Virus record (IMG/VR): IMGVR_UViG_3300036770_007495 | Location: 160,704 to 224,703 of that record | Length of the DNA: 64,000 nt | Reading direction: 5' to 3' (one strand) | Part shown: positions 1-64,000 of the stretch, one piece after another | Position numbering within the stretch: position 1 is the first letter of the stretch | How the letters are laid out: every line of letters begins with the position of its first letter | Notes under the pieces: model-generated | What the model saw: only the letters and a program-made list of their open reading frames with translations | Databases searched by the model: none | Told to the model about the DNA's origin: nothing | Program-made: the position numbers and the translations under genes

Positions 1-737
1 CCTGATCCATATGGCACAATGCTGCCCACTGGAACCTGATTGCTGCTCAACACCATGTATTGAGTTTGATAAGTTCCAGGAGTTGCAAACACAAGATTGC
101 CAAAGCTGTCAGTTGTCAAGACAGATCCTGCAGCACCATCAAATGCGGGCATGTTGAATACTGCTGCACCACCAGCTGCACCAAACTGAATTGCTTGTGA
201 CAATTGCAAAAATGCATTGTTGCGAGGTGTAATTTGATCAAACTGTTGATTTGCAGTTGTTTGAAGCTCACGCGCACCAACAAATTCTAATCCTAATCCT
301 GCAAGTTCAGTGTCAAGTTGCGCTGCACTCACAGTCTTGACACTCATGACACCAGTTGTTGCATTCAACTGCAATGTCTCATCATCAACTCTGTTGGCAA
401 GAGGTCCAGAGAAAAGTGTCCAATTGCCAGCGGTGCTGTATGGCTTTGCTGCAAGGCGATAAATGCCACCAGCAATGCTGTCATATGCTACATCACCTGC
501 TTCTGCTTCTGCAGCCCATGTGCTTGGATGCCCTGTTCCAAAATAAAGAAACAAAGATGTTGGAAGTGCACCAGTTGTTACACCATCACCAACAAAAAGT
601 CTGCGAGTATCAACAGTGTAGCCCAGTTCTCCTTCAGAGAGTACAACATTTGTACGTTCAGTATTAGAGCCGCGACGAATAAGCAGCTTTAAAAGTGTAT
701 TTTCTGTGATTTCAATTCTACCAGCACTATTGCTCAT
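1..737 (-). CDS. Tail fibre-like protein with Mtd_N-like N-terminal domain, running off the window edge at the start of a tail-collar-like domain (partial; not in the ORF track)
   Basis: Manual translation: MSNSAGRIEITENTLLKLLIRRGSNTERTNVVLSEGELGYTVDTRRLFVGDG...VPVGSIVPYGSG. TAAATA lies 5 nt upstream of the ATG. Confidence 0.8.
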   Translation of the reverse strand, partial: MSNSAGRIEITENTLLKLLIRRGSNTERTNVVLSEGELGYTVDTRRLFVGDGVTTGALPTSLFLYFGTGHPSTWAAEAEAGDVAYDSIAGGIYRLAAKPYSTAGNWTLFSGPLANRVDDETLQLNATTGVMSVKTVSAAQLDTELAGLGLEFVGARELQTTANQQFDQITPRNNAFLQLSQAIQFGAAGGAAVFNMPAFDGAAGSVLTTDSFGNLVFATPGTYQTQYMVLSSNQVPVGSIVPYGS

Positions 738-745
738 GCTTATAT

Positions 746-1585
746 TTAGCTAAGAGCCATCAATTCGCTAGGAATATCAAACACAGGAATTGCTTTTTTA
801 CCATATGGTGCGCCCATGTCAACAACAATGAATCCTGCTGATGACAGAGTGTATGTTGCAGAACCTGTTCCAGTGGATGCAAGATACTGAGTTGTGCCTT
901 CTTTTGAACCCAACGGAAACTGGTTGTAGAACCCTCCAAATGCACCATATGAGCTCAAAGGCAAACGTGATGCATTGTAGAGTGATGACAATGCAATGGC
1001 ATTGCTCTTGATCTGAAGAGATTGTTCATCAATTGCTGCACACAAAGTCATTGAAGCTGTTGAGCCAATGCCCTGACCCAGCAAAGTTGAAACATTGATG
1101 TTTGCATTTGTGATTGTACCAACACGCAATTGATTGCTGCTAATGATGATGGTGGAATTATCCACTCTTGCACTCAATCCTTGTGTTGTTGCTGCAATTG
1201 CACCAGACAAGAATACAAGTGAAGAACTTGCAGTATTGATGGTGAGTTGATTGGATCCATTAAATTTGATGGAAGTACCATCAACTTGTGCACCAATATA
1301 CTTCCATGCTGATGTTTGCGTTGCATCAGTACCAGTCAATTGGTACAGCAAACTGTTTTCAACAACCAAGTCACCTTGATATGCTGCAAGAGATGTCTTG
1401 TTTGCAGCAATGGGTGTAAATGATTTAGACCCCACAACCAATCCGCCCATTGTTGCACCATCACCAACAAAAACTCTTTTGGAGTCAATGGTGTAACCCA
1501 ATTCACCTTGATCAAGAGTAATCAGCAGTCTTTGTGATTCAAGACCGCGGCGCAATTTGAGTTTAATGATTTTTATGTCAGGCAT
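746..1585 (-). CDS. Virion fibre/adaptor protein with Mtd_N-like domain
   Basis: KLKLRRG...LDQGELGYTIDSKRVFVGDG motif. Start moved to the ATG at 1585, 5 nt after the upstream stop. Confidence 0.75.
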   Translation of the reverse strand: MPDIKIIKLKLRRGLESQRLLITLDQGELGYTIDSKRVFVGDGATMGGLVVGSKSFTPIAANKTSLAAYQGDLVVENSLLYQLTGTDATQTSAWKYIGAQVDGTSIKFNGSNQLTINTASSSLVFLSGAIAATTQGLSARVDNSTIIISSNQLRVGTITNANINVSTLLGQGIGSTASMTLCAAIDEQSLQIKSNAIALSSLYNASRLPLSSYGAFGGFYNQFPLGSKEGTTQYLASTGTGSATYTLSSAGFIVVDMGAPYGKKAIPVFDIPSELMALS

Positions 1586-1590
1586 ATTGT

Positions 1591-3192
1591 TTAGGGAATA
1601 TAAAATTCTTTGACGTACTTCCACACACCAATGCCGCCATCACATTCACCGCTGTGTGCAGCTCTGAAGCTTGTAGAGATAGTAGCGGATTTGATGCGAA
1701 TAAAACCAGTTGCAACTGCAGGCTGCAATCCATACTTTGTCAAATAATCAGTGATGTATGAAGTTGTAGTTCCTGTGCCAGATCTATTCTTGTAACAGAA
1801 AGCAATGTTGCGCTTGTCAATGTTGGGTGCATTGTTTGCGTCTGTTGTCTTGATGTCTACAGCAGAAGAAGTTGTTACATTTGTGACACTTGCATAGAAA
1901 TTCTTGTAATACAATTGATTGTCAAGATAAATGATGAGAGTTGTTACTCTATCAATAACTTTTGGTCTGCTGCTTGTGCCTGTTGATCTTGTGAAAGAAG
2001 AATTGTAAACATTGTCGCTGATGTCTGTTACAGAATTGTTGACAGTGAATGTGTAAAAACCGTCTCTGCACTTGTCATATGCGCGTGTAACAATTTCTAC
2101 AGCAATGAGTTTATTCTGCGCCATGTATTCAGGTGTTATTGTGTAAGTTTGAACACCAGTATTAATTGAGCAGCTGCCTTTCTCACCCTTTTCAGCAAGA
2201 TAGTAGTAATCTTTGTATCTGAAATTTGTGTAGAACATTTGAGGTTCATCAATTGCATAAAAGAGCGTATTGCCAATTGTGAGAACATTCATGTTGGTGC
2301 TGTCACCATTTTGACTGTACACACTAACTGATGATACTCCTTGTGAAAGTACAATTGCCCATCCATTGTCACCTGTTGCAGGAGTTGCAGGATTTGCTGC
2401 AGGGTTCACATGAGATCCTTTGGATACCTGAGTCATGTACATGTTGTTGTTGTACTGCTCATTGAACCAAACGGTGTATCTTCCTGCACCGCTGCGAGAT
2501 ACACTTGCAACATTGTATGCAGAACGAATAGTGGTGCTAACGCCCAGTGTGCCGGGTGCTGCAGTAACATTTTGTGGCAGCGGAAATGTAAAGTTGTTTG
2601 TATCAGTTCTTGTAACTGGGTATGAACCATTAAGTGTTGCATCAGAAGCAGTGAGGCTAATGATTTGTCCTGTAGCAAGACCATGATTAGCTTTGGTGCA
2701 CTGTACAATGCCACCGCTTGAACCTGTATCAACTGTATATGAAATTCCTGTGATGGGCTTGCCATCAAAATTTACCCAGCATTGACGAATGGGGCTAAGA
2801 AAAATTTGCTCAACAAGTCCTTTGCTGTTGACGTTGATGGTATCAATTTGAGAATATGATCCTTCAGGATTTGGATCCAAGTCAGGCAATGCTTCCAAAA
2901 CAACTTGACCAAAATCTACATGTCCATTGCCATCTGTCACAAGTGGAAACCCTTCACCAGAAACAGAATCAGTGTTAGTGTATTCCAACTCACCAGCAGA
3001 AAGTTTGCCAGAAATTGTGACGCTGCCACTCACCTGAATGCCATTGCCAGATACACCCAAAGCAAGTGCAGAAGCTTGACCACTACCATCATACATGGTT
3101 TGCAATCCCTGTGTAGGAAGTGCTGCACCTTCAGCATGCAATACACCCTCGTAGGTAGATTCAACTGTTTGATCGAGTAAACTGGTAGGCAT
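1591..3192 (-). CDS. Putative virion structural/fibre protein
   Basis: 533-aa S/T/G-rich ORF with 'CWVNFDG...AYNVASVSRSGAGRYTVWF' fibre-type motif. TAAATA 7 nt upstream. Confidence 0.6.
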   Translation of the reverse strand: MPTSLLDQTVESTYEGVLHAEGAALPTQGLQTMYDGSGQASALALGVSGNGIQVSGSVTISGKLSAGELEYTNTDSVSGEGFPLVTDGNGHVDFGQVVLEALPDLDPNPEGSYSQIDTINVNSKGLVEQIFLSPIRQCWVNFDGKPITGISYTVDTGSSGGIVQCTKANHGLATGQIISLTASDATLNGSYPVTRTDTNNFTFPLPQNVTAAPGTLGVSTTIRSAYNVASVSRSGAGRYTVWFNEQYNNNMYMTQVSKGSHVNPAANPATPATGDNGWAIVLSQGVSSVSVYSQNGDSTNMNVLTIGNTLFYAIDEPQMFYTNFRYKDYYYLAEKGEKGSCSINTGVQTYTITPEYMAQNKLIAVEIVTRAYDKCRDGFYTFTVNNSVTDISDNVYNSSFTRSTGTSSRPKVIDRVTTLIIYLDNQLYYKNFYASVTNVTTSSAVDIKTTDANNAPNIDKRNIAFCYKNRSGTGTTTSYITDYLTKYGLQPAVATGFIRIKSATISTSFRAAHSGECDGGIGVWKYVKEFYIP

Positions 3193-3215
3193 TTGCTTTT
3201 ATTTATCGCAATCGG

Positions 3216-5099
3216 TTAGTTTAACAATACTGTTTTAGAGCCTGATACAGAAGGTACAAAATTATTGATGCGTGTTTTTGTAATTTGAAGCACATCATTT
3301 TGCAAATCCCATATTTGCTTCAAAACTCTGTTGAGTGTACCTGGACTTGATGCAATTTCATTGTCATGCACATAGAAGTTGTTGGCATTGTCAATGGTAA
3401 TGCTGTTGAATTCATCATTTGTCAAAGCAACAATGCCTTGATTTACAAGATTGCCGATGTAGTCATAACTTGCTGCATATCTACCAGCAAGATAATTCTT
3501 TATGTACATTGTATTGGAGATGATTTTGTGCAATTCTTTGTTGAGAACAAATGCTTGAATCATTTCTGAATCATTAACTCTCAAGTTGTTGATTGCATAA
3601 ATGGTGAAGTCAGTTGATCCGAGCACACTTGTGTAGAGTGTTGGTTCTGTGTAATGTAAAATTCTGTTGAATGACTCACTCAAATATCCTGCAAAAACAA
3701 AAATCTCATCAGCATCCAAGTTGCTAGGCAAGAGTGACATGCTGCTTACTGCAATGCCTTTTCTCACAATGGCTCTTCCATCATTCCAGCGCCATTTTGC
3801 GCGATTGTAACGAGAAAACTCATTGTTCCAAATGTGGTCATTTGTAAATCCGCTTTTGTAAAATAGCCATTTGCCAATGCTTACATCTGGTCTGTTGACA
3901 AACTTTTTGAACACGTTTACATTGGTAAACATGTACATGATGTTGCTGTCATTGTATGAAAACTGCAATCCCTTGAAATATTCACCATCAATCAATTCAT
4001 CCTGCAAAATGTATTCTTGCTCAATGTTGAGATCCACATCACAAATTTGCAGAGTATTTGTTTTGGTTGTTAAATTGCTCACAATTACATAGACCTTGTC
4101 AAAAACATCATTGTATTGAAAAGCACGTGCAACTGTTGATGTGCCAATGGTGAATGCTCTGGTTGTTATGTATGATAGATTAGAATCATACACTTTGATG
4201 CATCTGTTGCCCTTGTCATGCACATACACACGATCAATGGAATCATTTGCATAAATTAAATCAGGGCCATTGAATTTTGTCTTGGCAAGAGCATTACCCT
4301 CACCACCAATTGATGCAACTAAAAATCTCTTGTTGGTAAGAGGTACATCATTGTTGTAAAAGCCACCAACATCATATTTGTAGACATTGTTTTGCTTAAC
4401 ATCACAAACATACATGAAATTGTTAGTGATGCTGAAGCTGCTGAGTTGCAAAAATGTTAAATCGCTGTTGGTATCAACATTTGCATTGTCATGAGTCACT
4501 TGCAATGATGTTAAATCAGGATTGCTACTCAACGCAATGATGGATGTAGGCGAAATGCCCAAGAAAGCATAGCCTACTTCATCTTGAATTTTTACAGCTT
4601 GCAGCTGAATTGCATTACCAATTGCACCAAGACCAACACCAGAAAAAGGTGTAAAAGTTGTAGCATCAGTTGGATCCTGTGCAATCCATGCTGGCAATGC
4701 ACTTAAACAACCTGCTGCACGATCAAAATTGTGTGGAATATCATTGCTTGCAATGAAGCATTTGGAATACAGATACAAAGAGTTGTTGTAGAGCTTATAC
4801 AGTCGGTCATTCAAAACTCTACCATTGAATGTCTCATTTGCTGCAATTTGTACATCAACATTGAAGTCATATGGCAGAGACAATTCATCTTTCAGAATTC
4901 TATCTCTAAAAAACTTTGAAGTCACCACATCTGCTGCATACGTATTTTTATCTGCAAGTTCTGCTGCATTATCAGCAATGTCTCTAGAAGCATAGATGTT
5001 TCCATCAACTACATGGTAGTATCCAACGTAGTCATTTCCGGTCAATGCAAAGTCTTTGCCGTTGGTGTATCCAACTTTGATGGAGGAGTAATCAATCAC
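3216..5099 (-). CDS. Virion protein with NHL-repeat-like beta-propeller
   Basis: KFNGPDLIYANDSIDRVYVHDKGNRCIKVYD resembles an NHL repeat. GTG start 5 nt after TAAATA. Confidence 0.6.
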   Translation of the reverse strand: MIDYSSIKVGYTNGKDFALTGNDYVGYYHVVDGNIYASRDIADNAAELADKNTYAADVVTSKFFRDRILKDELSLPYDFNVDVQIAANETFNGRVLNDRLYKLYNNSLYLYSKCFIASNDIPHNFDRAAGCLSALPAWIAQDPTDATTFTPFSGVGLGAIGNAIQLQAVKIQDEVGYAFLGISPTSIIALSSNPDLTSLQVTHDNANVDTNSDLTFLQLSSFSITNNFMYVCDVKQNNVYKYDVGGFYNNDVPLTNKRFLVASIGGEGNALAKTKFNGPDLIYANDSIDRVYVHDKGNRCIKVYDSNLSYITTRAFTIGTSTVARAFQYNDVFDKVYVIVSNLTTKTNTLQICDVDLNIEQEYILQDELIDGEYFKGLQFSYNDSNIMYMFTNVNVFKKFVNRPDVSIGKWLFYKSGFTNDHIWNNEFSRYNRAKWRWNDGRAIVRKGIAVSSMSLLPSNLDADEIFVFAGYLSESFNRILHYTEPTLYTSVLGSTDFTIYAINNLRVNDSEMIQAFVLNKELHKIISNTMYIKNYLAGRYAASYDYIGNLVNQGIVALTNDEFNSITIDNANNFYVHDNEIASSPGTLNRVLKQIWDLQNDVLQITKTRINNFVPSVSGSKTVLLN

Positions 5100-5107
5100 A
5101 TGAATAT

Positions 5108-8100
5108 TTACTCATAGTCAACAAATTCAACACCCAAGATGTTGATTGTTGCTGGCAGAGATTGTGAAACTTGGCTCAAGACTTGTTGTTTGAGTGATGT
5201 CTTGAGTGATTCATTTGCAATGCCAGAGTTTTTGATGATGATGGATACATTGTTGCTCTTCATGCCTGGTGCTCCAAATGCAAACATGCGCTTGATGACA
5301 TCAATGTTGTTGCGCATGCCACAAGGCAAATGGAATGTTAAGTCAGATACATTGTAATCCTGCATTGTGATGAATCTTACATCATTTTCTGAAAGAGCTT
5401 TAGCATAAATTTTCGGATACAGCAGTGTTGCATTGCTTGCAAAGTATGCTTGCGGCTGTTTCAAGAATTGAGCAAGTGTTGCACCATTGACAAATTGTGT
5501 AGTTCCAAATGCAATTGCATTTGAAATCAATGGCTGCTGCACAGCATATTTTGCTGCACCAAAATTAACTACATCTGCTGTCTTGCCATCAATGAATATG
5601 GTTGCATTGCCCTGAATGCCATCAAGTCTCAAAGCAAAATGCTTGGTTCCTGGCAAGATGTTGTCAAGATCCACAGTTGTTGTGACTGTTTTGATGTCTC
5701 TATTGTTGTATTTGTTAGCAAGCTTCACCACAAAATCAAGCTTGTTGCCGCGATTCTTGTATTTTTGCTGCAAATATTGTGAATTTGTGAGATTGAGCGT
5801 TGCATTTTCAGAGTAAAGCACATCAGTTGCAACAGATGCAATGATGTTGCCTTGTGTATCCAGCTTTGCAAGATGTATTTTGTTGTTTGCATCTTTGGAT
5901 GCAACAATGGTTGTATGAACCAATGCACTGCCAATGTATTCATAGCAGTTGGTGATTGCAAAATTGATGGTGCTCAATGCATTGAGTGTACTGACATTGT
6001 ATTGCAACACACGCTCACTATTGTATTTTACAACCTTGAAGTCGCCATTGAGGATGTAAATGTTTTGATCCTTATCAACATCAAAATCTCTGATGTAGTT
6101 GATAACTTGAGCAGAGGAAAGTGACTTGAATGCTACATATTGCTCATTGGTTGCATAGTTGTAATTGACAATTTGATTGTTGTTATACAGATACAAGGCA
6201 GCATTGGTGCCATAAGGTATTGCTTTTGTGCCTAGAGTACCTACAATGCCACGATCACCATACAAAATACTCTTGGATGCAGGTGCTACTTCAAATGTTG
6301 ACAGAGTCTCTGTAGCAAAATTGAAGCGAGATACAGTCGTCTCATCAGCATGAAGAATATACACATCATCATTGTTTTGAACAACATCAATCCAGTTGAA
6401 AGTTGATGGAGCATTTGACAAAAGGCCAATGTCGTTGAGTGTTCGTACAATTAAATCAGCATAAAAGCTTGGTGTACTTGCTGCCAACACATTGTAAGAA
6501 TAGCTGATGTTGTTAAAATCAGACAATCCATTGGCGCCTGCATATGCACCATATCCATTTTGCACAGCTTCTAAAAATTGTCTAAAGCCTGTGTAAAGAT
6601 TTGGACCAGTATTGACTTGAAATACAACTGCACTATAAGCATATGGTGAAGTTGTTAGCAAATCACGCGCAGTAACAATATCATTGTTGTAAGTTGCAGT
6701 AGAAGCATTGATGTTGAATGTTGTGGAATCAGCACCATAAGGAGATGATTCATCTTGAAACACCAAATTAACAACTCTGGTTATTGTTGATGTTGTTCTT
6801 GGTGCAGAGACAACAATCATTGTGCGTTCTGTAGCACCATATTCACTAAAGAGCCTCACATTGACACGTTCATCATACAATGCTTCATCATTATTGAAGT
6901 AAGGAAGCAGTGTTTGCTTGAGAATTGTATCACGCATTTGAATCAAAGGCTCAAGAGTTGAGTTCATGGACCCTGAATCATCAAACCAAATGTTGAGCTC
7001 TGTGTTTACATCAATGAGACCTGCATCAGCAAGATTGTATTTGTCATACAGAGTGCCATCAGCATGCATTTTGTACAATGCATAGTTGGAGATGGCACCA
7101 AAGTCATCAATGGCATCAAAGCGTGGCACAAAAAGAGTTGGTTCAGGCAACAAAGTCTGTGTGATGCGATTGAAATCACTGTTGTAAATGTTGAGAGCAG
7201 ATGTGCTCTGCAACATGATGAGTGGTGTTACAACAGGATCTTTGATGAGAGCAAATCCAGTATCAGTCAAATTGCCAAGAACTTGATAAGCATTGAGATT
7301 TTTCCAATCATCACACTTGAGCCAGAAGGAAATGGTGAATGCATAATTTGCATTAATTGCATCATAGTTCTGAACTACATCATATGAATTGCCATTGAGT
7401 TCATATGCTTTGTTTGCAATGTAGGCATCTGAATACAGTTGATTGTTGCTTGTCTTCCACTGCAAACTATCAATGATGAGTGCATTGTCATGAGTTGCAA
7501 GATGTTCATTGATGCGTTTGTTGCCAATTCTGTAGTAGAAGTATTCTTGATTGGGTTCAAAAACTACATCACTCTTCTTATCAAAGAAATCATATGCAAA
7601 TGATTGCTGTTGCAAGTATGCAGATACAAAATCCTCATATGTTCCATATGTTACATTAACAGCTTTAGCTGCATCCAATGGTGACATCTTGTTGGAATTG
7701 TAGTATCTATCCACCCATTCAGCAGATGAATTATTTGGACCAGCAGATAGCCAGGTGCAAAGATATTGACCATCTTCACCTTGTGCAGCATTCTTGAGAG
7801 CAAGGATTTGATCAGCTGTGTAAGGTGAATCACCAGCATAAGCACCATCTGTTCTCAATGAAGCATCATTTACATTGAGTTGCTCATACGGATACAGAGA
7901 TGCAGATGTTTTGAATGATGAATATGCATCAGACTTAGCAACAAAGTCATTGGAAAACATTGTGAAGTTGATGGTGATGTTTTCATCACCCTTTTCTTGA
8001 CTGTTGCCTGCAAAAATGTTGGTGTAATCTCTGTTGATGGGACCAGCATTGTTGTTTCTTTGGTTGGTGTAACTTGCTTTGTCAAGAGTACCAAGTTGAG

Positions 8101-9037
8101 TTGACTGATTCTTGAGAACAATGGGTCTTGCTGGCACTTGCAGTGGAGTTGCATCTGCATATTGAGTAGCAACAAGCAAATTGCTTGGCAAATCATTGAG
8201 CAAAGTTGCATCATTGATGTTTAGCTTGTTGACATCATCAGTTGTGTATGAAGCCCATGAAGCATTCAATTTGCTACCCACTTGCAGTTCATTGGACCTC
8301 ACCAAAAAGTTAAAATTGTTGAACAGCAAGTAGTTGCTTGCATTGTATGCACTCAGCAATTGCAATTTGTTGCTATCAAAACCAGATACACCCAAAAATT
8401 TGGTGCGATTGCCTGAGAGAGGCTTTCTTAAGAACAAAGACTCACCAGATGAATCAAAAATGTATTCAAAAATTGTTTCGTCAATGTAATTGAAGTTGAG
8501 ATCATCGTAATCTGTGTATCCAGTAGCAAAAACTACATCTTCATTGCTGTTGATGGCAAGATAAAACTTCTCATGCTTGTATTTGTAGCAAATGCGTGCA
8601 TACTTCTCATCAAGCATTTCAAAATTGAAGAATGACTGATCAGGCACAGGCATGGAATCAAGTGCAAGCAATCTATGTGAAGTTGCTGCATTGAAATCAA
8701 ATGTGAATGTCTCTCTTTGACCATCAAAATACAAATACTTGGTAGCAGCATTTTGAGTAGCATCAATTGATAGACCCAGCTGTGTGGTTATGATTGAGCC
8801 CGGTTTCTTTTGCAGAGGTCTTAACTCAAAAACATCATCAAGACTCAATTCATTGGACAGCACCAGCGCGCTGTAATTGTTCATGGCAACATCTCTTGCG
8901 CTCAACATGAAATTGTGCAAGAAAATGTTGATGCCTTGCTGATTGTTGCTTGTGTTGCCTTTGAATTTAAAATCAACATCATCATGATAAGTGCAGCTTG
9001 CACTAGTCATGTGTGTCGAATAATTGAATACCTGCAT
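5108..9037 (-). CDS. Large virion protein (1309 aa): split LamG-like domain, beta-propeller-like region and VWA-like insert
   Basis: FTISFWLK ... KHFALRLDG...IFIDGK...PKIYAKALS (LamG-like); NIWFDDSGSM (MIDAS-like). TAAATA 5 nt upstream. Confidence 0.6.
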   Translation of the reverse strand: MQVFNYSTHMTSASCTYHDDVDFKFKGNTSNNQQGINIFLHNFMLSARDVAMNNYSALVLSNELSLDDVFELRPLQKKPGSIITTQLGLSIDATQNAATKYLYFDGQRETFTFDFNAATSHRLLALDSMPVPDQSFFNFEMLDEKYARICYKYKHEKFYLAINSNEDVVFATGYTDYDDLNFNYIDETIFEYIFDSSGESLFLRKPLSGNRTKFLGVSGFDSNKLQLLSAYNASNYLLFNNFNFLVRSNELQVGSKLNASWASYTTDDVNKLNINDATLLNDLPSNLLVATQYADATPLQVPARPIVLKNQSTQLGTLDKASYTNQRNNNAGPINRDYTNIFAGNSQEKGDENITINFTMFSNDFVAKSDAYSSFKTSASLYPYEQLNVNDASLRTDGAYAGDSPYTADQILALKNAAQGEDGQYLCTWLSAGPNNSSAEWVDRYYNSNKMSPLDAAKAVNVTYGTYEDFVSAYLQQQSFAYDFFDKKSDVVFEPNQEYFYYRIGNKRINEHLATHDNALIIDSLQWKTSNNQLYSDAYIANKAYELNGNSYDVVQNYDAINANYAFTISFWLKCDDWKNLNAYQVLGNLTDTGFALIKDPVVTPLIMLQSTSALNIYNSDFNRITQTLLPEPTLFVPRFDAIDDFGAISNYALYKMHADGTLYDKYNLADAGLIDVNTELNIWFDDSGSMNSTLEPLIQMRDTILKQTLLPYFNNDEALYDERVNVRLFSEYGATERTMIVVSAPRTTSTITRVVNLVFQDESSPYGADSTTFNINASTATYNNDIVTARDLLTTSPYAYSAVVFQVNTGPNLYTGFRQFLEAVQNGYGAYAGANGLSDFNNISYSYNVLAASTPSFYADLIVRTLNDIGLLSNAPSTFNWIDVVQNNDDVYILHADETTVSRFNFATETLSTFEVAPASKSILYGDRGIVGTLGTKAIPYGTNAALYLYNNNQIVNYNYATNEQYVAFKSLSSAQVINYIRDFDVDKDQNIYILNGDFKVVKYNSERVLQYNVSTLNALSTINFAITNCYEYIGSALVHTTIVASKDANNKIHLAKLDTQGNIIASVATDVLYSENATLNLTNSQYLQQKYKNRGNKLDFVVKLANKYNNRDIKTVTTTVDLDNILPGTKHFALRLDGIQGNATIFIDGKTADVVNFGAAKYAVQQPLISNAIAFGTTQFVNGATLAQFLKQPQAYFASNATLLYPKIYAKALSENDVRFITMQDYNVSDLTFHLPCGMRNNIDVIKRMFAFGAPGMKSNNVSIIIKNSGIANESLKTSLKQQVLSQVSQSLPATINILGVEFVDYE

Positions 9038-9058
9038 ATGAGTATTTAACTCATTGCA

Positions 9059-10015
9059 TTAGTATTTGATGCAAGGAAGTAATGCAATGTTGCGTGGTCT
9101 GGTTTCTATACCCTGCAACTGAACATTGCTATTTTCAACTCTTGCTAGAGTATTTGATGGCGGGCTATTTACAAAAGAATCTGTAAATGCATTTGGAGAA
9201 GACTTAACAAATCCTGCTGCAAGAGCAGACTCAGATGTAAGATATCTAGCAGAAAATTCTGAACCTACATCTACTACGCGTGTCAGGAGATTGTGCTCAC
9301 CAACTTGATGAGATTGATTGCTGCCAAAGGTTCTGCCTACATCAACATCAGCACGCTGATCACCGCCTGCTCGACTCCAGCCGCGAATAAATTCACCACG
9401 CAAATCTGGTAGTTCACCGCCACTGCCATATGTAGCACCAAGAATAGCGTAAAGATTAGAGAAATCAGCAGCAATTCCTTGTGCTATACCATTGCCATTC
9501 GGCACTTGACCACCACTGCAGATGAGATATCCAGTTGGCGCAGTTTGACCAGCAAACCAAAATACTGCGCCTGTTGGAACAGCAAATGCACCAGCACCAA
9601 CTGCTGCATCAACATATTGCTTGGTAACTGCATCCAGCAATTGAGTAGGATTTCCTGTGAGCGTCAAGTGTCCAGTCATGGTACCACCCGACAAAGCCAA
9701 AAATCCGGATTTTACATTGGCTAGAACTTGCGCGTCTTGTGTATCAACGTAGCCTTTGTTTGCTGCATCAAGAGTTTTAAATGGGCTGCCAGTAAGAGCC
9801 AAATAACCAGTCATTGCATCACCTGTTTTGCTCACTTTGTTGGTATAGATATCAGGTAGAATGATGCTGCTGATGGATTTGTAAAGTGTTGCAAAGCTTA
9901 CTTTTTTGGTGTATCCATCACCACCAATTTGATCAACAACAAAAACATCGCCATTGTAAAGCAATGAAGCTGGTGGGAGTTGAGAAATGTTGACTTGTTG
10001 TGCTTGCTGGGCCAT
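9059..10015 (-). CDS. Tail fibre protein with phage tail collar domain
   Basis: VPTGAVFWFAGQTAPTGYLICSG...LYAILGATYG...LPDLRGEFIRGW, plus DAANKGYVD/DAVTKQYVD repeats. Confidence 0.85.
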   Translation of the reverse strand: MAQQAQQVNISQLPPASLLYNGDVFVVDQIGGDGYTKKVSFATLYKSISSIILPDIYTNKVSKTGDAMTGYLALTGSPFKTLDAANKGYVDTQDAQVLANVKSGFLALSGGTMTGHLTLTGNPTQLLDAVTKQYVDAAVGAGAFAVPTGAVFWFAGQTAPTGYLICSGGQVPNGNGIAQGIAADFSNLYAILGATYGSGGELPDLRGEFIRGWSRAGGDQRADVDVGRTFGSNQSHQVGEHNLLTRVVDVGSEFSARYLTSESALAAGFVKSSPNAFTDSFVNSPPSNTLARVENSNVQLQGIETRPRNIALLPCIKY

Positions 10016-10030
10016 ATGTGTATTTATGCG

Positions 10031-10678
10031 TCAAGAGGTGAGACGTGGAACGATGGAATACTGGAAAAAGCGTGTGGTGAGAGGCAACCCACTGCGAGTA
10101 GCAAGTTCTGCACCCACAACCTTGAGATTATCATCTTCTGCAACAATGGGCAGCTCGTTTTTGCTCAAATACAAATTGAAAGCATTGCCTTGAGCATCAC
10201 TTGCAACAGCAAAAACATCATGTGATGTAACAGGCATCAACTGTGTTGACATGATGTTGATCTCTTTTACAGTGTTGTAATAAGAATCTTTTGCCAACTC
10301 AAACAACACCTTGTGAGTGCCTGTGTAGCTGGATGCATACTGCAAAACAAACAAAGCAGTTAATGTTGTGACAAATGAGGATGTCTGTTTGACATAAGTA
10401 TGATTTATGTTTTGAGTGATGCTCATTATTTTGCCTGATTCAGCAATTTCAATGGCACCTGCAGATGCAATGGTGTTGTGCAAATCCAATGCATCTTCAT
10501 ATGTTGTTCCATCACCAAAATCCGCTACAATGTGCAGCACAGGATCTGTCTCTTCTTGAATTTGATACAAGTTGAAGTTGATGGGTGCAATGCCCTTGAT
10601 GAAATAAGGTCCATACACACTCACATAATCAGCAACAGGCTGTGTAGCAGATAGGTTGATGTTTAAAGTTGCATTCAT
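10031..10678 (-). CDS. PKD/Ig-like virion protein
   Basis: HIVADFGDGTT...INHTY PKD-like motif. TAATG overlap with the upstream gene. Confidence 0.55.
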   Translation of the reverse strand: MNATLNINLSATQPVADYVSVYGPYFIKGIAPINFNLYQIQEETDPVLHIVADFGDGTTYEDALDLHNTIASAGAIEIAESGKIMSITQNINHTYVKQTSSFVTTLTALFVLQYASSYTGTHKVLFELAKDSYYNTVKEINIMSTQLMPVTSHDVFAVASDAQGNAFNLYLSKNELPIVAEDDNLKVVGAELATRSGLPLTTRFFQYSIVPRLTS

Positions 10679-13650
10679 TAGTTGAAGAAGAGAGCACCAT
10701 TTTGTGCATTGAAAGATGCATTGGCTGTTGACAACACATCAATGGTGGAGAATGTTGACAAAGCATTTACAAAGTTGTAAGTGAATGGCAAATCATCAGG
10801 AGCAAACACACCTGTCAAGTTGTCATCAAACACAATGGCATCACCAACCAAATTAAACCATGCGGCAAAAACATATGACATGTTGTTGAGGTCATAACCT
10901 GTCCATGACAATGCATATTTGTCATTCTGCTGTGCATATGAAACATTTGCATTTCCATAACGAACAATGTTGACGCTGCTCAATGGATTTGCAAACATTG
11001 AAGATAATGTTGATACATCTGCATTTGTTGGGAATTTCTTTTCAAATGCATTTGTTTTGACATTGTATCTGTAGATGGTTGGGTAAATGCATTTTGCATT
11101 GGTTGCACTCAAAGCATCTTCAAGCAATGTTGTTTTGAATGTCCAGACATCATTTGTATGTTCCACAAAGAAGCTGTTGGAGCATTGCTCATTTGCATTG
11201 ATAGTGATGGTGCTGTTGAATGTGCCAGTTTTGATGAAGTTGCCTACATCATCCATTTCAATTTTATCAAACACAACATAGTGAGGTGTTTTGATGATGA
11301 TGGTGTTGTAAATGAGATTGAAATTCTCAACACTTGTTGAGTAAATTTCATTTTTAACTGCAGCAGGATACTTGAAGAAGGTTGCAGACAATGCTGATGA
11401 GAGCGGCATCACCTGATTCTGAATGATGTTTTTCACAAGAATGCTACCAATCTTAGCTTTGATTTGCTCAAGTGTTTCATTGCTAATTTGTGCACTTGCT
11501 GCAACAATGGTAGTACATTCAGGATTTACTACTCCAATGTAATTGTCTAGTGATTCAGAATAATCATAATCAGCAATGGTGTAGCATTCATTGTTGAAGT
11601 AGTTGCTGTCAAACACCTGATAGATGTTGCTAGAGAGTGCTGGTGCTACAACAGTTGCTGTCAAAGCAGCCATGTTTCTACCAGGCACAAGCACATTGGT
11701 AGCGCTCAAACCTGCATCACACAAAATTGCATAATACACTTTGGAGTTGGCATTCCATGCAACAGAATCTGATGATACATCTGGTAAGATTGAATTGTCA
11801 GGTGCAGCAAAAAAGCCACCATCTCTGATGGAGCAAATGTAATTTGGATTGATGCTTGCGCATGCAAAGTATGGTGAGTATTCTCTAAAGTAAAGAGTGT
11901 ATTTGCTGCCTGTGAGTGTAAACATTCCTGCACTTGCAAATGTGTATCCAGTGGAGAAGGTTCCACCTCCAGGAGGCAATGCATCAATGGTCTTTGCAGT
12001 CAATCCTGTTCTGATGGATCCAAAATAATCATCATCTACAATTGCATAGTCGAAACCAAATCCTTGTTCAACATCATTGAATACATGTCCATCAATGGTG
12101 ATGCATTTGGAGTTGATGTTGTTGATGTTGTTGATGTTTTGATTGTAACGCTTGACATCTTTGAGCAAGCCAAATTCATTGCCATACACATCCTGCTTGT
12201 ATTGTGTAAAGATGCCTTCATCAAAAACGCGCTGCAAATGCACATCAAATGCAGATGCATTGTGTGTGTCAGCATTGATGTACAGAGGTTCAGAAAAGTA
12301 TGCAAAGAAGTTTTGCAAATACTCACTGCTCTTGATGTATCCATAAGCAAGACCTGCATCAAGCTTTTTGACATTGCCAGAATAGTCTATTGCAAACTGC
12401 AAAGGATATGGCAAATTGCTGAAGTAAAAATTGGTTACATTGCCATAAATGTTTGGATCAGGAAATACGTAAACATGGTTGGGCTTCAAGCTGCCCTGAT
12501 TTACATAATATGACTTGCTGGGAGCAGCAAATTGCAACACACCCATTTTGTCTGGGCGGAAAAACAATCCCAGCTGCTGGGCAGTTTTGAGTTGATCTTC
12601 TGGAACAGTTGCTGTGGTAACAAATCGTTTGTTGACAAGATTGCCACATGCATTTTCAGCCTTGAAAAGTGTGCCTGAAACAAACTGACTTTGCGAGTTG
12701 GTGGACAGGTAATAGAAGTCTGTACCAATGTATTTTTGCACCAATTTGCGCTTGAGTGCATATGTGGAAGACAATGCTTGTGTATCTGCATTGAGCAACT
12801 CAGCAATGGGATTGATTTCGCAATTGAAATCAAACAAAGTTTTCTCAATGAAGCGCTGCGGATTAATGACCAAGCCTGCACCAATTTCTTTGAGATAAAA
12901 AGGTGTTGCAAAGATGTCTGCAAGAACAGCATTGCTAAATCCAAGAAACAATTGCGCAGAAATTGTATTCACATTGCTTGTGAAGTACTTGCGACGCAAT
13001 TCATTTGTTATCTGCAAATCATCAGGTGTTGCAGATGGATCCAAATCAAAATAATTGCTGTATGTATCAAAGTAGTCAACTACATCAATTTGCAAAGTCT
13101 GCGCAATCTGCTGCAAATCAATGTTGATTGCGCCTTCATCTTCTGCTGCATACAAATAGTCAATGATGTTTTGAAATACTGTTTTCTCAATGGATGTTGT
13201 TGATCCTTTGATGCGTACTTCTTGAGATCTGGACTTTATTGCTTCACGCTTTTTAGCATAAAACAAGCAGATGTCTTTGAGCTTTTGAGCATAAAATGGA
13301 ATTGCAATGGCAAGATCTGATGCATCATCATAATCAAGATTGCTGAGAAATCGCTTCTCATCAATGGTAGTAAAATTGATGGCAATGTCTCTGAGCAGAT
13401 CCACATAACGCTGCCTGATTTCATTGGTTTGAACTGCAGGTGTTTCATTGGTCTGCAAATACCATTGCTGCAAATAATCATTGTAGCCTTGAGTAAATTG
13501 CTCTGGCGTAGCCACCTGCTTGGAATACTTGAGATATTCAAAGAAGGAGAATGGCTGAAAATTGTCCAAAGTGTCGGCGGTGCCAACGTTTGCATTGGTT
13601 ATTGAGTAGTCAACTGTTGCAGACCCAAAGTTGAAGTTGTTAGATGCCAT
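10678..13650 (-). CDS. Large putative baseplate/virion protein (~990 aa)
   Basis: Long ORF in the structural cluster with TAAATA 6 nt upstream of the ATG at 13650. No family recognised. Confidence 0.55.
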   Translation of the reverse strand: MASNNFNFGSATVDYSITNANVGTADTLDNFQPFSFFEYLKYSKQVATPEQFTQGYNDYLQQWYLQTNETPAVQTNEIRQRYVDLLRDIAINFTTIDEKRFLSNLDYDDASDLAIAIPFYAQKLKDICLFYAKKREAIKSRSQEVRIKGSTTSIEKTVFQNIIDYLYAAEDEGAINIDLQQIAQTLQIDVVDYFDTYSNYFDLDPSATPDDLQITNELRRKYFTSNVNTISAQLFLGFSNAVLADIFATPFYLKEIGAGLVINPQRFIEKTLFDFNCEINPIAELLNADTQALSSTYALKRKLVQKYIGTDFYYLSTNSQSQFVSGTLFKAENACGNLVNKRFVTTATVPEDQLKTAQQLGLFFRPDKMGVLQFAAPSKSYYVNQGSLKPNHVYVFPDPNIYGNVTNFYFSNLPYPLQFAIDYSGNVKKLDAGLAYGYIKSSEYLQNFFAYFSEPLYINADTHNASAFDVHLQRVFDEGIFTQYKQDVYGNEFGLLKDVKRYNQNINNINNINSKCITIDGHVFNDVEQGFGFDYAIVDDDYFGSIRTGLTAKTIDALPPGGGTFSTGYTFASAGMFTLTGSKYTLYFREYSPYFACASINPNYICSIRDGGFFAAPDNSILPDVSSDSVAWNANSKVYYAILCDAGLSATNVLVPGRNMAALTATVVAPALSSNIYQVFDSNYFNNECYTIADYDYSESLDNYIGVVNPECTTIVAASAQISNETLEQIKAKIGSILVKNIIQNQVMPLSSALSATFFKYPAAVKNEIYSTSVENFNLIYNTIIIKTPHYVVFDKIEMDDVGNFIKTGTFNSTITINANEQCSNSFFVEHTNDVWTFKTTLLEDALSATNAKCIYPTIYRYNVKTNAFEKKFPTNADVSTLSSMFANPLSSVNIVRYGNANVSYAQQNDKYALSWTGYDLNNMSYVFAAWFNLVGDAIVFDDNLTGVFAPDDLPFTYNFVNALSTFSTIDVLSTANASFNAQNGALFFN

Positions 13651-13693
13651 CACAGTTATTTAAACGCATGGCGCAGAAATGTAAATCATTTTA

Positions 13694-14152
13694 TCAACGG
13701 TACCAGGAATCATTACGCTCAAAAGCATCTTGAAGAGTTGATTCAGCAATTTCCATTTCTTCAAAAGTTACATCCTCAGTAACATCTACAGCATCTTTGT
13801 GTTCATCACCAACTTCAAAAATGCCTGTTACTTCCAAATCTTCAATTTCAGGCCAACGACTTCCAATGTATCCATTTGATGCATTTGGACGCTCTTCTTC
13901 TATGGTGTATGTAACTTCTCCTTCAAGCACATAATCACCTGGTCTGTTTGGAAATTTCACAGTAATGTCATCACCCTTCCATGTCTGCTGAACGAATCTA
14001 AAATCATCATCAAGATCACCATCATAGTCACGTTCTTCTTCCTGCTCCGCAGCAGAAGCAGAATGATCGTACTGCTCAACGTTTTCTTCACGCTTCTGCT
14101 TTTCTTTGGTTTCATTGTATACAACTCGATTGTAGAGTCTGTTAAAATTCAT
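13694..14152 (-). CDS. Acidic late protein, possible internal head protein
   Basis: 152 aa, very D/E-rich. TAAATA-N5-ATG; N-terminus MNFNRLYNRVVYNE. Confidence 0.55.
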   Translation of the reverse strand: MNFNRLYNRVVYNETKEKQKREENVEQYDHSASAAEQEEERDYDGDLDDDFRFVQQTWKGDDITVKFPNRPGDYVLEGEVTYTIEEERPNASNGYIGSRWPEIEDLEVTGIFEVGDEHKDAVDVTEDVTFEEMEIAESTLQDAFERNDSWYR

Positions 14153-14160
14153 AATGCTAT

Positions 14161-14625
14161 TTAATACTCGCCAATTGTTATTTTTGACATGGTTTTGTAC
14201 AGCTGCAGCACATATTTGAACTGTTTTTCATGCTTGCGGCACATTTTTTCTGCAGGTGAGCTAAAGTATTTGGACTCTGGCACAATTTGCTTTTCATGCC
14301 ACTTCATCACATTGAATTGATGCCAATGCATCATCTCATGCATGATGCTGATGAACAATTGTTTTTGTAGTTTTTTTGCATCAGTGCATTCAATTATTCT
14401 GTTGCACAAAAAAACTTCATCCTCAAATGCATAATATCCATAATTTACATCATCTCTCTTGTCTACTCTCAATGCAATGTAATGATGCTTTACTGGTGTT
14501 GAATCACAGTCAAAATGAACATTGTAGAATGCTGTATATGCAGCACCAAAAGTGACGCAATCAAAATTACACTCATCAAGAATTTTCTTGGCTATGCCTG
14601 ATGGATAAAAATGAAATACTTTCAT
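14161..14625 (-). CDS. Putative zinc metallopeptidase (HEXXH)
   Basis: LFISIMHEMMHWHQ. Start set at ATG 14625 because the longer ORF-track extension is antisense to a real gene. Confidence 0.6.
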   Translation of the reverse strand: MKVFHFYPSGIAKKILDECNFDCVTFGAAYTAFYNVHFDCDSTPVKHHYIALRVDKRDDVNYGYYAFEDEVFLCNRIIECTDAKKLQKQLFISIMHEMMHWHQFNVMKWHEKQIVPESKYFSSPAEKMCRKHEKQFKYVLQLYKTMSKITIGEY

Positions 14626-14643
14626 AGCTTTTGCAAATGGGCA

Positions 14644-14668
14644 TAAATAAACTTGTCCATTGTATTTA
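14644..14668. promoter_or_regulatory. Overlapping divergent late-type promoters (TAAATA + at 14644-14649, - at 14663-14668)
   Basis: Motifs seen directly between divergent genes starting at 14625(-) and 14671(+). Confidence 0.6.
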
Positions 14669-14670
14669 CT

Positions 14671-15081
14671 ATGAGCTTTCCAACATTCAAAACATTTTTT
14701 GAAACTACTGCAACTGATCCGACTGTTAATAAAGCTGTCAATGGATATGGTGATGGAAATGCTGCAGGCAAAATGAGAACCAGCCGCATAACTGGCACCA
14801 GCAAAAACCCAAATTTGCTTGCTCAAAGCTCCATCAACACTCAAACTGCAACTAAAAACAACAAGATTGACAAAGTTGCAAATAATCCTGCAGCACAAGA
14901 AGTTTTGAATGATCTTGATTTGCAAGAAATTCAAAACACTCACGGCATTGATTTGAATCAAATGCAAAATGATCAGCCCAAGCAAGTCAATGCAAAAATT
15001 AATGCAGCAGTTGTAAAGTCTGTTGATGCAACAGGCAAGCCAATTTACAGATTGATTCACTACAAGCCAATTCAGCAATGA
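14671..15081 (+). CDS. Hypothetical late protein, possible internal head protein
   Basis: N-terminus MSFPTFKTFFE resembles T4 IPI MKTFKEF. ATGA overlap with the next gene. Confidence 0.55.
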   Translation: MSFPTFKTFFETTATDPTVNKAVNGYGDGNAAGKMRTSRITGTSKNPNLLAQSSINTQTATKNNKIDKVANNPAAQEVLNDLDLQEIQNTHGIDLNQMQNDQPKQVNAKINAAVVKSVDATGKPIYRLIHYKPIQQ

Positions 15082-15872
15082 GTTACTACTCCGGAGCATA
15101 TCAAGCACCAACATGCGGCGTGTTTTACACTGGCGCTAACAATGGAAACTTTGATTGTCAAGTCAATGTCAACAACTTGAACAACAATGCTTCTGAACGT
15201 GAAACCATCTCCAATTCCATTCAAGAAGCCATCAATCGATTTGGATCCACTGTAGCATACTATGTGAATACATACAATGTATCTGCTGCAAACAACATTT
15301 ATGGTGAAGATCCAACCAGCACATTCTTTGGTCCAACCAATGTGGTGATGTACATCAAATTGTCTGAAAATTCAGTTACATTGCGCAGATTTGGCTTTGA
15401 TAGTGGTGATGACATTACAGCATATGTGCACATCAGTTCATATTATGCAACATTTGCACCATTGAGTGTGTATCCTGCATTGCAGCAAGCCATTGAACCC
15501 AAAGCAGGTGATGTATTCCAGATGATTCAGTATGGTGCAACCAGACCAGGTGATCGCAATGGCAAATTCTTCGAAATCACTGAAAGAGTTGATCAAGAAA
15601 TGGATGATCCAAGCATGAATCCATTGGGTGGACACTACATGTGGAAATTGCGTGCTCGCCGTCTTGACTTTAGCTTTGAGCCTGGATTGTCTGGTGAAAG
15701 AGGTGCTGCACAGGTGTTTGACAATGCTCTCAATGGCATCATGCCTGGCGGTACACAACAACCTTCACCTGACAAGACATATCCCGGCAGCGCAGATGCA
15801 GAAAGCCTCAACATTTTTGATCAAAGTGTAAACAACACAAGTGTTTATGGAGAATATGGTTACAACCCTTGA
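15078..15872 (+). CDS. gp14: Neck protein, T4 gp14-like
   Basis: QEAINRFGSTVAYY...IYGEDPTSTF...FGFDSGDDIT...EPKAGDVF parallels T4 gp14 ESIQMRGVECYY...IFGEDL...FGMQVQDEVT...EPKEGDLI. Confidence 0.8.
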   Translation: MSYYSGAYQAPTCGVFYTGANNGNFDCQVNVNNLNNNASERETISNSIQEAINRFGSTVAYYVNTYNVSAANNIYGEDPTSTFFGPTNVVMYIKLSENSVTLRRFGFDSGDDITAYVHISSYYATFAPLSVYPALQQAIEPKAGDVFQMIQYGATRPGDRNGKFFEITERVDQEMDDPSMNPLGGHYMWKLRARRLDFSFEPGLSGERGAAQVFDNALNGIMPGGTQQPSPDKTYPGSADAESLNIFDQSVNNTSVYGEYGYNP

Positions 15873-15896
15873 TTTTTCATTGCATGGTGTTATTAT
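15869..15896 (+). promoter_or_regulatory. sigma70-type promoter (TTGATT-N16-TATTAT with extended TG)
   Basis: Motif seen directly. The ATG at 15904 is 7 nt after the -10. Confidence 0.55.
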
Positions 15897-15903
15897 TTGA
15901 TAG

Positions 15904-16620
15904 ATGATCACATTTGATGAAGCAAATCACAAGTATTACAATGAGTTTGGCACTGAATACATTAGTGTAACAACTTTTTTGAATACATTAAAGAAGCCTT
16001 TTGATACTGAAAAGCACGCTGCACGTGTTGCTGAAAAGAACAATACTACACCTGATGCAATCAAAGCAACATGGAAAGCATTGACTGTTGAAGCTCAAGA
16101 AAAGGGCAAGGCTTTTCACAAAGCCATGGAAGATTACATCAAATATGGAGAGATTGATGCTCAATATTCAGATCTCATCAAAAGTCTCAACAAGGCCAGT
16201 GAAGGCTTCAAGGCCAACAAGAAGACAGCAGAAGGTTTGCTGTGGAATGATGAATCACAAATTGCAGGAACAGCGGATTTGGTGTTGGAAAATGATGATG
16301 ATTTCTTCATCTTGGACTTCAAAACCAACAAAAAGTTCACTTTTATGAATGCTTTTGGTGAAAAATTACTTGCACCTCTCGACTTCTTAGATTATTGTGA
16401 GTTTACAATTTACTCTTTGCAATTGTCCTTGTATGCTTACATGAAGCAAAAGCTCACTGGAAAGCACTGCAAGGGGTTGAAAGTGCTTTACTTGACTGTA
16501 AATACATTCAACAACACAAGATATTGGAGAGAAATTCCCATCATCTATTGCAAAGACACCATTGAAAAACTAATACAACATCGCAAAGCATCTCTATCTA
16601 CACAGCATGCAAATACATGA
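15904..16620 (+). CDS. PD-(D/E)XK exonuclease (lambda-exo/Cas4-like fold)
   Basis: YISVTT...GKAFHKAME...EGLLW...IAGTADLV...ILDFKT...YSLQLSLYAYM. Confidence 0.85.
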   Translation: MITFDEANHKYYNEFGTEYISVTTFLNTLKKPFDTEKHAARVAEKNNTTPDAIKATWKALTVEAQEKGKAFHKAMEDYIKYGEIDAQYSDLIKSLNKASEGFKANKKTAEGLLWNDESQIAGTADLVLENDDDFFILDFKTNKKFTFMNAFGEKLLAPLDFLDYCEFTIYSLQLSLYAYMKQKLTGKHCKGLKVLYLTVNTFNNTRYWREIPIIYCKDTIEKLIQHRKASLSTQHANT

Positions 16621-17020
16621 TACTGCAAATAGTCGGTTCTCCAAATCCAAAGTTGAAGAGTTTTGGAGAATGGTTGAAGGGGTAAAATGGGAAGAAGGCC
16701 GTAGTGCTGAAACCATTAAATTGGATCTGATGAAAATCATGACTCCCTCTTGTGCTGAAACCAACAAGCGCATTGCTTATTTCTATGCTCTGCATTTGGT
16801 TGATGCTTTCAAAAAGTGGCAGCATACAGCAGGTGATGAAGAGAAGTATGACATGATTGATCTTGAATTTGCTGCAAGCAATGCAGTTGGTGGTGGTAAA
16901 TTCAATTATGATCAGTTTGTTGCTGCACCGCAGTATCTTGCAGCAGAAGCTAATAATGTGTCTATTGAAGACAACTTCATGAAATGCTTGCCAACTGATG
17001 ATGATTACTACTATCAATAA
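16607..17020 (+). CDS. Hypothetical protein
   Basis: 137-aa ORF overlapping the exonuclease 3' end and ending before a terminator. Confidence 0.6.
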   Translation: MQIHDTANSRFSKSKVEEFWRMVEGVKWEEGRSAETIKLDLMKIMTPSCAETNKRIAYFYALHLVDAFKKWQHTAGDEEKYDMIDLEFAASNAVGGGKFNYDQFVAAPQYLAAEANNVSIEDNFMKCLPTDDDYYYQ

Positions 17021-17040
17021 TTAAAACAACAATCAACAAC

Positions 17041-17074
17041 AAAAAAAAAGAGCGGCATTTCTGCCGCTCTTTTT
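17041..17074. terminator. Bidirectional rho-independent terminator
   Basis: A-tract, GAGCGGCA-TTTC-TGCCGCTC hairpin (GAAA loop on - strand), T-tract; lies between convergent genes. Confidence 0.85.
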
Positions 17075-17097
17075 GTTTTCAATGTTCTCTTTTACTC

Positions 17098-17904
17098 TCA
17101 GTCAAAGATTGATTTGCCAGGAGTGAGCTTGCTGTTGACTTTCATGCTGCCTTTGCTCATGAGAGTCTTGCCCTTGTCACCAAGTGCCTTTGGTTCTGCT
17201 TCAAGATCAACGTTAACAGAGGCATCAGCCTTGCCGCCAGTCTTGCCTGTTACAGTACCGCCCACTTTCATCTTGCCCTTGCCCATGAGATCATGGCCTT
17301 TGTTGCCAATTGGCTTTGGAGAAGGCTCAACTACAACGCTTTCTGGAAATGCTCCTTCATCTTCGTCTTCATCATCCATCATCTCATCACCGAGATCAGC
17401 GCCAAGATCTTCTGCGCCCAATTCTTCATCGGTCATTTCATCTTCCATGCCGCCTTCAAGCTGGCCCATGAGTGCATCATGAAGCTTCTGTGCAAGTTCA
17501 CGTGGAAGAGAAATTGTGATTTCTGTTTCATCACCCATGTCATCAGAAACATCAACATCAAGAGCTTCAAGGTCTTGGTTTTCAGTATCCATGTCAGATG
17601 GGTTGTCCATCACTTCTTCGTAGAGAGTATCAAAAAGAGATTTTTGTGTCATACCGGTATTTAGGGCCACTGCCTGTGCTTTTTCAACTCCTAAAGAAAA
17701 TTTTTGAGGCTCAAACAAATTATTTTTCTTGCCCTTCTTGGAGTCCAGTGCTGGTACAAAGCCTGAAGCATTGGCAGGGCCACCTTTTTTGTCCATGTCC
17801 ATGATTTCAGCGCCCATGGTTGGCTTTTTAATTTTCATTGTTGGCAGTGGCTTGCCGCCTTTGCCGCCTTTGAGTTTGATTTTGACTGTAGATTTGCGTT
17901 GCAT
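17098..17904 (-). CDS. Late protein with basic ends and acidic centre (probably disordered; possible head-internal/scaffold protein)
   Basis: K/G-rich termini, D/E-rich core, duplicated C-terminal motif. TAAATA-N5-ATG at 17904. Confidence 0.6.
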   Translation of the reverse strand: MQRKSTVKIKLKGGKGGKPLPTMKIKKPTMGAEIMDMDKKGGPANASGFVPALDSKKGKKNNLFEPQKFSLGVEKAQAVALNTGMTQKSLFDTLYEEVMDNPSDMDTENQDLEALDVDVSDDMGDETEITISLPRELAQKLHDALMGQLEGGMEDEMTDEELGAEDLGADLGDEMMDDEDEDEGAFPESVVVEPSPKPIGNKGHDLMGKGKMKVGGTVTGKTGGKADASVNVDLEAEPKALGDKGKTLMSKGSMKVNSKLTPGKSIFD

Positions 17905-17909
17905 AGCAT

Positions 17910-17930
17910 TATTTAGGGCTGCAATAAATA
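17910..17930. promoter_or_regulatory. Back-to-back late promoters (TAAATA - 17910-17915; + 17925-17930)
   Basis: Drive the 17904(-) gene and the terminase (17939,+). Confidence 0.7.
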
Positions 17931-17938
17931 AAAGCACT

Positions 17939-19657
17939 ATGGCAAATAAAAAAGGTGACTATTATCTCAACAATCCTGCGCTGCCTACCAGCAGGGCAGA
18001 GTTTGAGTATACACCAGAAATGTTGAAGGACATCAAAAAATGCGAGCAGAACTTGCTATTTTTTGCTGAAAACTATTTTTACATCATTGATCCAGATGAG
18101 GGCAGAACCATCATCAAGCTCTACAAGTATCAAAAAGATGCTTTGAGAATGCTGCGAGACAACAGATACAATTTGTTGCTTGCAAGTCGACAAATTGGTA
18201 AAACCACATTGCTGACCATTTATGCACTGTGGATTGCATGTTTCAATGAAGATCAAAACATCATGATTGTGGCTAACAAAGAGAGCACAGCCATTGAAAT
18301 CTTCCGAAGAGTGCGTCTAGCATATGAGCAATTGCCCAACTGGCTCAAGCCTGGTGTTGATGAATATGGCAAGACTAGTATGACGCTCAACAATGGTTCC
18401 AGAATTGGTATTTCCACAACAACAGGCAGTGCTGCTCGTGGTACTTCCTTGAATGTATTGATTCTTGATGAGTTGGCTTTCATTGATCCACCTTCCATCA
18501 TGGAAGATTTCTGGCGTTCTGTGTGGCCTACCATTTCTCGCTCTAAAAAATCCAAAGTTCTCATTGCATCCACTCCCAAAGGCACAGACAACTTGTTTTA
18601 TCAATTGTATGATGGCTCAGTAAAAGGTGAAAATGGCTTTGCCAGCATGACCATCAAATGGGATGCTGTGCCAGGGCGTGATGAAAAGTGGAAAAAAGAA
18701 CAAATCAAGCAAATTGGCAGCGTTGAATCATTCCTCCAAGAATATGAATGTGAATTTTTGCAGAGCGGTGAATCTTCCATTGACGTAGAAACATTTGAAC
18801 GCCTCAAGCAAAATTGTTCCATTGCACCCTATTCTTTGGATGATGGCAAGTATATGATTTGGCAGCAGCCCAAAGCAGATAGATTATACATTGTGGGTGT
18901 TGACGTTGCTGAAGGTGTGGGTCAGAACTATTCTGTTGCACAAATTCTCGACATAACTGATTTGACCAACATTGAACAAGTTGCTGTGTATCGAGACAAT
19001 GTAATTGCACCTGCTCAATTCACAACAAAACTGTTTGAGATATTGCAGCAGTGGGGTAATCCATTGGTGCTCATTGAAAGAAACAATTGCGGTGCTCAAG
19101 TTGTTGACAATTTGCGCAACATTCATCAGTATGAGAACATTGTGAGCTATGGTGCTGAACTAGCAGGTCGCAAAAAAGACTTTTTGGGTGTTGTTGCTCA
19201 TACCAACACCAAGCAGCGAGGTGTTCTCAACATGAGATATTGGGTGAATGTGCTCAATTGTGTTCGTTTCAATCACATGCAGACCATCATCGAGCTCAAA
19301 GACTTTGTGCGCAAAGCCAATGGCACATGGAGTGCACGAGGCAATGGCACAGATGACTGCGTCATGAGCCTCATTTGGGCACTTGTTGTTTTGGACAATG
19401 ATCCACAGTTTGGCATTTGCAGCCAATATTTTGAAGTTGTTGACTTGGATGAAAACAGCAAACCAAGAAGCATCAAGCCCATGGATTATGGCCTCAAATA
19501 TTTTACAGCCAACAACAAAAAATTTGATATGTTTGGCAACATGCTAGAGGCATCTAAATATGAAGATGCAGCTACTTTGCCAATTCTGTTTGGTTCTGCT
19601 GGTCAACAAAATGAAGATTTAGCTGACTTAGAATTGCAAGGCTGGAAAATTTTATGA
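17939..19657 (+). CDS. gp17: Terminase large subunit, T4 gp17-like
   Basis: Walker A-like LLASRQIGKTT, Walker B LILDELAF, IASTPKG, RNase H-like GVDVAEG and DDCVMSL. True start is ATG 17939. Confidence 0.95.
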   Translation: MANKKGDYYLNNPALPTSRAEFEYTPEMLKDIKKCEQNLLFFAENYFYIIDPDEGRTIIKLYKYQKDALRMLRDNRYNLLLASRQIGKTTLLTIYALWIACFNEDQNIMIVANKESTAIEIFRRVRLAYEQLPNWLKPGVDEYGKTSMTLNNGSRIGISTTTGSAARGTSLNVLILDELAFIDPPSIMEDFWRSVWPTISRSKKSKVLIASTPKGTDNLFYQLYDGSVKGENGFASMTIKWDAVPGRDEKWKKEQIKQIGSVESFLQEYECEFLQSGESSIDVETFERLKQNCSIAPYSLDDGKYMIWQQPKADRLYIVGVDVAEGVGQNYSVAQILDITDLTNIEQVAVYRDNVIAPAQFTTKLFEILQQWGNPLVLIERNNCGAQVVDNLRNIHQYENIVSYGAELAGRKKDFLGVVAHTNTKQRGVLNMRYWVNVLNCVRFNHMQTIIELKDFVRKANGTWSARGNGTDDCVMSLIWALVVLDNDPQFGICSQYFEVVDLDENSKPRSIKPMDYGLKYFTANNKKFDMFGNMLEASKYEDAATLPILFGSAGQQNEDLADLELQGWKIL

Positions 19658-20232
19658 GCGACATTAGACAGGCACCATTCAACAAAGCACGCGTTGACAA
19701 GTTTACACTGGTTGTAAATTTGCCGCCTGCTTTGAAAGGCATCAACAGCAAATTTGAACGCAACAACAAAACAGTGAATTTGGATGCATTGCAATTTTCT
19801 GTGTATGGAACCATCATTCCTGACATTGTTGTACCAGCCATTGAAACACGTTTTGGAGGCAGCACCATTTATGTATCATCTCACAACAGACCATCATTTC
19901 CTGCTGTGAGCATCAATTTCACCATTGACAATGAGTTCAACAATTACTGGTACATCTATCAGTGGCTCAACTTGATGCGTGATGAAAAGGAAGGTGTATT
20001 TGGCATTGTAAATGGCCGCGGCCTTGCTGAATCCAATGCTGCTCTCAAGCAATATTCCACCACTTTCACCTTGTATGGGCGTGATGAATTCAACAACAAT
20101 GTCATCAAATTTGACTATTTTAATGCTTTTCCTACAAAATTAGGCAGCATCACCTGGAATTATCAAGACAGCAAGGAAATAACATGCTCCTTTGATTTTG
20201 TGTTTTCCAACATTACTTCTGCCTTGCTTTAA
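19654..20232 (+). CDS. gp3: Tail completion/tube terminator, T4 gp3-like
   Basis: FSVYGTIIPDIVVP...INFTIDNEFNNYWYIYQWL...FDYFNAFPTKLGSITWNYQD tube-fold pattern, similar to T4 gp3. Confidence 0.7.
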   Translation: MSDIRQAPFNKARVDKFTLVVNLPPALKGINSKFERNNKTVNLDALQFSVYGTIIPDIVVPAIETRFGGSTIYVSSHNRPSFPAVSINFTIDNEFNNYWYIYQWLNLMRDEKEGVFGIVNGRGLAESNAALKQYSTTFTLYGRDEFNNNVIKFDYFNAFPTKLGSITWNYQDSKEITCSFDFVFSNITSALL

Positions 20233-20262
20233 ATTTGTGCCTGGATTTTCATAAATATCTAC

Positions 20263-22905
20263 ATGGCATCAAGAATTATCAACTCTCCAGGGGTTCAAAT
20301 CAATGAAATCGATGAATCAGCAATTCAGGCAAATGTTTTTGGTACTGATGTATTGATCACTGGTTTCGCAAGCAAAGGCCCAACAGATGAAGTCATCAGT
20401 GTTTCTTCACTTTCTGAATTTGAACAGATTTTCGGCACACCAACCAATGCTGCAGAGCGTTATTTCTACTACTCTGTAAAGCCTCTGTTTGGAACAGGTG
20501 CTAATTTGCTGCTCAGCCGCTTGCCATATGGCGGCGGAAATGGTGATGGCTTTGGTTCACAATACAGCGCAGTAGTTTACCCTGTTGTTGCTGTATCTGG
20601 TAACCCAATTGATTTTAATCTTGCTGATGCTACTGCAACAGCTACAGCAGACATTAATCTTGCAACAGGTGCAGTATCATCTGTAGCAGTAGTACTGTCT
20701 GGTCAATATTATGCTGTTGCTCCAACAATCACAGTATCTGCTCCTCAGACACCTGGTACAACTGCAACATTTACAGCAAACATTACCCTTGCAGGCGCTG
20801 TATCTTCTCTTACTACTACTCAAGCAGGATCTGGATATACTTCTGCACCAACCATAACAATTGCTGCACCAAGCTACAACAACATTGGTGGTATTCTGCC
20901 AACACTTGATAGTGCAAGTGTTGATGCATATGTTCTTGGCAAGCCTCTTCACTTTACTCTTACCAAGGCTCAATATTTGTCATGCATCAATGGTGAAGCA
21001 TTTGTGTGGAACAAAACTCCAACAACAGCAGGTGTTGTACAAAACATTGCAAGCATCAGCGATTTCGGCAAAGCTGGCGTTGTAATCTTCAACAAAGCAC
21101 AAACAACCATCAATGACAAGTATGAAGGTTATTACATTGGCATGGTTGACAACACCAATGCAAATCCTGCAACTCAGTTTGATGGCATTGTTACAGCAAC
21201 AACAGTTAACGTTGCTGCTCCAAACGTTGGCAGCAAGGATACAACAACACCTGTTCCTGCAACTCGCCTCAACTTTGCATTGTCGGGTAGCAATGCATCC
21301 AATGGCACAATGTCGCAGGCATTTGAAAATGCTGCTTCATTCAACATTGGCACAAATCAATTCAACGATTACCTCACACTTGGAGTTGTGAAGCTTCGTC
21401 AGAGCATCTTCTCACCAGACACAATCAAGCTTGATTATGTTCTTGAAGAGAAGTTTGTTGCAAGCCTTGACTTCTACCGTCAGCGCACACCAGAAAATGG
21501 TGGTCCAATCACTTCTGCATACATTGGCAATGAAGTTGATAATGGCTCACGCAACATCACCATCATGGTCAACGACTTTGTGTCAAATCGCAATGGCGCA
21601 ACCTGGATTGGTCTTGATGGCTTGCCAAGCAAGAGTGTTAGAATGCTCAGCCGCGAGCTTGAAGGCTTGCTTACTGATGCAACAACATTTGCAAGTGTCT
21701 CTGGCACAATCGGCATTACACCTGGTGCATTCAATGCTGCAAAAACATCATTTGCAACTAATCTCAATGGTTATGCTGACGACTTGCTTGCACTTGGTGC
21801 ATATGTAAATCCAGCACCTGCTGATAAGACCATTGGTAGCTTGCCAAACAAGATTGATCGCATCCTTCAGTTGGTTGAAAATGATGAATTGTTTGACATT
21901 GACATCTCTGTTGAAGCTGGTCTTGGTACCATCTATGCAACAACTTGCGCAGCACGCACAAGTTACTATGATGACACCTTGATGAATTCAACATTGCAGC
22001 AAGCTCTTGGTTACTTGCAGACAACTCTCAATTACACCGCACCATCTGATGATACATTGGACTTGAGAGGCAACTACAACACCATCTTCAGCAAGTTTGC
22101 TGACTTTGCACGTGACAGACTGGATCACATCTTCATTGCTGATCCAATTCGTCACATCTTGGTGCAGGGCAACAATTCCAAGACACTCAATGACAATTCC
22201 AAGAGCTGGTCACAGCATGTGTTCTCACCATTGCGTCACCAGTTTGAGCTTGCCAACACCAGCTATGCAGCAGCATATGCAAACTGGGCACGAGTCAATG
22301 ATGGCTTCTCTCAGACAAATGTGTGGGTGCCATTCTCTGGCACAGTTGCATCAGACTTTGCTCGTTCCGACAGAGACTTTGCATACTGGGCAGCACCAGC
22401 AGGCTTCCGCCGCGGTTTGGTGAGCGAAGTGGATGACATTGCAATTGCTCCTAACCAGAAGCAGCGCGATGACTTGTACAAGTTCAACCTCAATCCAATC
22501 ACACAGTTTGTGCGCGAAGGCATTGTAATCTTTGGTCAGAAGACTCTCAACCGCATTCCAAGTGCATTTGACCGAGTCAACGTCCGCCGCTTGTTCATCT
22601 TGCTTGAGAAGCAGACCAAGGCAATTGCTCGCTACTATGTGTTTGAGCCAAACACCTTGTACACTCGCACACGTCTTGTGGATGACTTGACACCAAACTT
22701 TGAAGCTGCTAAAACAGCAACAATCAATCAGGGCATCTACGACTACATCATTGTTTGCGATGACAGAAACAACCCACCATCTGTCATTGATGCAAACGAG
22801 CTTGTGGTTGACATTTACATCAAGCCAGTTCGCACTGCAGAGTTCATCTTGGTGAACTTCCATGCAACAAGAACAAGTGCCAACTTCCAAGAAATCTTGA
22901 GATAA
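20263..22905 (+). CDS. gp18: Tail sheath protein, T4 gp18-like
   Basis: SPGVQINEID N-terminus; WAAPAGFRRG, LYKFNLNPI, FDRVNVRRLFI, DIYIKPVRTAEFILVNF. Confidence 0.95.
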   Translation: MASRIINSPGVQINEIDESAIQANVFGTDVLITGFASKGPTDEVISVSSLSEFEQIFGTPTNAAERYFYYSVKPLFGTGANLLLSRLPYGGGNGDGFGSQYSAVVYPVVAVSGNPIDFNLADATATATADINLATGAVSSVAVVLSGQYYAVAPTITVSAPQTPGTTATFTANITLAGAVSSLTTTQAGSGYTSAPTITIAAPSYNNIGGILPTLDSASVDAYVLGKPLHFTLTKAQYLSCINGEAFVWNKTPTTAGVVQNIASISDFGKAGVVIFNKAQTTINDKYEGYYIGMVDNTNANPATQFDGIVTATTVNVAAPNVGSKDTTTPVPATRLNFALSGSNASNGTMSQAFENAASFNIGTNQFNDYLTLGVVKLRQSIFSPDTIKLDYVLEEKFVASLDFYRQRTPENGGPITSAYIGNEVDNGSRNITIMVNDFVSNRNGATWIGLDGLPSKSVRMLSRELEGLLTDATTFASVSGTIGITPGAFNAAKTSFATNLNGYADDLLALGAYVNPAPADKTIGSLPNKIDRILQLVENDELFDIDISVEAGLGTIYATTCAARTSYYDDTLMNSTLQQALGYLQTTLNYTAPSDDTLDLRGNYNTIFSKFADFARDRLDHIFIADPIRHILVQGNNSKTLNDNSKSWSQHVFSPLRHQFELANTSYAAAYANWARVNDGFSQTNVWVPFSGTVASDFARSDRDFAYWAAPAGFRRGLVSEVDDIAIAPNQKQRDDLYKFNLNPITQFVREGIVIFGQKTLNRIPSAFDRVNVRRLFILLEKQTKAIARYYVFEPNTLYTRTRLVDDLTPNFEAAKTATINQGIYDYIIVCDDRNNPPSVIDANELVVDIYIKPVRTAEFILVNFHATRTSANFQEILR

Positions 22906-22922
22906 GACACAAAAACAAAGAG

Positions 22923-22951
22923 GAGTGCAGCGCAAGCTGCACTCTTTTTTT
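22923..22951 (+). terminator. Rho-independent terminator after the sheath gene
   Basis: GAGTGCAGC-GCAA-GCTGCACTC followed by T7. Confidence 0.9.
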
Positions 22952-22972
22952 GTTTAAACCATAAATACTAAC

Positions 22973-23467
22973 ATGAACGAAGACCTAAAAGAGCTGCAAA
23001 ACATCTATGAAAGTGCTGTCAATGAAGGCATTTTGAATAGAATTGGTGCCAACATTGCAGGTGCAGTTGGGACTGCAGGTGGTGCACTCAAGGGAGCATA
23101 TTATGGTGCAACAGGCAATGTGCAAGGTGCAGCTGATGCAGCATTAAAAGCAAAAAATGCTAAATTTGATTCATACAAAAAAGCTGCTGATGCAAAGTTA
23201 GAAAAAGTTTTTAACGAAGTGGTGACCGATCTTACAAAGCTCAATTTGGTAGATCAAGCAAGAATGAAGCCATACATTGATGGATTCAAACAAAACCTTG
23301 CAACTTCTTTTACTCAATTTTTGCAGGGATTGACTGCTACAGTTGCACAAGCTCCAGCAGCCCCCACTCAAACCACACAGCAAACTACTCAAACCATCCC
23401 ACCATCTCCACCAGCAAGTACTACTGCTACGCCTCCTGCTGCATCACAGCCGGTTGGTCCTATGTAA
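22973..23467 (+). CDS. Hypothetical late protein, possible internal head protein
   Basis: TAAATA-N5-ATG; N-terminus ...QNIYESAVNEGIL; G/A-rich segment and P/T-rich tail. Confidence 0.6.
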   Translation: MNEDLKELQNIYESAVNEGILNRIGANIAGAVGTAGGALKGAYYGATGNVQGAADAALKAKNAKFDSYKKAADAKLEKVFNEVVTDLTKLNLVDQARMKPYIDGFKQNLATSFTQFLQGLTATVAQAPAAPTQTTQQTTQTIPPSPPASTTATPPAASQPVGPM

Positions 23468-23483
23468 TGCATTTGCATAATTT

Positions 23484-23924
23484 ATGGCTCACAAAGAGTT
23501 TAAACAAGGCGTTTACAAGCCCATCAACAGGCAGAAATACATTGGTGATAAACTGCCTTTTTATAGATCAGGTTATGAGCTAAAATTCATGCGATGGGCT
23601 GATGCTAACCCCAATGTTTTGAAGTGGGGAAGTGAAAGCATCATTGTCCCTTACAAGAGCCCCATTGATGGTAAAATGCATCGCTATTTTGTAGATAATG
23701 TGGTCATCATCAAAGAAGGAGAAAACATCAAAAAATATCTCATTGAGATCAAACCACACAAACAAACACAGCCGCCAACTGCTCATGGCAACAAAAAACA
23801 GACCACCATTTTGTATGAGCAAGCTACATATGTCATCAATCAAGCCAAATGGGAAGCAGCAAAGAAGTGGTGCAAAGATCATGAATGGGAGTTTCTCATC
23901 TTAACAGAGAAGCATTTGCCATAA
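23484..23924 (+). CDS. gp4: Head completion nuclease, T4 gp4-like (TnsA-like fold)
   Basis: KYIG...YRSGYELKFMRWAD...WGSESIIVPY...HRYFVD...IEIKP...NQAKWEAA...FLILTE. Confidence 0.9.
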   Translation: MAHKEFKQGVYKPINRQKYIGDKLPFYRSGYELKFMRWADANPNVLKWGSESIIVPYKSPIDGKMHRYFVDNVVIIKEGENIKKYLIEIKPHKQTQPPTAHGNKKQTTILYEQATYVINQAKWEAAKKWCKDHEWEFLILTEKHLP

Positions 23925-23932
23925 ATACTATG

Positions 23933-24820
23933 ATGCAAGATTTTAAAACATTTTACAGACAGCACTTAATTGAAGAATCATTCAAACAAGATCTTGCAAT
24001 GATGGCACTTGCTGTATCACTTGCACTCACAACTGGCATTGGGCTGCATAAAATTGGTTTCATACAAGACAGGGACAGCGTTGAATATGCATTGAGAAAT
24101 GCACAAGACATGGGATACAATGTTCAGGAGATTGTACAGCAATCTAAACAGCCAGAGATTCAACAAAAAGCAAAAGAAATTCTGCAACAAAAACAAGATG
24201 ACAAGGCTGAACAGATGTACAAAAAAGCTGTTGAGCCGCCTGCTCAGCCTCTACAACCTTCTGTTTTGAAGCCTGCTAAAGAGACTGAACAAGAATTTCT
24301 CAGAGCAGCCATGGAATACATCAAAGAAAATGAGCTTGGTCAAGCAGGCATAGAATATCATAAACCATACCGAGATCACAAAGGCAAACCCACCATTGGC
24401 ATTGGTCATTTGATTACACCCAAAGAGCAAAGCAAGGGCATTTTTAAGAAAGGCATTTCTGAAGATCAGGTTTATGAGTTGTTTACCAAAGATATTCAAA
24501 CCAAGCTGCAAACAGCACGCAGAATATTTCCCAAGTATGATGAATTTCCGCTTGATTTGAAAATCAAGTTGTTGGATGGAATTTTCCGTGGTGATGTATC
24601 AGGATCACCCACCACCATCAAGCTCATCAATGCAGGCAAATGGGAAAAAGCGGCAAATGAGTTTCTTGACAACAAAGAATACAAAGAAGCAGTTAAAAAA
24701 GGATATGGTACTGGGCCACGCATGAAGAAAATTGCAGATGCAATCAAAGCAATGGGTAATAAACAGCAGCCAGAAGCAACAAAACCTAAATTGCAACCAG
24801 AAACAACGCCGTTTTATTAA
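23933..24820 (+). CDS. T4-lysozyme-like (GH24) muramidase with a long N-terminal extension
   Basis: IKENELG...YRDHKGKPTIGIGHLI keeps the E/D/T catalytic pattern of T4L (DEGL...YKDTEGYYTIGIGHLL). Confidence 0.85.
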   Translation: MQDFKTFYRQHLIEESFKQDLAMMALAVSLALTTGIGLHKIGFIQDRDSVEYALRNAQDMGYNVQEIVQQSKQPEIQQKAKEILQQKQDDKAEQMYKKAVEPPAQPLQPSVLKPAKETEQEFLRAAMEYIKENELGQAGIEYHKPYRDHKGKPTIGIGHLITPKEQSKGIFKKGISEDQVYELFTKDIQTKLQTARRIFPKYDEFPLDLKIKLLDGIFRGDVSGSPTTIKLINAGKWEKAANEFLDNKEYKEAVKKGYGTGPRMKKIADAIKAMGNKQQPEATKPKLQPETTPFY

Positions 24821-24841
24821 CGGTGAACAATAAATACTCAT

Positions 24842-25390
24842 ATGGCACAGACAAATCAAACCATTGGAAACTTTTATGACCGCGCAGTAGCTCGTGAATT
24901 CTCACGCGACTTCTTGTTTCGAGTTCTGAACATCACTTTTGCAGGCGGTGCTGTCTTCAATGAAGATGAGCTTGTTTATGCAAAAACAGCAAAACTACCT
25001 GCTCGTCAAATTACCAACGTGCAGAGCAAGTACATGGGTCTCAACTTCAACTTAGCTGGCACAGCTGTATATCCAGGCAGCGACAGCTATGCAATTTCTT
25101 TTTATTGTGATGCCAATTCTTTGCTGAGAAACAAATTTTTGCAGGAATCTCGTCGTGTGTTCGATGATGCAACCAGCACAGGTGATTACAACATTGCTGG
25201 TCGTGCAAGTTCCATCACTTTGTTGCAGCTTGACAAGGCATTGGAACCAGTTTCCACATTCCGTCTTGTGGGTGCCAACATCAAAAACGTGGGTGAAATT
25301 CAATACAACATGGCAGATGGCACTGGTCAGCCTGTTAATTTTGATGCTACCATCTCTTATCACTTCTTTGAAGAGAACGCACCAGCCTAA
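24842..25390 (+). CDS. gp19: Tail tube protein, T4 gp19-like
   Basis: RDFLFRV...YAKTAKLPARQI...FNLAGTAVYPG...FRLVGA...FDATISYHFF. TAAATA-N5-ATG. Confidence 0.8.
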   Translation: MAQTNQTIGNFYDRAVAREFSRDFLFRVLNITFAGGAVFNEDELVYAKTAKLPARQITNVQSKYMGLNFNLAGTAVYPGSDSYAISFYCDANSLLRNKFLQESRRVFDDATSTGDYNIAGRASSITLLQLDKALEPVSTFRLVGANIKNVGEIQYNMADGTGQPVNFDATISYHFFEENAPA

Positions 25391-25401
25391 TAAATAGTTA
25401 G

Positions 25402-26109
25402 GTGCCACAGTCACCACGAGAAACCTATTTAGCACTCCTAGACAGATGGGAGTATAATCTTGCACTCAATTCTCAGTGGGTGCTCATCATTCACGATTTG
25501 CCCCGCATTCAAGGCATTGTGAGAAAAGTACAGCCTCTAGAAGCATGGACACCCAACTCAGATTGGAACATCAATGAAGTCATCTACGAAAAACTCACCA
25601 ACGAGCAGGTGCAAACAACAGAAGCCATGGGATGCTTCTTTGTCAACAATGTTGTTGTGCCTGGTGAAGCATACAATCAAGAAGAAGCTACCATTTCCAA
25701 CAGTGGTGGTTACATCAATGTGGGTGTAGCAGGCAAGAGAACATCTTTTTCTGGCAAACGAGTAGCAACATCATTCAGAGAAACCAATTTAGACTTTGTT
25801 GAGACAGTGCTGCGCCCATGGGTCATTGCATGTTCACACATTGGCTTCTTTGCTTTTCAGTCAGCTGCAGACAATGTTAAGATTCCTAGAATGCAGCTCA
25901 TCAATTTTTCACGCCTCAAGCATACTCCTGTGTCACCTTATGATTCTGAAACATTCAGACCCATCAGAAAAATCTACAACTTCTACAATGTAGCACCCAT
26001 TGAGATTGATACCAAGACATACGATTACACTGAAGACCAAGGAACACCGCAAATGAGACAAGTGGGCTGGATTTTTGACAATTACAGCATACAATACTCT
26101 AGACAATGA
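25402..26109 (+). CDS. Tube-fold baseplate subunit (gp54-like tail tube initiator)
   Basis: Tube-fold pattern (FFVNNVVVPGE...SFRET...YNFYNVAPIEI...VGWIFDNY), located directly after the tube gene. Confidence 0.55.
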   Translation: MPQSPRETYLALLDRWEYNLALNSQWVLIIHDLPRIQGIVRKVQPLEAWTPNSDWNINEVIYEKLTNEQVQTTEAMGCFFVNNVVVPGEAYNQEEATISNSGGYINVGVAGKRTSFSGKRVATSFRETNLDFVETVLRPWVIACSHIGFFAFQSAADNVKIPRMQLINFSRLKHTPVSPYDSETFRPIRKIYNFYNVAPIEIDTKTYDYTEDQGTPQMRQVGWIFDNYSIQYSRQ

Positions 26110-26966
26110 TGCAACATGCATTTTATTCAGAGCTAGACTTGCCTTGTGCTAAACAAAAAATGTTGGTGAGTCAAATGAGCAGCAGCATGTTTATGCAGCT
26201 GCAAAAGTATTTGTTGGAAAACAATGATGATCTCATTGAACAATATTTCAATTACATCATTACAAATTGCAACAAACATGCAATGGATGCAAAAAAGCTC
26301 AACTGCATTGATAAGCTTGCATGCTTGATGAAGATTCGAAGCATCAGTTGTGGAGATGCAGTCATTTTCACCAATCAACAAAACGTTCAAGCAAGCATGA
26401 GCATGAACAGCATCATCAACTCATTGTTGTGCTGCAAAGAACATGTATTCAATGTTTCCAAAGATGTTCAAATAACCATTGGACTACCAAACAGCATAAA
26501 TTTGCATGAAGCATCCAGAGTAATTGAGCAATGCATCAAAAGCATCACTGCAAATGGTGCTTGCTTTGATGCAAATGACTTGACTGAACAACAGATGCAG
26601 CAATTCATGCAAAATTTGAATGCATCTGCTGTTGCACACATCAACAGATTCATTTCAATGCATGCAGATTTGAAAATCATTGCATTTCAAGGCAATCAAC
26701 ACCTGCAACTTGATGACATCATCTTGAGCCCATTCAATGACTCCATCATTGAATTTTGCAAGTTCATTTTCAAAGATGATTTGATGAATCAATACAAGAA
26801 TATTCACACTCTGTGCAGCAAATCTCATCTGACACCTGACTTTTTGCTGAGCATTGCACCCATTGAGCAGCAATTGTATATCAAACTGTTGGCTGAAGAG
26901 ATTGAAGCAACCAATGAGCAGTTGAAACAACAGGATAAATCAGTAAATATGCCAAATTATGGATAA
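26106..26966 (+). CDS. Baseplate hub assembly protein, gp26-like fused to a gp51-like C-terminus
   Basis: N-terminus gp26-like; C-terminus DDLMNQYKNIHTL...FLLSIAPIEQQLYIKLLAEE resembles gp51. Confidence 0.6.
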   Translation: MMQHAFYSELDLPCAKQKMLVSQMSSSMFMQLQKYLLENNDDLIEQYFNYIITNCNKHAMDAKKLNCIDKLACLMKIRSISCGDAVIFTNQQNVQASMSMNSIINSLLCCKEHVFNVSKDVQITIGLPNSINLHEASRVIEQCIKSITANGACFDANDLTEQQMQQFMQNLNASAVAHINRFISMHADLKIIAFQGNQHLQLDDIILSPFNDSIIEFCKFIFKDDLMNQYKNIHTLCSKSHLTPDFLLSIAPIEQQLYIKLLAEEIEATNEQLKQQDKSVNMPNYG

Positions 26967-27678
26967 CTTCTCAAATGTACTGACTCAACTCAAGAAAATC
27001 AATGAAGAGTCAATCATTGACTGCTTTGTACCTTCTGCCAACAAGCAAGTCAAGTTCAAACCCATGACTGTTGCACAACAACAGCAAATCATCAAGAATC
27101 TTGCCAATGGTGCATCTGACAACCTCAAAATCATCAACAGCATCAATGACATCATCATTGCCAACAGCATTGATTGCAATGATTTGAAAATCATTGACAG
27201 AGAAGTTGTGTTGCTGCAATACAGACTGCATGATGCAACCATTGATGAACAAGATCAAACAAAAATCAAAGATGCAATCAAGAGCATCAAAAAAGAATCC
27301 AAAAACATTGCTTTGACTCATGCAGTTGCAGGGTATGGCATCACCATCAACTGTGCAATTCCATCATTGCAGCGCGATTCTGCCATCAATGCAGCTGCTG
27401 TTGCATCTTTTGAATCAAACAATGTTACCAGAGTGCAGGACATGGCTGCAGCATTGTATGCATATCAAATCATCAAGTTTATCAACAGCATCACTGTTGC
27501 AGACAACACAGTTTCCTTTGAGAGCATTGAGGATCTCCCCAGTTTGATGCAGATCATTGATAACCTACCAGTTGATCTCAACAATGCAGTGCTAACTTAT
27601 GCAAATGGTGTTCAGAACACTTTCACCAAAGCACTCAAAGATAAAAACATTGCATTGCAGACACCAACAATGCAATGA
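26959..27678 (+). CDS. Baseplate hub subunit, gp26-like
   Basis: VPSANKQVKFKPMTVAQQQQII...LKIIDREVVLLQYR typical of gp26-like proteins. Confidence 0.65.
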   Translation: MDNFSNVLTQLKKINEESIIDCFVPSANKQVKFKPMTVAQQQQIIKNLANGASDNLKIINSINDIIIANSIDCNDLKIIDREVVLLQYRLHDATIDEQDQTKIKDAIKSIKKESKNIALTHAVAGYGITINCAIPSLQRDSAINAAAVASFESNNVTRVQDMAAALYAYQIIKFINSITVADNTVSFESIEDLPSLMQIIDNLPVDLNNAVLTYANGVQNTFTKALKDKNIALQTPTMQ

Positions 27679-27695
27679 TGTGATAAATATCTTGG

Positions 27696-29585
27696 ATGAC
27701 CGCTGAGGAACTCCAAAATGCTATTCAAGCACTCAAAAACTCCATTGAGCTATTTTCTGCTCAATTGGAAGCTGTGGCATTGGGTATTCCAAGAAATCCA
27801 GCTGCAAATGCAGCTGCAGAACCAACAATTCCTGTTGCTCAGCAAGCTGAAGCCCTTGAAACAGCAAACAAGCGCAATGGTGATGTGGGTCCAAGTGATA
27901 TAAAGTTCATTGATGCACTGCACAAAAAATTCAAGCCATTGTTTGATGAACTCAAGCCAAAAACATCAACAGGCATTGATAAAGAAGGTGCTGACATTGA
28001 AGATGTTCTCAAAGGTGAAGAAGCAGAGAAAGTTACCAAGGTTTCCATTGTTAGCATCAGTGAGGGTGCATTAGAAAGCATCAAAGATGCTCTCAAGCCA
28101 AAGAATGAAACACCTGCTGGTGGAGGCTTTCTCTCAGGCATCATGGGCTTTCTTGGAGGAGCTGGTGCAACTGCAGCTGGTGGTGGTCTCATTAGTCTTT
28201 TGACTGCATTGCCTGCTGCATTGCCTGGTATTTTGGTCGCATTGGGTGCAATCATTGGTGTTGCTGTAGCATTGAGTGCGGCAGTAACCGTTGTCGTTAA
28301 AACATTGAGCTGGCTCAAAGACGACATTGTTGGATTGTTTCCAGTCATTGATAAATTTGCAGAAATATTCACTGACTTTGCTGTTGCTGTCATCCCTGTG
28401 ATTGGCAAGGCATTGACAGAGTTTACTGCAACAGTTTTGCCTGCTTTGATAGATGCATTTACAACATTTGCATCAGTTGTAATTCCTGCAGTCATTGGAG
28501 CCATTTCAGATCTCATCAGTTCACCTGGATTCAAATTTCTAGCAGGTGCACTCATTACACTTGCATCACAAACAATTGATGTGCTGGGCAATCTTTTGAC
28601 CAACACCATTGCATTGGTAAAATCAGTTGTAACAGACATCAAAGACATGTTGGTGAGTTTGTTTGAAAATGCAAAAGCAATCATTATTCCTGTTGTGTCT
28701 GACATCAAGGAAATGTTCATTGCATTGATTGAGCCTATTGAAAGAACATTAACAAATTTGTTCAACAACATTAGAGAAGTTCTTATTCCCATCTCAAATG
28801 ATGTAAAAGAGACATTCATTGCAATTGGTGAACAGGTGCAGAAAACTGTGCTTGGATCATTGGAAAAAATTGATGCAATCTTCTCCAAAATACCAGATGT
28901 GTTTGGTGGTGTGTTTGATAAAATTGCTGAATTTTCCAACAAGGTATCCATTGGCAAAATTGGCGTAGTAGCTGCTGAAATTGGAGCATTAGCATTTAAT
29001 TTGGGTGCATTGACTGCATCAGATTTGCTAGGCAGCCTCACAAGTTTCTTTTCTGACAGCCCATTTGAAAAAATCATTGATTTTCAAAACAAACTTGATG
29101 TCAACAAATTTTCTATCCTGTCTACACTTGCTCCTGCTTTGCAAAAGCTCATGGATGTAAATGTTGATCAACTCCAAGGAGTAAGCAGTGTTCTTGATGA
29201 ATTAGTTGACAAGAGCATTGAAGTAAGCAAAACTGTTGAAAAAATTTTCTCAGGAAGTGGTTTGTTTAAGAAATCAGGCGGCATTCTTGAACTTGTTGAT
29301 AAGCTTGAAGGTGCTAAGCAGGGTGCTGAAAATACCATCACATCTGTATTGGTGAAAACATCTGATGCTCAAAGAAAAGTCTCAGAACTTCAACTCAATG
29401 AAGCAAAAATGACCAACAAGATTCTCAGCGACATCTTTAGAAAAATGGATGCAATGAGCATGAATGCTGCACCAAAAACATCTGCAGCAAGACCCGGCAC
29501 AATAACAGTTGACGAATCTTTGCCTCTACAGTTCACATCTACCAACACCAGACAGCAGATATTGCAGTCAGGCAACAGTAAGTGA
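27696..29585 (+). CDS. Tape measure / gp29-like hub protein
   Basis: 629 aa, long amphipathic helical repeats and a hydrophobic G/A/L stretch; position among baseplate hub genes. Confidence 0.65.
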   Translation: MTAEELQNAIQALKNSIELFSAQLEAVALGIPRNPAANAAAEPTIPVAQQAEALETANKRNGDVGPSDIKFIDALHKKFKPLFDELKPKTSTGIDKEGADIEDVLKGEEAEKVTKVSIVSISEGALESIKDALKPKNETPAGGGFLSGIMGFLGGAGATAAGGGLISLLTALPAALPGILVALGAIIGVAVALSAAVTVVVKTLSWLKDDIVGLFPVIDKFAEIFTDFAVAVIPVIGKALTEFTATVLPALIDAFTTFASVVIPAVIGAISDLISSPGFKFLAGALITLASQTIDVLGNLLTNTIALVKSVVTDIKDMLVSLFENAKAIIIPVVSDIKEMFIALIEPIERTLTNLFNNIREVLIPISNDVKETFIAIGEQVQKTVLGSLEKIDAIFSKIPDVFGGVFDKIAEFSNKVSIGKIGVVAAEIGALAFNLGALTASDLLGSLTSFFSDSPFEKIIDFQNKLDVNKFSILSTLAPALQKLMDVNVDQLQGVSSVLDELVDKSIEVSKTVEKIFSGSGLFKKSGGILELVDKLEGAKQGAENTITSVLVKTSDAQRKVSELQLNEAKMTNKILSDIFRKMDAMSMNAAPKTSAARPGTITVDESLPLQFTSTNTRQQILQSGNSK

Positions 29586-29617
29586 CATCAACGCACCATT
29601 GATGGATAAATACTATC

Positions 29618-30709
29618 ATGGCCCTGTTTAAGATCAAAAAAGAGCAAATGCTTCCATCTAATTTGGAGTATTATGCTGCTGTTCCGGATTCTGTAGATGC
29701 AGGCGCTATTGCAGCAACTTCACCCATCAATGGTCAAAATGTTGTTGCACGCAAAGTGCCACAACCAATCAAATCTGCAAACATCATTGATGTATATAGA
29801 ACTTTTGATTGGACAGCTTCACCACTCAACAATGCAAATTTCAACAGCATTGCCAAGACACCATTTGCAAAATTAACTGAGTACAGAATGGATGATTTAT
29901 CCATCATCAACTCAATGCTCTATTATGCACAAGCTTTTGGTGATCAAATTGGTACTGCTGCAAACACTGTTGCGCCCAATGTTGTAAATGACATTCAAAA
30001 CTTGTCAAGCACAGTCAGAGACAAAGTTTTAGGCGCTTTGGGAACAAATACTCAGCAGCAGCGCAAATCACAAGAGAGCATTTGGATGAAGCCATATGAA
30101 GGATTGTATTCCTTGCAGCCAACTCAATTTACATATTTTTTGCCTTATTTTGAAAATGATGCATTCAACAGAATTGAATCTAGCTATGAAGATATGACCT
30201 CACCGGGTCTGAAAGGCTTCAAAGCAGGTGCTGAAGGTACAATGGGATTTGGTAAGCTTATAGCACCAGGTCAGTACATTGAATCTCCAAAGATGTTTGC
30301 ACTTTCAGATGCTAATGCACCTAGAGTTGATATTAAATTTCCACTGCTTAACACACTGTCTTTTGAAGGTGCTGTCAGAAATTATCAATTGTTGTGGCTA
30401 CTTACATTTCAAAATACACCACAGCGTGTAACAAAGTCTGTGGTGGAAATGCCGCGCATGTATGATGTACACATTCCTGGTGTTACATTTATGAAATTTG
30501 CATACATTGAATCCATGAAAGTTGATTTCATTGGTGTGCGACGCCGCGTAACTATTCCTATGCCATCTTGTGAAGCGCCTGGGCAGCCTGTTGAAATAGA
30601 GGTTGTAATGCCAGATGCATATCAGGTAACATTGTCACTCAAATCCACAATCATGAACGCAAACAACATGATGCTGGAAAACTGGAAAATTTCAACACCG
30701 CAAACATGA
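29618..30709 (+). CDS. Baseplate tail-tube cap-like protein (gp48-like)
   Basis: Tube-fold C-terminus (MPRMYDVHIPG...AYIESMKVDF...YQVTLSLK); upstream of the gp53-like gene. Confidence 0.5.
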   Translation: MALFKIKKEQMLPSNLEYYAAVPDSVDAGAIAATSPINGQNVVARKVPQPIKSANIIDVYRTFDWTASPLNNANFNSIAKTPFAKLTEYRMDDLSIINSMLYYAQAFGDQIGTAANTVAPNVVNDIQNLSSTVRDKVLGALGTNTQQQRKSQESIWMKPYEGLYSLQPTQFTYFLPYFENDAFNRIESSYEDMTSPGLKGFKAGAEGTMGFGKLIAPGQYIESPKMFALSDANAPRVDIKFPLLNTLSFEGAVRNYQLLWLLTFQNTPQRVTKSVVEMPRMYDVHIPGVTFMKFAYIESMKVDFIGVRRRVTIPMPSCEAPGQPVEIEVVMPDAYQVTLSLKSTIMNANNMMLENWKISTPQT

Positions 30710-31080
30710 GCTTCATAACCAACAAACCATCTTTGCCTCAATCAGTGCCTGACATTCCACCTGTTGGAGCTGAGTATTATGAAAACATCTTCAACATGTA
30801 CAAGACGCAAGATGAAGATGCATACAACTATTTCAACATCAGCAACAAGGTGCAGATTGATACCAGCAACATTGATGAAAATTATGTAGAATATTTTTAC
30901 ATTGATGCACCATTGCCTTTGACAACATTGAGTTACAGAATTTTTGGAACCCAGCATTTGTGGTGGCTCATTGTTGCAATGAACAAGCTTAACCCAATTG
31001 ATATTCCATCTGCAGGTACTGTTATTGCAGTACCCAAGCAGCAATTCATTGCAGACGTATTAAATGCTATCAGAAGATGA
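30706..31080 (+). CDS. gp53: Baseplate wedge subunit, gp53-like (LysM-like)
   Basis: LTTLSYRIFGTQHLWWLIVAMNKLNP...AGTVIAVP. Confidence 0.8.
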   Translation: MSFITNKPSLPQSVPDIPPVGAEYYENIFNMYKTQDEDAYNYFNISNKVQIDTSNIDENYVEYFYIDAPLPLTTLSYRIFGTQHLWWLIVAMNKLNPIDIPSAGTVIAVPKQQFIADVLNAIRR

Positions 31081-32513
31081 GCAACAAAAAAATCAATGTT
31101 GAATTTTTCAACAACCAAGCATACAAGTTCAATGCTGCAATTTATGATGCAGATGGCAATTACATGTCTCTCAATGCTGCAGCATTTCAAAATTTGACAA
31201 TTGAAGATAGCATTTTCATTCCATTCAACATTGGTACTGCAACCATTGTGAATGTGAACAATGTGCTGCAGTCATCATATGTACCAGATGCACCTGCATT
31301 GAATTTTGCAGGCAACAATCACGACTTGCTTGCCATTGACATCATGCCCGCAGTATCAAAACAAGGCATCAATGTTGATACACAAGATGAATTCTTGTGC
31401 AAGACATTCAATATAAATTCGTTGTTTTGCATCAATGAGCTACAAGACTCAGATGAGAAGTCAGATCGCACCAGCAACACCATGAATTTTCGTGATGCAT
31501 ATCATCAGATTATGCTTGAGAATGCTTCGCAGATTACTTCTATTGAAGCTCTTGGTAATCTTGGAAGATTGCAGGGCAATGTTGCAGATCTCAACAATTC
31601 AGAAAGAGCCATTGAAACAGGTGAATTGCTCAAGCAGTTGCTCATTAAAACATTTGGTACAGAGGATATCATTGATGCAGACAATTTTGACAGAGGATAT
31701 GGCAAAATAATGTTTGCAAGTCAAGCAAACTCTAATGCATTTCAAGACATGATGCACATCAATAGCTTGCAGCTTGGTGAGCAAAACCATGACTCATGCA
31801 TCATTCATTTTGATCGCTACACCAAGAAGTTTAGCAACATTGCTCTCAGCAGATATTTTGAATTGCAAAATACTGATGCTAAAACTTATGTGCTTGAGAC
31901 GTTTGTTGTTTCTGATGGTCAATCTGGTGATGGCTCAAAAAAATCTCCTTCAGGCCCAGGCATAGACATTGCATGCAACATCATTGAATACAAACTTTCA
32001 CCCATCAATGGCAATGAGTTTACTCGCAAGATAACCAATGCAGTTTACAATGCAACAGCTGCAGCAGACAGAAATCACTATGTGGGAATGAAAGACAACA
32101 ATCTCAAGTCTGTTTTTGAGAAGTACAAGCAGCTGTATGTTGATCCATTCAAAACTCTTGCTCCAGGTGCAACACCCAGCATTGATTTCAACAAGTTCAT
32201 TGATCAAAAAACACTGAGACCCAGAATTGTCAACACCACATTGCCTTTCAAATATGAGCAGTTGCCACGCAATTCTATGTTTGTGGATTTGATTGTTTCA
32301 GGTGGAGACAACATTGTGTTCCGCACACTTGGCTCTACTCACAGACGCAGCGGTCGATTCATTGACATCACTTCAACATCGCAAATCTCTGACAACAAAC
32401 TTGCCAACACTTTGCTGGGCAGATGGTTCATTGTCAAAGTAACGCATGTATTTTCTGGCAATAAATACTTCAACATCATTGAAGCAATCAAAACATACAA
32501 AACAACGGAATGA
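31077..32513 (+). CDS. Baseplate hub protein, gp27-like
   Basis: C-terminus GSTHRRSGRFIDI...LLGRWFIVKVTHVF typical of hub/late-control-D proteins. Confidence 0.65.
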   Translation: MSNKKINVEFFNNQAYKFNAAIYDADGNYMSLNAAAFQNLTIEDSIFIPFNIGTATIVNVNNVLQSSYVPDAPALNFAGNNHDLLAIDIMPAVSKQGINVDTQDEFLCKTFNINSLFCINELQDSDEKSDRTSNTMNFRDAYHQIMLENASQITSIEALGNLGRLQGNVADLNNSERAIETGELLKQLLIKTFGTEDIIDADNFDRGYGKIMFASQANSNAFQDMMHINSLQLGEQNHDSCIIHFDRYTKKFSNIALSRYFELQNTDAKTYVLETFVVSDGQSGDGSKKSPSGPGIDIACNIIEYKLSPINGNEFTRKITNAVYNATAAADRNHYVGMKDNNLKSVFEKYKQLYVDPFKTLAPGATPSIDFNKFIDQKTLRPRIVNTTLPFKYEQLPRNSMFVDLIVSGGDNIVFRTLGSTHRRSGRFIDITSTSQISDNKLANTLLGRWFIVKVTHVFSGNKYFNIIEAIKTYKTTE

Positions 32514-34039
32514 TTCTTGCCAAGACCAACACACCATTTTTAATTGAGGCTACTGCATTGCATAGCCTTGAGTTTGTGCGCAACAATACAAACTTGTGTA
32601 CATTTACAAATGCATTGAGTGCAGAGTATGATTTGGCATTTACATACAAAGCCATCAATGAATCACCAGACCCAGTTGATGCATTGAGAAAATACATGCA
32701 GAAGATTGTGCTCATTGGCAACCAATTGGACCCTCAAACTTTGATTCTGCAAGTGGATAATGTGCTTGCATATCCTGAGCAAATGAGAGATCCTCTCATC
32801 AGAGAAATTGATGAAGCCATTGCTGTAGCCAAGAAAAAAAGATCATCATCTGGTTTTGATTTTCCAAGTCAACTAGCAAAGATAATCAATGACTGTTCTA
32901 GTCCTTGCAATTATTTCAAACCATTGGGAGATGTCATTGGTCTTATGAGTGCATCAACACAGATGAACACCAACAATGTTACTGTGCCATGGGACAAAGA
33001 TTCCAACATTCTGCATGCACCACTCAATGTTGCAAATGCTACCTTTAGCAAAATTTCAACAGGCGCACAGCAAATTCTTGCTGGTGCTGCTTCAGCTGCA
33101 AAGAGTGTTTACAGCAATGGTTTGCAGCCATTGTTTAGCAGTGCTCGCAGAGCAGTGGAAGGCAATTTGGTCAATCAAGGCAAGAGCATGAGCTTTGTTG
33201 CTCATGGTTCATATCTTGCAACAGATCCTTTTCCTTACTTTCAAACTCAGAACAATGCAAGCAACATTCTTGCAAGATCAAAGTCTTCATTGCGTGATTG
33301 CTCACGCATCAATGAGTTTAAATACAGATACAATCCAACTGATGCGCAGATGAATCTTGCAATTTCATCACCTGCAGCAATTTCAATGAACACAGAAGGA
33401 ACAGTTGCCAAAGTAGATGCATTTGGCAAGATCATAATTCCTGACAAGAAGCCTGCAACAATGAGCATCAAAGAATCCATGGATTACAAGCAAAGCAATT
33501 ATGAAGTAGATGATGCAGAAAACTGGAACCTGTATCCTAAAACTGGCAATGCAGCAACTGAACCTAAACCAGGTGCAGGTGCTGATGGCAGTGCCCCTCC
33601 AGCAGCAAATGCAAGGGGTAGCAAGGTTACAGATTATGGACAGCCAGATGATCCATATCTTGACTCAAACACTGCACAAGGCATTGGCATTGAAGGCATT
33701 GGTGAAGGAACTGGCCCTGCAGGCTTGCAGGGTGGCAATTATTTGCTCAAAGATTACTCCATGGCTGTTTCACCTGATGTTGAAGCACAAATGAGATCCA
33801 CTGGAATCAAGCCAGGTGATTGGGTGACTGTTTCTACTACAGATGGACGCACACTGACCAAGCGTTGGGATGATCGCACAGCAAGCAACTTGAGCGGTCG
33901 TGTAGATTTCTACTCACCAGTTGGCAGATCCCCACAATTGGATGCAGGTGTAGTGAGCATTGCAAAAACTTCTGGTCCTCCTCTAGGATATGTGCAGCCG
34001 CCACGATATGTGAGCGGTCAAGCAGTGGGTATTAAGTAA
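32510..34039 (+). CDS. Baseplate-associated protein with C-terminal 3D/RlpA-like (double-psi barrel) lytic transglycosylase-like domain
   Basis: KVTDYG...DSNTAQG...MAVSPD...IKPGDWVTV...WDDRTASNLSGRVDFY resembles the 3D-domain pattern. Confidence 0.55.
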   Translation: MILAKTNTPFLIEATALHSLEFVRNNTNLCTFTNALSAEYDLAFTYKAINESPDPVDALRKYMQKIVLIGNQLDPQTLILQVDNVLAYPEQMRDPLIREIDEAIAVAKKKRSSSGFDFPSQLAKIINDCSSPCNYFKPLGDVIGLMSASTQMNTNNVTVPWDKDSNILHAPLNVANATFSKISTGAQQILAGAASAAKSVYSNGLQPLFSSARRAVEGNLVNQGKSMSFVAHGSYLATDPFPYFQTQNNASNILARSKSSLRDCSRINEFKYRYNPTDAQMNLAISSPAAISMNTEGTVAKVDAFGKIIIPDKKPATMSIKESMDYKQSNYEVDDAENWNLYPKTGNAATEPKPGAGADGSAPPAANARGSKVTDYGQPDDPYLDSNTAQGIGIEGIGEGTGPAGLQGGNYLLKDYSMAVSPDVEAQMRSTGIKPGDWVTVSTTDGRTLTKRWDDRTASNLSGRVDFYSPVGRSPQLDAGVVSIAKTSGPPLGYVQPPRYVSGQAVGIK

Positions 34040-34511
34040 CAGGAGTTGACTCTGCTTCAATGACCTTCTCTTGCTGAGTTTCTTTGGAAGCTTCTTGCAA
34101 AAGCTTCATTACTTCGCTGCGAGTCATCATGAGACGAGTTGCATTGTCACGTTCATTGATTTTGTTGCGTGACTCCACATCCATTTCTTTGATCTTGATG
34201 GATGTTTGTGCTCTCTTGTTGGAGTTGAGCACTTTGTTGAGCGTTTCAATTGCAGATGAAGCAGCATTGATCAAATTTGCCATGGCTTCAGCAGATTCTT
34301 CAGATGGTGATGCACCCAGCACAGTTTGAAACTCATCCACCATGTTCAAGCTTTTGTTGATCAAGTCGCTTGCTTTGTCAATGACAAACTTCTCCAAATT
34401 ATCTGGCGTAACAGGATCTGTGGTTGTGATTTGCGTCTCTTTCTTTGCATCAAACCCTTTGAGTTGATTCAAAATATTGTTTACTGCATCTTGTGTATCA
34501 GTGTCATCCAT
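34032..34511 (-). CDS. Terminase small subunit, T4 gp16-like
   Basis: SEESAEAMANLINAASSAIETL...NATRLMMTRSEVMKLL parallels T4 gp16 [22 protein letters not shown]...NATVFMGSPTELM. TAAATA-N6-ATG. Confidence 0.6.
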   Translation of the reverse strand: MDDTDTQDAVNNILNQLKGFDAKKETQITTTDPVTPDNLEKFVIDKASDLINKSLNMVDEFQTVLGASPSEESAEAMANLINAASSAIETLNKVLNSNKRAQTSIKIKEMDVESRNKINERDNATRLMMTRSEVMKLLQEASKETQQEKVIEAESTPVT

Positions 34512-34533
34512 TTCTTTTATTTATTTTTGTGCC

Positions 34534-34561
34534 TTGAAAACTCAAATGCATCTGTTACATT
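34534..34561 (+). promoter_or_regulatory. sigma70-type promoter (TTGAAA-N16-TACATT with extended TG)
   Basis: Seen directly. The dUTPase ATG is 6 nt after the -10. Confidence 0.5.
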
Positions 34562-34567
34562 GACTAT

Positions 34568-35062
34568 ATGACTGAAAATTCTCTTACAATGCCAACATCT
34601 GGATGCTTGAATGTGCACAGTGAATTTGATTTGTTCACCAAGCTCAAGTTTACCAAGACGCATGAAAATGCTAAACTACCACAGAAGAATCATGCATCAG
34701 ATACTGGTTATGATGTGTTCTGTGTTGAAGACAAAGTGATTCCTGCTCGTGGTTCTGCTGTTGTTGATGTGGGTCTTAAATTTGCTCACATTCCCTTTGG
34801 CACCTGGATCAAAGTGGAAGGTCGATCTGGACTTGGATTCAAGCATGGCATCATGCCACATCCTGGCATCATTGACAATGGATACAGAGGTGATGCAGGC
34901 ATCAAGCTTTACAACATGACTGATGTTGATTATCATGTCAAGGCTGGTGATCGCATTGCACAGTTTGTGATGTATCCAATGATAGCAGCTTCTAGTGTTG
35001 AATTTGGTGAAGCACAAGAATCTGATCGTGGTGAAAAAGGTTTTGGAGCATCTGGAAAATAA
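34568..35062 (+). CDS. dut: Trimeric dUTPase
   Basis: All five motifs: DTGYDV, GRSGLG, GIIDNGYRG, DRIAQ, RGEKGFGASG. Confidence 0.95.
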   Translation: MTENSLTMPTSGCLNVHSEFDLFTKLKFTKTHENAKLPQKNHASDTGYDVFCVEDKVIPARGSAVVDVGLKFAHIPFGTWIKVEGRSGLGFKHGIMPHPGIIDNGYRGDAGIKLYNMTDVDYHVKAGDRIAQFVMYPMIAASSVEFGEAQESDRGEKGFGASGK

Positions 35063-35066
35063 TCTT

Positions 35067-35159
35067 ATGGCAAAAATACAACGAGTAAAAGAAGTGGTGC
35101 GCAAGGGCGTTCGCATTCGCAAAACTGTCACAGTTACAACCAAGCGAGTCAAAAAGTAA
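35067..35159 (+). CDS. 30-aa highly basic peptide (below the ORF-track cutoff)
   Basis: MAKIQRVKEVVRKGVRIRKTVTVTTKRVKK. Fills the gap between dut and the clamp loader; TAATG overlap with the latter. Confidence 0.7.
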   Translation: MAKIQRVKEVVRKGVRIRKTVTVTTKRVKK

Positions 35160-36091
35160 TGTCTAAACTAGATGGATTGTGGGTTGAAAAATATCGACCC
35201 AAAACATTGAATGAGATGTGCTTGAATGAAGACATCAAGCAGCTCATCATCAATTACACCAACAAGCAGGAGATTCCCAACCTGTTGCTTGTTGGCAAGC
35301 CTGGCATTGGCAAAACAAGTCTTGCGCGCATCATTGTGCAAGACTTGCTTCAATGTCAGTATCTTTACATCAATGCTTCAGATGAAAATGGCATTGATAC
35401 AGTTCGTGGCAAAATCATGAACTTCGCGCAAACCAGAAGCATTGATGGCAAAATCAAAGTCATCTTGCTTGATGAGGTGGATGGTTTCTCTGAACAAGGT
35501 CAAAATGCATTGCGCAACACCATGGAAGAGTATGCCAAGTATACTCGCTTCATCTTGACTGCAAATTATTTGCATCGCATCAAGCCTGCACTGCAGAGTC
35601 GTTGTCAAAGCATCCATGTTGAATCTTCTCTTGTGGATGTTGTGAAGCGCTGTGCAAACATCTTGAAGCAAGAGAACATCAAGATTGAAAACAGTGATAC
35701 CAAAGCATTTGGCAACATCATCAAGTCTCTGTATCCTGACATTCGCAAAATCATTGGCAATTTGCAGCGCATGTGCTCTTCAGGAGTTCTTGTGGTGTCT
35801 CAAAGCAATGATGCTGATGTTGCCAAGGATGTGTTGCAGAAAATCATTGCCAAGACTGATTGTGTTGCATTGAGACAGTTCATCATCAACAATGAAGATG
35901 AATTTGCAGCAGATTACAACAATTTGCTGAAAAATATGCTCAATGCAGTGTATTCACATGAGCATTTGCTAGATGCACAAAAACAGATGCTAATTTGCAT
36001 CATTGCAGAGCACTTGTATCGCGCTGCATTTGTCATGGATCAGGAAATCAATGCATTTCATTGTTGCCTGAACATGCTCAACATCACTTGA
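35159..36091 (+). CDS. gp44: Sliding-clamp loader subunit (gp44/RFC-small-like AAA+ ATPase)
   Basis: LWVEKYRP, GKPGIGKT, YINASDENGID, ILLDEVD, ALQSRC. Confidence 0.92.
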   Translation: MSKLDGLWVEKYRPKTLNEMCLNEDIKQLIINYTNKQEIPNLLLVGKPGIGKTSLARIIVQDLLQCQYLYINASDENGIDTVRGKIMNFAQTRSIDGKIKVILLDEVDGFSEQGQNALRNTMEEYAKYTRFILTANYLHRIKPALQSRCQSIHVESSLVDVVKRCANILKQENIKIENSDTKAFGNIIKSLYPDIRKIIGNLQRMCSSGVLVVSQSNDADVAKDVLQKIIAKTDCVALRQFIINNEDEFAADYNNLLKNMLNAVYSHEHLLDAQKQMLICIIAEHLYRAAFVMDQEINAFHCCLNMLNIT

Positions 36092-36647
36092 GATACTTTA
36101 CGTACTCTTTAGCAGAAGATGCTGGGATTTTCTCGTTTTTATCAGCGAGAGAGTCATCAGCATCTTTTAGTTTGCCACCTTGATCAGTCATGCGTGTCTG
36201 CTTGTAGGTGTCTGTGTTGGCATCCATGACAACTGGCTCAGGCTTGAGAGTTACCATGTTGTCTCTCTTGAGAGCAGCAGGAAGTGGTGCATAATTGACA
36301 CCATAATCAAGACGCTGCATCAAATCACATGGAACTGTGATGGCATTGTAATAGCGACCACCACCATAATCAATGGCAATGTCAAGCACTGCTTGGCCGT
36401 TCATATTGAACTCATTGCCAGGTGCTCTGGAAGGATATTCATTCTTAACAGCAACAACACGAAGATTCATTTCTTTGCCCATGTCTGCAATGCTGTCAAC
36501 AGCCTGCTGCATAGTGGGTGTCATTTCCTTGTAGCACTTGGTAGATTTGTAGTTGTCAGCAAATTTAACATAATCACCCATCAAATAGCCTCCGATTTGA
36601 TAGCGCTTTTGTGTATTCTCCAAGAGATCTAGATATTTGCTTTTCAT
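36084..36647 (-). CDS. Hypothetical late protein
   Basis: TAAATA-N6-ATG (36647); N-terminus MKSKYLDLLE. Confidence 0.65.
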   Translation of the reverse strand: MKSKYLDLLENTQKRYQIGGYLMGDYVKFADNYKSTKCYKEMTPTMQQAVDSIADMGKEMNLRVVAVKNEYPSRAPGNEFNMNGQAVLDIAIDYGGGRYYNAITVPCDLMQRLDYGVNYAPLPAALKRDNMVTLKPEPVVMDANTDTYKQTRMTDQGGKLKDADDSLADKNEKIPASSAKEYVKYLK

Positions 36648-36653
36648 CAACAT

Positions 36654-36678
36654 TATTTATGTTATTGGCTGCTAAATA
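36654..36678. promoter_or_regulatory. Back-to-back late promoters (TAAATA - 36654-36659; + 36673-36678)
   Basis: Each lies 6 nt upstream of a divergent ATG. Confidence 0.7.
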
Positions 36679-36684
36679 ATAGCA

Positions 36685-37161
36685 ATGGCCAATGTTAATA
36701 TTGTGTTTCCCAAAGTGGAAAAAGTGAATGAAAATTTCACGTATTCTGACTTGCATCTTGATTTGCAAGTGCAGCAGCTTGTAACCAATGAATCTGCTAA
36801 ACTCATGCAACAGCAAGACGTTGTAGCAGATTATGATTTGGGAGCAATTCGCAACAGCATCATCAACATCTTTCTCACTTCACCTGGTGACAAACTGCTG
36901 AATCCAGAATTTGGCATTGATTTGAGAGATTATTTGTTTTTGGCTGTATCTGATACAGTTGCAGCCAGCATCTATGATGACATCTACAACAACATCACTC
37001 GTTTTGAGCCTCGCATTGCTCTCAACAAGCTTCAAGTGATTCCTGATTATGATAACCAGCAGTACACGATAAATATGTCTATAAGTGTTCCATTGTTGAG
37101 GGTTGATGAGTACATTCTGAACTTGTACCTCAACAGTGAAGGATACGTTGTATTTGCATAA
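36685..37161 (+). CDS. gp25: Baseplate wedge subunit, gp25-like
   Basis: YSDLHLDL...AIRNSIINIFLTSPGDKLLNPEFG...ITRFEPRI. Confidence 0.9.
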   Translation: MANVNIVFPKVEKVNENFTYSDLHLDLQVQQLVTNESAKLMQQQDVVADYDLGAIRNSIINIFLTSPGDKLLNPEFGIDLRDYLFLAVSDTVAASIYDDIYNNITRFEPRIALNKLQVIPDYDNQQYTINMSISVPLLRVDEYILNLYLNSEGYVVFA

Positions 37162-37163
37162 TT

Positions 37164-38981
37164 ATGGCTGCTCAAAACTTCACAGAATTCAATCTTCCTA
37201 AAAATGCTTATGCGGCATTTGATGCGGTGAGTCTCAAGAGCCTCATCATTGATAGGCTCAAGGCATCCAACGTATTTACTGATCAAGCATATGAAGGAAG
37301 CAATTTGTCAGCCATCATTGACATCATTGCTTATGCATATCACGTTTCATTGTTTTATCTCAACAATCAAGCATCTGAAGCATATTTCAATCAAGCATCA
37401 TTGTATGAGAACATGAACAAATTGGTTGCATTGATTGGATACAATCCAGTTGGATCTCAAACATCCATTGCACCATTTGTAGCAACAGCACAAAGTGGTC
37501 TGCCCATTGGAACATACATCATTCCAAGATACTCATTCATTGCTACCAATGGCATTTTCTTCTCTGTAACTCAAGACATTTATTTTGACAAGACCATTGA
37601 TGGTGAAGAAATCATTGCATCCATTGGAGATCAGAACTTGCTTTACCAAGGGCAAATGAGAGAATACCCTGCTCAAACAGCCATTGGAGAAGAATTTGAA
37701 ATTGTTACATTGACTGTCAACAGTCAAGTCAATACCAATGAGCCATTTGTAGACAACAACAACATTTTTGTTTACATCAAGGATGTTGATTCAGGTGCAT
37801 GGAGTGAATGGAAACCAGTTGCATCTCTTTTCACAGAATCAGCAACAAGCAAATCATTTGAAAAGCGTCTCAATGATCAAGGTCTTTTTGAGTTGAAGTT
37901 TGGTGATGGCATCACTGGCAAGAAGCTCAATGCTGGTGACACCATTGCAATCTACTACCTGCTCAGCAATGGAGCAGCAGGAGTCATCTCTGCTAGCGCA
38001 ATTGCTGACGGTACTTTTGTAAGATTTGTTACTCCGCAGTATCGCGAAATCATCAACAACATCTATGCATCAGATGATCCTGTTGCAACACAAACTCAAC
38101 TCAACAGCTTGTTCATTGAAAATACAAACAGATCAACTGACATCAAGCCTTTGGAAAATGTTGAAGACATCAGAGCAAATGCACCAAAAATGTTTGCTGC
38201 TCAAAACAGAGCAGTAACAGAATCAGATTTCAATGCATTTGTTGCTCGCAACTTCACAAGCATCATCAGAGATTCACAAACCATCAACAACACAACTTAC
38301 ATCAATGAATACATCAAGTATTTTTATGACATTGGCTTGAAGCAGCCAAATGATGACTCAAGAGTATTGCTCAATCAAGTTGCATTTGCTGATGCATGTG
38401 ACTTCAACAATGTTTACATTTTTACTGTGCCAAGAAACTTCTTGGTTGGTGAATCACAGCCACAAACTTTGCCCATTGCTCTCAAACAGCTCATGGTGAA
38501 TGAATTGCAGGCTGTAAAAATGCAAAACGTTGAAATTGTGCCAAGTGATCCAGTGTATGTTGCAGTTGATGTGGGTGTTGCTGCAATTGGTGAAATACCG
38601 ACAGAGAGCATTCGCAACAATTCATTCTTGGTCATCAAGAAGCAAGCCAATTCAAAAATCTCAAGCAATCAAATCAAAACCAGTGTATACAATGCCATCA
38701 TCAACTACTTCTCTGTTGATGCAATGAAACTTGGTCAGCAGCTCAACTTTTTTGACTTGACAAGAGACATTCTTGCCATTGCAGGAGTAGCAAGCGTCAG
38801 TACACTGCGCAATGTTGATGGAGAAGTTGCATCAATACCAGGGTTGAGCTTTGTGTTATGGAATCCTCAATATGCACAAGAGGACATCATTGTGACATCA
38901 CAAAACATCAAGTTGCCGGTGTTCAAATATCCTTTCTTGATTGATAAGACTGCATTAATCAACAAAATTTTAGTTGAATGA
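37164..38981 (+). CDS. gp6: Baseplate wedge subunit, gp6-like
   Basis: FDAVSLKSLII...FTDQAYEGSNLSAIIDIIAY...LIGYNP...LKFGDGITGKK...QNRAVTESDF. Confidence 0.9.
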   Translation: MAAQNFTEFNLPKNAYAAFDAVSLKSLIIDRLKASNVFTDQAYEGSNLSAIIDIIAYAYHVSLFYLNNQASEAYFNQASLYENMNKLVALIGYNPVGSQTSIAPFVATAQSGLPIGTYIIPRYSFIATNGIFFSVTQDIYFDKTIDGEEIIASIGDQNLLYQGQMREYPAQTAIGEEFEIVTLTVNSQVNTNEPFVDNNNIFVYIKDVDSGAWSEWKPVASLFTESATSKSFEKRLNDQGLFELKFGDGITGKKLNAGDTIAIYYLLSNGAAGVISASAIADGTFVRFVTPQYREIINNIYASDDPVATQTQLNSLFIENTNRSTDIKPLENVEDIRANAPKMFAAQNRAVTESDFNAFVARNFTSIIRDSQTINNTTYINEYIKYFYDIGLKQPNDDSRVLLNQVAFADACDFNNVYIFTVPRNFLVGESQPQTLPIALKQLMVNELQAVKMQNVEIVPSDPVYVAVDVGVAAIGEIPTESIRNNSFLVIKKQANSKISSNQIKTSVYNAIINYFSVDAMKLGQQLNFFDLTRDILAIAGVASVSTLRNVDGEVASIPGLSFVLWNPQYAQEDIIVTSQNIKLPVFKYPFLIDKTALINKILVE

Positions 38982-41125
38982 GTGATGTTCCTTACAGCTA
39001 CGTATACTTTGATGTACTCAATTTCTCAAATGCATATTCTACCACAGGATATGCACTGAGTGTGTGTCCATTTACATTCTCACCTCGTGTGCAGAATGAT
39101 GCTACACTTTCCAACAAGAGAATTTTGTGGGACTTTGGTGATGGTACAACATCAACTGCAGTGACTGCAATGCACGCATACAACTTGCCTGGAACTTATC
39201 AGGTTACCATGTATTTGTATGATGCTCAAGGCAATGCATATTACAATGCATATGATGCTACAGTAACAGTTAGCAATTATTTGAATGATGCCATTGTTTT
39301 GTCTGCAAACAATTTCAACTTCATTACATCAGATGTAAATGACAATGCATTTGATGTCTATAGATTCAACTCTTGGCAAAACAAGCCAAAAACAGAATTC
39401 ACTATCTTGTTGCATGCCAGCGGCAACAATGCTCCTTACATTGATGAGCAGCAATACAACAAAGACAAATATGCGCATTTGAAGAAGTATAGCCAGTTTT
39501 ATCAATTGGTTTACAACAACAATTTGCAATTGTTTGAATATGTTCCAACCAACAACATTGCAACAACATCAACCAATTTGTATGCAAGATTGTCATCAGG
39601 TGCATTGGTGCCATGTGCTGCTTCTGATGCAGGATCCATCTTCATTGGCACATCTGGATATGCACAATGTGCTTATGCGGATGATGAGCCTACCACAAGT
39701 CATCCAACGCTCATTTTTGCTTCATTTGACAACGTTGCTTTCAAGGATCCCAACAATCTATACCTTGACACACCTTTTAATAAACAAACGTTGCAGACCA
39801 ATGCGCAATCGTTTTATTGCACCATCTCCTCACTTGCACCAAACAAAATCTTCATCACCAGCACAGGCATAAGTGCAATGCCAGTCAATACTGTGCAGTT
39901 CACCAATGCTCCAATTCCATTTGTGGTGCAAATTGCAACTGCAACAGATGCAGCATGCAAATATTGTTCAAATCTTAAGCGTGTGGATGCAATGGGTTCA
40001 TTGTCAGCCAACACCATTCAAATTTATGCATTTGATGCAACCACACAGCAAGTGCTCACAAGCGCCATTGTGGATGATTTTGGTGAATTTGCAAACTACA
40101 ACACAGGCATTTACAAAGGCTACTGTGCATTCTCTTCACCATTGACTGGTGTAAAAATTGCTGCAGTTGCAAGCGTATCTTCTGTTTTTGGAACTGTAAC
40201 ATTGTCTGCAACAACTGATGCATTGGAGATTGTTGACAACAACTTTGCTGTATTCAAAATCAATGAAAACTTTGACCAAGCAGCAAAGTACAAAAGCTAC
40301 CGCTTCCAAGAAACATTGCTTGACAAAGATGTGTTCTTTGATTCATTCTTGGGCACCATTGTTGGCAATGTTTCAGCAGCACCTGATGCACCAGGCAAGC
40401 GCATTCATGAAAAGCAAGCCAACTTTGTAAACAACACACAATTTGTTGATGTGTGCAACATTGATGCATTATATGCACTCAAAACCATGTTGGATGCCAA
40501 CATCTATCAGTTTGAAAAGTACAATTTTGCCACACCTGCAGAATTGTCTCGCATCATTGATCTCATCAGCATTAAACAGAGCAAACTTTGGGGTGCCATC
40601 AATGAATATGCTGAAAACTTTGATAAAAAAGGATATGTGACCAATGCATTGTATGGCATCAACTTGGGTGATGCACTTGATTCACAAACAACAATTTTGA
40701 CTGCCGGATCTGCTGCAGGTCACATTGTTGCATATGAAAAATTCAGTGGTAAGTATTTGCTCATCAACACTGATTTGTTGAGCTCAGCCAATGTGCAATT
40801 CATTGATGCAAACAAGCAAACATATGCATTGAGCGCATACAATGACTTTTGGGGGTGGGGGTTGGTGTTGCCTGATCCATTTGATGCAACAATCTTCAAT
40901 CACTACTATGATTTCTATGCATATGTTGCAACACCTGCTGGAAATGTACTCAACTCCACCATCAACTGGTCTGATGCACTCAACACCATCACCAGATCAC
41001 AAAGCTCATATGCTTCATGGACTGCAAAAAATGGCACCATGGAAAAACTTTTGCAACAAGCTCTCTTGCAAGGATTGACTGTGTTTTCCAACATAACAGG
41101 CCAGAGTGCTGCTTACATTGCATAA
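38978..41125 (+). CDS. PKD-domain baseplate/virion protein (position of gp7)
   Basis: ILWDFGDGTTSTAVTAMHAYNLPGTYQVTMYLYD PKD motif; ATGA-coupled to gp6. Confidence 0.65.
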   Translation: MSDVPYSYVYFDVLNFSNAYSTTGYALSVCPFTFSPRVQNDATLSNKRILWDFGDGTTSTAVTAMHAYNLPGTYQVTMYLYDAQGNAYYNAYDATVTVSNYLNDAIVLSANNFNFITSDVNDNAFDVYRFNSWQNKPKTEFTILLHASGNNAPYIDEQQYNKDKYAHLKKYSQFYQLVYNNNLQLFEYVPTNNIATTSTNLYARLSSGALVPCAASDAGSIFIGTSGYAQCAYADDEPTTSHPTLIFASFDNVAFKDPNNLYLDTPFNKQTLQTNAQSFYCTISSLAPNKIFITSTGISAMPVNTVQFTNAPIPFVVQIATATDAACKYCSNLKRVDAMGSLSANTIQIYAFDATTQQVLTSAIVDDFGEFANYNTGIYKGYCAFSSPLTGVKIAAVASVSSVFGTVTLSATTDALEIVDNNFAVFKINENFDQAAKYKSYRFQETLLDKDVFFDSFLGTIVGNVSAAPDAPGKRIHEKQANFVNNTQFVDVCNIDALYALKTMLDANIYQFEKYNFATPAELSRIIDLISIKQSKLWGAINEYAENFDKKGYVTNALYGINLGDALDSQTTILTAGSAAGHIVAYEKFSGKYLLINTDLLSSANVQFIDANKQTYALSAYNDFWGWGLVLPDPFDATIFNHYYDFYAYVATPAGNVLNSTINWSDALNTITRSQSSYASWTAKNGTMEKLLQQALLQGLTVFSNITGQSAAYIA

Positions 41126-41133
41126 ATATCATC

Positions 41134-41544
41134 ATGAAATACTCTCTTGAAGCCGAACTCATCTGGGAAAACTATCTTAGTCCCAAAGAAGGTGGACTGC
41201 CTTTGCAAGCTGATCCTGCACAAGGAATGCCATACAGCGCATCACCAGGTGGTTCATCAGAAGATTGTGAACAAATGGCTTCAGCAGAACCAGCAGGTGA
41301 AGAAAAAGAAATTCGCATGGCCTTGGCTGATTTGCAAGCACTCATCAAGCAATCTACACAATTGATGCAGCAACTTGAAACAAAATCAACCATTCCAGGT
41401 TGGGTGCAGGCCAAAATTACTGTTGCAAATCACAACATCACAGATGTTGCTCAATACATGGATTTTGAATCCAATGAAGATTGCGGCTGCAGCAAAATGC
41501 AACAGCCTATGCAAGTTAAAGCAATGAGAATTGTTGCCATTTGA
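41134..41544 (+). CDS. Hypothetical late protein, possible internal head protein
   Basis: TAAATA (containing the upstream stop)-N5-ATG; N-terminus MKYSLEAELIWE. Confidence 0.6.
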   Translation: MKYSLEAELIWENYLSPKEGGLPLQADPAQGMPYSASPGGSSEDCEQMASAEPAGEEKEIRMALADLQALIKQSTQLMQQLETKSTIPGWVQAKITVANHNITDVAQYMDFESNEDCGCSKMQQPMQVKAMRIVAI

Positions 41545-41546
41545 GA

Positions 41547-41930
41547 TTATAGTTGATTAACTATTTCTGCTCTTCTGATTGCTGAAATAATGTTTTGAGA
41601 TACCAAAGCATCCAAGCCGGCTACTACTCTAGGATCATCTGATACAACTATACCACGCCAACAAGCAAGCAAAAGTCTCAATGCAGCAATGGTAGAGTCT
41701 TCTGATGTACTTATACCTGCCATTTCTTGCAAAGTAAATTCAGAAATAAACTCTTCTGTATTGTTCCAGACTTTTACCAATTGAGATGCATTCCATTGCT
41801 GTAATGCAGCATCATAAGTATCATCTAATTCTTGCTGAGAAGGTGCAGGTAATCCATCTGCAAATGTTATTATACCATCAGACTCATTAGCCTGTCTTCC
41901 CATGAATGCCAAGTGAAATAAATGTGTCAT
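41547..41930 (-). CDS. Putative tail fibre assembly/chaperone protein
   Basis: 127-aa ORF directly after a fibre gene; P.PSQQEL...DDPRV..GLDAL....IISA.R..EI pattern. Confidence 0.5.
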   Translation of the reverse strand: MTHLFHLAFMGRQANESDGIITFADGLPAPSQQELDDTYDAALQQWNASQLVKVWNNTEEFISEFTLQEMAGISTSEDSTIAALRLLLACWRGIVVSDDPRVVAGLDALVSQNIISAIRRAEIVNQL

Positions 41931-41931
41931 A

Positions 41932-43470
41932 TTATGCTTTTAGTTTATACCAAACCAAGAAAGAATTTGCAAGATAAGTAACAGTACCGGTAACACCACT
42001 TTCAACTTTTGTCTGAACTGTGAGATTTCCAGCATTGGCACCATTGTAAATAAAACCATTTACTCTTGCATTTCTTGCTGTGGCACCACCGCTGTTAGCA
42101 TTGGTTGTCACAGCACCATAAGCAGTAGCAAGGCTATTGCCTTCAGCTGCTGTAGAGTTAGCAATATAACCTTGTGCTAAAACTATTGTTGGGCTTGCAG
42201 GTCCAGTTATACCGAGCTCGCTGCCGGTTGTAGTTGCATTAGCAGTGTATTGAATATAACATTCAAAGTAGTATCTAGTATTAGGTTCCATGAAGAAAGA
42301 TAAGCCATCAACATTTTGAAGGGTTGTGTTGTTTGTAGTAGCAAAATTACCTGTCAATACAGCAACATTGGTTGCAAGAGATGACAATGATACTGTATTA
42401 CCACTTGTTATAGCTAAACTTGCTGTTGATTCTGTAAATACTAATGATTGAACTGTGGCCCATGAAGCAGAGTTTGAATTAACAGTGCTATATACTGATG
42501 CATTGTTAGCACTTTGTGATGCAAAACTTGTATATGTGCTGTTCCAGTTGTTAGAATTACCGCCAGTAGCTGCAACAATGCCCTGGCTAGATAAATTATT
42601 AACAAATGTATAATCTGCAAGTGATGCTGTTATGTTAGAACCAATTATATGAGCATTGTTGAGTGAATTTGTATTGTTAGATTGACCACCAAGAATAGAA
42701 GATCTGACACCGCTCGCGACATTGGATACTCCACCACCAACAAAAGAATATGTATTAGATGATGTGTTAGAATCACCCCCACCGACTGCACTAGCTACTC
42801 CACTAGCAATATTAGATTTGCCACCACCAATGCATGCATTAGTATTAGATGTAGAATTGAGATATCCACCTGCTATGACAGATTGAATACCTGCTGCAGC
42901 ATTGCCATTTCCGCCACCAACAGTTGAACTGGTGTTGGATGCGGTATTATTTATACCACCGCTAATTACACTATTCTCACCGCTTGCAACTTCTCCAGCC
43001 GCAGCTCTTAGTTTTTGCCAATCAGTTGCATAGATGCCTCGCTTATTGCCTCCTGATTCACTACCATCAGATATTTGTGCAAGTGTAGCACCAGTTCCTT
43101 TTGCTATTAATGCTGCATCAATATTATCTACTGTAGAAATTGCTGTGAGGGCATGAACAGTTCTAACATTGTTAGGAGATGCTGTTGATGATACTTGTTT
43201 AAAAATAGTCAAACCGTCACTTGAGACACTACCGCCCCATGTTGCTGAATTAGCATTAACAGTGGTATAAGCAGAAGACCATGTTGCTGAATTAGCATTG
43301 ACAGTTGTAGTAGTATTAACACCCTGAGTAAGATTCACAACCAAACCTGCATCAGTTTTGTATCTCAATGTTTTATCAGCTGCAGCATAAATTGCCATGT
43401 TGCCACTGCTTGGAGTAGCTGGCTCACTCGTCTCTGCAAATATTGCTGGAAATTTAAAATTGGGATCCAT
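41932..43470 (-). CDS. Tail fibre/adhesin with Gly-rich S(V/T)IxGGxxN repeats
   Basis: Repeats SVISGGINNTAS/STVGGGNGNAA/SVIAGGYLN...; NSATW repeats; paralogous to 45208-47115. Confidence 0.75.
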   Translation of the reverse strand: MDPNFKFPAIFAETSEPATPSSGNMAIYAAADKTLRYKTDAGLVVNLTQGVNTTTTVNANSATWSSAYTTVNANSATWGGSVSSDGLTIFKQVSSTASPNNVRTVHALTAISTVDNIDAALIAKGTGATLAQISDGSESGGNKRGIYATDWQKLRAAAGEVASGENSVISGGINNTASNTSSTVGGGNGNAAAGIQSVIAGGYLNSTSNTNACIGGGKSNIASGVASAVGGGDSNTSSNTYSFVGGGVSNVASGVRSSILGGQSNNTNSLNNAHIIGSNITASLADYTFVNNLSSQGIVAATGGNSNNWNSTYTSFASQSANNASVYSTVNSNSASWATVQSLVFTESTASLAITSGNTVSLSSLATNVAVLTGNFATTNNTTLQNVDGLSFFMEPNTRYYFECYIQYTANATTTGSELGITGPASPTIVLAQGYIANSTAAEGNSLATAYGAVTTNANSGGATARNARVNGFIYNGANAGNLTVQTKVESGVTGTVTYLANSFLVWYKLKA

Positions 43471-43475
43471 ATGTA

Positions 43476-44057
43476 TTAATAGCCAAAAGCTTCAAAGTCC
43501 TGTTTATAGAAACTGCGAACTTTTTCTTCTAGATATTTATCATAGTAATCTGAAACTTCACCTCTAAAACTTTTTCTTTCATGCGTGAAAAAAGGAATGC
43601 GAAATTTTTGTTTGAGCATCTCAAAGCATTCATTGAGTTGTTCATACTTAAAAACATGCATATGCTTGTTGATAAAATTGATTTGGGGTTCTAGATGCCT
43701 GTCAAACAAAAACATTCTTTCCTCTTGCGGCAAATCAAGACATTCGATAAAATCAGAGAAACTCAGCCCCCTGAATTCCGCCCCTCGACCTTCTATCAAA
43801 TTTATGTGGTGATACTCAGATATAAATCTGTCAAGAGGATTTCTCACTACAGCAAACCAATAATAATCTTTTGCTTGCGGATGCTTTTGCAATATCTCAT
43901 TGGGATACAAATGCTGCGGACACACTCTCAACTCTTCATCATAACGATGATTGTACAGGCTTTCTGAATTCATCATGCCTAGAGCTCGCTCAATGGTGGT
44001 GCCAGCTGTCTTGGGCACATGAACAAAAACAACTCTTTTACTGTGGGAAATAGGCAT
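43476..44057 (-). CDS. Sulfotransferase family 2-like protein
   Basis: VFVHVPKTAGTTIE (5'-PSB loop), FAVVRNPLDRFISEY (3'-PB), HLEPQ, YKQDFEAFGY. Confidence 0.88.
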   Translation of the reverse strand: MPISHSKRVVFVHVPKTAGTTIERALGMMNSESLYNHRYDEELRVCPQHLYPNEILQKHPQAKDYYWFAVVRNPLDRFISEYHHINLIEGRGAEFRGLSFSDFIECLDLPQEERMFLFDRHLEPQINFINKHMHVFKYEQLNECFEMLKQKFRIPFFTHERKSFRGEVSDYYDKYLEEKVRSFYKQDFEAFGY

Positions 44058-45201
44058 CCTTGTATTCCTTGATGAAGTTAACTTTTGCAACAGGATTTAG
44101 AGCTGGTGCAATGAAATGAATCAATGTGCGATCTCCAATTTCTTTTTCATACAAGAGAGGTTCTGCTGTGGATATGAGTTTAACTTTGTTATCAAGTTTG
44201 CTATTTTCTGTTAAGTTGTAAGAACAGAAATAATGATTCATAAATGACTGCTCAAAAAAGTATATGCCTGGCCACACACTCATGAGCCAGTTTACATTCT
44301 CAAAATGCTTTCTCATCTTGTCTGAGTTTACAAAAAGAAACTGGCCTGCATTAAAGGCCAATTGATTGCTATCATGCATTGCTTCAACTTGCTCTCTTGT
44401 CAAACACTTCAAACCATGATATTCACTATGATGTGAGGCAAAAGTTACCTTTGCTCTATTAATTGCAACATACAGCACTTCATGCTCATGGTCTTCATCA
44501 AAAATAGAATGAATATCTTTTGCAGCTAAAATATCAGCATCTAAAAATAGAATTTTGTTATAATCGTCAATCTCTGTAAAATCAAAAATTTTGGTTTTGT
44601 TTTTAGATATTTCTACGCCATCATCTGTATCTTCTATGATGTGATATTTGAATACAGCACCTGTTGGCTTGATTGCTTCAATGTCATCAGCCCATGACTG
44701 TGGCGCAATGAATAACACATCAAAATCTATTTGTGATGCTGTTTGAAAAATGCTCTCTATGCTAAGCTTTACCAACTTAAGGTAGTCTTTGTTGCCGCCA
44801 ACGCTGTAATATATCAGATTTTTTACACCTTTTGTGCCAATGACTTCATTGGTTGCACTCATGTAGCGCTCATTCAAAGCTTTCAAAATTTTTGCTTTGT
44901 TTTGATCTGTATTTTTGTAACTAGAATCCAGATTTATTTTGAATGGTCTTAGCAATTTCAATTGACTAGCTTCTTCAAACACCCAATTGTGTTTGAGTGC
45001 TTTGGTAAAAATTTGCTCGCTTGCATTTTTGAATTTTACTTTGAGAGAAATAGACTTGGCATTCCTAAACATTTTCTCAGAAATCAGAAAATGATGCAAC
45101 CGCAGCTGTGTGCTAAGCAATGGAAGTCTTAATCCATCAACTAATAATTCAGCAGATGCTACATCTTGTATATTAAGTGAGGGTGGTCTGAGTTTAATCA
45201 T
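44038..45201 (-). CDS. GT-A glycosyltransferase, GT8-like, with an extra N-terminal domain
   Basis: YLKLVKLSIESI, ILFLDADIL (DxD), FNAGQFLF, EQSFMNHYF, LIHF. Confidence 0.8.
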   Translation of the reverse strand: MIKLRPPSLNIQDVASAELLVDGLRLPLLSTQLRLHHFLISEKMFRNAKSISLKVKFKNASEQIFTKALKHNWVFEEASQLKLLRPFKINLDSSYKNTDQNKAKILKALNERYMSATNEVIGTKGVKNLIYYSVGGNKDYLKLVKLSIESIFQTASQIDFDVLFIAPQSWADDIEAIKPTGAVFKYHIIEDTDDGVEISKNKTKIFDFTEIDDYNKILFLDADILAAKDIHSIFDEDHEHEVLYVAINRAKVTFASHHSEYHGLKCLTREQVEAMHDSNQLAFNAGQFLFVNSDKMRKHFENVNWLMSVWPGIYFFEQSFMNHYFCSYNLTENSKLDNKVKLISTAEPLLYEKEIGDRTLIHFIAPALNPVAKVNFIKEYKDAYFPQ

Positions 45202-45207
45202 AATTTA

Positions 45208-47115
45208 TTATGGATAAGCAGGTGGCTCAAACACCCAAATTCCTGATACATGTGCAATCCATCGCACTCTTTCTGCAGCATTTGATGCACCTGTAACAGT
45301 AAAGACTTGTTCTGGGACTGCAGAGGTTTCTATGCCAAATCCAATTGCGCCAGCAGTTGTTACATCTGTTCCAATGGATTCAATGTGTAAAAGTTCTTCA
45401 TTGTAAGAATTGCTAGCTACTTTGCGTATCACAACTTTTCTCATGGCTTGTGAGAAGTTTTGACTATCATCAAATCCAAGAACTTGAATGGTAAACATGG
45501 CCATCATTGCCTGATTAGGCACTAAAAGTGATGTGATGTTGCTATTGCCAGGTGGATTATTTGCATTGTCTACTGAGAGAACAACAGTACCACCATTTAT
45601 AACTGTACCATACAAAACGTATTGAACGTGTTGTGCATCACCAGCAGATCCAAAATAACTGCTTGCATATGCATATTGACCGTGTGTGGGTGCTACTGCA
45701 CCATATCCACCTGGTATTGTAGAATAACTGCCAACTGCATTGTTGGTACTACCACCTGCAACTGTTGAATAAGTTCCGTTTGCAAAGTTGCCTGCACCGC
45801 CTGCAATAGTTGAATATGCACTGTTTGCACTATTATTAATCCCGCCACCAACTGTTGCATAAGATGAGAATGCATTGTTGCTTTGACCACCTGCAATGGT
45901 TGAAGTCTGACCGCCTGCTGTATTGTCAAGACCACCACCAATTGTTGCCCAAAAAGCAGATGTATCGTTGCTTTGACCACCTGCAATGGTTGAAGCTTGT
46001 CCAGCTGCATTGTTTTCATTGCCACCTCCTACAACTGCCTGAACAGCTGATGCTGTATTAGAGAGTCCGCCACCTATTACAGAATAATTGCCGCTTGCAA
46101 CTTGCGATGTTAATGCTCTGGTTTTCTGCCAATCAGTTGCATATTGACCTCTTTTATCGCCATTCGCTGAGGTGTTGTCAGGAATTTGAGCAAGAGTAGC
46201 ACCTGTGCCTTTAGCCACCAATGCTACATCAACGTTTGCAACTGCTGAAACAACAGTAAGCGCATGAACAGTTGTTACATTGTTGGGAGATGCTGTTGAT
46301 GAAACTTCTTTAAAAATAGTCAACCCACCACCTGAACTAGTGCCTGTGCCCCATGTTGCAGAATTGGCATTGACAGTTGAATACACAGAAGCATTATTAG
46401 CACTCTGTGCATTGATGGTTGTATATGCTGAAGACCAACGCGCAGAGTTGGCATTGACTGTAGTATAAGAACTGCCCCAGAGTGTGCTGTTGCTGTTGCC
46501 GCTGTAAATGATGCTGTTGCCACTCATGGCACCATTCACAGAAAACTTGGCATTGGGTGTTGTTGTGTTGATGCCTACATTCTCTGCAGAAGAGAAATAC
46601 ATGAGCGTCACGCCTGCACCGGCACCAGAAAGAATGCCAGGATTACCTAGCATGTATTTGAAACCATTGTATACATCAGGGCCAATGGCACCATATTGAT
46701 AGGTTGCATTGCCATTGTTAAATGCAATGCCTGCCAAGTTGCCTTGCATGCCAAGACTACCAAGAGAAATCAGGCCACTTTGATAGCTGCCTGGAACTTG
46801 CATCACTTCTGCTGCAAGTGTTCCTGAACGATCTGTACCTTGAATTCGTATTTTTGCTGCACCAACTGTTGTGCTCTCAAATACTGCAACTTCGGCACCA
46901 CCATTGCCTGAAACATACAGCATTGATGAAGGGGTAAAAGTTCCAATGCCAACACGGCCACTGGTCAGTATGACCATTTTTGTGGTTCCATTGGTGTCAA
47001 GATTTAAACTGTTTCCTGCAGTTGCTCCAACACTACTGCTTACCAAAACGTTGGCAGCAGATAATGTCTGCGGAACAGAAGCATTATCATAAACCTTGAA
47101 AGGAACTAAACTCAT
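45208..47115 (-). CDS. Tail fibre/adhesin with Gly-rich repeats
   Basis: About 9 repeats of the form STIAGGxxNxA; shares a module with 41932-43470. TAAATA-N6-ATG. Confidence 0.75.
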   Translation of the reverse strand: MSLVPFKVYDNASVPQTLSAANVLVSSSVGATAGNSLNLDTNGTTKMVILTSGRVGIGTFTPSSMLYVSGNGGAEVAVFESTTVGAAKIRIQGTDRSGTLAAEVMQVPGSYQSGLISLGSLGMQGNLAGIAFNNGNATYQYGAIGPDVYNGFKYMLGNPGILSGAGAGVTLMYFSSAENVGINTTTPNAKFSVNGAMSGNSIIYSGNSNSTLWGSSYTTVNANSARWSSAYTTINAQSANNASVYSTVNANSATWGTGTSSGGGLTIFKEVSSTASPNNVTTVHALTVVSAVANVDVALVAKGTGATLAQIPDNTSANGDKRGQYATDWQKTRALTSQVASGNYSVIGGGLSNTASAVQAVVGGGNENNAAGQASTIAGGQSNDTSAFWATIGGGLDNTAGGQTSTIAGGQSNNAFSSYATVGGGINNSANSAYSTIAGGAGNFANGTYSTVAGGSTNNAVGSYSTIPGGYGAVAPTHGQYAYASSYFGSAGDAQHVQYVLYGTVINGGTVVLSVDNANNPPGNSNITSLLVPNQAMMAMFTIQVLGFDDSQNFSQAMRKVVIRKVASNSYNEELLHIESIGTDVTTAGAIGFGIETSAVPEQVFTVTGASNAAERVRWIAHVSGIWVFEPPAYP

Positions 47116-47152
47116 TTGAGTTATTTATGAACTATACAATGTAGTTCAAATA

Positions 47153-49003
47153 TTATGCATTGTAAAATGCAGTGCCTTCAATGAGTGCTGTTGTATTATC
47201 AGCAAAGGATGTGATAGTGAGAATGTAATCGCTGCCAGATACACTTACATCAACATCAACCAACTGTGTTTGTGCTTGATTATCAACAATTGCGTACACT
47301 GTTCCCTTGGTGTTGTTGCCAGCAGTTTCAATGGTTGCAATGACTTCAAATGCTGTTCTGTTGTTGCCATTGATGAGAACAACTGTGTATTTGACAGCAG
47401 CAAGATTTGCAACAGCAAAGGTGGTAACAGCTGTTCCTGTAGATGCAACAGTTGATACAAACAACTTCTTGTTGAGGTCTTTTGTACCATTTTCTACAAC
47501 AACGCCTGTTGTAGAAACAGCATTGTTGGTGGAGAGTGTTCCAGTGACAGATGTATTGGATCCAAGAGTGATGAGTGTTCCTGAATCAGTGATGTTGCTG
47601 TTGGCAAGAGTGTTGGCATCAGTTGCCTTTGGTACTGCATTGGCAGTAAGATTTACGCTGCCATTGTCAACAAGAGTAGAGCCCCAAACGCGGCTATCAA
47701 TGGTGCGTTTCTTGAGTGTTCCACTTTCTTCTGTGACAACGCTGTCGCCAGAACCTGTTGCAATGGTGCCAACTGTTGCAGTGCCACCAACTGTGATGCT
47801 GCCACTTGCAGAGATGTTGCCAACAACTGAGAGCTTTTCACCTGGTGCATCAGTACCAATGCCAACAGCACCAGTATCAGCAAATACAATGGATCCACCT
47901 TCTTTGTCAACAAATGTTGCAATGGGCTCAACGCCAGTTTGTCTTACATACAATGCTGGGCCAGTGCCTGAATTGATGACTGACAATGCACTTGTTGTTG
48001 TAACAGTTGTGTCAATGTATACAATGTCACCAAGCACAGACAAGTTGCCTGTGACGGTTGTATTGCCTGCAACTGTCAAACCAGCAAACTGTGGTGAGTC
48101 GCTGGTCTGCAAACCAGTGTCTACATCAAATGTAACCAGATTCTGTGTGAGAAGTCTGACTGTACCCTGTGAAGGAGAAGATGCAGAATTGAATAGTGCT
48201 GCTGATTGAGTATTGTAAGAAGAGTAAACACTTGCATTGGCTGCACTCTGTGCATTGATGGTAGTGTATGCAGAATCCCACTTGGGTGAATTTGCAAGCT
48301 TGTTGTCAATCTCAGTTTCTGTGTAGTACCTGCCATCCAAGTCAATGGTGCCTACGCTTGTTGCAGTGACGTGACCAAATGCATCAATTGTTGTGCCAAG
48401 GCTTTGAATTACAATGCCATTGGAATTGGTGCTTGCAATGGAAGCGCCGCCAAATGTATTGTGACCAATTTCAACTGCAGCACCTTCTCCGGTGCCACTT
48501 GAGGACAGACCTCTGTTGACAGTAACTGTTGCAACATAATCACCTGTTGTATCAGTTCCAAGTTCAACAGAGTTTGGTTGAATTGCAAGTGTTGTGGTTC
48601 CAACATTGGTTGAACCATCAAATGTTACGGAACCTGCAACATCTCCTGAAAGTGTAATTGTGATGGGTGCTGCCCATTTTGTTGCTGTACTTGCATTGCC
48701 TGCAAGTGAGCCAATGAAGCTTGATGCATTGACTGTGCCAAAAGTTGGAGTGAAGCTGACACCAACAGTGACTGGTGTACCAGAATCATAGGATGCATTT
48801 GTGGCTGTTAAGTTGGTGCTGAATGTAAGAGGTGCACCACCAGACAAAGCACCAGCAAAAATTGAGTACAAATCCTGACCAGCAGAGAGAATTTTACCTG
48901 CTGTATCAATGGAAACATCGCTAGCACCTTTTGCAAAGTAAGCACCATACTGGCCGTAGATGCGGTTTTTTACTCTGAAATCATCAATCAAGTTAGTAGC
49001 CAT
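47153..49003 (-). CDS. Tail fibre/virion structural protein
   Basis: S/T/G-rich, GNASTATKW...ITLSGDVAGSVTFDGS fibre motif and SDSPQFAGLT. TAAATA-N7-ATG. Confidence 0.7.
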   Translation of the reverse strand: MATNLIDDFRVKNRIYGQYGAYFAKGASDVSIDTAGKILSAGQDLYSIFAGALSGGAPLTFSTNLTATNASYDSGTPVTVGVSFTPTFGTVNASSFIGSLAGNASTATKWAAPITITLSGDVAGSVTFDGSTNVGTTTLAIQPNSVELGTDTTGDYVATVTVNRGLSSSGTGEGAAVEIGHNTFGGASIASTNSNGIVIQSLGTTIDAFGHVTATSVGTIDLDGRYYTETEIDNKLANSPKWDSAYTTINAQSAANASVYSSYNTQSAALFNSASSPSQGTVRLLTQNLVTFDVDTGLQTSDSPQFAGLTVAGNTTVTGNLSVLGDIVYIDTTVTTTSALSVINSGTGPALYVRQTGVEPIATFVDKEGGSIVFADTGAVGIGTDAPGEKLSVVGNISASGSITVGGTATVGTIATGSGDSVVTEESGTLKKRTIDSRVWGSTLVDNGSVNLTANAVPKATDANTLANSNITDSGTLITLGSNTSVTGTLSTNNAVSTTGVVVENGTKDLNKKLFVSTVASTGTAVTTFAVANLAAVKYTVVLINGNNRTAFEVIATIETAGNNTKGTVYAIVDNQAQTQLVDVDVSVSGSDYILTITSFADNTTALIEGTAFYNA

Positions 49004-49034
49004 TGTCGGTTATTTATGGTTGTATGCTTTTGTT

Positions 49035-51974
49035 TCAACCAGCTGCAAACAAATTTGTGCGCAGGCATTTGAATACCTTGTCTGTAGCATTGCCCTGTAG
49101 AGAATGTGCTGTGAGTGAAACTGCCAATCCATTGGTAATGGTGCCATATTCTACCAACGGACCAGTGCTAGTAAACAAAATACCATATTCAGAAGATGCT
49201 GCTTCTGCACCATCACCAATTGTATTGATCTCACTGTAGTGCACTTTGTTGAGCACTGTGTCTCTCACTTCAATGATGTACTTGCATGAGTTGAAATCAG
49301 TTAGACTGTATGAATCAATGATGCCAAAATCAGCAATGGATGTCTTCTCAAAATTTGAAATGGGCTTTGGATTGATTTCAAGATAGTGAGACGCATTGCT
49401 GCCATCACCAGTTGCAAGCATGTAAATTCTGCCATTGGCTGTAAGATTGATGGTGCCGCTCTTTTTAACAATGCCATTGTACCATTCAGTGTTGATGAAA
49501 TTGGTCAGTGAAGTCTGTGCACTATCACGATTGATGTACAAAGTATCAACCAATTGATTGGTATTGCCGCCAGAGAAATAAATTGCACTGCTGGAACTCA
49601 CTGTGCCTGCAACAGTCAAATTGCCGCTGATGGCAACACTGCCAGTCACATCAAATCCAGACAATTCATACTGCTTGATGTCAATGTATGTGATGTTGGC
49701 AGATGTTGCTTCAAGCAAAGATGTTGTAAGCGTGCCCTGCACCGTAACATTGCCTGTTACAGTGCCGCCAGACAGAGGCAGATAATTGCCAGATGCATTG
49801 TTGTTAGCATTGATCCAAATGGCTGATGCAGAATTATAAACAAGTGTCTGTCCATCTTGTACATCGGTGATGCGAACATTGTGCAGCTCATCCAATTCAT
49901 AGCCATTGTCTATTTCAACATAAATTTTTCCATTGACTGTTGAATTGAGAGAAAATCCGACCTTGACAAGGTGATTTGGTGCCTGTGGTTTGATGTTTGT
50001 TATTGCACCCGCAGCAGTTGAGGAGAGATAAAGTGTGGTGCCTTCAGGATATGCTCTTGTATCAATGCCTTCAAGCTCACCCATGGTCATGATGTAGCCT
50101 TCTTGGTTGATTGCAGTTGATCCCATGGTTATACCAATGGTATCTGCTGATCTAAGATCAGAAGTAGCAAGTGCAGGCCACATTTTGCCTCTGTTGCCTT
50201 GCACACCTGATAGATAAACTACTGTGCCTTTGGGAATTTCACTGCCTGTTTTGTTGACACCAATGATCCACAACATTTTATTGATGGGATACTTGAGTAC
50301 AGGATCTCCATCCATGAATACCAAAGTACGCTCAGCACTATCATAGTATAAGCGCCCATCAACATGAACAGGTGCAACATCTCTGAGGGTGAATGTCAGC
50401 ATCTCAGCATTGAAAGCACTCATGGTGCTTACATTGACAGTGTTGCCAAATGGTGTTATACCCAAATCGCCAGATGATGTATTAAATGTAAGAGTTTGAT
50501 ACCCTCCTCCACCGCTAGAAAAAATGTCTGCTAGATCCACACCACCAGACAGAATCTGACCTGTTGCAACATTGAGCGTGCCGTTCATTGTGCCACCATC
50601 TGCATACTGAACAGCAACAGTGCCGCCTCCTGCATATGACTGAGCATAAATGGCAAACTTCTTATACAAGTCAGTCTGCAAATTGGCAACATGAGACTTG
50701 ACCTCATTTGACATTTCTGTCTTGATGGCTCCCAATGCATCTTTGAAAACATTGGCTTGAGATGCTCGAGCTTCAGAAATGATGCCTTCATCAGGAGCAT
50801 TGTCTTTGAGAGCATGAACTTGCTCTGCAAACACTTCTTCCACACATTCGCGAACTGATTTGATTTGCTTGGTTGCTATTTTGTCAGCAGCTTCTTCAAG
50901 CGTCTGTTGAGCATGATCTTTGAGCTGTTGTTTTAAGTCATCAACAGATTCTTTGATTTGATCAATTTGCTGTTTTGAAACATCTTGCAGCCATGTGGTT
51001 TGCTTGGCAAAAAATGCAGCAATGCCATCATCAAAATTTTTGACGTTTTCAGTTACAACATTCTCATTGAATTCTTTGAGCTGCTGTTCAACATGCAACT
51101 TGAGATTTTCATCTGCATCCTTGATGACTGCTTGCAGAGACTCTGACAGTTGCGTAATTTTGCTGGTGAGCTCACCCTGCAGTGCATTCTTTGCTTCAAC
51201 ATTTGCAGCAAATATTTTTTCAGACAAATGTGTGAAAGTGCTGTGCTCTTGTTCCTGCACAACAGTCTCAAATTGGTCTTCCAGACGCTTGCATGCTTTT
51301 CTGAGCACATCAATGGTATGCTTGTTGATTTTGATTTCTGCAGTCTGTTTCCACTGCTCAAACAAATCAGCAAACTTCTCTGCACCATCATTGATCTTCT
51401 GATTGATGATGTTTTCCGCTTTGTTTTGAATGCCAAGTGCAGAAGCTGCAATGCTTTGACGAGCATCATCAATGGATTCATCAATGCGTTCCAGCAATTG
51501 CTGCTCAACTTGCTGCAAAAACTCAACAATTTTGTTTTCTTTGTTGGCTTTGGATTCTTCCTGCAATGCAGTCCAATTGTGCTGATTTTCTAAATCAACA
51601 TCTTCAACAATTTCTTCTTGTTCAATGAGATCATCAACTTCTGCTGCCTGTTCGTGAAGCAGTGCTTCAGATTCAAATTCTATGGCAATGCCATGCAGCA
51701 GTGCGTGTTCATTGATGAACACTTGAGATGGTGCATTGGATTCTACAACAACCTTGAACTCAATGTCTTTGTAAATTTTGCTGCCATATTCTACATCAAC
51801 TTTGATGATGGGGCAACCATCTACGTATCTCTCTGCTGATTTGATGAAAGCTGCATTTTCATTGAGCGTAATGTTGAATACGTTGAAAAATGCTTCATCA
51901 ACCTGGCTGCATCGAATAATGTTCTCACCTGTTTTAGTGAGATTGAAATTGAATTGTTGGTTGTCCAGGCGCAT
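49035..51974 (-). CDS. Chimeric virion protein: long acidic coiled coil plus fibre-type C-terminal domains
   Basis: E/Q/K-rich heptads over about aa 110-480, then GGGTVAVQY, GYELDELHNVRIT, YLPLSGGTVTGNV and IIDSYSLTDFNSCKYIIEV motifs. Confidence 0.65.
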   Translation of the reverse strand: MRLDNQQFNFNLTKTGENIIRCSQVDEAFFNVFNITLNENAAFIKSAERYVDGCPIIKVDVEYGSKIYKDIEFKVVVESNAPSQVFINEHALLHGIAIEFESEALLHEQAAEVDDLIEQEEIVEDVDLENQHNWTALQEESKANKENKIVEFLQQVEQQLLERIDESIDDARQSIAASALGIQNKAENIINQKINDGAEKFADLFEQWKQTAEIKINKHTIDVLRKACKRLEDQFETVVQEQEHSTFTHLSEKIFAANVEAKNALQGELTSKITQLSESLQAVIKDADENLKLHVEQQLKEFNENVVTENVKNFDDGIAAFFAKQTTWLQDVSKQQIDQIKESVDDLKQQLKDHAQQTLEEAADKIATKQIKSVRECVEEVFAEQVHALKDNAPDEGIISEARASQANVFKDALGAIKTEMSNEVKSHVANLQTDLYKKFAIYAQSYAGGGTVAVQYADGGTMNGTLNVATGQILSGGVDLADIFSSGGGGYQTLTFNTSSGDLGITPFGNTVNVSTMSAFNAEMLTFTLRDVAPVHVDGRLYYDSAERTLVFMDGDPVLKYPINKMLWIIGVNKTGSEIPKGTVVYLSGVQGNRGKMWPALATSDLRSADTIGITMGSTAINQEGYIMTMGELEGIDTRAYPEGTTLYLSSTAAGAITNIKPQAPNHLVKVGFSLNSTVNGKIYVEIDNGYELDELHNVRITDVQDGQTLVYNSASAIWINANNNASGNYLPLSGGTVTGNVTVQGTLTTSLLEATSANITYIDIKQYELSGFDVTGSVAISGNLTVAGTVSSSSAIYFSGGNTNQLVDTLYINRDSAQTSLTNFINTEWYNGIVKKSGTINLTANGRIYMLATGDGSNASHYLEINPKPISNFEKTSIADFGIIDSYSLTDFNSCKYIIEVRDTVLNKVHYSEINTIGDGAEAASSEYGILFTSTGPLVEYGTITNGLAVSLTAHSLQGNATDKVFKCLRTNLFAAG

Positions 51975-52008
51975 ATCTCGTTGCCCGGATATTTATGCAT
52001 CATTTTCA

Positions 52009-52257
52009 CTATGTACAGGGCAAGATTTCAAATGAATCATCTGGATACCACCAGATGTTGTAATTCTTTTTGAAATTTTCCAATTGCTCTGCGGTTGGCT
52101 TCTTTTTGGTGATGCGCATGATGCGATCACATTGAGCCTGAGCTGTTAAAAATTTGTATGGATGAGCAGCCATTTCACCCCACCATGCAATGTCTTCATA
52201 TGCAACTTTGTATGCATGTGTCTGTACATGCTGAGTAGCCAAGTCTTCTTTATTCAT
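52009..52257 (-). CDS. Hypothetical protein, last gene of the rml operon
   Basis: 82 aa; ATGA overlap with rmlA. Confidence 0.6.
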   Translation of the reverse strand: MNKEDLATQHVQTHAYKVAYEDIAWWGEMAAHPYKFLTAQAQCDRIMRITKKKPTAEQLENFKKNYNIWWYPDDSFEILPCT

Positions 52258-52970
52258 TTGAGTTCAAATTTGCGATTGCTGCGCTGTTCAATGGCTCTGA
52301 TCATGTTGGCACAATCAAGCAAGTCGTCATGATTGCCTGCATCAAACCAGAATCCATCCAGCTTCTGAACATACACACCATTGATTTCATTGATCTTTTT
52401 GATGAGATCAACAATTTCAAGTTCTCCTCGTGCAGAAGGCTTCAGATGTTTGGCCCAATGACATGCAGAATTGTCAAACACATACAAGCCTACAACAGCA
52501 TCATTGCTTACAAATGATGTTGGCTTTTCCACAATTTGCTCAATGTAACCATTTTTGGTTTTGACTACACCATATCGCTCTGGATGAGTGACTTCAAATG
52601 TGAAGATGCTGTTGGGAGTTGCATTGATTTTGGCATTGTTGATGATGATGTTGTCTCCCAGCACCAATGCAACATCATCTCCTGCAATCCATTTTTCTGC
52701 AATGGTGAATGCTTGTGGTAATCCTGCAGGCTCTGGCTGCACTTCAAACGTCAAATCGACATCATTGATGTGCCTCAATGCTTGCTTGAACAATGATTGT
52801 TGTTCAGGAGTTGTGATGACCATGATGTCTGTGATGCCCATGTCACGCAATGTCATGATGGGGTAGTAAATCATGGGATTTTTATACACTGGCAGCAACT
52901 GTTTGCTAACAGCATGTGTCAATGGATACAGTCGAGTGCCTTTGCCTCCTGCAAGAACAATGCCTTTCAT
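52254..52970 (-). CDS. rmlA: Glucose-1-phosphate thymidylyltransferase
   Basis: MKGIVLAGGKGTRLYPLT..VSKQLLPVY, EKP, KPSARGELEI, WFDAG. Confidence 0.95.
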   Translation of the reverse strand: MKGIVLAGGKGTRLYPLTHAVSKQLLPVYKNPMIYYPIMTLRDMGITDIMVITTPEQQSLFKQALRHINDVDLTFEVQPEPAGLPQAFTIAEKWIAGDDVALVLGDNIIINNAKINATPNSIFTFEVTHPERYGVVKTKNGYIEQIVEKPTSFVSNDAVVGLYVFDNSACHWAKHLKPSARGELEIVDLIKKINEINGVYVQKLDGFWFDAGNHDDLLDCANMIRAIEQRSNRKFELK

Positions 52971-53968
52971 TTCAGAATATAATGCTCCAGAGTCTTGGCA
53001 ATGCCACTGGAAAAGTCAAATTGTGGTTTCCAATTGAAGCGCGTTTGCATTTTGGTGCTGTCAATTGCATAACGACGATCATGACCAGGGCGATCATCAA
53101 CAAACTTGATGAAGTCAGCATATGATTGCGTTGCATTGCCACGTGGCGCCATTTCATCCAATTGTTTGCAAATGGTGTTGACCAAATCAATGTTGCGAAT
53201 CTCATTGCTTGCACCAATGCAGAAATGTTCACCTGGCTGTGTATCACCCATGAGCACTTGCATCACACCTGCAGCATGATCCTGCACATAAATCCAATCT
53301 CTCACCTGCATGCCATCACCATACACTGGAATGTCTTTGTATTCTAATGCATTTTTGATGACCTTGGGAATCAACTTCTCAACATGCTGTCCTGGTCCAT
53401 AGTTGTTGGAGCAATGAGTGATGGCTGCATTGAGCTTGTAAGTGTTGCAATATGCTTCTACCAACATGTCAGCACTTGCTTTGGTTGCTGAATAAGGATT
53501 GCGTGGATTGTAACAAGTTTGTTCATTGAATGCAGGAGCATTGGGTTCTAAGTGCCCAAATACTTCGTCAGTAGATACTTGTACAAATTTGTTTTGACTG
53601 TTGGCTCCCCAAATGCTCTTGCAACATTCTAGTAGGCACATGGTGCCATTGACATTGGTTCTCAAAAACTCTGAATTGCTTTTGATGGAGTTATCAACAT
53701 GTGTCTCAGCAGCAAAATTTACAATGGCATCAATGTTGTGCTTTTCAATGATGTATTGCATGATGCTTCTGTCAGAGATGTCTGCTTTCATGAACACACC
53801 ATATGAGCATCCCAACACTTTATGCTCATATGCAGCTGCAGGTGCATTGGTAGCAGCATATGTGAGCTTGTCTACATTGATGATGTTTTTGATTCTGGGA
53901 TTTTGCATGGCTAGTTGAATAAACTGCCAGCCAATGAAACCGTATCCGCCTGTTACAAGTAAGTTCAT
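52967..53968 (-). CDS. rmlB: dTDP-glucose 4,6-dehydratase
   Basis: LVTGGYGFIG, DKLTYA, FAAETHVDNSI, VSTDEVFG, YSATKAS, CSNNYGP, RDWIYV, DRPGHDRRYAID. Confidence 0.96.
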   Translation of the reverse strand: MNLLVTGGYGFIGWQFIQLAMQNPRIKNIINVDKLTYAATNAPAAAYEHKVLGCSYGVFMKADISDRSIMQYIIEKHNIDAIVNFAAETHVDNSIKSNSEFLRTNVNGTMCLLECCKSIWGANSQNKFVQVSTDEVFGHLEPNAPAFNEQTCYNPRNPYSATKASADMLVEAYCNTYKLNAAITHCSNNYGPGQHVEKLIPKVIKNALEYKDIPVYGDGMQVRDWIYVQDHAAGVMQVLMGDTQPGEHFCIGASNEIRNIDLVNTICKQLDEMAPRGNATQSYADFIKFVDDRPGHDRRYAIDSTKMQTRFNWKPQFDFSSGIAKTLEHYILK

Positions 53969-54855
53969 TTGTTGTTGATGTTGAAAGAAAGTTGATCAAT
54001 TGCCATCATCATTGCATCTTCAATGGGTGTCATGTGCAATTTGTGTGCAATGGCTTTGGATGCATCAAGTACACAATTGGATCTTGGTGCAGCAACTGTT
54101 TTGTTGAATTCATCAATGCTCTTGAAATACAATTTGTCTTTGATGAGATTTTTTTCTTTGAGCATTGCAACAACTTGCTGAGTATTGAGATGTCCTGGCT
54201 GTGTCAAATTGAAAGGAGACATTTTGAATTTATAAGAGTTACTTGCAATGTACACAACATTGCGAGCAAATTCAGGCAAATAGGTGAAAGAGTTGGTGGC
54301 ATTCAACAACACATCATAGTTGATGATTTTCATCAAATAGTTTCTTGGTGATGGTGCATCATCAAATGGAATTCTCAATCTGCAAACAAAAGCTTCATCT
54401 TGTAGCAACTGTTCTGCAAGTGATTTGGATCTGCTGTACCAAGAGCTTGTTGTTGATGCAAATCCAAAATTATGCTCATCTTTTTCTGTAAATTTGTGTG
54501 ACGGCAATTCACCTCTCTCACAATTTGCATCATTGTAGATGCATCCTGAAGAAACATGAACAAAAACAATGTTGTGCTTCTTGCATACATTATGAATTGC
54601 AACAGGCAAAAACACATTGCCTTCCAACACAGGCTGCTTGTTGATTTCGCGCTCACAAACATCAACATTTGGTGCACCTACATAACCACCACAGTTGATG
54701 ACTGCATCAATGTTCTTGTTGATGAGCAGGCGCGTAAACTGCTGCTCATCCAAGGGAAATCTCACTGAAGCAGTGGCAAAAGGAATATGCTGTCTGCACA
54801 GTTCTTTTGCAATTGCCTCACCAACGTATCCCGTCGCTCCAAGTAATAAGATCAT
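53965..54855 (-). CDS. NDP-4-keto-6-deoxyglucose 3,5-epimerase/4-reductase (NRS/ER-type; RmlD-like SDR)
   Basis: GATGYVG; G.PNVDVCE; SSGCIY; WYSRSK; RLRIPF...PRNYLMKIINY...NSFTYLPE; APRSNCVLD. These follow plant NRS/ER motifs (GRPNVDWCE, TGCIF, FYSKTK, PRNFITKIARY, NSMTILDE, APRSNNELD). Confidence 0.8.
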   Translation of the reverse strand: MILLLGATGYVGEAIAKELCRQHIPFATASVRFPLDEQQFTRLLINKNIDAVINCGGYVGAPNVDVCEREINKQPVLEGNVFLPVAIHNVCKKHNIVFVHVSSGCIYNDANCERGELPSHKFTEKDEHNFGFASTTSSWYSRSKSLAEQLLQDEAFVCRLRIPFDDAPSPRNYLMKIINYDVLLNATNSFTYLPEFARNVVYIASNSYKFKMSPFNLTQPGHLNTQQVVAMLKEKNLIKDKLYFKSIDEFNKTVAAPRSNCVLDASKAIAHKLHMTPIEDAMMMAIDQLSFNINNK

Positions 54856-54946
54856 ATTTGTGAATGATTTTATTTACTACAATTAACAACGAAGTCAATG
54901 AACCAATGAACAATGCAAAGTAGAATAGAGCCTTGGAAATACTCAT
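54818..54946 (-). CDS. 42-aa single-transmembrane peptide
   Basis: MSISKALFYFALFIGSLTSLLIVVNKIIHKYDLITWSDGIRW; TAAATA-N5-ATG. It overlaps the next gene by 38 nt. Confidence 0.5.
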   Translation of the reverse strand: MSISKALFYFALFIGSLTSLLIVVNKIIHKYDLITWSDGIRW

Positions 54947-54950
54947 GAGG

Positions 54951-57617
54951 TTATTTATTTGTTGATGCAACAACTCTTTCGTACAAGCCAAAGAAACCAT
55001 GCTTTGGCTTTGGTTTGTAGTGATCAAACAATGCTTGTTGCTGATGTTGTTGTAGCTCAGCAAAAGAAGATGTATTGCGAAGCGTATTTCCATCCAGATA
55101 ATACATCAATCCAGATCCATTGATGGCCACCGGAGTGCCATTCAAATCACCTTTGATCAAGGTTCTCCCACCCAATTTGAATCCTTTGTTGCGCATTTCT
55201 GCTTGTGCATTGGCAATATCACGCTCACCAAAATTTATAAACAACAATTGCGGCTTAAATCCTGCATTGATGAGCATTGCAATGTTTGGCAACATTTGCT
55301 GAAAATCAGCTGAATCGTAACCATTGCCTCTCAGAGAAATCATTTTTTGAATGTTGTCCATGGATGCAGGCACCATGAGTGATCTACCAAATGAATTTCG
55401 CAATAAATCATTGTTGCCAAATGCAAGTTCAGGACGATTGGCAATCAATTCATTGTTGGATTGTGCCTTGAGATCAGCAAAAAATCCGCGGCGCTTGTCA
55501 GCAATGACATACTTTTGACTCAGTTTGATTTTGGCAATTTTGGGATACATTCTGCCAAAATCAGATGATGGATCAATGATGGCCATGAGCTGTGCAAAGT
55601 GTGGTGCAACTTTGTTGATGAATTTTTTGTTGCGATTTACATATGCAGAAATTTCATCATTGTTCATGATGGCATTGGCAGCTCTAGTGACTACACTTGA
55701 TGGCTTGCGGGTGATGCTGTTGTCAATTGCAGTGACTATTTTTTTGATGCTTGTTTCTCGTGGCAAGTTTAATTTTGCAGCAATATCAAACAACCCTGTG
55801 ATGGTATTTGCATTTACTTCACCGCGCACATCTGCTGTGAGTCTGTTGGTGATGCTTTGTGCATACAAGTCAAATAGTTTTTGCTTGTTTTCGGGTGTTG
55901 AATTTTCAATGTATGTAGCAAAGCTGTCTAGTACTTGTGGTGAGCTAGCAATGATTCCTTTTGGATCTTTCCAGTTGAATGCACCACCCATGCTCATGTA
56001 ATAGCTGAATGAATCATTGATTGCTTCTACTGCAGCTTTGTACTCATCAAATCGTCTATCAGACTTGTTGATGGTACCCATCAAAGCTTTGACGCCAATT
56101 GCAACTCCCTGAAGCACATCAACGTTGATTGTTGCATCAAAATACAAGCGCTCTTCTTCCACAAGCTTTGCTATTTGAGAAGCAATTTTTTTGCCAAGTT
56201 CAGGTCTGTATGCATAAACCACAGGCAAAGATTCACTAATGAATTTGATGAGCTTATTGAAGCCTTGTGCATCATTATCAAGCAAATCCGTATCTTGTGG
56301 GAATGATTGCTTGAATGAATCAATCAAAGATGGAATGTATTGTGCAGCATATTTTTCATAGCTAAAATCAGTACCCACAAGACTTGATTCATGCATGCTC
56401 ACTAGTGATTTGAACAATGGCGCAAAAGATGCAATTTTTTTGCCTGGATAGTAGTTGCGCAATGACATCAAACCAATGCCAACTTGTGCCTGATAATCTG
56501 CTTCGTTGATCATTTTGTTGGTTTTGATGCCACACAACTTTGTAGCAAATGTAATGTTTGATGGAACCTGCACATCAGTTAACTTTGAAACTGATTCAAG
56601 ATCTGGCATTCTCACCAAAAATCTGACATAATCATCATACCGATAATGACCTGTTGGCCACTTAACACCATAATTATAAAATGCAGAACTGCCACTGGCA
56701 ATGCGGTCAAATGATACTTTAAACGCATTGGCAATGATGGGTTCATCATTGCTATGATTCAAAAAGAAATCCAAAATAGCTTCATAAGAAGCTGGTGACA
56801 TGGTGTATACAGAGTTGGAGTGATTGAATCTATTCTTAATTTCTGCTGCACTGTAACCATGTGAAGGTTTGGGTACAATGGCATAGTCCATGAACCCATA
56901 CACATCAACTGCAACCCAGCATGGATAGTAGTTGGGCATGAGAGGCAAGCACCAATAACCACTGCATCTTTCTGATCTACCGCTGGTAAAAAAGTCAGGA
57001 TCCTTTTTTGGATCTCTGTTGCCCATCAAAATTTTTGCTGCATCTGCTGAATCAACTCTAAAAAATTTATACATTGAGTTGGCATACACCTCATCAACAT
57101 TGTTTTCTTGAAAAGCAGCAAGAGTTTTTTGCAAATTTGGGTGAGTAGCTTGTTCAAAGTCATATCTGCGGGTGATGTATGCATCCATTGCAGCAATGAG
57201 ACCAGGCAGTGGTTCTCCTTGTCTGTCCTTGACATTTTCATCAGGATAAAAGACTTTGAAGCTCATCAAGTCTTTGCTAACTTCAGGATTGTTGCGTGCA
57301 GTCTGTACGCGATATACATTCAATGCTTCACGTGCTGCTGGCGCCTGATCTGGCGTAACATTGCCAGAATACAAATTGGCCATGATGAAATCCAAATAGC
57401 GGGAATCACCATTGAGTGCACCTGTTTGCGCATTTGTTGTTACATTGTATGTTGGATCAAATGATTTAGCAATGTTGTCAATGAAAGTTTCCTTGGGTAA
57501 TGTTGCTGCACCACCAAAAATGCCATGAGTATAATTATTATACAATTCTAAAAATTTCGGATCTTTGAGAATTTTGTTTCTTTTGGATGCGTAATCTTCT
57601 AATAACAAGTGAACCAT
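54951..57617 (-). CDS. Large late protein (888 aa), candidate internal virion protein
   Basis: TAAATA-N5-ATG; N-terminus MVHLLLE; no family recognised. Confidence 0.65.
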   Translation of the reverse strand: MVHLLLEDYASKRNKILKDPKFLELYNNYTHGIFGGAATLPKETFIDNIAKSFDPTYNVTTNAQTGALNGDSRYLDFIMANLYSGNVTPDQAPAAREALNVYRVQTARNNPEVSKDLMSFKVFYPDENVKDRQGEPLPGLIAAMDAYITRRYDFEQATHPNLQKTLAAFQENNVDEVYANSMYKFFRVDSADAAKILMGNRDPKKDPDFFTSGRSERCSGYWCLPLMPNYYPCWVAVDVYGFMDYAIVPKPSHGYSAAEIKNRFNHSNSVYTMSPASYEAILDFFLNHSNDEPIIANAFKVSFDRIASGSSAFYNYGVKWPTGHYRYDDYVRFLVRMPDLESVSKLTDVQVPSNITFATKLCGIKTNKMINEADYQAQVGIGLMSLRNYYPGKKIASFAPLFKSLVSMHESSLVGTDFSYEKYAAQYIPSLIDSFKQSFPQDTDLLDNDAQGFNKLIKFISESLPVVYAYRPELGKKIASQIAKLVEEERLYFDATINVDVLQGVAIGVKALMGTINKSDRRFDEYKAAVEAINDSFSYYMSMGGAFNWKDPKGIIASSPQVLDSFATYIENSTPENKQKLFDLYAQSITNRLTADVRGEVNANTITGLFDIAAKLNLPRETSIKKIVTAIDNSITRKPSSVVTRAANAIMNNDEISAYVNRNKKFINKVAPHFAQLMAIIDPSSDFGRMYPKIAKIKLSQKYVIADKRRGFFADLKAQSNNELIANRPELAFGNNDLLRNSFGRSLMVPASMDNIQKMISLRGNGYDSADFQQMLPNIAMLINAGFKPQLLFINFGERDIANAQAEMRNKGFKLGGRTLIKGDLNGTPVAINGSGLMYYLDGNTLRNTSSFAELQQHQQQALFDHYKPKPKHGFFGLYERVVASTNK

Positions 57618-57668
57618 GCATGTATTTATGCATGGTTCTTGAGAGATCCTGCGGATTAAGCAGCAAAA

Positions 57669-57917
57669 CTACTTGTTTTGAATCTTGATGAGGTGTTCTA
57701 CGAGATCTGCAACTCCATCCTTTTCAAGAATCACCTGATCACCATATGGAGAACCTTCAAACAGAATTCTCCAGCACCAGCGCAATCTTTGCCGCAATGT
57801 TGCTTTGTGTGTATTTTGCATTTCCCAAATGGAAAACTCTGTTTGTTCAAGTTCATCATCATAAGCAACGCGAAGAATTTCGCTGCTGCATGCGCATTTG
57901 AAGTATTGTTCTTTCAT
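57669..57917 (-). CDS. Hypothetical protein
   Basis: 82 aa; ATGA overlap with the YopX gene. Confidence 0.65.
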   Translation of the reverse strand: MKEQYFKCACSSEILRVAYDDELEQTEFSIWEMQNTHKATLRQRLRWCWRILFEGSPYGDQVILEKDGVADLVEHLIKIQNK

Positions 57918-58390
57918 TTTAGCAGTTTGGGGTTTTCAAAGATGTTGCCGATGACCTCATATCTATGAGTTGCACTAGTCATATTTTCAATATCATCATA
58001 TCTCTTGTGATCATAAGACCAGCAAAAGCTTGGAAAAAGGAAAATAATTTCACCAACAAAGTCGCCATCTTCGATGAGCTCTGAAGTAAAAACACCTTTT
58101 GAGGTTTCGATGCTTTTAGAATGGCATCTGCTATACTTGACAATGTCGCCTTCGTAAATTTCTTTTCCGTTTTTGTCTTTCAGCCCGGTGTATTGCTGGA
58201 TAACGCAAGTTGGCGCAGGCGATGCAGTGTATTTATCGCCATGATCGCCATCAATTGCACCAACATAATCAGTCAGCCTGCCTGTAAATGGGCAAATGCT
58301 CCAATTGCTGTAACAGTGCAAGGAACTACTGTTCTCAAGCCAAGTTTTGTTTTGTTTGTCCCAAATGCGAAATTTTAGTTCTCTATTCAT
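57914..58390 (-). CDS. YopX-family protein
   Basis: MNRELKFRIWDK...IQQYTGLKDKNGKEIYEGDIV...EVIGNIFENPKLL. Confidence 0.9.
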   Translation of the reverse strand: MNRELKFRIWDKQNKTWLENSSSLHCYSNWSICPFTGRLTDYVGAIDGDHGDKYTASPAPTCVIQQYTGLKDKNGKEIYEGDIVKYSRCHSKSIETSKGVFTSELIEDGDFVGEIIFLFPSFCWSYDHKRYDDIENMTSATHRYEVIGNIFENPKLLK

Positions 58391-58895
58391 GCTTGCAAAT
58401 ATATACGTCGTTGAAGCTCTTTTCAAACGTTTTGTTGATAATTTCTTCCACAATGTTCCAATCGGCACCACCCAAACCGCAGCCGATTTTGTATGGAATG
58501 TAGATGTCTTGAAGTTCGTTTCTAATATCTGGCAAACCCATAATTCCAAGGGTTTCGATTGCTATATCATTGCCTAAAAATGTTGTATTTGCGATTCTTT
58601 TAAATCCTGCAATAAGAGCAGAGTATTCTGTTTGCCTTTCTCTGGTACCAACATTGTTCTGACCAAAAAGATTAGCGACAATAACATTATGAGCTACATT
58701 TACTTCAAACACGCTGCCTAACAGCATAATGGGAAGCTTTTGACGCTTCACATGATCGCGGTATTCTTCTGCGTTTTTGGGCCATTTGCGTGCAATTGCG
58801 CCTGCCAATCCCCCAACTGCACCAAGACAGTTAACAGAGTGAACAATAACGCCTTTATCTACTGTTAAAATGTCTTTGTTAATTGTTGTTATCAT
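58383..58895 (-). CDS. Macrodomain protein (ADP-ribose-processing; Poa1/DarG-like class)
   Basis: KDIL...VIVHSVNCLG..GGLAGAIARKWP...VANLFGQ...IPYKIGCGLGGADW. Confidence 0.88.
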   Translation of the reverse strand: MITTINKDILTVDKGVIVHSVNCLGAVGGLAGAIARKWPKNAEEYRDHVKRQKLPIMLLGSVFEVNVAHNVIVANLFGQNNVGTRERQTEYSALIAGFKRIANTTFLGNDIAIETLGIMGLPDIRNELQDIYIPYKIGCGLGGADWNIVEEIINKTFEKSFNDVYICKHE

Positions 58896-58898
58896 ATT

Positions 58899-59180
58899 TT
58901 AAAAAGGTTCATTTACAATTTCTACATCAAATTCATCACAACCACAAAACTCACCATCCCATCTCTCTCCTTTTCCAAAGATTTCGATTTCATATTCGAG
59001 TTGTGTATTGCGAAGTCCGCGAACACATATTGCTTTCATACCTGGAAAATTAACACAGCTTTCCCATTCGTCAAGTGAAACTCTTTGAAGTTGTTCAGGT
59101 GCATTGCAATTGTAATCATATACTTCTGTTCCTTCTTTGAACCAAGTGTCAGGCTTTGCTGTTAGTTTGACGAATTTCAT
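58899..59180 (-). CDS. Hypothetical protein
   Basis: ORF in the accessory run; ATG at 59180 preferred over GTG at 59207. Confidence 0.6.
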   Translation of the reverse strand: MKFVKLTAKPDTWFKEGTEVYDYNCNAPEQLQRVSLDEWESCVNFPGMKAICVRGLRNTQLEYEIEIFGKGERWDGEFCGCDEFDVEIVNEPF

Positions 59181-59263
59181 AATTTTGATCTTTGTTTGTC
59201 TATCCACTCGGAAATAATTTCCGCAATTTTTAAACCAATATGTAATAAAAACAATGGCATAAT

Positions 59264-59539
59264 TTATTCTTTAATAGGCCATTCAAACATATTAAGATGA
59301 AAGAAAGCGTCACTCAATCCTTCACCTTCTAACCACACTGCACACCATGAAGAGTAAACTTCACAATAGCGAACAGTATAGATTTTTCCAACCTCTAAGT
59401 TGTCTTTGGCAAATTGAATGACATTGACAAAGTGCGGATAAAACATTCCATCAGCACCTTTGAATCTTACTTTATGACCTTTACAAGGCCATCTGCTATC
59501 TTTATTTTCAAAAAGAGCAAAAAATTGTTCGTCGTTCAT
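59264..59539 (-). CDS. Hypothetical protein
   Basis: 91 aa; overlaps the upstream stop. Confidence 0.65.
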   Translation of the reverse strand: MNDEQFFALFENKDSRWPCKGHKVRFKGADGMFYPHFVNVIQFAKDNLEVGKIYTVRYCEVYSSWCAVWLEGEGLSDAFFHLNMFEWPIKE

Positions 59540-59871
59540 CAGCAGTAGGTTTTTGTGTCAGCAACACTGCAAACAGTTGTTCCTAACTCTGGTGGTGGTG
59601 ATCCTGTGCCGTCACTGCAAATGATTTTGTGCGGATCAAATCCTGGATATGTCGGCATGGGAGCATAAGGAGGGTATTTTGGATATTCTGTATCTTTTGG
59701 CCTCCTTTTTTCCCATTCTTCTTCTTTCTTTTCTTTGCGAATAGGAGTTTTCTTCTCAAACAGCAAGGTCAAATGATCTCTGATGATTTGAGTCTGTTCT
59801 TTATTGATGGTTTCTGCATTGGAAATCTCAAGAAATCCATGCAACCATATTGCGAATTGTTCGTAGTTCAT
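59539..59871 (-). CDS. Hypothetical phage protein
   Basis: EQFAIWLHGFLEIS...QIIRDHL N-terminal motif common in small phage ORFs. Confidence 0.65.
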   Translation of the reverse strand: MNYEQFAIWLHGFLEISNAETINKEQTQIIRDHLTLLFEKKTPIRKEKKEEEWEKRRPKDTEYPKYPPYAPMPTYPGFDPHKIICSDGTGSPPPELGTTVCSVADTKTYC

Positions 59872-59874
59872 AAT

Positions 59875-60198
59875 TTATTCGTCTCTCCAGCGTTTGTTAG
59901 GAATACCTCGTTTATCTGCAACATATTGTGCTACACCATCATACCCATCTCTGCGATACATTTCAAAAAACTTTGCAATGTCACATGTTGGTAGATTTTC
60001 AGCATCAGCAGCAGGCGCAAAGTAATCGTTGATGTTGATGTAAAGATTGATGGTACCATCTCCATAATCATTGCCAACGAACAATATACTTTCATCCAGA
60101 AGAAATGCAACCATGCTTTCAACATCTGCATGAATGCCAAGATTATGCTCAGTCAAGTCAATGTAATAAGTGCGATCAATGGTAATGGTTTCAGTCAT
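59875..60198 (-). CDS. Hypothetical protein
   Basis: Start at ATG 60198 overlapping the stop of the RF-like gene. Confidence 0.6.
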   Translation of the reverse strand: MTETITIDRTYYIDLTEHNLGIHADVESMVAFLLDESILFVGNDYGDGTINLYININDYFAPAADAENLPTCDIAKFFEMYRRDGYDGVAQYVADKRGIPNKRWRDE

Positions 60199-60589
60199 GT
60201 CGTTCTGTTTCTTGGTATTCAACCCATTTGCCTTTTTCATCTTTCATCTCAATTTTGAGATTGTCAGGGTGCATGTCTCGCTCCACTGCATCTTCAACTC
60301 TCTGCTTGCGCAGTTTTGCTTCTTCAGCAGATTCAAGTCGGCGACTTGTTTCAAGCTTCAGCCACAATTGAAACTTTTCTGAATTGGCCATTCGCCTGAA
60401 TGCTTCAACTTTGTTGCGTCGTTGTTCGCGGTGGTCACGAGAGATGCCTTCTGCACCACTTGCCTTGTGGCGGCAGCGACAAGCAGATGCAGTTTTGTTT
60501 TGATGCTGACCGCCTTTGCCACCAGCACAAAAATACATCCAGTCGCAATCATCCGCAGTAACACTGAAAAGTAATTCTTTATCACTCAT
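60191..60589 (-). CDS. Class I release-factor-like peptidyl-tRNA hydrolase domain protein (ArfB/PrfH-like)
   Basis: GGKGGQHQNKTASACRCRHKASG...DHREQRRNKVEAFRR: GGQ motif with RF-1 domain context. Confidence 0.88.
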   Translation of the reverse strand: MSDKELLFSVTADDCDWMYFCAGGKGGQHQNKTASACRCRHKASGAEGISRDHREQRRNKVEAFRRMANSEKFQLWLKLETSRRLESAEEAKLRKQRVEDAVERDMHPDNLKIEMKDEKGKWVEYQETERHD

Positions 60590-61109
60590 TGTTTTTCTTA
60601 CTATAGAGTTTATCCCATTCTTTGTCAACTGCATTCAAAGCATCGTGGGCAAGCTGCGCCAAATGTTGTCTCAAAATATTACCATCATCTAAATTATAAT
60701 TAGATGCAATATCTCTCAAAGCATTATGCATAATATCCCACTGATTTTGGAAGCATTCATAATCTTTTAAATTGATTTCACCGTATTTGCATTTGACTGC
60801 TTGACAGTTGGTGGGAGAGCAGCAGCCAGTCTCACCACAACTACCGCAAGTTTCGCAGTAGTTAGAATCTTCTGGATAATTGTCAGGGTCACAAATTAGT
60901 GGTCTGACTTGATTATTGTCAGTGAACTCTGCAACGATTTCTTCTTCAAGAAAAAAACAAACTTCTTTAGAAGTGGGGATTATAAATCCGTAACAAATTT
61001 CGCCTACGATCTCTACCTCTCCCGTAAAAACTCCCTCACCCATGTAACGATTGTAATCGTATGGGCCTTGGCAGTTGATCATGTATTTTTTGTCTTTGAT
61101 TGGAATCAT
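60582..61109 (-). CDS. Hypothetical protein with a Cys cluster
   Basis: CETCGSCGETGCCSPTNCQAVKC. Confidence 0.6.
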   Translation of the reverse strand: MIPIKDKKYMINCQGPYDYNRYMGEGVFTGEVEIVGEICYGFIIPTSKEVCFFLEEEIVAEFTDNNQVRPLICDPDNYPEDSNYCETCGSCGETGCCSPTNCQAVKCKYGEINLKDYECFQNQWDIMHNALRDIASNYNLDDGNILRQHLAQLAHDALNAVDKEWDKLYSKKNNE

Positions 61110-61110
61110 A

Positions 61111-61701
61111 CTATTGTTTAACTGGTTTATATCCTTCGTAAATGCTTTCTTTCAAAAGATCAGGTGAGAGGGTTTTGTACCAACCACCTCGAACGCAAAG
61201 AACACCAGGCTTGCCAGTTACTTCGCAAGTCTTGTTGCACAAATACTCAGCCATGTGAATCATGCCACGAACTTGCTCATCACCGCCTGAGATGTAAAAA
61301 CGAAGCTCGCCATATTTTTCTTTGATTTGATCAATCTTTACAGCAGGTGGATAAACTTTGTCATATTCAACACACTTGTAAGAACGACGACGAAACTTCT
61401 CAATGAAAGCAAAAACTGGTTTATTGAACTGCCACTTGTTGAACTGCGGAAACAGTTTGATAAACTTCCTGTGCATCCAATCTAGAGATTCAGCAATGCT
61501 AATCCAAACGTAATACATCTTGTTAACTACTCTGCGCTTGTGGCGATATGTATGCTTGGTGTAGCTTGTGATTGAGCCGCACAAGTCAGCTACAATCTGC
61601 TTCCATCCATTGGGTACCCATGCACCGCATGGGCAGGGATCACCTTTTTCATAAAAGAGGTGAGGATACTTGAGCACAAGATACTCTTCAAACTGTTCCA
61701 T
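61111..61701 (-). CDS. Conserved phage hypothetical protein
   Basis: QIKEKYGELRFYISGG...TCEVTGKPG...GGWYKTL motif common in phage ORFs. Confidence 0.7.
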   Translation of the reverse strand: MEQFEEYLVLKYPHLFYEKGDPCPCGAWVPNGWKQIVADLCGSITSYTKHTYRHKRRVVNKMYYVWISIAESLDWMHRKFIKLFPQFNKWQFNKPVFAFIEKFRRRSYKCVEYDKVYPPAVKIDQIKEKYGELRFYISGGDEQVRGMIHMAEYLCNKTCEVTGKPGVLCVRGGWYKTLSPDLLKESIYEGYKPVKQ

Positions 61702-61735
61702 GCATTAATATGCATTCAAACAGACAGAAGTCAAC

Positions 61736-61770
61736 AAAAAAAGAGAGAAGTGTTGCCACTTCTCTCTCTT
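61736..61770 (-). terminator. Rho-independent terminator after the lipoprotein gene
   Basis: Minus strand: GAGAGAAGTG-GCAA-CACTTCTCTC followed by T7. Confidence 0.88.
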
Positions 61771-61772
61771 GA

Positions 61773-61802
61773 TCTTACTTGGTCTTACTTGGTCTTACTT
61801 GG
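61773..61802. repeat. 3 x 10-bp exact tandem repeat (TCTTACTTGG)
   Basis: Seen directly; spans the lipoprotein stop codon. Confidence 0.9.
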
Positions 61803-62061
61803 ACGGTTGAGGTGTTCCCACCTCTACAATTGGTCGCCGAGGAGCATACCTGATGCCTGCAGTGAATGAACCATAAGGTTCAACACCAAAGACGTTGGTA
61901 GAGGCATGCCCACTCACCTGATATCCCTTTTCAACCTTTTCAGTTGAGAAGCCAACGGATGCACCTGTGCGTGCCTGATCAAGTGCTGCATCAGTTGTGC
62001 TCTTGACAGAGGTGCAGCTGACGAGACCCATGAGCATTGTTGCTAGTAGTAGTGTTTTCAT
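61795..62061 (-). CDS. Small lipoprotein
   Basis: MKTLLLATMLMGLVSC signal peptide with lipobox. Confidence 0.75.
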   Translation of the reverse strand: MKTLLLATMLMGLVSCTSVKSTTDAALDQARTGASVGFSTEKVEKGYQVSGHASTNVFGVEPYGSFTAGIRYAPRRPIVEVGTPQPSK

Positions 62062-62090
62062 GTTGTAATTTATAATACGTTCAACAAAAA

Positions 62091-62324
62091 TCAAGCTTCT
62101 GTTCCATTGATGTAAGAACTCTCATTGGTGAAGATGTTCTTAATTTTTACCAAGACAGCAGGCTTTGCAAAATCATCATCAAGAGATTCTGCGAACCATG
62201 CATGACCTTTTGGGGAGCTTGCATCAGTCCAGTATTTGCCAGTCTGCCCATAATTGAGCGTAGGGTGGCTGCGGGTGAAGATGCACCCTATTCCGTTGAT
62301 GTAATTTGTGTTTTGTTTATGCAT
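62091..62324 (-). CDS. Hypothetical protein
   Basis: 77 aa; start overlaps the stop of the phosphoesterase gene. Confidence 0.5.
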   Translation of the reverse strand: MHKQNTNYINGIGCIFTRSHPTLNYGQTGKYWTDASSPKGHAWFAESLDDDFAKPAVLVKIKNIFTNESSYINGTEA

Positions 62325-63030
62325 AGTGGTAACCGTAGTGTTCATCGATGTTGAGGCACCTAAAGACTGTATCACCATGAGTGATCAGATTGCTCTCATG
62401 AAAGTGTCCATAAATCCAGTCTTTGGGTTTGGTTTTCTCATAAAGATAATCAACCAATTGACTTTCTTCAATGAGATCATTTTTCAGATCAGCATCTTGA
62501 TTACACCAGCTTTCAATTTTGCTGAAGCCTTTGAATGCTCCACAGACACCTGGTCGTGTATGTGTCACAACCAAGTCATATTGGCGATCTTTGTATGGGA
62601 AGTCATTTTCAAGTTTGAGATTAAATCCCTCATCACTCCACCAAGACTTGCCTTCTGTACGCCAAGTACGATCAATGCTCACTGCACCACCCACAAGCAG
62701 GATGCTCTTGCCCAGCAGCTCTAGTTCGGAGTAGTCTTGCAGCAGAGTGATGTTGGAGAAGTCAAATGGATTATTGGTCTGCTTGAAGTATTCAGGATCA
62801 TCATGATTGCCGCGAATGGCATACAGATGACAGTTTTTATTTACCAACAGTTCATTGAGTCTTGGAAAAGCTTCATTCTTGTAGTAGTTGGGCTTGTGAA
62901 ATCCTACGCCAAAATCACCCACTTGAATGATGTATGCATCTTCATAACCAAGACGATTGATGTCATAGCGCAGTTTGTTGTACTCGCCATGAATATCGCC
63001 TACCAGGATGATTTTATCTTTTTCTTTCAC
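62317..63030 (-). CDS. Calcineurin-like metallophosphoesterase
   Basis: GDIHG, VGDFG, RGNHD, VTHTRP, YGHFH motifs. Confidence 0.92.
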   Translation of the reverse strand: MKEKDKIILVGDIHGEYNKLRYDINRLGYEDAYIIQVGDFGVGFHKPNYYKNEAFPRLNELLVNKNCHLYAIRGNHDDPEYFKQTNNPFDFSNITLLQDYSELELLGKSILLVGGAVSIDRTWRTEGKSWWSDEGFNLKLENDFPYKDRQYDLVVTHTRPGVCGAFKGFSKIESWCNQDADLKNDLIEESQLVDYLYEKTKPKDWIYGHFHESNLITHGDTVFRCLNIDEHYGYHYA

Positions 63031-63036
63031 AGATGT

Positions 63037-63065
63037 ATTATAGCTTCTTATTCAAATTTTATCAA
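63037..63065 (-). promoter_or_regulatory. sigma70-type promoter (TTGATA-N17-TATAAT)
   Basis: Near-consensus. The GTG start at 63030 is 6 nt after the -10. Confidence 0.75.
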
Positions 63066-63260
63066 CTACTTTTCTAAATGAAAGTCATTCATGACATAAT
63101 CCCACAAGTAGTCATCATGTTGCTTCTTGCCATCAGAAACCTGCTTCAAAAGCATGTCCCAGTGTTCGTCAATTTCTTTTTGCAAGAACTGAATATGATT
63201 TTTGTAGACCTCTACTAACGCAATTTCTTGTTTGTTGTATGTGCGAGTTCCTAGTTTCAT
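63066..63260 (-). CDS. Hypothetical protein
   Basis: 64 aa; ATGA overlap with the PTP-like gene. Confidence 0.55.
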   Translation of the reverse strand: MKLGTRTYNKQEIALVEVYKNHIQFLQKEIDEHWDMLLKQVSDGKKQHDDYLWDYVMNDFHLEK

Positions 63261-63691
63261 TTGATCATAAGATAATTGTGCAACATTATGTCGTTAGGAC
63301 TTGGCATTAGTTTGTCGGGAATTCTTGCATCATAGAGCTCTTGTTTTGCATCATGGATAGTTTTTCCATCACGCTCGCATTTTGCGATAACAACTGCTGC
63401 AGGACTGCGACTATATCCGGCAAAACAATGAACCAGCAAACGTTCATGAGGAGCAAGGCTGTGAATAAAATCAAGCAGCTTGCGAATGTGTCCTTCATTG
63501 GGTGCATATTTTGCGTCTTTGGGATTGACTGCTAGTGATCCAAATGTTTCATCTTCAAAGTCAAGAAACATATACTTCTTGCCTTCACGAAATTTTTCAG
63601 GCATGAAATGTCCGAGAGAGATTACTGCGTCATATTCATGCGCATATTTCTCTGCATTAGCAAAATCGGTGTAGTGGTTAATCGTTGTCAT
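63257..63691 (-). CDS. Protein-tyrosine/dual-specificity phosphatase-like protein
   Basis: LLVHCFAGYSRSPA (HCxxGxxRS). Confidence 0.88.
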   Translation of the reverse strand: MTTINHYTDFANAEKYAHEYDAVISLGHFMPEKFREGKKYMFLDFEDETFGSLAVNPKDAKYAPNEGHIRKLLDFIHSLAPHERLLVHCFAGYSRSPAAVVIAKCERDGKTIHDAKQELYDARIPDKLMPSPNDIMLHNYLMIK

Positions 63692-64000
63692 GAAATGGTT
63701 CTTTGCCAATGTGGTCGTATCTTTCAGAAACTCCAGCATTAAAAATAGCTAAGATTTCTTGTTCAAATGCAATTTGATCAGAATCAGCAATCTTGTCAGT
63801 CAAAGTATCTAAAATGTTGATGAGTATGCCAGCAACACCTTTTGGAGTTGCATCAAACGATTCAACGATTCTAGTACCAACTCGACCTTTTTGTTCGTCA
63901 AGGTAGATGCTAATTACATGAGTCCAGTCTTGCATATTAATGTCCAAAAGCTTCAATGGTATACTTGAAAGGATTGCCTTCAATGTTTTTGACAAGATCA
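63678..64000 (-). CDS. Hypothetical protein (5' end likely outside the window)
   Basis: Frame is open to the window edge. Confidence 0.55.
   Translation of the reverse strand, partial: ILSKTLKAILSSIPLKLLDINMQDWTHVISIYLDEQKGRVGTRIVESFDATPKGVAGILINILDTLTDKIADSDQIAFEQEILAIFNAGVSERYDHIGKEPFHDND

What the first reader, a model, noticed from the sequence alone, without database searches (positions are those of the whole stretch)
1..51974. Recurring L-S-[A/G/S] tripeptide across unrelated virion-surface proteins: possible O-glycosylation sequon
Seen: by eye, at least 15 'LSA' tripeptides (GLSAR, KLSAG, CLSAL, LLSAY, WLSAG, NLSAT, GLSAT, ALSAT x2, VLSAN, SLSAN, TLSAT, ALSAY, TLSAA, ILSAG) and many LSG/LSS/VSG in fibre, PKD, NHL, LamG and sheath-insert proteins. 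I found no LSA or LSG in terminase, dUTPase, clamp loader or the Rml enzymes. Inference: one short Ser-centred motif shared by different folds suggests selection for a modification site, which would link to the GT and rhamnose genes. It could instead be a beta-strand/turn preference.
Basis: inference. Interest (0 to 1): 0.6.

Follow-up and report, generated by a model that had tools for sequence, protein, structure and literature searches.

The report
Selected Leu-Ser-small motif in phage tail proteins
The tripeptide Leu-Ser-(Ala/Gly/Ser) is over-represented and unusually well conserved in the outer tail proteins of this phage and its large uncultured clade, which fits a sugar-attachment site, but no modification has been shown and it does not depend on the sugar genes in this window.

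Summary
All 15 listed LSA sites exist. In the window's ORFs LS[AGS] occurs 53 times against 26.8 expected. In the outer tail and fibre proteins it is 49 against 16.3, and no shuffle out of 5000 reached 49. In the rest of the 224.7-kb genome it is 53 against 55.6.

The signal is at protein level. It depends on residue order, on Leu and on Ser, and paralogy does not explain it. T4, cyanophage syn9 and cellular PKD-domain proteins lack it.

In about 80 related uncultured T4-like contigs, LSA, LSG and LSS rank 1st, 2nd and 4th of all tripeptides in the large tail proteins. Between this phage and a syntenic relative, the motif Ser is kept in 93% of sites, against 60% for other Ser residues, and only in structural proteins.

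That relative lacks the window's GT8, sulfotransferase, RmlA and RmlB, yet its enrichment is stronger. So the proposed link to those genes fails. Both phages share a cluster of soluble glycosyltransferases outside the window.

My best reading is an O-modification acceptor motif (confidence about 0.38). A structural motif particular to this clade is nearly as likely (about 0.35). Nothing here shows modification.

The parts
1..737 (-). 3' part of an 858-aa fibre-like ORF with an Mtd_N domain. It continues upstream of the window (G000:C1:158864-161440). LS[AGS] is 4 observed / 1.49 expected in the whole protein; 1 site lies in the window.
746..1624 (-). 292-aa fibre-like protein with Mtd_N. LS[AGS] 5 / 1.22.
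1591..3192 (-). 533-aa tail-fibre-like protein (phrog_11355). LS[AGS] 1 / 0.75.
3216..5099 (-). 627-aa protein of the fibre block, no family match. LS[AGS] 3 / 0.77.
5108..9037 (-). 1309-aa protein of the fibre block, no family match. LS[AGS] 5 / 2.0.
9059..10015 (-). 318-aa protein with a tail Collar domain. It has one LSG inside the common fibre motif LSGGTMTG.
10031..10678 (-). 215-aa protein of the fibre block with one LSA.
10678..13653 (-). 991-aa protein of the fibre block, the richest in the window. LS[AGS] 8 / 1.14; the G001 orthologue (74% identity) also has 8.
38978..41125 (+). 715-aa protein in the gp7 position, directly after the gp6-like gene. It has an N-terminal PKD domain and a string of Ig-like sandwiches. 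LS[AGS] 6 / 1.05 at residues 108, 205, 342, 409, 601 and 618. All six are kept in G001, and five are kept in 19-26 of 32 family members.
41932..43470 (-). 512-aa Ser/Ala/Gly-rich fibre-like protein, paralogous to 45208-47115. LS[AGS] 2 / 1.35.
45208..47115 (-). 635-aa fibre-like protein. LS[AGS] 2 / 1.33.
47153..49003 (-). 616-aa fibre-like protein with no counterpart in G001. LS[AGS] 4 / 1.32.
49035..51974 (-). 979-aa fibre protein. LS[AGS] 5 / 1.26; the G001 counterpart (1396 aa) has 12 / 2.38.
43476..45201 (-). Sulfotransferase (Sulfotransfer_2) and GT8 glycosyltransferase set among the fibre genes. They are accessory: absent from G001 and from the other clade genomes searched, so the motif does not require them.
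52254..54855 (-). RmlA, RmlB and an RmlD-like reductase. RmlA and RmlB are absent from G001, and the genome has no RmlC. The motif does not require them.

Best explanation
L-S-[A>G>S] is a short linear motif kept by purifying selection in the outward-facing tail proteins (fibre block, the gp7-position Ig-like protein and the distal fibres) of a large uncultured clade of T4-like aquatic phages. The most likely mechanism is that the Ser is the acceptor of an O-linked modification added in the cytoplasm by a factor encoded by the clade. The best candidates are the soluble glycosyltransferases of the conserved cluster outside the window (G000:C1:109202-117540: GT17, GT10-like, GT7C/GT2-like, GT2 and DUF5672, with two epimerase/dehydratases and a methyltransferase-like gene). 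In that model Leu before the Ser and a very small residue after it are the recognition elements. The window's GT8, sulfotransferase and RmlA/RmlB would at most elaborate the glycan in this strain. Shown: enrichment, specificity, conservation, restriction to outer tail proteins, spread across the clade, and co-occurrence with glycosyltransferase genes. Inferred: any modification, the enzyme and the glycan.
For: Enrichment: 3.0x in the outer tail proteins and none in the rest of the genome. Specificity: LS[AGS] 2.5x, against SL[AGS] 0.8, IS[AGS] 0.9, LS[charged] 0.95, LA[AGS] 0.6 and LT[AGS] 1.6. Both Ser codon families are used, so the signal is in the protein. BLAST-level paralogy explains at most 1 of 58 sites. 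Clade-wide: ORFs of 650 aa or more next to gp6 give 750/177.9 = 4.2x. In an unbiased ranking of all tripeptides in 108 proteins, LSA (6.3x, z 33) is 1st, LSG 2nd and LSS 4th. The flanks show only weak preferences and the spacing shows no period. Conservation between G000 and G001: 32 of 40 sites are kept as the motif, against 40% identity for all tripeptides. The motif Ser is kept in 93% against 60% for other Ser (Fisher 9e-6), and the motif Leu in 97% against 74%. In non-structural proteins the same tripeptide evolves at the background rate. In two AlphaFold models the 25 sites sit in mixed contexts: ends of strands, loops just before strands, low-confidence loops and helix starts. That fits a linear motif better than a single structural cap. 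Negative controls: T4, syn9 and cellular PKD arrays. In the same cellular set the known Bacteroidota sequon reads 1.59x, so a true sequon can be seen by this method. Glycosyltransferase genes occur in all five clade genomes that are at least 70% complete, and in 15 of 21 clade contigs overall. The cluster's ORFs have no strong hydrophobic segment. The genome has no hmC/hmU-type synthase, so base glucosylation as in T4 is not an obvious use for these enzymes.
Against: There is no direct evidence that any Ser is modified. The co-occurrence of glycosyltransferases and the motif rests on what amounts to one clade, so it is a single phylogenetic event. The cluster could instead act on DNA, host polysaccharide or lipid. 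In a beta-strand Leu (i) and the small residue (i+2) face the core while Ser faces out, so an enzyme could not read them on a folded domain. That geometry is what a packing motif would look like. Many sites recur at the same fold positions among homologues. Non-virion phage proteins are not depleted of the motif (0.95-1.06x). I could not compute solvent exposure, because the tools return no model coordinates.
Confidence: 0.38

Rival explanations
1. An intrinsic structural or folding motif. Leu packs into the core, Ser caps the backbone at a strand-loop junction, and a very small residue allows tight packing. It would recur in a clade-specific family of Ig-like and fibre modules whose common origin is no longer visible in sequence. 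No modification is involved.
For: The i/i+2 pattern of Leu and a small residue is typical of packing. 8 of 25 modelled sites have L-S as the last two residues of a strand, and about 8 lie just before a strand. A weak alternating hydrophobic pattern follows the motif at +3, +5 and +7. Most sites fall on recurrent alignment positions within the gp7-position family. The N-terminal 420 aa of 38978-41125 is a string of Ig-like sandwiches. By base rate, most conserved short motifs in structural proteins are structural.
Against: It is absent from other beta-rich tail proteins and Ig/PKD arrays: T4 0.9x, syn9 1.2x, cellular PKD proteins 1.2x. There is no extended sequence context and no peak in spacing at domain length; the counts dip at 80-100 aa. 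Secondary-structure contexts are mixed and include low-confidence loops. Leu is strongly preferred over Ile and Val (6.3x against 1.5-2.1x), although Ile and Val are the usual strand residues. At the third place Ala beats Gly, and Asn and Asp are not enriched, which does not fit turn propensity. The presumably exposed Ser is as conserved as the Leu.
Confidence: 0.35
2. A linear motif read by some other clade-specific factor: a tail-fibre assembly chaperone, or an enzyme adding a modification other than sugar, such as phosphate, an acyl group or sulfate.
For: The same evidence that points to a motif recognised in trans: it is clade-specific, crosses different proteins, has little sequence context, and is selected only in outer tail proteins. 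Ser, Cys and Thr are the enriched middle residues and Ala and Gly are not, which fits a need for a nucleophile. Several conserved ORFs of unknown function lie in the tail module.
Against: No candidate kinase, acyltransferase or chaperone was identified. The only sulfotransferase belongs to a carbohydrate-type family and is missing from G001. Glycosyltransferases are the clade's obvious enzyme hallmark.
Confidence: 0.12
3. One reading: the window's GT8, with the RmlA/RmlB/reductase genes, starts a rhamnose-type glycan on LS[AGS].
For: GT8 and a sulfotransferase lie between fibre genes, and the Rml genes lie next to the 979-aa fibre gene.
Against: G001 (96% complete, syntenic) lacks GT8, the sulfotransferase, RmlA and RmlB, yet has stronger enrichment (3.05x) and keeps 80% of the sites. 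G002-G004 lack GT8 and RmlA. The complete genome has no RmlC, so it cannot make dTDP-L-rhamnose by itself.
Confidence: 0.05
4. An artefact of chance, composition, paralogy or a DNA-level signal.
For: The pattern was defined after looking at the data. Two hits lie in the common fibre motif LSGGT(M/V)TG, and two lie in a shared ILS[AG]GxDLxxIF motif.
Against: 0 of 5000 shuffles reach the observed count. p = 6e-10 survives correction for about 4.6e5 possible XY[abc] patterns. Permuted-order controls stay at 0.8-1.3x, apart from [AGS]LS, which overlaps the motif. The result replicates in G001, G004 and about 80 other contigs, where the motif comes out first in an unbiased ranking. Ser uses both codon families.
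Confidence: 0.02

Closest known systems
General O-glycosylation sequon of Bacteroidota, (D)(S/T)(A/I/L/V/M/T) (PMC8550257)
   Same: A three-residue motif centred on Ser/Thr, with a small or aliphatic residue after the acceptor. It is spread over many unrelated proteins and can be detected statistically: 1.59x in 74 cellular PKD proteins.
   Different: The first residue is Asp there and Leu here; Asp is depleted at -1. It is a periplasmic system of the cell, not of a phage. D[ST][ALIVMT] is not enriched in the phage family (0.89x). Here Ser is strongly preferred over Thr, and Gly and Ser are accepted at +1.
Virion glycosylation in mycobacteriophages (Freeman et al. 2023, as summarised in PMC12619734)
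   Same: Glycosyltransferase operons encoded by the phage that decorate virion proteins made in the cytoplasm.
   Different: There the glycans sit at the C-termini of the capsid and tail-tube subunits of siphoviruses. Here the candidate sites are scattered through the fibre and outer baseplate proteins of T4-like myoviruses, and nothing has been shown biochemically.
Virus-encoded glycosylation machinery of chloroviruses and other giant viruses (from my own knowledge)
   Same: Soluble glycosyltransferases of eukaryote-like families and sugar-nucleotide enzymes encoded by the virus, with atypical sequons on structural proteins. GT17 homologues of the cluster also occur in contigs of 100-330 kb that CheckV rates 22-77% complete and that lack a gp6-like gene.
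   Different: Those glycans are N-linked on a capsid protein of eukaryotic viruses. I did not test homology of the machinery beyond the Pfam family level.
Cytoplasmic O-glycosylation of flagellins and pilins (Maf, GmaR and Fgt-type enzymes; from my own knowledge)
   Same: Several Ser/Thr residues on the exposed surface of a filament protein are modified before export. A hydrophobic residue before the acceptor has been reported, and the first sugar can be rhamnose.
   Different: No strict tripeptide is known for those systems, and I found no homologous enzyme here.
Strand-edge sequence idioms of Ig-like domains (for example the L-S-C of the antibody B-strand; from my own knowledge)
   Same: An alternating pattern of a core-facing hydrophobic residue, an outward Ser and a small core-facing residue in beta-sandwich domains.
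   Different: That idiom sits at one fixed strand per domain. Here the sites are in mixed contexts without domain periodicity, and other Ig/PKD arrays lack the enrichment.

Membership tests
Bacteroidota O-glycosylation sequon D-(S/T)-(A/I/L/V/M/T) | Asp directly before the acceptor | tested here: not met
   Leu precedes the Ser. Asp at the position before the Leu is depleted 0.5x. D[ST][ALIVMT] is 0.89x in the phage family.
Bacteroidota O-glycosylation sequon D-(S/T)-(A/I/L/V/M/T) | A residue with a methyl group (A/I/L/V/M/T) after the acceptor | tested here: inconclusive
   Ala is the most favoured (6.3x), but Gly (4.6x) and Ser (3.0x) are also favoured, while I, L, V and M are not (0.8-1.0x).
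Phage virion glycosylation (mycobacteriophage type) | A glycosyltransferase operon encoded by the phage | tested here: met
   G000:C1:109202-117540 holds GT17 (E 8e-29), GT10-like, GT7C/GT2-like, GT2, DUF5672 and two epimerase/dehydratases. All are conserved in G001 at 60-85% identity. The window also holds GT8.
Phage virion glycosylation (mycobacteriophage type) | Glycan covalently bound to virion proteins | not testable with these tools
   This needs mass spectrometry or glycan staining of virions. No cultured relative was found in 50,697 phage records.
Phage virion glycosylation (mycobacteriophage type) | Sites in the C-terminal tails of the capsid and tail-tube subunits | tested here: not met
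   The tube has 0 sites. The sites are spread evenly along the fibre and outer baseplate proteins.
Generic beta-strand/turn preference | Present in beta-rich tail and Ig/PKD proteins in general | tested here: not met
   T4 structural proteins 12/14.0, T4 fibres 7/7.6, syn9 fibre 10/8.1, cellular PKD proteins 1.23x.
Generic beta-strand/turn preference | One consistent secondary-structure context | tested here: inconclusive
   Of 25 sites in two models (pLDDT 71-73), about 8 are at strand ends, about 8 just before a strand, 3 are within a strand or at its start, 4-5 are in low-confidence loops and 2 are at helix starts.
dTDP-L-rhamnose pathway (RmlABCD) | RmlA and RmlB present | tested here: met
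   NTP_transferase E 1e-51 and GDP_Man_Dehyd/Epimerase E 1e-74.
dTDP-L-rhamnose pathway (RmlABCD) | RmlC 3,5-epimerase present | tested here: not met
   PF00908 finds nothing in the complete genome, while it hits 11 of 14 control genomes.
N-glycosylation sequon N-x-S/T | Enriched in virion proteins | tested here: not met
   200/190.2 = 1.05x in the structural set, although NAS alone is 24/10.7 in the window.

The most novel reading that the evidence does not exclude
LS[A/G/S] is the acceptor sequon of a cytoplasmic protein O-glycosylation system encoded by the phage. Soluble GT17, GT10-like, GT7-like and GT2 enzymes, with their own sugar-nucleotide enzymes, would coat the fibres and outer baseplate of a large, globally distributed, uncultured clade of T4-like aquatic phages with up to about 25 glycans per protein. 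Strain-specific genes such as the window's GT8, sulfotransferase and RmlA/RmlB would vary the glycan.
Probability: 0.3. Interest if true: 0.85.

Novelty: new variant of a known kind. Interest (0 to 1): 0.62.

Why it matters
If the Ser residues are modified, this would be the first defined sequon for glycosylation of phage virion proteins, and the first case in T4-like myoviruses. It would give a sequence rule for predicting glycosylated phage surfaces from metagenomes. It would also give a function to the many 'orphan' glycosyltransferase clusters in large aquatic phages, and it would bear on host recognition, resistance to grazers and proteases, and how phage particles are recognised. If the motif turns out to be structural, it is still a strong, simple marker of an uncultured clade's tail-protein architecture. 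It would also warn that a strong sequon-like statistic can arise without any modification. In either case the claim can be tested with a single co-expression experiment.

Tried and rejected
- DNA-level motif: rejected. The motif Ser uses both AGY and TCN codons and no single 9-mer dominates.
- Recent paralogy or internal repeats: all-against-all BLAST of the structural set aligns a motif to a motif only once.
- Local composition: the permuted orders SL[AGS], L[AGS]S, S[AGS]L and [AGS]SL stay at 0.8-1.3x.
- N-x-S/T and the Bacteroidota sequon: not enriched.
- A tie to the PKD signature WDFGD, or to a domain period: none found.
- G001 as a 'phage without glycosylation genes': it lacks the window's GT8, sulfotransferase, RmlA and RmlB, but it carries the other glycosyltransferase cluster. 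It therefore refutes only the link to the window's genes.
- Test across lineages through GT17 homologues: 68 viral contigs were found. Their 10-kb flanks hold no tail genes (LS[AGS] about 1.2x). The ten largest have no gp6-like gene and are rated 22-77% complete at 100-330 kb, so they are probably other virus types. The test was uninformative.
- Cultured relatives: none. Megablast of 24 kb and tblastn of the PKD protein against 50,697 phage records found nothing, and the terminase is at most 38% identical to any record.
- The 888-aa ORF next to the Rml genes (54951-57617): no Pfam or PHROG family and no usable Atlas match.
- 'Moraphages' (PMC12619734): large aquatic phages with four core glycosyltransferase groups. 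I found nothing to show that they are this clade.
- Literature searches for a known Leu-Ser sequon or for glycosylated phage tail fibres found nothing relevant.
- Complex prediction was not used. There are five candidate enzymes, no basis for choosing among them, and a failed run would carry no weight.


Full report
**What the window is.** The window is the last 64 kb of a complete 224,703-bp virus genome with terminal repeats (G000, GC 41%). Pfam and PHROG scans show a distant T4-like myovirus. It has a T4-type large terminase (17729-19657), a tube, an 880-aa sheath, a tape measure, gp25- and gp6-like wedge proteins, a clamp loader and a dUTPase. A minus-strand block of large fibre-like ORFs covers 1-15114, a PKD/Ig-like protein lies in the gp7 position (38978-41125), and a second fibre block covers 41932-51974. 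Set among the fibre genes are a sulfotransferase (43476-44090) and a GT8 (44038-45201). RmlA, RmlB and an RmlD-like reductase follow at 52254-54855. GenBank phages contain no near relative: the terminase is at most 38% identical to any record, and the PKD protein finds no hit.

**The observation.** Against the exact per-protein permutation expectation, LSA is 19/10.4, LSG 15/7.4 and LSS 19/9.0. Taken singly these rank only 92nd, 73rd and 23rd of 8000 tripeptides in the window. Taken together, and in a structural set fixed beforehand, LS[AGS] is 58/22.9 (p 6e-10) and is the top pattern of all 400 XY[AGS] patterns. The remaining 270 ORFs of the genome give 53/55.6. The excess lies in the outer proteins: 49/16.3, with 0 of 5000 shuffles reaching 49. 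The inner tail and baseplate proteins give 9/6.7.

**Specificity.** The signal depends on residue order: SL[AGS] is 0.8x and L[AGS]S is 1.3x. It depends on Leu (IS[AGS] 0.9x, VS[AGS] 1.6x) and on Ser (LA[AGS] 0.6x, LN 0.9x, LT 1.6x). It also needs a small third residue (LS+T 0.9x, LS+charged 0.95x, LS+hydrophobic 0.7x). Both Ser codon families are used, so the signal is in the protein and not in the DNA. BLAST-detectable paralogy aligns a motif to a motif only once among 58 sites.

**The relative without the window's sugar genes.** IMG/VR holds a syntenic relative, G001 (203,774 bp, 96% complete, 50-88% protein identity). It lacks GT8, the sulfotransferase, RmlA, RmlB and the 616-aa fibre. Its structural block is even richer in the motif (69/22.6 = 3.05x), while its other proteins give 49/46.1. 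This removes the proposed dependence on the window's GT8 and Rml genes. In addition, the complete genome has no RmlC, so the three 'Rml' genes cannot make dTDP-L-rhamnose on their own.

**Selection.** In 24 structural orthologue pairs, 32 of 40 sites remain LS[AGS]. Only 40% of all tripeptides stay identical, and 36-40% of control tripeptides do. The motif Leu is kept in 97% of sites (other Leu 74%). The motif Ser is kept in 93% (other Ser 60%, Fisher 9e-6). In 122 non-structural pairs the same tripeptide evolves at the background rate. In a 32-member alignment of the gp7-position protein (26-95% identity), five of the six window sites are kept in 19-26 members. The family as a whole has 215 sites against 44.4 expected. 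Distant members keep 5-8 sites each, partly at other positions that recur within the family.

**Spread and controls.** A profile of gp6 homologues retrieved at least 588 stretches in IMG/VR. The best 80 loci (gp6 32-59% identical, GC 26-39%) have ORFs of 650 aa or more at 750/177.9 = 4.2x. Among the loci with at least two expected sites, only one falls below 2x. An unbiased ranking of all tripeptides in 108 such proteins (111,296 aa) puts LSA first (6.3x, z 33), LSG second (4.6x) and LSS fourth (3.0x); TPT is third. The flanks show only weak preferences: Thr at -6 to -4, Ala or Pro at -1, and Tyr at +3. The spacing has no period, and the sites are not tied to the PKD signature. A complete distant member, G004, again confines the excess to its giant tail proteins. 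None of the controls shows the excess:
- T4 structural proteins 12/14.0, and T4 fibres with the outer baseplate 7/7.6.
- The 6076-aa fibre of cyanophage syn9, 10/8.1.
- 74 cellular PKD-rich proteins, 1.23x. In the same set the known Bacteroidota sequon D[ST][ALIVMT] (PMC8550257) reads 1.59x, so a real sequon is visible to this test.
- ORFs of 68 unrelated viral contigs, about 1.2x.

**Structure.** AlphaFold2 models of the window protein (pLDDT 72.5) and of a homologue with 19 sites (pLDDT 71.4) show an N-terminal string of Ig-like sandwiches. The best Foldseek matches are S-layer proteins, filamin and Hoc. A helical and alpha/beta C-terminal part follows. The 25 sites sit in mixed contexts. 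About 8 have L-S as the last residues of a strand, about 8 lie just before a strand, 3 are within a strand or at its start, 4-5 are in low-confidence loops, and 2 are at helix starts. I could not compute solvent exposure because the tools return no coordinates.

**Candidate enzymes.** Outside the window, G000:C1:109202-117540 encodes two epimerase/dehydratases, a GT17 (E 8e-29), a methyltransferase-like protein, DUF5672, a GT10-like protein, a GT7C/GT2-like protein and a GT2. All are conserved in G001 at 60-85% identity, and none has a strong hydrophobic segment. So G001 is not free of glycosylation genes. GT10, GT7C and GT2 genes also occur in the complete G004, and GT17 occurs in G002. Overall, 15 of 21 clade contigs have at least one glycosyltransferase family hit, including all five that are at least 70% complete; the six without a hit are 25-52% complete. 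T4 and syn9 have no GT2 match. G000 has no thymidylate-synthase-family gene, so T4-style glucosylation of hydroxymethylated bases is not an obvious job for these enzymes.

**Reading.** The evidence shows a short motif that is specific to this clade, selected, centred on Ser, and confined to the outward-facing tail proteins. It occurs across proteins with no detectable homology and in varied local structure. Such a pattern is most simply explained by a factor of the clade that reads it, and the soluble glycosyltransferases are the obvious candidates. I therefore favour an O-modification acceptor site, at a confidence of only about 0.38. The nearly equal rival (about 0.35) is an intrinsic packing or capping motif of a clade-specific module family. 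The i/i+2 pattern of Leu and a small residue is what core packing produces, an enzyme could not read those side chains on a folded strand, and many sites recur at the same fold positions. The link between glycosyltransferases and the motif rests on what is in effect one clade, and no modification has been shown.

**Comparison with known systems.** In form the motif resembles the three-residue Bacteroidota sequon, but it fails that sequon's defining Asp and its cellular compartment. In principle it resembles mycobacteriophage virion glycosylation, which uses phage glycosyltransferase operons (summarised in PMC12619734). It differs from that system in site location, in target proteins and in phage type. 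I know of no described Leu-Ser-small sequon and no report of glycosylated tail fibres in T4-like phages, and three literature searches found none.

Noticed in passing
G000:C1:109202-117540 (outside the window; locus L039:4202-12540): A conserved minus-strand cluster of soluble sugar enzymes: two epimerase/dehydratases, GT17, a methyltransferase-like gene, DUF5672, GT10-like, GT7C/GT2-like and GT2. G001 shares it at 60-85% identity. GT17 and GT10 hit none of the 14 control prokaryote genomes.
   Followed up: partly
window 52254-54855 (-): The 'rhamnose' genes are RmlA, RmlB and an RmlD-like reductase only. The complete genome has no RmlC, so the likely product is a 6-deoxy-D-hexose, or else a host RmlC is needed. 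G001 keeps only the reductase-like gene (49% identity).
   Followed up: partly
G000:C1:121462-122088 (L039:16462-17088, -): A PTPS/QueD-like ORF, which hints at a 7-deazaguanine DNA modification. No thymidylate-synthase-family gene occurs anywhere in the genome.
   Followed up: no
window 1-737 and 746-1624 (-): Two adjacent fibre-like proteins carry the Mtd_N domain (major tropism determinant), as in targets of diversity-generating retroelements. I did not look for a reverse transcriptase or a template/variable repeat pair.
   Followed up: no
window, all ORFs: NAS is the 7th most over-represented tripeptide in the window (24 against 10.7) and often appears as YNAS close to LS[AGS] sites. N-x-[ST] as a class is not enriched (1.05x).
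   Followed up: partly
loci L118-L197, ORFs of 650 aa or more: TPT is the 3rd most over-represented tripeptide in the clade's large tail proteins (177 against 43). These are probably Thr/Pro linkers between domains. Thr is also enriched 4-6 residues before LS[AGS].
   Followed up: no
window 23484-23924 (+) and 15904-16620 (+): A TnsA-like endonuclease lies between the sheath gene and the lysozyme-like gene, and a PD-(D/E)XK nuclease lies near the head-closure gene. Both look like mobile or accessory nucleases inside the structural module. The TnsA-like gene is conserved in G001 (84% identity).
   Followed up: no
window structural ORFs: The motif Leu is encoded by TTG in 34 of 58 sites, against 41% of all Leu in the same proteins. 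This mild codon bias is unexplained.
   Followed up: no
window 17729-19657 (+) and G001:135860-137404: The terminase ORF is 642 aa here, and its Pfam domain starts at residue 150. The G001 counterpart is 514 aa and aligns over only 399 residues. G001 also has about 4.4 kb between the nuclease gene and the terminase gene, where this genome has about 1.1 kb. An insertion or a different N-terminus is possible.
   Followed up: no
window 54951-57617 (-): An 888-aa ORF next to the reductase-like gene is conserved in synteny in G001 (34% identity). It has no family, fold or Atlas match, and no LS[AGS] against 1.1 expected.
   Followed up: partly

What the first reader, a model, noticed from the sequence alone, without database searches (positions are those of the whole stretch)
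743..57628. Near-invariant TAAATA-N5/6-start codon architecture with no Shine-Dalgarno: apparent leaderless late transcripts, often with the upstream stop codon inside the promoter
Seen: spacer from TAAATA to start codon is 5 nt at genes starting 737, 5099, 9037, 10015, 14152, 17904, 20263, 22973, 23933, 24842, 25402, 29618, 41134, 54946 and 57617; 6 nt at 13650, 27696, 34511, 36647, 36685 and 47115; 7-8 nt at 3192, 49003 and 17939. No AGGAGG-like sites precede them. The TAA of TAAATA is the upstream stop at 746, 5108, 14161, 23922 and 41123. Known: T4 late promoters (TATAAATA) are a bare -10 element with the start site a few nt downstream. Inference: the AUG sits at about +1, so most late mRNAs are leaderless and nearly every gene has its own promoter.
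Basis: partly seen in the sequence, partly recalled or inferred. Interest (0 to 1): 0.62.

Follow-up and report, generated by a model that had tools for sequence, protein, structure and literature searches.

The report
Late promoters fused to start codons
In this uncultured 225-kb freshwater relative of phage T4, the late-promoter box TAAATA (and the ordinary TATAAT-type early box) sits 5-7 bases before the start codon with no ribosome-binding site, so many of its mRNAs probably begin at the AUG itself, unlike in T4.

Summary
All 24 listed sites check out. In the window, 24 of 44 TAAATA copies have an ATG 5-7 nt downstream, against 2.4 +/- 1.7 in shuffles. In the whole 224,703-bp genome the figure is 67 of 132, against 7.3 +/- 2.7.

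The genome is a complete, terminally repeated metagenomic T4-superfamily myovirus. It encodes a gp55-type late sigma factor. The motif precedes virion genes: sheath, tube, baseplate, portal, protease, terminase, fibres.

T4's TATAAATA occupies -13 to -6, so TAAATA-N5 puts the A of ATG at +1. The base before the ATG is a pyrimidine in 34 of 39 N5 sites. Start codons there are ATG or GTG, never TTG. No Shine-Dalgarno signal exists anywhere in the genome.

New here: early and replication genes carry canonical TTGAnn-N16-18-TATAAT promoters, also 5-6 nt from ATG. The leaderless layout is therefore genome-wide, not only late. T4 and cyanophage S-T4 controls have 14-38-nt leaders, T4's with clear SD sites. 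Close relatives conserve the box and its spacing.

Two limits. Only about 24 of roughly 62 window genes have their own promoter; the rest sit in overlapping operons. No 5'-end data exist, so "leaderless" remains a strong inference. gp33 and gp45 were not detected. The host is unknown.

The parts
20252..20265 (+). Late promoter box TAAATA (20252-20257), N5, then the ATG of the tail sheath gene (20263-22905)
   Evidence: TAAATA, the N5 spacing and C at -1 are kept in five relatives while the spacer sequence varies.
22923..22951 (+). Intrinsic terminator after the sheath gene: a hairpin followed by a T-run
   Evidence: -23 kcal/mol, z = -6.35. Only 21 nt remain before the next ATG, and TAAATA is the only promoter-like element in them.
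22962..22975 (+). TAAATA-N5-ATG of a 164-aa ORF (22973-23467)
   Evidence: This ORF is missing in a strain variant, where a TAAATA-N7 box is joined directly to the next gene's ATG at 23484.
23922..23935 (+). TAAATA-N5-ATG of a lysozyme-domain / baseplate-hub-like protein. The TAA of the box is the stop codon of the gp4-like head-closure gene.
   Evidence: conserved in L009 and L030.
24831..24844 (+). TAAATA-N5-ATG of the tail tube gene (24842-25390)
   Evidence: phrog_45. The box and N5 spacing are conserved in five close relatives; distant relatives have N10.
25391..25404 (+). TAAATA-N5-GTG of a 235-aa ORF
   Evidence: The GTG and the spacing are conserved in L009, L011, L012 and L015.
27684..27698 (+). 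TAAATA-N6-ATG of a 629-aa tape-measure-like protein
29607..29620 (+). TAAATA-N5-ATG of the 363-aa first gene of a four-gene overlapping operon (29618-34039)
36645..36687 (.). Back-to-back divergent late promoters in a 37-nt intergenic region: CAT-N6-TATTTA ... TAAATA-N6-ATG. They serve a 187-aa ORF on the minus strand and the gp25-like baseplate wedge gene on the plus strand.
17902..17941 (.). Back-to-back divergent late promoters in a 34-nt intergenic region: a 268-aa ORF on the minus strand (N5) and the gp17-like large terminase on the plus strand (N8)
41123..41136 (+). TAAATA-N5-ATG of a 136-aa ORF. The TAA of the box is the stop codon of the 715-aa PKD-domain protein.
735..748 (-). TAAATA-N5-ATG of an 858-aa gene that runs off the window start. 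The TAA of the box is the stop codon of the upstream gene.
3190..3205 (-). TAAATA-N7-ATG of a 533-aa gene
5097..5110 (-). TAAATA-N5-GTG of a 627-aa gene. The TAA of the box is the stop codon of the 1309-aa gene.
9035..9048 (-). TAAATA-N5-ATG of a 1309-aa gene
10013..10026 (-). TAAATA-N5-ATG of a 318-aa tail-collar-domain (fibre) protein
13648..13662 (-). TAAATA-N6-ATG of a 990-aa gene
   Evidence: conserved in L009-L011 and L015.
14150..14163 (-). TAAATA-N5-ATG of a 152-aa gene. The TAA of the box is the stop codon of the 317-aa gene.
34509..34523 (-). TAAATA-N6-ATG of a 159-aa gene, divergent from the dUTPase promoter
34534..34570 (+). Sigma70-type promoter TTGAAA-N16-TACATT-N6-ATG of the dUTPase gene (34568-35062). 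It shows the same abutting layout in a non-late gene.
47113..47127 (-). TAAATA-N6-ATG of a 635-aa gene
49001..49016 (-). TAAATA-N7-ATG of a 616-aa gene
54944..54957 (-). TAAATA-N5-ATG opening only a 42-aa ORF. Doubtful as a gene.
57615..57628 (-). TAAATA-N5-ATG of an 888-aa gene
26944..26961 (+). TAAATA-N9-ATG of a 239-aa gene. Would give a leader of about 3-4 nt.
51972..51995 (-). TAAATA-N15-ATG of a 979-aa gene. Would give a leader of about 10 nt without SD.

Best explanation
The window is the virion-gene region of a complete 224.7-kb T4-superfamily myovirus assembled from a subsurface or freshwater metagenome. TAAATA, in extended form (C/A)ATAAATA, is the -10-type element of its late promoters. 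It is read by host RNA polymerase carrying the phage's gp55-like sigma factor.

In T4 this element lies at -13 to -6. Here it is placed so that the sixth base downstream, a purine preceded by a pyrimidine, is the A or G of the start codon (N5), or lies 1-2 nt upstream of it (N6, N7). The late mRNAs are therefore leaderless or nearly so. They would be translated by direct binding of the ribosome and initiator tRNA to a 5'-terminal AUG or GUG, without Shine-Dalgarno pairing.

Each such promoter drives one gene or a short operon. Downstream cistrons would be reached by termination-reinitiation at overlapping stop/start codons, or through A-rich, G-poor junctions. A few of those junctions carry a short AAGGA.

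The same layout holds for early and replication genes, which use canonical sigma70 promoters (TTGAnn-N16-18-TATAAT) 5-6 nt from ATG. Leaderless expression is therefore the phage's general strategy, presumably matched to a host that translates such mRNAs well.

Shown: motif, spacing, statistics, the gp55 gene, gene classes, conservation, absence of SD, and the contrast with T4. Inferred: the exact transcription start, the translation mechanism and the host.
For: 1. Spacing is far beyond chance.

2. The phage encodes a gp55 homologue: T4 gp55 E=5e-9 with 39% identity, phrog_234 E=1e-25, and 45% identity to HTVC008M gp55. It lies in T4-like synteny with gp47 and gp46.

3. Motif-bearing genes are virion genes: sheath, tube, gp25/gp6-like baseplate proteins, portal, protease, gp3-like protein, terminase, tail-collar fibre. 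By contrast dUTPase, RNA ligase, DNA polymerase and QueC carry sigma70-type boxes.

4. Geometry fits. TA of T4's TATAAATA is at -13/-12, so TAAATA spans -11 to -6 and N5 makes the A of ATG +1. TATAAT-like boxes have a modal spacing of N6 (9 of 12) and TAAATA N5 (30-39 sites). That is the 1-nt offset expected from -12..-7 against -11..-6.

5. The start-site rule holds. The -1 base is C or T in 34 of 39 N5 sites and never A. The sixth base is a purine in 10 of 15 N6 sites and 6 of 7 N7 sites.

6. Start codons at the boxes are ATG (about 57) or GTG (3), never TTG. This matches the codon rule for leaderless initiation in mycobacteria.

7. There is no SD enrichment. AAGGA occurs before 5 of 105 internal genes against 0.8 expected, and before 0 of 84 promoter-adjacent genes.

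8. The anatomy leaves no room for leaders. A strong terminator ends 21 nt before ATG 22973. Divergent gene pairs share intergenic regions of 28-37 nt holding only two back-to-back boxes.

9. The box and its spacing are conserved while the spacer sequence drifts, in IMG/VR relatives with 75-79% sheath identity.

10. Controls differ. T4 has 14-28 nt with GGAG or AGGA. S-T4 has 9-38 nt with no N5-7 peak.
Against: - No 5'-end mapping exists. The two metatranscriptome runs are held only as contigs, and some of those contigs run across promoters and the terminator. That could be read-through or DNA carry-over.
- gp33 and the gp45 clamp, needed for activated late transcription in T4, were not detected by any search, and the gp55 C-terminus shows no SLDFLY-like clamp-binding motif. 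The gp44 clamp loader is nevertheless present.
- The start distance set by this diverged gp55 is assumed from T4, not measured.
- Several TAAATA genes sit directly behind an upstream gene, so read-through transcripts with the box inside them must also exist.
- The major capsid gene has no box of its own.
- Three Verrucomicrobiota genomes, the only host lead, show no enrichment of the -35/-10/N6/ATG pattern.
Confidence: 0.72

Rival explanations
1. TAAATA is the late promoter, but the diverged gp55 holoenzyme starts transcription at another distance. One option is a start a few nt inside the ORF, so that the real start codons lie downstream. Another is that functional mRNAs come mainly from upstream promoters and carry leaders. 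In that case the tight spacing would reflect genome compaction, with the stop codon inside the promoter, rather than leaderless translation.
For: - Stop codons of upstream genes lie inside or next to the box at five window sites.
- RNA-library contigs cross promoter regions.
- Distant relatives keep the box at N9-10, and three window boxes sit at N9-15, so strict abutment is not obligatory.
Against: - The spacing peaks sharply at N5 (38 sites), with N6 at 12 and N7 at 7. Compaction alone would not fix it to 1 nt.
- Pyrimidine at -1 and purine at +1 coincide with the start codon.
- The same abutment occurs in divergent intergenic regions and directly after a terminator, where no upstream transcript can enter.
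- Protein N-termini align from residue 1 in relatives.
- N6 sites have the TAA of the box in frame, so the ORF cannot start earlier.
Confidence: 0.13
2. TAAATA is a non-Shine-Dalgarno translation signal, an A/U-rich ribosome or S1 binding site at -11 to -6 inside polycistronic mRNAs. It would not be a promoter.
For: - The host evidently does not rely on SD.
- A-rich upstream regions are general in this genome.
- SD-scarce bacteria with A-rich initiation regions exist, for example Bacteroidota and some Verrucomicrobia.
Against: - The motif equals the T4 late-promoter core, and a gp55 gene is present.
- It is restricted to virion genes and absent from the 105 operon-internal genes examined.
- Other genes have, at the same place, TATAAT boxes with a TTGAnn element 16-18 nt upstream. 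An upstream element of that kind has no role in translation.
- The boxes occur back-to-back in divergent intergenic regions.
Confidence: 0.06
3. The box marks an RNA-processing site. Long late transcripts would be cut just upstream of each AUG by a phage or host endoribonuclease that recognises the A/U-rich sequence, producing leaderless mRNAs after transcription.
For: It would give the same fixed distance to AUG, and it would tolerate boxes that overlap upstream stop codons.
Against: - No nuclease of this kind was seen.
- It does not explain the match to the gp55 recognition sequence, the divergent pairs, the box after a terminator, or the parallel sigma70-type class with its -35 elements.
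Confidence: 0.04

Closest known systems
Bacteriophage T4 late promoters (TATAAATA read by gp55, activated by gp33 and the gp45 clamp)
   Same: - Same core sequence, with no -35 element.
- A gp55 homologue is encoded, in the same gp55-gp47-gp46 gene order.
- The motif precedes virion genes.
   Different: - T4 has 14-28 nt between the box and ATG, with clear SD sites. Here there are 5-7 nt and no SD.
- The two upstream positions are (C/A)A rather than TA.
- gp33 and gp45 were not detected.
Thermus phage phiYS40 middle/late transcription (Sevostyanova et al. 2007). Details are recalled from memory; the paper could not be opened and is only cited in PMC12340547.
   Same: A large myovirus whose later transcripts start at the start codon from -10-type promoters without a -35 element, in a host rich in leaderless genes.
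   Different: - phiYS40 is not a T4-type phage and has no gp55-type sigma factor.
- Its host phylum (Deinococcus-Thermus) is known to be leaderless-rich. Here the host is unknown, and the early sigma70-type class is leaderless as well.
Cellular leaderless genes with a -10 box next to the ORF (Deinococcus-Thermus TANNNT motif, PMC12340547; mycobacteria, PMC4633059)
   Same: - A -10 element a few bp upstream of the start codon, with a spacing requirement.
- No SD.
- Only ATG or GTG used as the 5'-terminal codon.
   Different: Here the -10 element of one class is recognised by a phage sigma factor. The layout is used for temporal classes across a 225-kb viral genome.
Pelagibacter phage HTVC008M and uncultured aquatic T4-like phages (IMG/VR)
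   Same: - HTVC008M has a few TAAATA-N5-ATG sites among SD-led ones.
- IMG/VR relatives with 41-79% sheath identity show peaks at N5-10.
   Different: - In HTVC008M the pattern is a minority.
- In the 41-45% identity group the spacing is often N8-10.
- Only the 75-79% identity clade shares the sharp N5 mode.
Poxvirus late promoters (TAAATG, with the ATG as start codon). Analogy recalled from memory.
   Same: A late promoter initiator element overlapping or abutting the start codon.
   Different: An unrelated polymerase and mechanism, in a eukaryotic virus. No homology is implied.

Membership tests
T4-type late transcription system | Promoter is a bare 8-bp TATAAATA-like -10 element with no conserved -35 | tested here: met
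   TAAATA is invariant. The upstream two positions are mostly (C/A)A, with T at -13 in only 3 of 39 sites. No conservation is seen further upstream in 39 aligned N5 sites. Such variants are known in the family: Aeh1 has a/gC at -13/-12.
T4-type late transcription system | Phage encodes a gp55 late sigma factor | tested here: met
   Genome 128824-129306: T4 gp55 E=5e-9, phrog_234 E=1e-25, and a three-sequence HMM gives E=1e-21.
T4-type late transcription system | Co-activator gp33 | tested here: inconclusive
   phrog_254 gave only a spurious E=0.03 hit inside a 342-aa ORF. phmmer with T4 gp33 found nothing. gp33 is small and fast-evolving.
T4-type late transcription system | gp45 sliding clamp as activator, with a clamp-binding motif at the gp55 C-terminus | tested here: inconclusive
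   No hit with T4 or HTVC008M gp45, phrog_223, PF02916, PF09116 or a three-sequence HMM. The gp55 C-terminus has no SLDFLY-like motif. The gp44 clamp loader is present at window 35159-36091.
T4-type late transcription system | Motif lies upstream of late (virion) genes | tested here: met
   Sheath, tube, baseplate, portal, protease, terminase and fibre genes.
T4-type late transcription system | Late mRNAs carry a leader with a Shine-Dalgarno site, as in T4 | tested here: not met
   T4 control: 14-28 nt with GGAG or AGGA. Here: N5-7 and no SD.
Leaderless mRNA genes | -10 element 5-7 nt upstream of the start codon, and no SD | tested here: met
Leaderless mRNA genes | 5'-terminal codon restricted to AUG or GUG | tested here: met
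   About 57 ATG, 3 GTG and 0 TTG at TAAATA-N5-7 sites with long ORFs. The rule is taken from PMC4633059.
Leaderless mRNA genes | Transcription start mapped on the start codon | not testable with these tools
   Only assembled contigs of two metatranscriptomes were available. Contigs cannot show 5' ends.
Non-SD ribosome-binding motif (Bacteroidota-type) | Motif present before most genes regardless of operon position or temporal class | tested here: not met
   The motif precedes 50-61 of about 290 genes, none of the 105 internal genes, and virion genes only.

The most novel reading that the evidence does not exclude
A whole clade of abundant, uncultured aquatic T4-like phages has abandoned leader-dependent translation. 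Both host-sigma early promoters and gp55 late promoters are fused to start codons. Late transcription may run without the gp33/gp45 clamp coupling that defines T4. The host is not from a phylum known for leaderless genes, so the phage would either exploit or itself induce a ribosome state that favours 5'-terminal AUGs. It also carries its own tmRNA.
Probability: 0.15. Interest if true: 0.8.

Novelty: new variant of a known kind. Interest (0 to 1): 0.55.

Why it matters
T4 late transcription is a textbook system, and its mRNAs are leadered and SD-dependent. A relative that keeps the gp55 promoter but fuses it to the start codon, and does the same with its sigma70 early promoters, shows that an entire lytic programme of about 290 genes can run on leaderless or coupled translation.

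Three practical consequences follow:
- It gives a sequence rule (box, then N5-7, then ATG or GTG) that fixes gene starts and temporal classes in this clade of metagenomic phages, where standard gene callers that expect an RBS will misplace starts.
- It narrows the host search to bacteria that translate leaderless mRNAs efficiently.
- It offers a compact natural promoter-plus-start module for testing how gp55 holoenzyme chooses its start site.

The phage occurs in freshwater, estuary, lagoon and subsurface data sets from 11 studies, so the strategy is ecologically common rather than a curiosity.

Tried and rejected
- **Nucleotide search.** A megablast of 12 kb against the phage collection found no match. 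Protein-level relatives are at most 35-39% identical.

- **Transcript ends.** No starts or ends could be read, and some contigs span promoters and the terminator. It is therefore neither support nor refutation.

- **gp45, gp33.** These were not detected by seven searches. A 225-aa candidate next to the helicase gene turned out to be glycosyltransferase-like.

- **Phage-encoded translation factors.** No ribosomal protein S21 or IF3 was found.

- **Host.**
  - No WhiB-like protein was seen by eye among small Cys-rich ORFs.
  - The phage's UDP-galactopyranose mutase is closest to Verrucomicrobiales and Opitutales MAGs (44-52% identity, against 39% or less elsewhere). Those loci are bacterial, with 49-60% GC in all but one.
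  - Some Verrucomicrobia are reported as SD-scarce.
  - Three such genomes, however, show no excess of TTGAC-N18-TANNNT-N6-ATG.
  - A BLAST of the phage tmRNA against 301 Verrucomicrobiota genomes matched only the universal 3' end.
  - The host stays open.

- **Chance or AT-richness.** Rejected by shuffles.

- **Depletion of TAAATA elsewhere.** A max-order Markov expectation for TAAATA (100, against 132 observed) gave no clear case for depletion of non-promoter copies, so that claim is not made.

- **Literature.** Searches of the held library found no description of leaderless gp55-type late transcripts. AR9 and phiKZ have long leaders. The phiYS40 paper could not be opened.

Full report
**What the window is.** The 64-kb window is the last part (160,704-224,703) of a single 224,703-bp contig with 41% GC. 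IMG/VR classes it as a virus record with direct terminal repeats and 100% estimated completeness. It has no close nucleotide match in the phage collection.

Its proteins place it in the T4 superfamily:
- tail sheath, with best matches of 35-39% identity to cyanophage S-T4, Pelagibacter phage HTVC008M and T4-like coliphages;
- gp19-like tube, gp4-like head closure, gp25- and gp6-like baseplate proteins, gp17-like terminase, and a tail-collar fibre protein;
- outside the window: portal, gp21 protease, gp23 capsid protein and a gp3-like protein, plus T4-type DNA polymerase, UvsX, gp41 helicase, gp46/47 and the gp44 clamp loader.

Near-identical DNA occurs in freshwater, lake, estuary, lagoon, soil and subsurface metagenomes from 11 studies.

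**The observation.** The five cases in which the TAA of the box is the upstream stop codon are also correct. Small corrections:
- 5099 and 25402 are GTG starts;
- the ORF at 54946 has only 42 codons;
- 23933 and 36647 have alternative in-frame ATGs slightly closer to the box.

The pattern is not a product of AT-rich DNA:
- 24 of 44 window copies have an ATG at N5-7, against 2.4 +/- 1.7 (largest 7) in 200 dinucleotide-preserving shuffles;
- genome-wide the figure is 67 of 132, against 7.3 +/- 2.7 (largest 14);
- the distance to the next ATG that opens an ORF of at least 60 codons is N5 38 times, N6 12 times and N7 7 times, and at most 3 at any other distance;
- when gene starts were called without reference to the motif, TAAATA sat at N5-7 before 49 genes, 192 times the expectation;
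- SD-like words upstream of 282 genes are at background level, and G is depleted to 10-13%.

A 160-aa ORF at genome 128,824-129,306 matches T4 gp55 (E=5e-9, 39% identity over the sigma region-2-like core). It also matches the PHROG family "late sigma transcription factor" (E=1e-25) and HTVC008M gp55 (45% identity). It lies directly upstream of gp47 and gp46 homologues, as in T4.

Genes behind the box are virion genes. Nucleotide-metabolism and replication genes (dUTPase, an RNA ligase, DNA polymerase, QueC-like) instead carry sigma70-type boxes.

The anatomy excludes other promoters in several places:
- The sheath gene is a self-contained unit. The box is at 20252, the ATG at 20263 and the stop at 22905. 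A -23 kcal/mol hairpin with a T-run follows at 22923-22951 (z = -6.35), and the next box at 22962 is followed by the ATG at 22973.
- Divergent gene pairs at window 17902-17941 and 36645-36687, and at genome 74,045-74,072, are separated by only 28-37 nt. Those gaps contain two back-to-back boxes and nothing else.

**Where would transcription start?** The review of T4 late transcription places the TA of TATAAATA at -13/-12. TAAATA therefore spans -11 to -6, and the sixth base downstream is +1. With N5 this is the A of ATG.

Three independent features of the sequence agree:
- In the 39 N5 sites the base before the ATG is C (20) or T (14), rarely G (5) and never A. This is the usual pyrimidine(-1)/purine(+1) start preference. 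In N6 and N7 sites the sixth base is a purine in 10 of 15 and 6 of 7 sites. This suggests a fixed start and leaders of 1-2 nt.
- The genome holds a second, unmistakable promoter class, TTGAnn-N16-18-TAnnnT. It has the same property: 17 sites at N5 and 17 at N6 from an ATG, and at most 3 at any other distance. Consensus-like TATAAT boxes peak at N6 (9 of 12) and the -1 base is a pyrimidine in 30 of 39. A sigma70 hexamer at -12 to -7 with N6 also puts +1 on the A. The 1-nt difference between the two classes is what their known positions predict.
- Start codons at the boxes are ATG or GTG, never TTG. This matches the requirement found experimentally for leaderless initiation in mycobacteria.

**Comparison with relatives.**
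- In T4 itself, twelve TATAAATA boxes in the virion-gene region lie 14-28 nt from the ATG, with GGAG or AGGA in between.
- Cyanophage S-T4 shows 9-38 nt and no N5-7 peak.
- HTVC008M is mixed, with a few N5 sites beside SD-led genes.
- IMG/VR contigs whose sheath is 75-79% identical share the sharp N5 mode (N5 29, N6 8, N7 4). At orthologous genes they keep TAAATA, the spacing, and even a GTG start, while spacer and flanks change.
- A more distant aquatic group (41-45% identity) has a broad N5-10 distribution, often with a conserved TAAATAATTA and N9-10. That would give leaders of 3-5 nt.
- One strain variant seen in run X19 lacks the 164-aa ORF at 22973-23467. It has in its place 17 nt containing TATAAATA joined to the ATG of the next gene at N7. 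The box-plus-start-codon unit is thus re-created when gene content changes.

**How the rest of the genes are expressed.** The claim that nearly every gene has its own promoter does not hold.
- About 24 of roughly 62 window genes carry the box, and 50-61 of about 290 genome-wide.
- About 34-39 genes carry the sigma70-type arrangement.
- At least 72 genes start within 5 nt of, or overlap, the preceding stop codon; 28 of these are ATGA overlaps.
- Upstream of such internal genes the sequence is 40-50% A and about 10-15% G.
- A short AAGGA occurs before 5 of 105 internal genes (0.8 expected) and before none of 84 promoter-adjacent genes.
- The major capsid gene is one of the AAGGA cases and has no box of its own.

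The likely picture is a leaderless first cistron, with reinitiation or A-rich unstructured junctions for the following ones.

**Limits.**
- No transcript 5' ends could be examined. The two RNA runs are available only as contigs, which cannot show starts and may include DNA.
- gp33 and a gp45-type clamp were not found by any sequence or profile search. The gp55 C-terminus lacks an obvious clamp-binding motif, although the clamp loader is present. Whether late transcription here is clamp-activated is open.
- The host is unknown. The one lead is a UDP-galactopyranose mutase closest to Verrucomicrobiota, a phylum with some SD-scarce members. The lead is weak and was not backed by a pattern test in three such genomes.

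**Novelty.** T4-type late promoters and leaderless genes with a -10 box abutting the ORF are both known. phiYS40 is a phage precedent for leaderless later transcripts; this is cited, the details are from memory, and the paper could not be opened. Searches of the held literature found no report of gp55-type promoters fused to start codons, or of a T4-like phage that is leaderless in all temporal classes. The jumbo phages with mapped starts, AR9 and phiKZ, have long leaders. I therefore rate this a new variant of a known kind: well supported by sequence and comparison, but awaiting 5'-end mapping.

Noticed in passing
Genome 58613-59056 (+), outside the window (L043:18614-19057): A phage-encoded tmRNA: Rfam RF00023, 98.3 bits, E=5e-37. 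One frame holds a long tag-like ORF ending in ...EMALAA. ARAGORN's own tag call looks wrong.
   Followed up: partly
Mostly genome 12-50 kb, also 88-152 kb; in the window at 15904, 34568, 57914 and 61795: Canonical sigma70 promoters (GTTGAC-N16/17-TATAAT, also TACATT and TATATT boxes) sit 5-6 nt from the ATG of early and replication genes. The leaderless layout is therefore genome-wide.
   Followed up: yes
Window 17658-17663 (-), ATG at 17652: An in-frame internal TAAATA-N5-ATG lies inside the 268-aa ORF 17098-17904. It could give a 184-aa N-terminally shortened product.
   Followed up: no
Window 22952-23483: A strain variant in run X19 lacks the 164-aa ORF. It has TGTATAAATACCTTTGC in its place, directly before ATG 23484.
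   Followed up: partly
Window 17045-17074: A perfect 13-bp-stem bidirectional terminator lies between convergent genes.
   Followed up: no
Window 35159-36091, and the whole genome: The gp44 clamp loader is present, but no gp45-type clamp or gp33 is detectable. The gp55 C-terminus is acidic and has no SLDFLY-like motif.
   Followed up: partly
Genome 83912-85387 (L004:12913-14388): The major capsid gene has no TAAATA box. It lies 70 nt after the scaffold gene and is preceded by AAGGAAAATCT. AAGGA is enriched only before operon-internal genes.
   Followed up: partly
Genome 107-117.5 kb and 152-156 kb: Two operons of sugar-nucleotide and glycan enzymes: C-methyltransferase, epimerases/dehydratases, glycosyltransferase families 2, 10 and 17, GT1, and UDP-galactopyranose mutase. 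Nearly all their genes overlap.
   Followed up: partly
Genome 137777-140286: A QueC-like protein and a glutamine amidotransferase-like protein lie next to the replication genes. This hints at 7-deazaguanine DNA modification.
   Followed up: no
Genome 62-72 kb, plus 27676: 24 tRNA genes, most of them in one cluster. Rfam also finds a tRNA-like match at L043:2894-2997.
   Followed up: no
Loci L014, L016, L019, L020, L022, L024: Distant aquatic relatives (41-45% sheath identity) keep a conserved TAAATAATTA box 9-10 nt before orthologous start codons. Their leaders would be 3-5 nt without SD.
   Followed up: partly

What the first reader, a model, noticed from the sequence alone, without database searches (positions are those of the whole stretch)
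41547..47115. GT8-like glycosyltransferase and sulfotransferase inserted between two paralogous Ser/Thr/Asn-rich fibre genes: candidate sulfated-glycan decoration of virion fibres
Seen: one co-oriented unit of fibre (45208), GT, sulfotransferase, fibre (41932) and a chaperone-like ORF, with gaps of 6 nt or less or overlaps, downstream of a TAAATA promoter at 47122-47127. Known: mycobacteriophages glycosylate their own virion proteins with phage-encoded GTs, and T4-like cyanophages carry LPS-type GT clusters in variable regions. Inference: with the rhamnose operon 7 kb away, this could be a sugar-synthesis, transfer and sulfation pathway acting on fibres (receptor mimicry, shielding or receptor masking). 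I know of no description of sulfated virion glycans in a tailed phage.
Basis: partly seen in the sequence, partly recalled or inferred. Interest (0 to 1): 0.7.

Follow-up and report, generated by a model that had tools for sequence, protein, structure and literature searches.

The report
Phage fibre-linked glycosyltransferase–sulfotransferase gene pair
A large uncultured T4-like phage carries, wedged between two related tail-fibre genes, a sugar-adding enzyme and a sulfate-adding enzyme that recur as a virus-only pair next to fibre genes in dozens of other phages; this suggests, but does not prove, that these phages put sulfated sugars on their own fibres.

Summary
On the minus strand, fibre A, a GT8 glycosyltransferase, a Sulfotransfer_2 enzyme, paralogous fibre B and a 127-aa ORF are packed with gaps of 1-6 nt or a 20-nt overlap. 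They follow a CATAAATA late-promoter-like motif.

Corrections:
- The "rhamnose operon" lacks RmlC.
- "Chaperone-like" has no support.
- The phage has no psbA, and its host is unknown.

New evidence:
- The GT8-sulfotransferase pair is a conserved, apparently virus-only module. Of 39 non-redundant viral loci of this GT8 subfamily, 30 carry the sulfotransferase, 28 of them directly adjacent.
- 18 of those 30 lie within three genes of a fibre-like ORF, against 1 of 30 for other viral GT8 genes and 5% genome background.
- Every fibre-A-type C-terminal domain found is followed at once by GT8 and sulfotransferase, on several unrelated phage backbones.
- Some relatives add a short APS kinase. This genome has a homologue of it elsewhere.
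- Catalytic motifs are invariant, and both enzymes look soluble.

The acceptor is not shown. I favour late cytoplasmic sulfo-glycosylation of the fibres (about 0.45) over remodelling of a host surface glycan (about 0.33). Structure comparison could not tell acceptor types apart. The complex prediction gave no answer, and no RNA run was listed.

The parts
47122..47129 (-). CATAAATA late-promoter-like motif. Its first base lies 14 nt before the fibre A ATG.
   Evidence: A genome-wide NATAAATA motif precedes structural genes at a fixed distance of 13-15 nt. Promoter function is inferred.
45208..47115 (-). Fibre A (635 aa). It has NSAxW repeats, GGxxNxAxGxxSxIxGG beta-helix-type repeats, and a conserved beta-sandwich C-terminal domain (residues ~470-635) ending in a flexible PPAYP tail.
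   Evidence: Translation. 41% identity to the Cy-LDV1 putative tail fibre. C-terminal domain model with pLDDT 78, with weak matches to phage tailspike and fibre C-termini. Homologues of the C-terminal domain are always followed by GT8 and the sulfotransferase.
44038..45201 (-). GT8-family glycosyltransferase (387 aa): an N-terminal Ig-like beta-sandwich (1-125) plus a GT-A catalytic domain.
   Evidence: PF01501 above the cut-off. Model pLDDT 92. Matches glycogenin, UGGT, LARGE1, LgtC and RfaJ. D221xD223, the FNAGQF motif, H362 and K373 are invariant in 48 homologues. The N-terminal domain looks Ig-like, and the protein's own Atlas cluster is 100% viral. pI 6.5, no transmembrane segment.
43476..44057 (-). 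Sulfotransfer_2-family sulfotransferase (193 aa from the ATG at 44057). It overlaps the GT8 stop by 20 nt.
   Evidence: PF03567 E=1.4e-18 and phrog_3347. The 5'-PSB motif HVPKTAGT and the 3'-PB motif RNPLDRFIS are conserved; H13, K16, G19, H49, R72, P74 and S80 are invariant. pI 6.4, no transmembrane segment.
41932..43470 (-). Fibre B (512 aa), a paralogue of fibre A in its central repeat region, with a different C-terminal domain.
   Evidence: 59% identity over 229 aa, E=2e-61. Its N-terminus resembles that of the fibre downstream of the sulfotransferase in L014.
41547..41930 (-). 127-aa acidic ORF of unknown function, 1 nt after fibre B. It is the last gene of the unit and converges on a plus-strand gene.
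   Evidence: No Pfam or PHROG match. Atlas finds virus-only clusters, with only a weak XkdW association.
47153..49003 (-). 616-aa fibre-like protein with its own CATAAATA motif. It shares an NSA repeat with fibre A.
49035..51974 (-). 979-aa structural-like protein with its own CATAAATA motif.
52254..54855 (-). Genes for a dTDP-6-deoxyhexose pathway: RmlA (52254-52970), RmlB (52967-53968) and a 4-reductase-like gene (53965-54855). There is no RmlC.
   Evidence: A functional link to the GT8-sulfotransferase pair is not shown.
54951..57617 (-). 888-aa protein with a CATAAATA motif, heading the block that includes the rml genes.

Best explanation
The GT8 and the sulfotransferase form a phage-specific two-step module. 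It is made late, in the cytoplasm, together with the fibre encoded just upstream.

Proposed mechanism:
1. The GT8 transfers a hexose from a UDP-sugar to an acceptor. It has a retaining GT-A fold with a DxD metal site, and its extra N-terminal Ig-like domain may hold the acceptor.
2. The sulfotransferase uses PAPS to sulfate that sugar. PAPS supply is helped by the phage's own short APS-kinase-like enzyme.
3. The most likely acceptor is the co-encoded fibre: fibre A, and possibly its paralogue fibre B. The virion would then carry negatively charged sulfated glycans on its receptor-binding apparatus.
4. A concrete candidate site is the invariant Tyr in the flexible C-terminal P-x-x-Y-P tail of the fibre-A-type domain.

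Shown: gene identities, conserved catalytic motifs, soluble character, tight packing behind a late-type motif, virus-only distribution of the pair, its enrichment next to fibre genes, and the strict fibre-A-domain/GT8/sulfotransferase cassette.

Inferred: donor sugars, order of reactions, late co-transcription, and above all the acceptor.
For: **Packing.** Gaps are 1-6 nt or overlaps. No NATAAATA motif lies directly before GT8 or the sulfotransferase. Neither intrinsic-terminator-like nor sigma-70-like sites exceed the number expected from shuffles. The only late-type motif is upstream of fibre A.

**The pair is conserved.**
- Of 39 non-redundant viral loci of this GT8 subfamily, 30 have the sulfotransferase within three genes, 28 of them directly adjacent.
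- Pairwise GT8 and sulfotransferase distances co-vary: Mantel r=0.62, reached by 0 of 2000 permutations.

**Fibre linkage.**
- 18 of those 30 pairs have a strict fibre-like ORF within three genes, and 12 have one directly upstream. Only 1 of 30 more distant viral GT8 loci does (Fisher p=2.6e-6). The background in this genome is 14 of 289 genes.
- Neighbours that have annotations are baseplate, receptor-binding or tail proteins.

**Cassette.**
- Every fibre-A-type C-terminal domain found is followed at once by GT8 and the sulfotransferase. This holds for the window, L005, L007, L014, L018, L019, L020-23, L024 and the P0125 contig, whether the search started from the GT8 or from the fibre.
- The backbones differ: T4-like versus a DnaE/ClpB-type phage. 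In L018 the three genes form an isolated island.
- The window's fibre C-terminal domain is closest to those of L018 and L024, while its enzymes are closest to those of L005. The parts were therefore re-assorted and yet stayed adjacent.

**Placement in relatives.** In the T4-like locus L013 the trio GT8, sulfotransferase and APS kinase sits between tail-fibre genes and gp13/gp14, inside the late structural block.

**Virus-only.**
- No GT8 relative turned up in 185,579 prokaryote species genomes, and the Atlas cluster is 100% viral.
- Bacterial relatives of the sulfotransferase never sit beside this GT8.

**Cellular location.** Both enzymes are slightly acidic and lack transmembrane segments. 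No tyrosine integrase was found.

**Sulfate donor.** The APS-kinase-like gene is 38-41% identical to the kinases physically linked to the pair in L012 and L013.

**Precedents.** Mycobacteriophage virion glycosylation (as cited in PMC12619734); giant-virus fibril glycosylation (PMC10117803, PMC8456856); predicted sulfation of tail-collar proteins (PMC2938197).
Against: - No direct evidence for any acceptor.
- The complex prediction of GT8 with a trimer of the fibre C-terminal domain gave no answer. This is not evidence either way.
- Structure comparison places the catalytic domain equally near protein-acting relatives (glycogenin, UGGT), glycan-acting ones and LPS-acting ones (RfaJ, LgtC), so it does not discriminate.
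- By general knowledge, most GT8 enzymes extend an existing glycan rather than start one on a protein. No initiating GT is adjacent.
- 12 of 30 pairs have no strict fibre-like neighbour, and the neighbouring fibres belong to several unrelated families, so there is no single shared acceptor domain.
- Bacterial relatives of the sulfotransferase sit in surface-polysaccharide clusters.
- Linkage between a receptor-binding protein and enzymes that modify its receptor would give the same synteny.
Confidence: 0.45

Rival explanations
1. Host-surface remodelling. The GT8 and sulfotransferase act on a lipid-linked or cytoplasmic precursor of a host surface glycan (LPS core or O-antigen, capsule or exopolysaccharide). 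They add a sulfated hexose that masks or alters the receptor recognised by the linked fibre. This would limit superinfection or the loss of progeny on cell debris.
For: - GT8 is the classic LPS-core transferase family. RfaJ, RfaI and LgtC are among the structural matches, and JGI names several homologues 'lipopolysaccharide biosynthesis glycosyltransferase'.
- Bacterial relatives of the sulfotransferase lie beside Wzt-type ABC exporters, GT4 enzymes, sugar epimerases and pyruvyl transferases.
- Distant cyanophage sulfotransferases sit with LPS-type genes.
- Receptor-modifying genes next to tailspike genes are known from temperate phages (general knowledge). Co-inheritance of a receptor-binding domain with enzymes that modify its receptor would explain the cassette equally well.
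Against: - There is no separate promoter-like motif. The genes sit inside a late-type unit with overlapping or abutting reading frames.
- The phage is T4-like, and no tyrosine integrase was found.
- The unit has no membrane components such as a flippase, polymerase or Gtr-type protein, and both enzymes are acidic and soluble.
- The GT8 subfamily was not found in any prokaryote genome.
- Modification made late would reach the outer surface only slowly (inference).
Confidence: 0.33
2. Another target, or none. The pair modifies a different virion protein (for example the 616-, 979- or 888-aa proteins, or the baseplate), a host protein or a soluble metabolite. Alternatively it sits in the fibre region only because that region tolerates accessory genes.
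For: - 12 of 30 pairs lack a strict fibre-like neighbour.
- The neighbours are heterogeneous.
- This genome has a second glycan cluster (GT4, a second sulfotransferase, DUF3431/methyltransferase, UDP-galactopyranose mutase) beside other fibre genes but on the opposite strand.
Against: - Enrichment next to fibre-like genes is specific to the GT8 subfamily that is paired with the sulfotransferase: 18 of 30 against 1 of 30.
- The strict cassette with the fibre-A-type domain survives re-assortment.
- Catalytic residues are invariant, so the genes are under selection.
Confidence: 0.18
3. DNA hypermodification. The GT glycosylates modified bases in phage DNA, as T4 glucosyltransferases do, and the sulfotransferase decorates the sugar.
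For: Virus-encoded GTs that hypermodify DNA are diverse (cited in PMC12619734). A ThyX gene lies near the pair in L005.
Against: - The genome has no thymidylate-synthase or dCMP-hydroxymethylase family gene.
- The location is among fibre genes in nearly all relatives.
- Sulfated DNA glycans are not known (general knowledge).
Confidence: 0.03

Closest known systems
Mycobacteriophage virion glycosylation by phage-encoded glycosyltransferases (Freeman et al. 2023, as described in PMC12619734)
   Same: A tailed phage encodes its own GTs. Glycans are attached to virion proteins, reportedly at their C-termini, and act as a surface shield.
   Different: The targets there are capsid and tail-tube proteins, not fibres. 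No sulfotransferase or PAPS-supply gene is involved. The host group is different. Here the modification itself is unproven.
Giant-virus (Megavirinae) fibril glycosylation with virus-encoded sugar pathways (PMC10117803, PMC8456856)
   Same: The virus encodes nucleotide-sugar synthesis genes and several GTs, including GT8-like ones, to decorate surface fibrils on its own. This phage likewise has rmlA/rmlB, UDP-galactopyranose mutase, GT8, GT4 and methyltransferase genes beside fibre genes.
   Different: Those are viruses of eukaryotes with capsid fibrils, and I know of no report of sulfation there. The similarity is in logic; no close homology is shown (BFVD matches are generic GT8).
GT8 enzymes that glycosylate serine-rich-repeat adhesins (GlyE, PDB 5gvv) and glycogenin
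   Same: A GT8 GT-A fold acting on a protein-linked glycan or on a protein Tyr. GlyE is the best, though weak, sequence match among solved structures (E=0.007), and glycogenin is among the best fold matches.
   Different: The matches are no better than those to LPS transferases. The phage enzyme has a distinct N-terminal Ig-like domain. GlyE acts after an initiating GT, and none is adjacent here.
Phage seroconversion or receptor-modification genes next to tailspike genes (P22 gtrABC, epsilon15; general knowledge)
   Same: Glycan-modifying genes are linked to the receptor-binding protein gene.
   Different: Those are temperate phages with membrane-embedded enzymes expressed in lysogens. Here the enzymes are soluble, sit in a late-type unit of a T4-like phage, and no tyrosine integrase was found.
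Sulfotransferase genes annotated in cyanophages (P-SSM7, S-ACG-2014f) and pelagiphage; phrog_3347
   Same: The same Pfam and PHROG family. Their function is admitted to be unknown ('remains unclear', PMC10580990, said there of a different sulfotransferase family).
   Different: Only 28-30% identity. In those phages the gene sits beside gp5 or LPS-type genes (GT25, heptose epimerase). It is not paired with this GT8 and not beside fibres.
Predicted hydroxylation-sulfation of tail-collar and collagen-like proteins in bacterial operons (Iyer et al. 2010, PMC2938197)
   Same: A sulfotransferase and PAPS synthesis genes are co-encoded with a phage-tail-fibre-type protein, which is proposed as the substrate.
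   Different: Those loci are bacterial. Sulfation there is proposed on hydroxylated amino acids made by dioxygenases, not on a sugar, and the sulfotransferase family is different.

Membership tests
Glycosyltransferase family 8 (Pfam PF01501) | Profile match above the curated threshold | tested here: met
   29.9 bits against a cut-off of 24.3, residues 135-365. 31.7 bits in the genome search.
Glycosyltransferase family 8 (Pfam PF01501) | GT-A fold with a DxD metal-binding motif, plus the downstream NAG and His/Lys motifs | tested here: met
   Model pLDDT 92. Foldseek matches to glycogenin, LgtC, RfaJ, UGGT and LARGE1 at E 1e-10 to 1e-7. D221, D223, N284, G286, H362 and K373 are invariant in 48 homologues. 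Their correspondence to the metal and UDP ligands is inferred from motif position.
Glycosyltransferase family 8 (Pfam PF01501) | Retaining transfer from a UDP-sugar | not testable with these tools
   Needs an enzyme assay.
Sulfotransfer_2 (Pfam PF03567), PAPS-dependent carbohydrate sulfotransferases | Profile match above the curated threshold | tested here: met
   68.3 bits against a cut-off of 22, covering nearly the full profile. phrog_3347 E=6e-20.
Sulfotransfer_2 (Pfam PF03567), PAPS-dependent carbohydrate sulfotransferases | 5'-phosphosulfate-binding loop (PKxGxT) and 3'-phosphate-binding motif (RxPxxRxxS) | tested here: met
   PKTAGTT and RNPLDRFIS are present. H13, K16, G19, R72, P74 and S80 are invariant in both sulfotransferase alignments (9 and 15 homologues); P15 is invariant in the first and nearly so in the second.
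Sulfotransfer_2 (Pfam PF03567), PAPS-dependent carbohydrate sulfotransferases | A source of PAPS | tested here: inconclusive
   A short APS-kinase-like gene lies at genome 68409-68837: PF01583 at 32 bits against a cut-off of 21. It is 38-41% identical to the kinases linked to the pair in L012 and L013, and its best solved match is an APS kinase, 2yvu. No ATP sulfurylase or PAPS-reductase family gene was found, so APS must come from the host.
Phage virion glycosylation systems | Glycan shown on a virion protein and dependent on the phage GT | not testable with these tools
   The phage is uncultured. Only synteny and expression-signal evidence is available.
Phage seroconversion / O-antigen modification modules | Temperate lifestyle, membrane-embedded transferase or flippase components, own promoter | tested here: not met
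   No tyrosine integrase. No hydrophobic segment typical of a transmembrane helix in GT8 or the sulfotransferase. No separate promoter-like motif. Serine integrases were not searched.
dTDP-L-rhamnose pathway (RmlABCD) | All four enzymes present | tested here: not met
   RmlB is above the equivalog cut-off (386 against 365 bits). RmlA is strong but below the cut-off. The reductase match is weak (38 against 224 bits). No RmlC-family gene exists in the genome.
T4-type late promoter (TATAAATA) | Consensus octamer upstream of late structural genes | tested here: inconclusive
   The variant NATAAATA (mostly CATAAATA) precedes sheath, tube and fibre genes. It sits only 5-7 nt from the ATG, unlike T4. 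Transcription was not measured, and gp55 was not searched.

The most novel reading that the evidence does not exclude
Many uncultured freshwater, soil and lagoon phages use a self-contained, virus-only module to put sulfated hexose on their own tail fibres or receptor-binding proteins. The module consists of GT8 with an Ig-like domain, a sulfotransferase and, in some phages, an APS kinase. The attachment site may be a conserved C-terminal Tyr-containing tail. This would be the first sulfated virion glycan described for a tailed phage and a new way of tuning adsorption or shielding.
Probability: 0.4. Interest if true: 0.8.

Novelty: new variant of a known kind. Interest (0 to 1): 0.62.

Why it matters
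Phage sulfotransferases are annotated, but their role is openly described as unclear (PMC10580990). I found no paper in the held library that describes sulfated phage virions or a fibre-linked GT-sulfotransferase module.

This work turns a single-genome curiosity into a recurrent, virus-specific cassette with a clear and cheap test: co-express the fibre with and without the enzymes and measure its mass.

If the fibres are the acceptor, it adds sulfation to the short list of phage virion modifications. That would bear on receptor recognition, on non-specific sticking to charged particles and polysaccharides in water and soil, and on engineering of phage surfaces.

If the host glycan is the acceptor, it would be an unusual case of a lytic T4-like phage rewriting its receptor with a sulfated sugar.

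Either way, the phage-borne APS kinase implies that the phage diverts host sulfur assimilation towards PAPS.

Tried and rejected
- **Nucleotide search.** Megablast of the region against GenBank phages found no match.
- **Protein searches against phages.** The GT8 gave no match. Fibre A gave a single partial match.
- **Single-protein scan of IMG/VR with the sulfotransferase.** Nothing. The scan with the GT8 alignment succeeded.
- **Complex prediction** of GT8 with three copies of the fibre A C-terminal domain. The score was 0.00 and the tool says 'no answer', so I do not use it as evidence.
- **Fold comparison of GT8** against PDB, Swiss-Prot models and BFVD. The fold is clearly GT8 but the acceptor type cannot be read from it.
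- **Fold comparison of the fibre C-terminal domain.** Only weak similarity to tailspike and fibre C-termini.
- **Sequencing runs.** No RNA run was listed. DNA contigs only confirm the arrangement.
- **DNA-modification idea.** Rejected as unlikely, because no thymidylate-synthase or hydroxymethylase family gene is present.
- **'Cyanophage' assumption.** Not supported, because there is no psbA.
- **'Chaperone' label for the 127-aa ORF.** Not supported.
- **Co-variation of the GT8 N-terminal domain with fibre type.** The domain also occurs in loci without the fibre-A-type domain, so there is no specific signal.
- **C-terminal P..Y motif.** Enrichment is nominally strong (8 of 27 against 7 of 312), but it rests on only two independent protein families, so I keep it as a lead only.

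Full report
**What is there**

The window is the last 64 kb of a 224,703-bp viral record with direct terminal repeats, judged complete. The record carries a T4-type clamp loader, baseplate wedge, sheath, tube and tape-measure-like genes. Its proteins are only 25-36% identical to those of any isolated phage. It has no psbA, so the host is unknown and 'cyanophage' is not established.

On the minus strand between 41547 and 47115 lie five ORFs:
- Fibre A, 635 aa.
- A GT8 glycosyltransferase, 387 aa (PF01501 above threshold).
- A Sulfotransfer_2 enzyme (PF03567, E=1.4e-18; phrog_3347).
- Fibre B, 512 aa.
- A 127-aa ORF.

The sulfotransferase most likely starts at the ATG at 44057, where MPISHSKRVVFVHVPKTAGTT begins, and so overlaps the GT8 stop by 20 nt. 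The other junctions are 6, 5 and 1 nt.

Fibres A and B share 59% identity over 229 aa and are rich in Gly, Ser, Thr, Asn and Ala (56% and 62%).

Contigs from a lagoon metagenome (99% identical over 4.7 kb) and a soil metagenome (95% over 2.6 kb) span the gene junctions. The arrangement is therefore real and recurs in nature.

**Expression signals**

Across the genome NATAAATA occurs 59 times. Of these, 37 lie just before an ORF start on the same strand, usually with the first base 13-15 nt before the ATG. The genes so preceded include the sheath, tube, tape-measure-like gene, tail-collar fibre, fibre A and the 616-, 979- and 888-aa proteins upstream.

No such motif lies directly before GT8 or the sulfotransferase. 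Sigma-70-like and terminator-like sites do not exceed the shuffled expectation. The simplest reading is one late transcript from fibre A through the 127-aa ORF. This is inferred, since no RNA run could be listed.

**The enzymes look active and soluble**

- With 48 homologues the GT8 folds at pLDDT 92. Residues 126-387 form a GT-A domain that matches glycogenin, UGGT, LARGE1, XXYLT1, LgtC, RfaJ and galactinol synthase at similar scores.
- The DxD motif (D221, D223), the FNAGQF motif, H362 and K373 are invariant.
- Residues 1-125 form an Ig-like beta-sandwich. The protein's own Atlas cluster is 100% viral.
- The sulfotransferase keeps the PAPS-binding motifs, invariant in 15 homologues.
- Both proteins have a pI near 6.5 and no membrane segment.

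**Comparative genomics, the main new evidence**

The GT8 has 129 metagenomic homologues. It has none in 185,579 prokaryote species genomes by pattern scan.

Contexts were fetched for 10 proteins and 80 IMG/VR loci and analysed with home-built profiles. After collapsing loci at 90% GT8 identity:
- 39 loci belong to the close subfamily. 30 of them have the sulfotransferase within three genes and 28 have it directly adjacent, usually overlapping the GT8 stop.
- The 30 more distant viral GT8 loci never have it.
- GT8 and sulfotransferase divergences co-vary (Mantel r=0.62; reached by 0 of 2000 permutations).
- Five of the 30 paired loci also carry a short APS kinase. In L012, L013, L039 and L046 it directly follows the sulfotransferase.
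- The window's genome has a homologue elsewhere, at genome position 68409-68837. It is 38-41% identical to those kinases.

Bacterial relatives of the sulfotransferase are common at 25-34% identity. None of the 80 bacterial loci examined carries this GT8, the short kinase or the fibre domain. Their neighbours include Wzt-type exporters, GT4 enzymes, sugar epimerases and pyruvyl transferases, which are surface-polysaccharide clusters.

**Link to fibres**

- I defined a fibre-like ORF strictly as at least 300 aa with at least 45% Gly+Ser+Thr+Asn+Ala. By this rule 18 of the 30 pairs have one within three genes, and 12 have one directly upstream on the same strand.
- The comparison figures are 1 of 30 for other viral GT8 loci (Fisher p=2.6e-6) and 14 of 289 genes in this genome.
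- Neighbours that match a family at all are baseplate-wedge, minor-tail, tail-fibre, BppL_N or Laminin_G_3 proteins.

A stricter pattern also holds. The C-terminal beta-sandwich domain of fibre A (residues ~470-635; model pLDDT 78) was found in the window, L005, L007, L014, L018, L019, L020-23, L024 and the P0125 contig. In every one of these it is followed within 1-6 nt, or by an overlap, by GT8 and then the sulfotransferase.
- These loci sit on different backbones: T4-like, and a phage with DnaE and a ClpB-like ATPase.
- In L018 the three genes form an isolated island between genes on the opposite strand.
- The window's fibre domain is closest to those of L018 and L024, but its enzymes are closest to those of L005. 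The parts have been exchanged and yet remain together.

In the T4-like locus L013 the trio GT8, sulfotransferase and APS kinase lies between tail-fibre genes and gp13/gp14, within the late structural block.

**Interpretation**

The data establish a virus-specific, two-enzyme sulfo-glycosylation module, three enzymes with the kinase, that travels with receptor-binding proteins. Two readings fit.

I favour modification of the fibres themselves (0.45). The enzymes are soluble and acidic, packed behind a late-type motif with the fibre, absent from bacteria as a pair, and made where and when fibres fold. Phage and giant-virus precedents for self-glycosylation exist (PMC12619734 citing Freeman et al. 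2023; PMC10117803; PMC8456856).

Remodelling of the host glycan that the linked fibre recognises is a serious rival (0.33). GT8 is the LPS-core transferase family, the sulfotransferase's bacterial relatives sit in polysaccharide clusters, and linkage of a receptor-binding protein to enzymes that modify its receptor would produce the same cassette.

DNA modification is unlikely, because the genome has no hydroxymethylase-family gene.

Neither the complex prediction (no answer) nor fold comparison can decide the acceptor.

One lead is worth testing. All fibre-A-type domains end in a flexible P-x-x-Y-P tail with an invariant Tyr, and glycogenin, a GT8, glucosylates a Tyr. An unrelated class of upstream fibres ends in PYN. 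Only two independent protein families support this.

- The rml cluster gives RmlA, RmlB and a weak 4-reductase but no RmlC. Unless the host supplies RmlC, the product would be a 6-deoxy-D-hexose rather than L-rhamnose.
- GT8 enzymes normally use UDP-sugars (general knowledge), so nothing ties the rml genes to this transferase. Look for hexose (+162) plus sulfate (+80), not deoxyhexose.
- The genome is nonetheless rich in glycan genes beside fibre genes. A second cluster lies just upstream of the window (genome 152116-156072) and abuts further fibre genes. It holds a GT4, a second sulfotransferase, a DUF3431/methyltransferase and a UDP-galactopyranose mutase.

**Novelty**

Phage sulfotransferases are annotated, but their role is stated to be unclear (PMC10580990). 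I found no description of this cassette or of sulfated phage virions in the held library. The nearest idea is a 2010 prediction that bacterial tail-collar and collagen-like proteins are hydroxylated and then sulfated (PMC2938197).

I rate this a new variant of a known kind, namely virus-encoded glycan modification, with interest 0.62. The recurrent, virus-only module is solid and easy to test, but its target is still inferred.

Noticed in passing
whole genome; in the window e.g. 47129-47122, 49018, 51997, 57630 (minus strand) and 20250, 22960, 24829, 27682, 29605 (plus strand): The NATAAATA late-promoter-like motif sits at a nearly fixed 13-15 nt from the ATG of structural genes, leaving 5-7 nt between motif and start codon. 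No Shine-Dalgarno-like sequence is visible. This suggests leaderless or near-leaderless late mRNAs, unlike T4.
   Followed up: partly
outside the window: genome 152116-156072 (locus L016 6117-10073), just upstream of window position 1: A second glycan cluster: a GT4-type transferase, a second Sulfotransfer_2 gene, a DUF3431 plus methyltransferase fusion, and a UDP-galactopyranose mutase. It converges on fibre genes, including an 858-aa Mtd_N/Collar/RCC1 protein that runs into window 1-737.
   Followed up: partly
outside the window: genome 68409-68837 (locus L017 5410-5838): A short (142-aa) APS-kinase-like gene. It is homologous to the kinases that directly follow the GT8-sulfotransferase pair in other phages. 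The genome has no ATP sulfurylase or PAPS reductase gene.
   Followed up: yes
window 52254-54855: The 'rhamnose operon' is RmlA, RmlB and a weak 4-reductase without RmlC. On its own it would yield a 6-deoxy-D-hexose rather than L-rhamnose. It lies behind the 888-aa late-motif gene.
   Followed up: yes
locus L005 2995-5991 (related phage, GT8 58% identical): A related phage carries PSCyt2/PSD1 and DUF1501 genes next to its clamp loader. To my knowledge these families are typical of Planctomycetota and Verrucomicrobiota, so this is a possible host clue for this phage group.
   Followed up: no
loci L026, L030, L033, L045 (genes directly upstream of GT8): A different class of upstream proteins ends in a shared C-terminal [SA]-C-[SPG]-T motif. 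This could be another conserved tail next to the enzyme pair.
   Followed up: no
window 42650-46351 (run X2): A few lagoon-metagenome contigs join fibre B sequence to fibre A sequence, skipping about 3.0-3.3 kb that includes GT8 and the sulfotransferase. Only 22-32 nt fit on the shorter side. These are probably assembly joins across the paralogous repeats, but natural recombinant fibres that lack the enzymes are possible.
   Followed up: no
window 57914-58895: A YopX-family protein (57914-58549) overlaps a Macro-domain/phosphatase-like ORF (58383-58895), just beyond the fibre block.
   Followed up: no
window 38978-41125: A 715-aa protein with an N-terminal PKD domain follows the gp6-like baseplate wedge gene. 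It converges on the fibre unit at 41544/41547 with only 2 nt between the stops and no terminator-like site at the junction.
   Followed up: no
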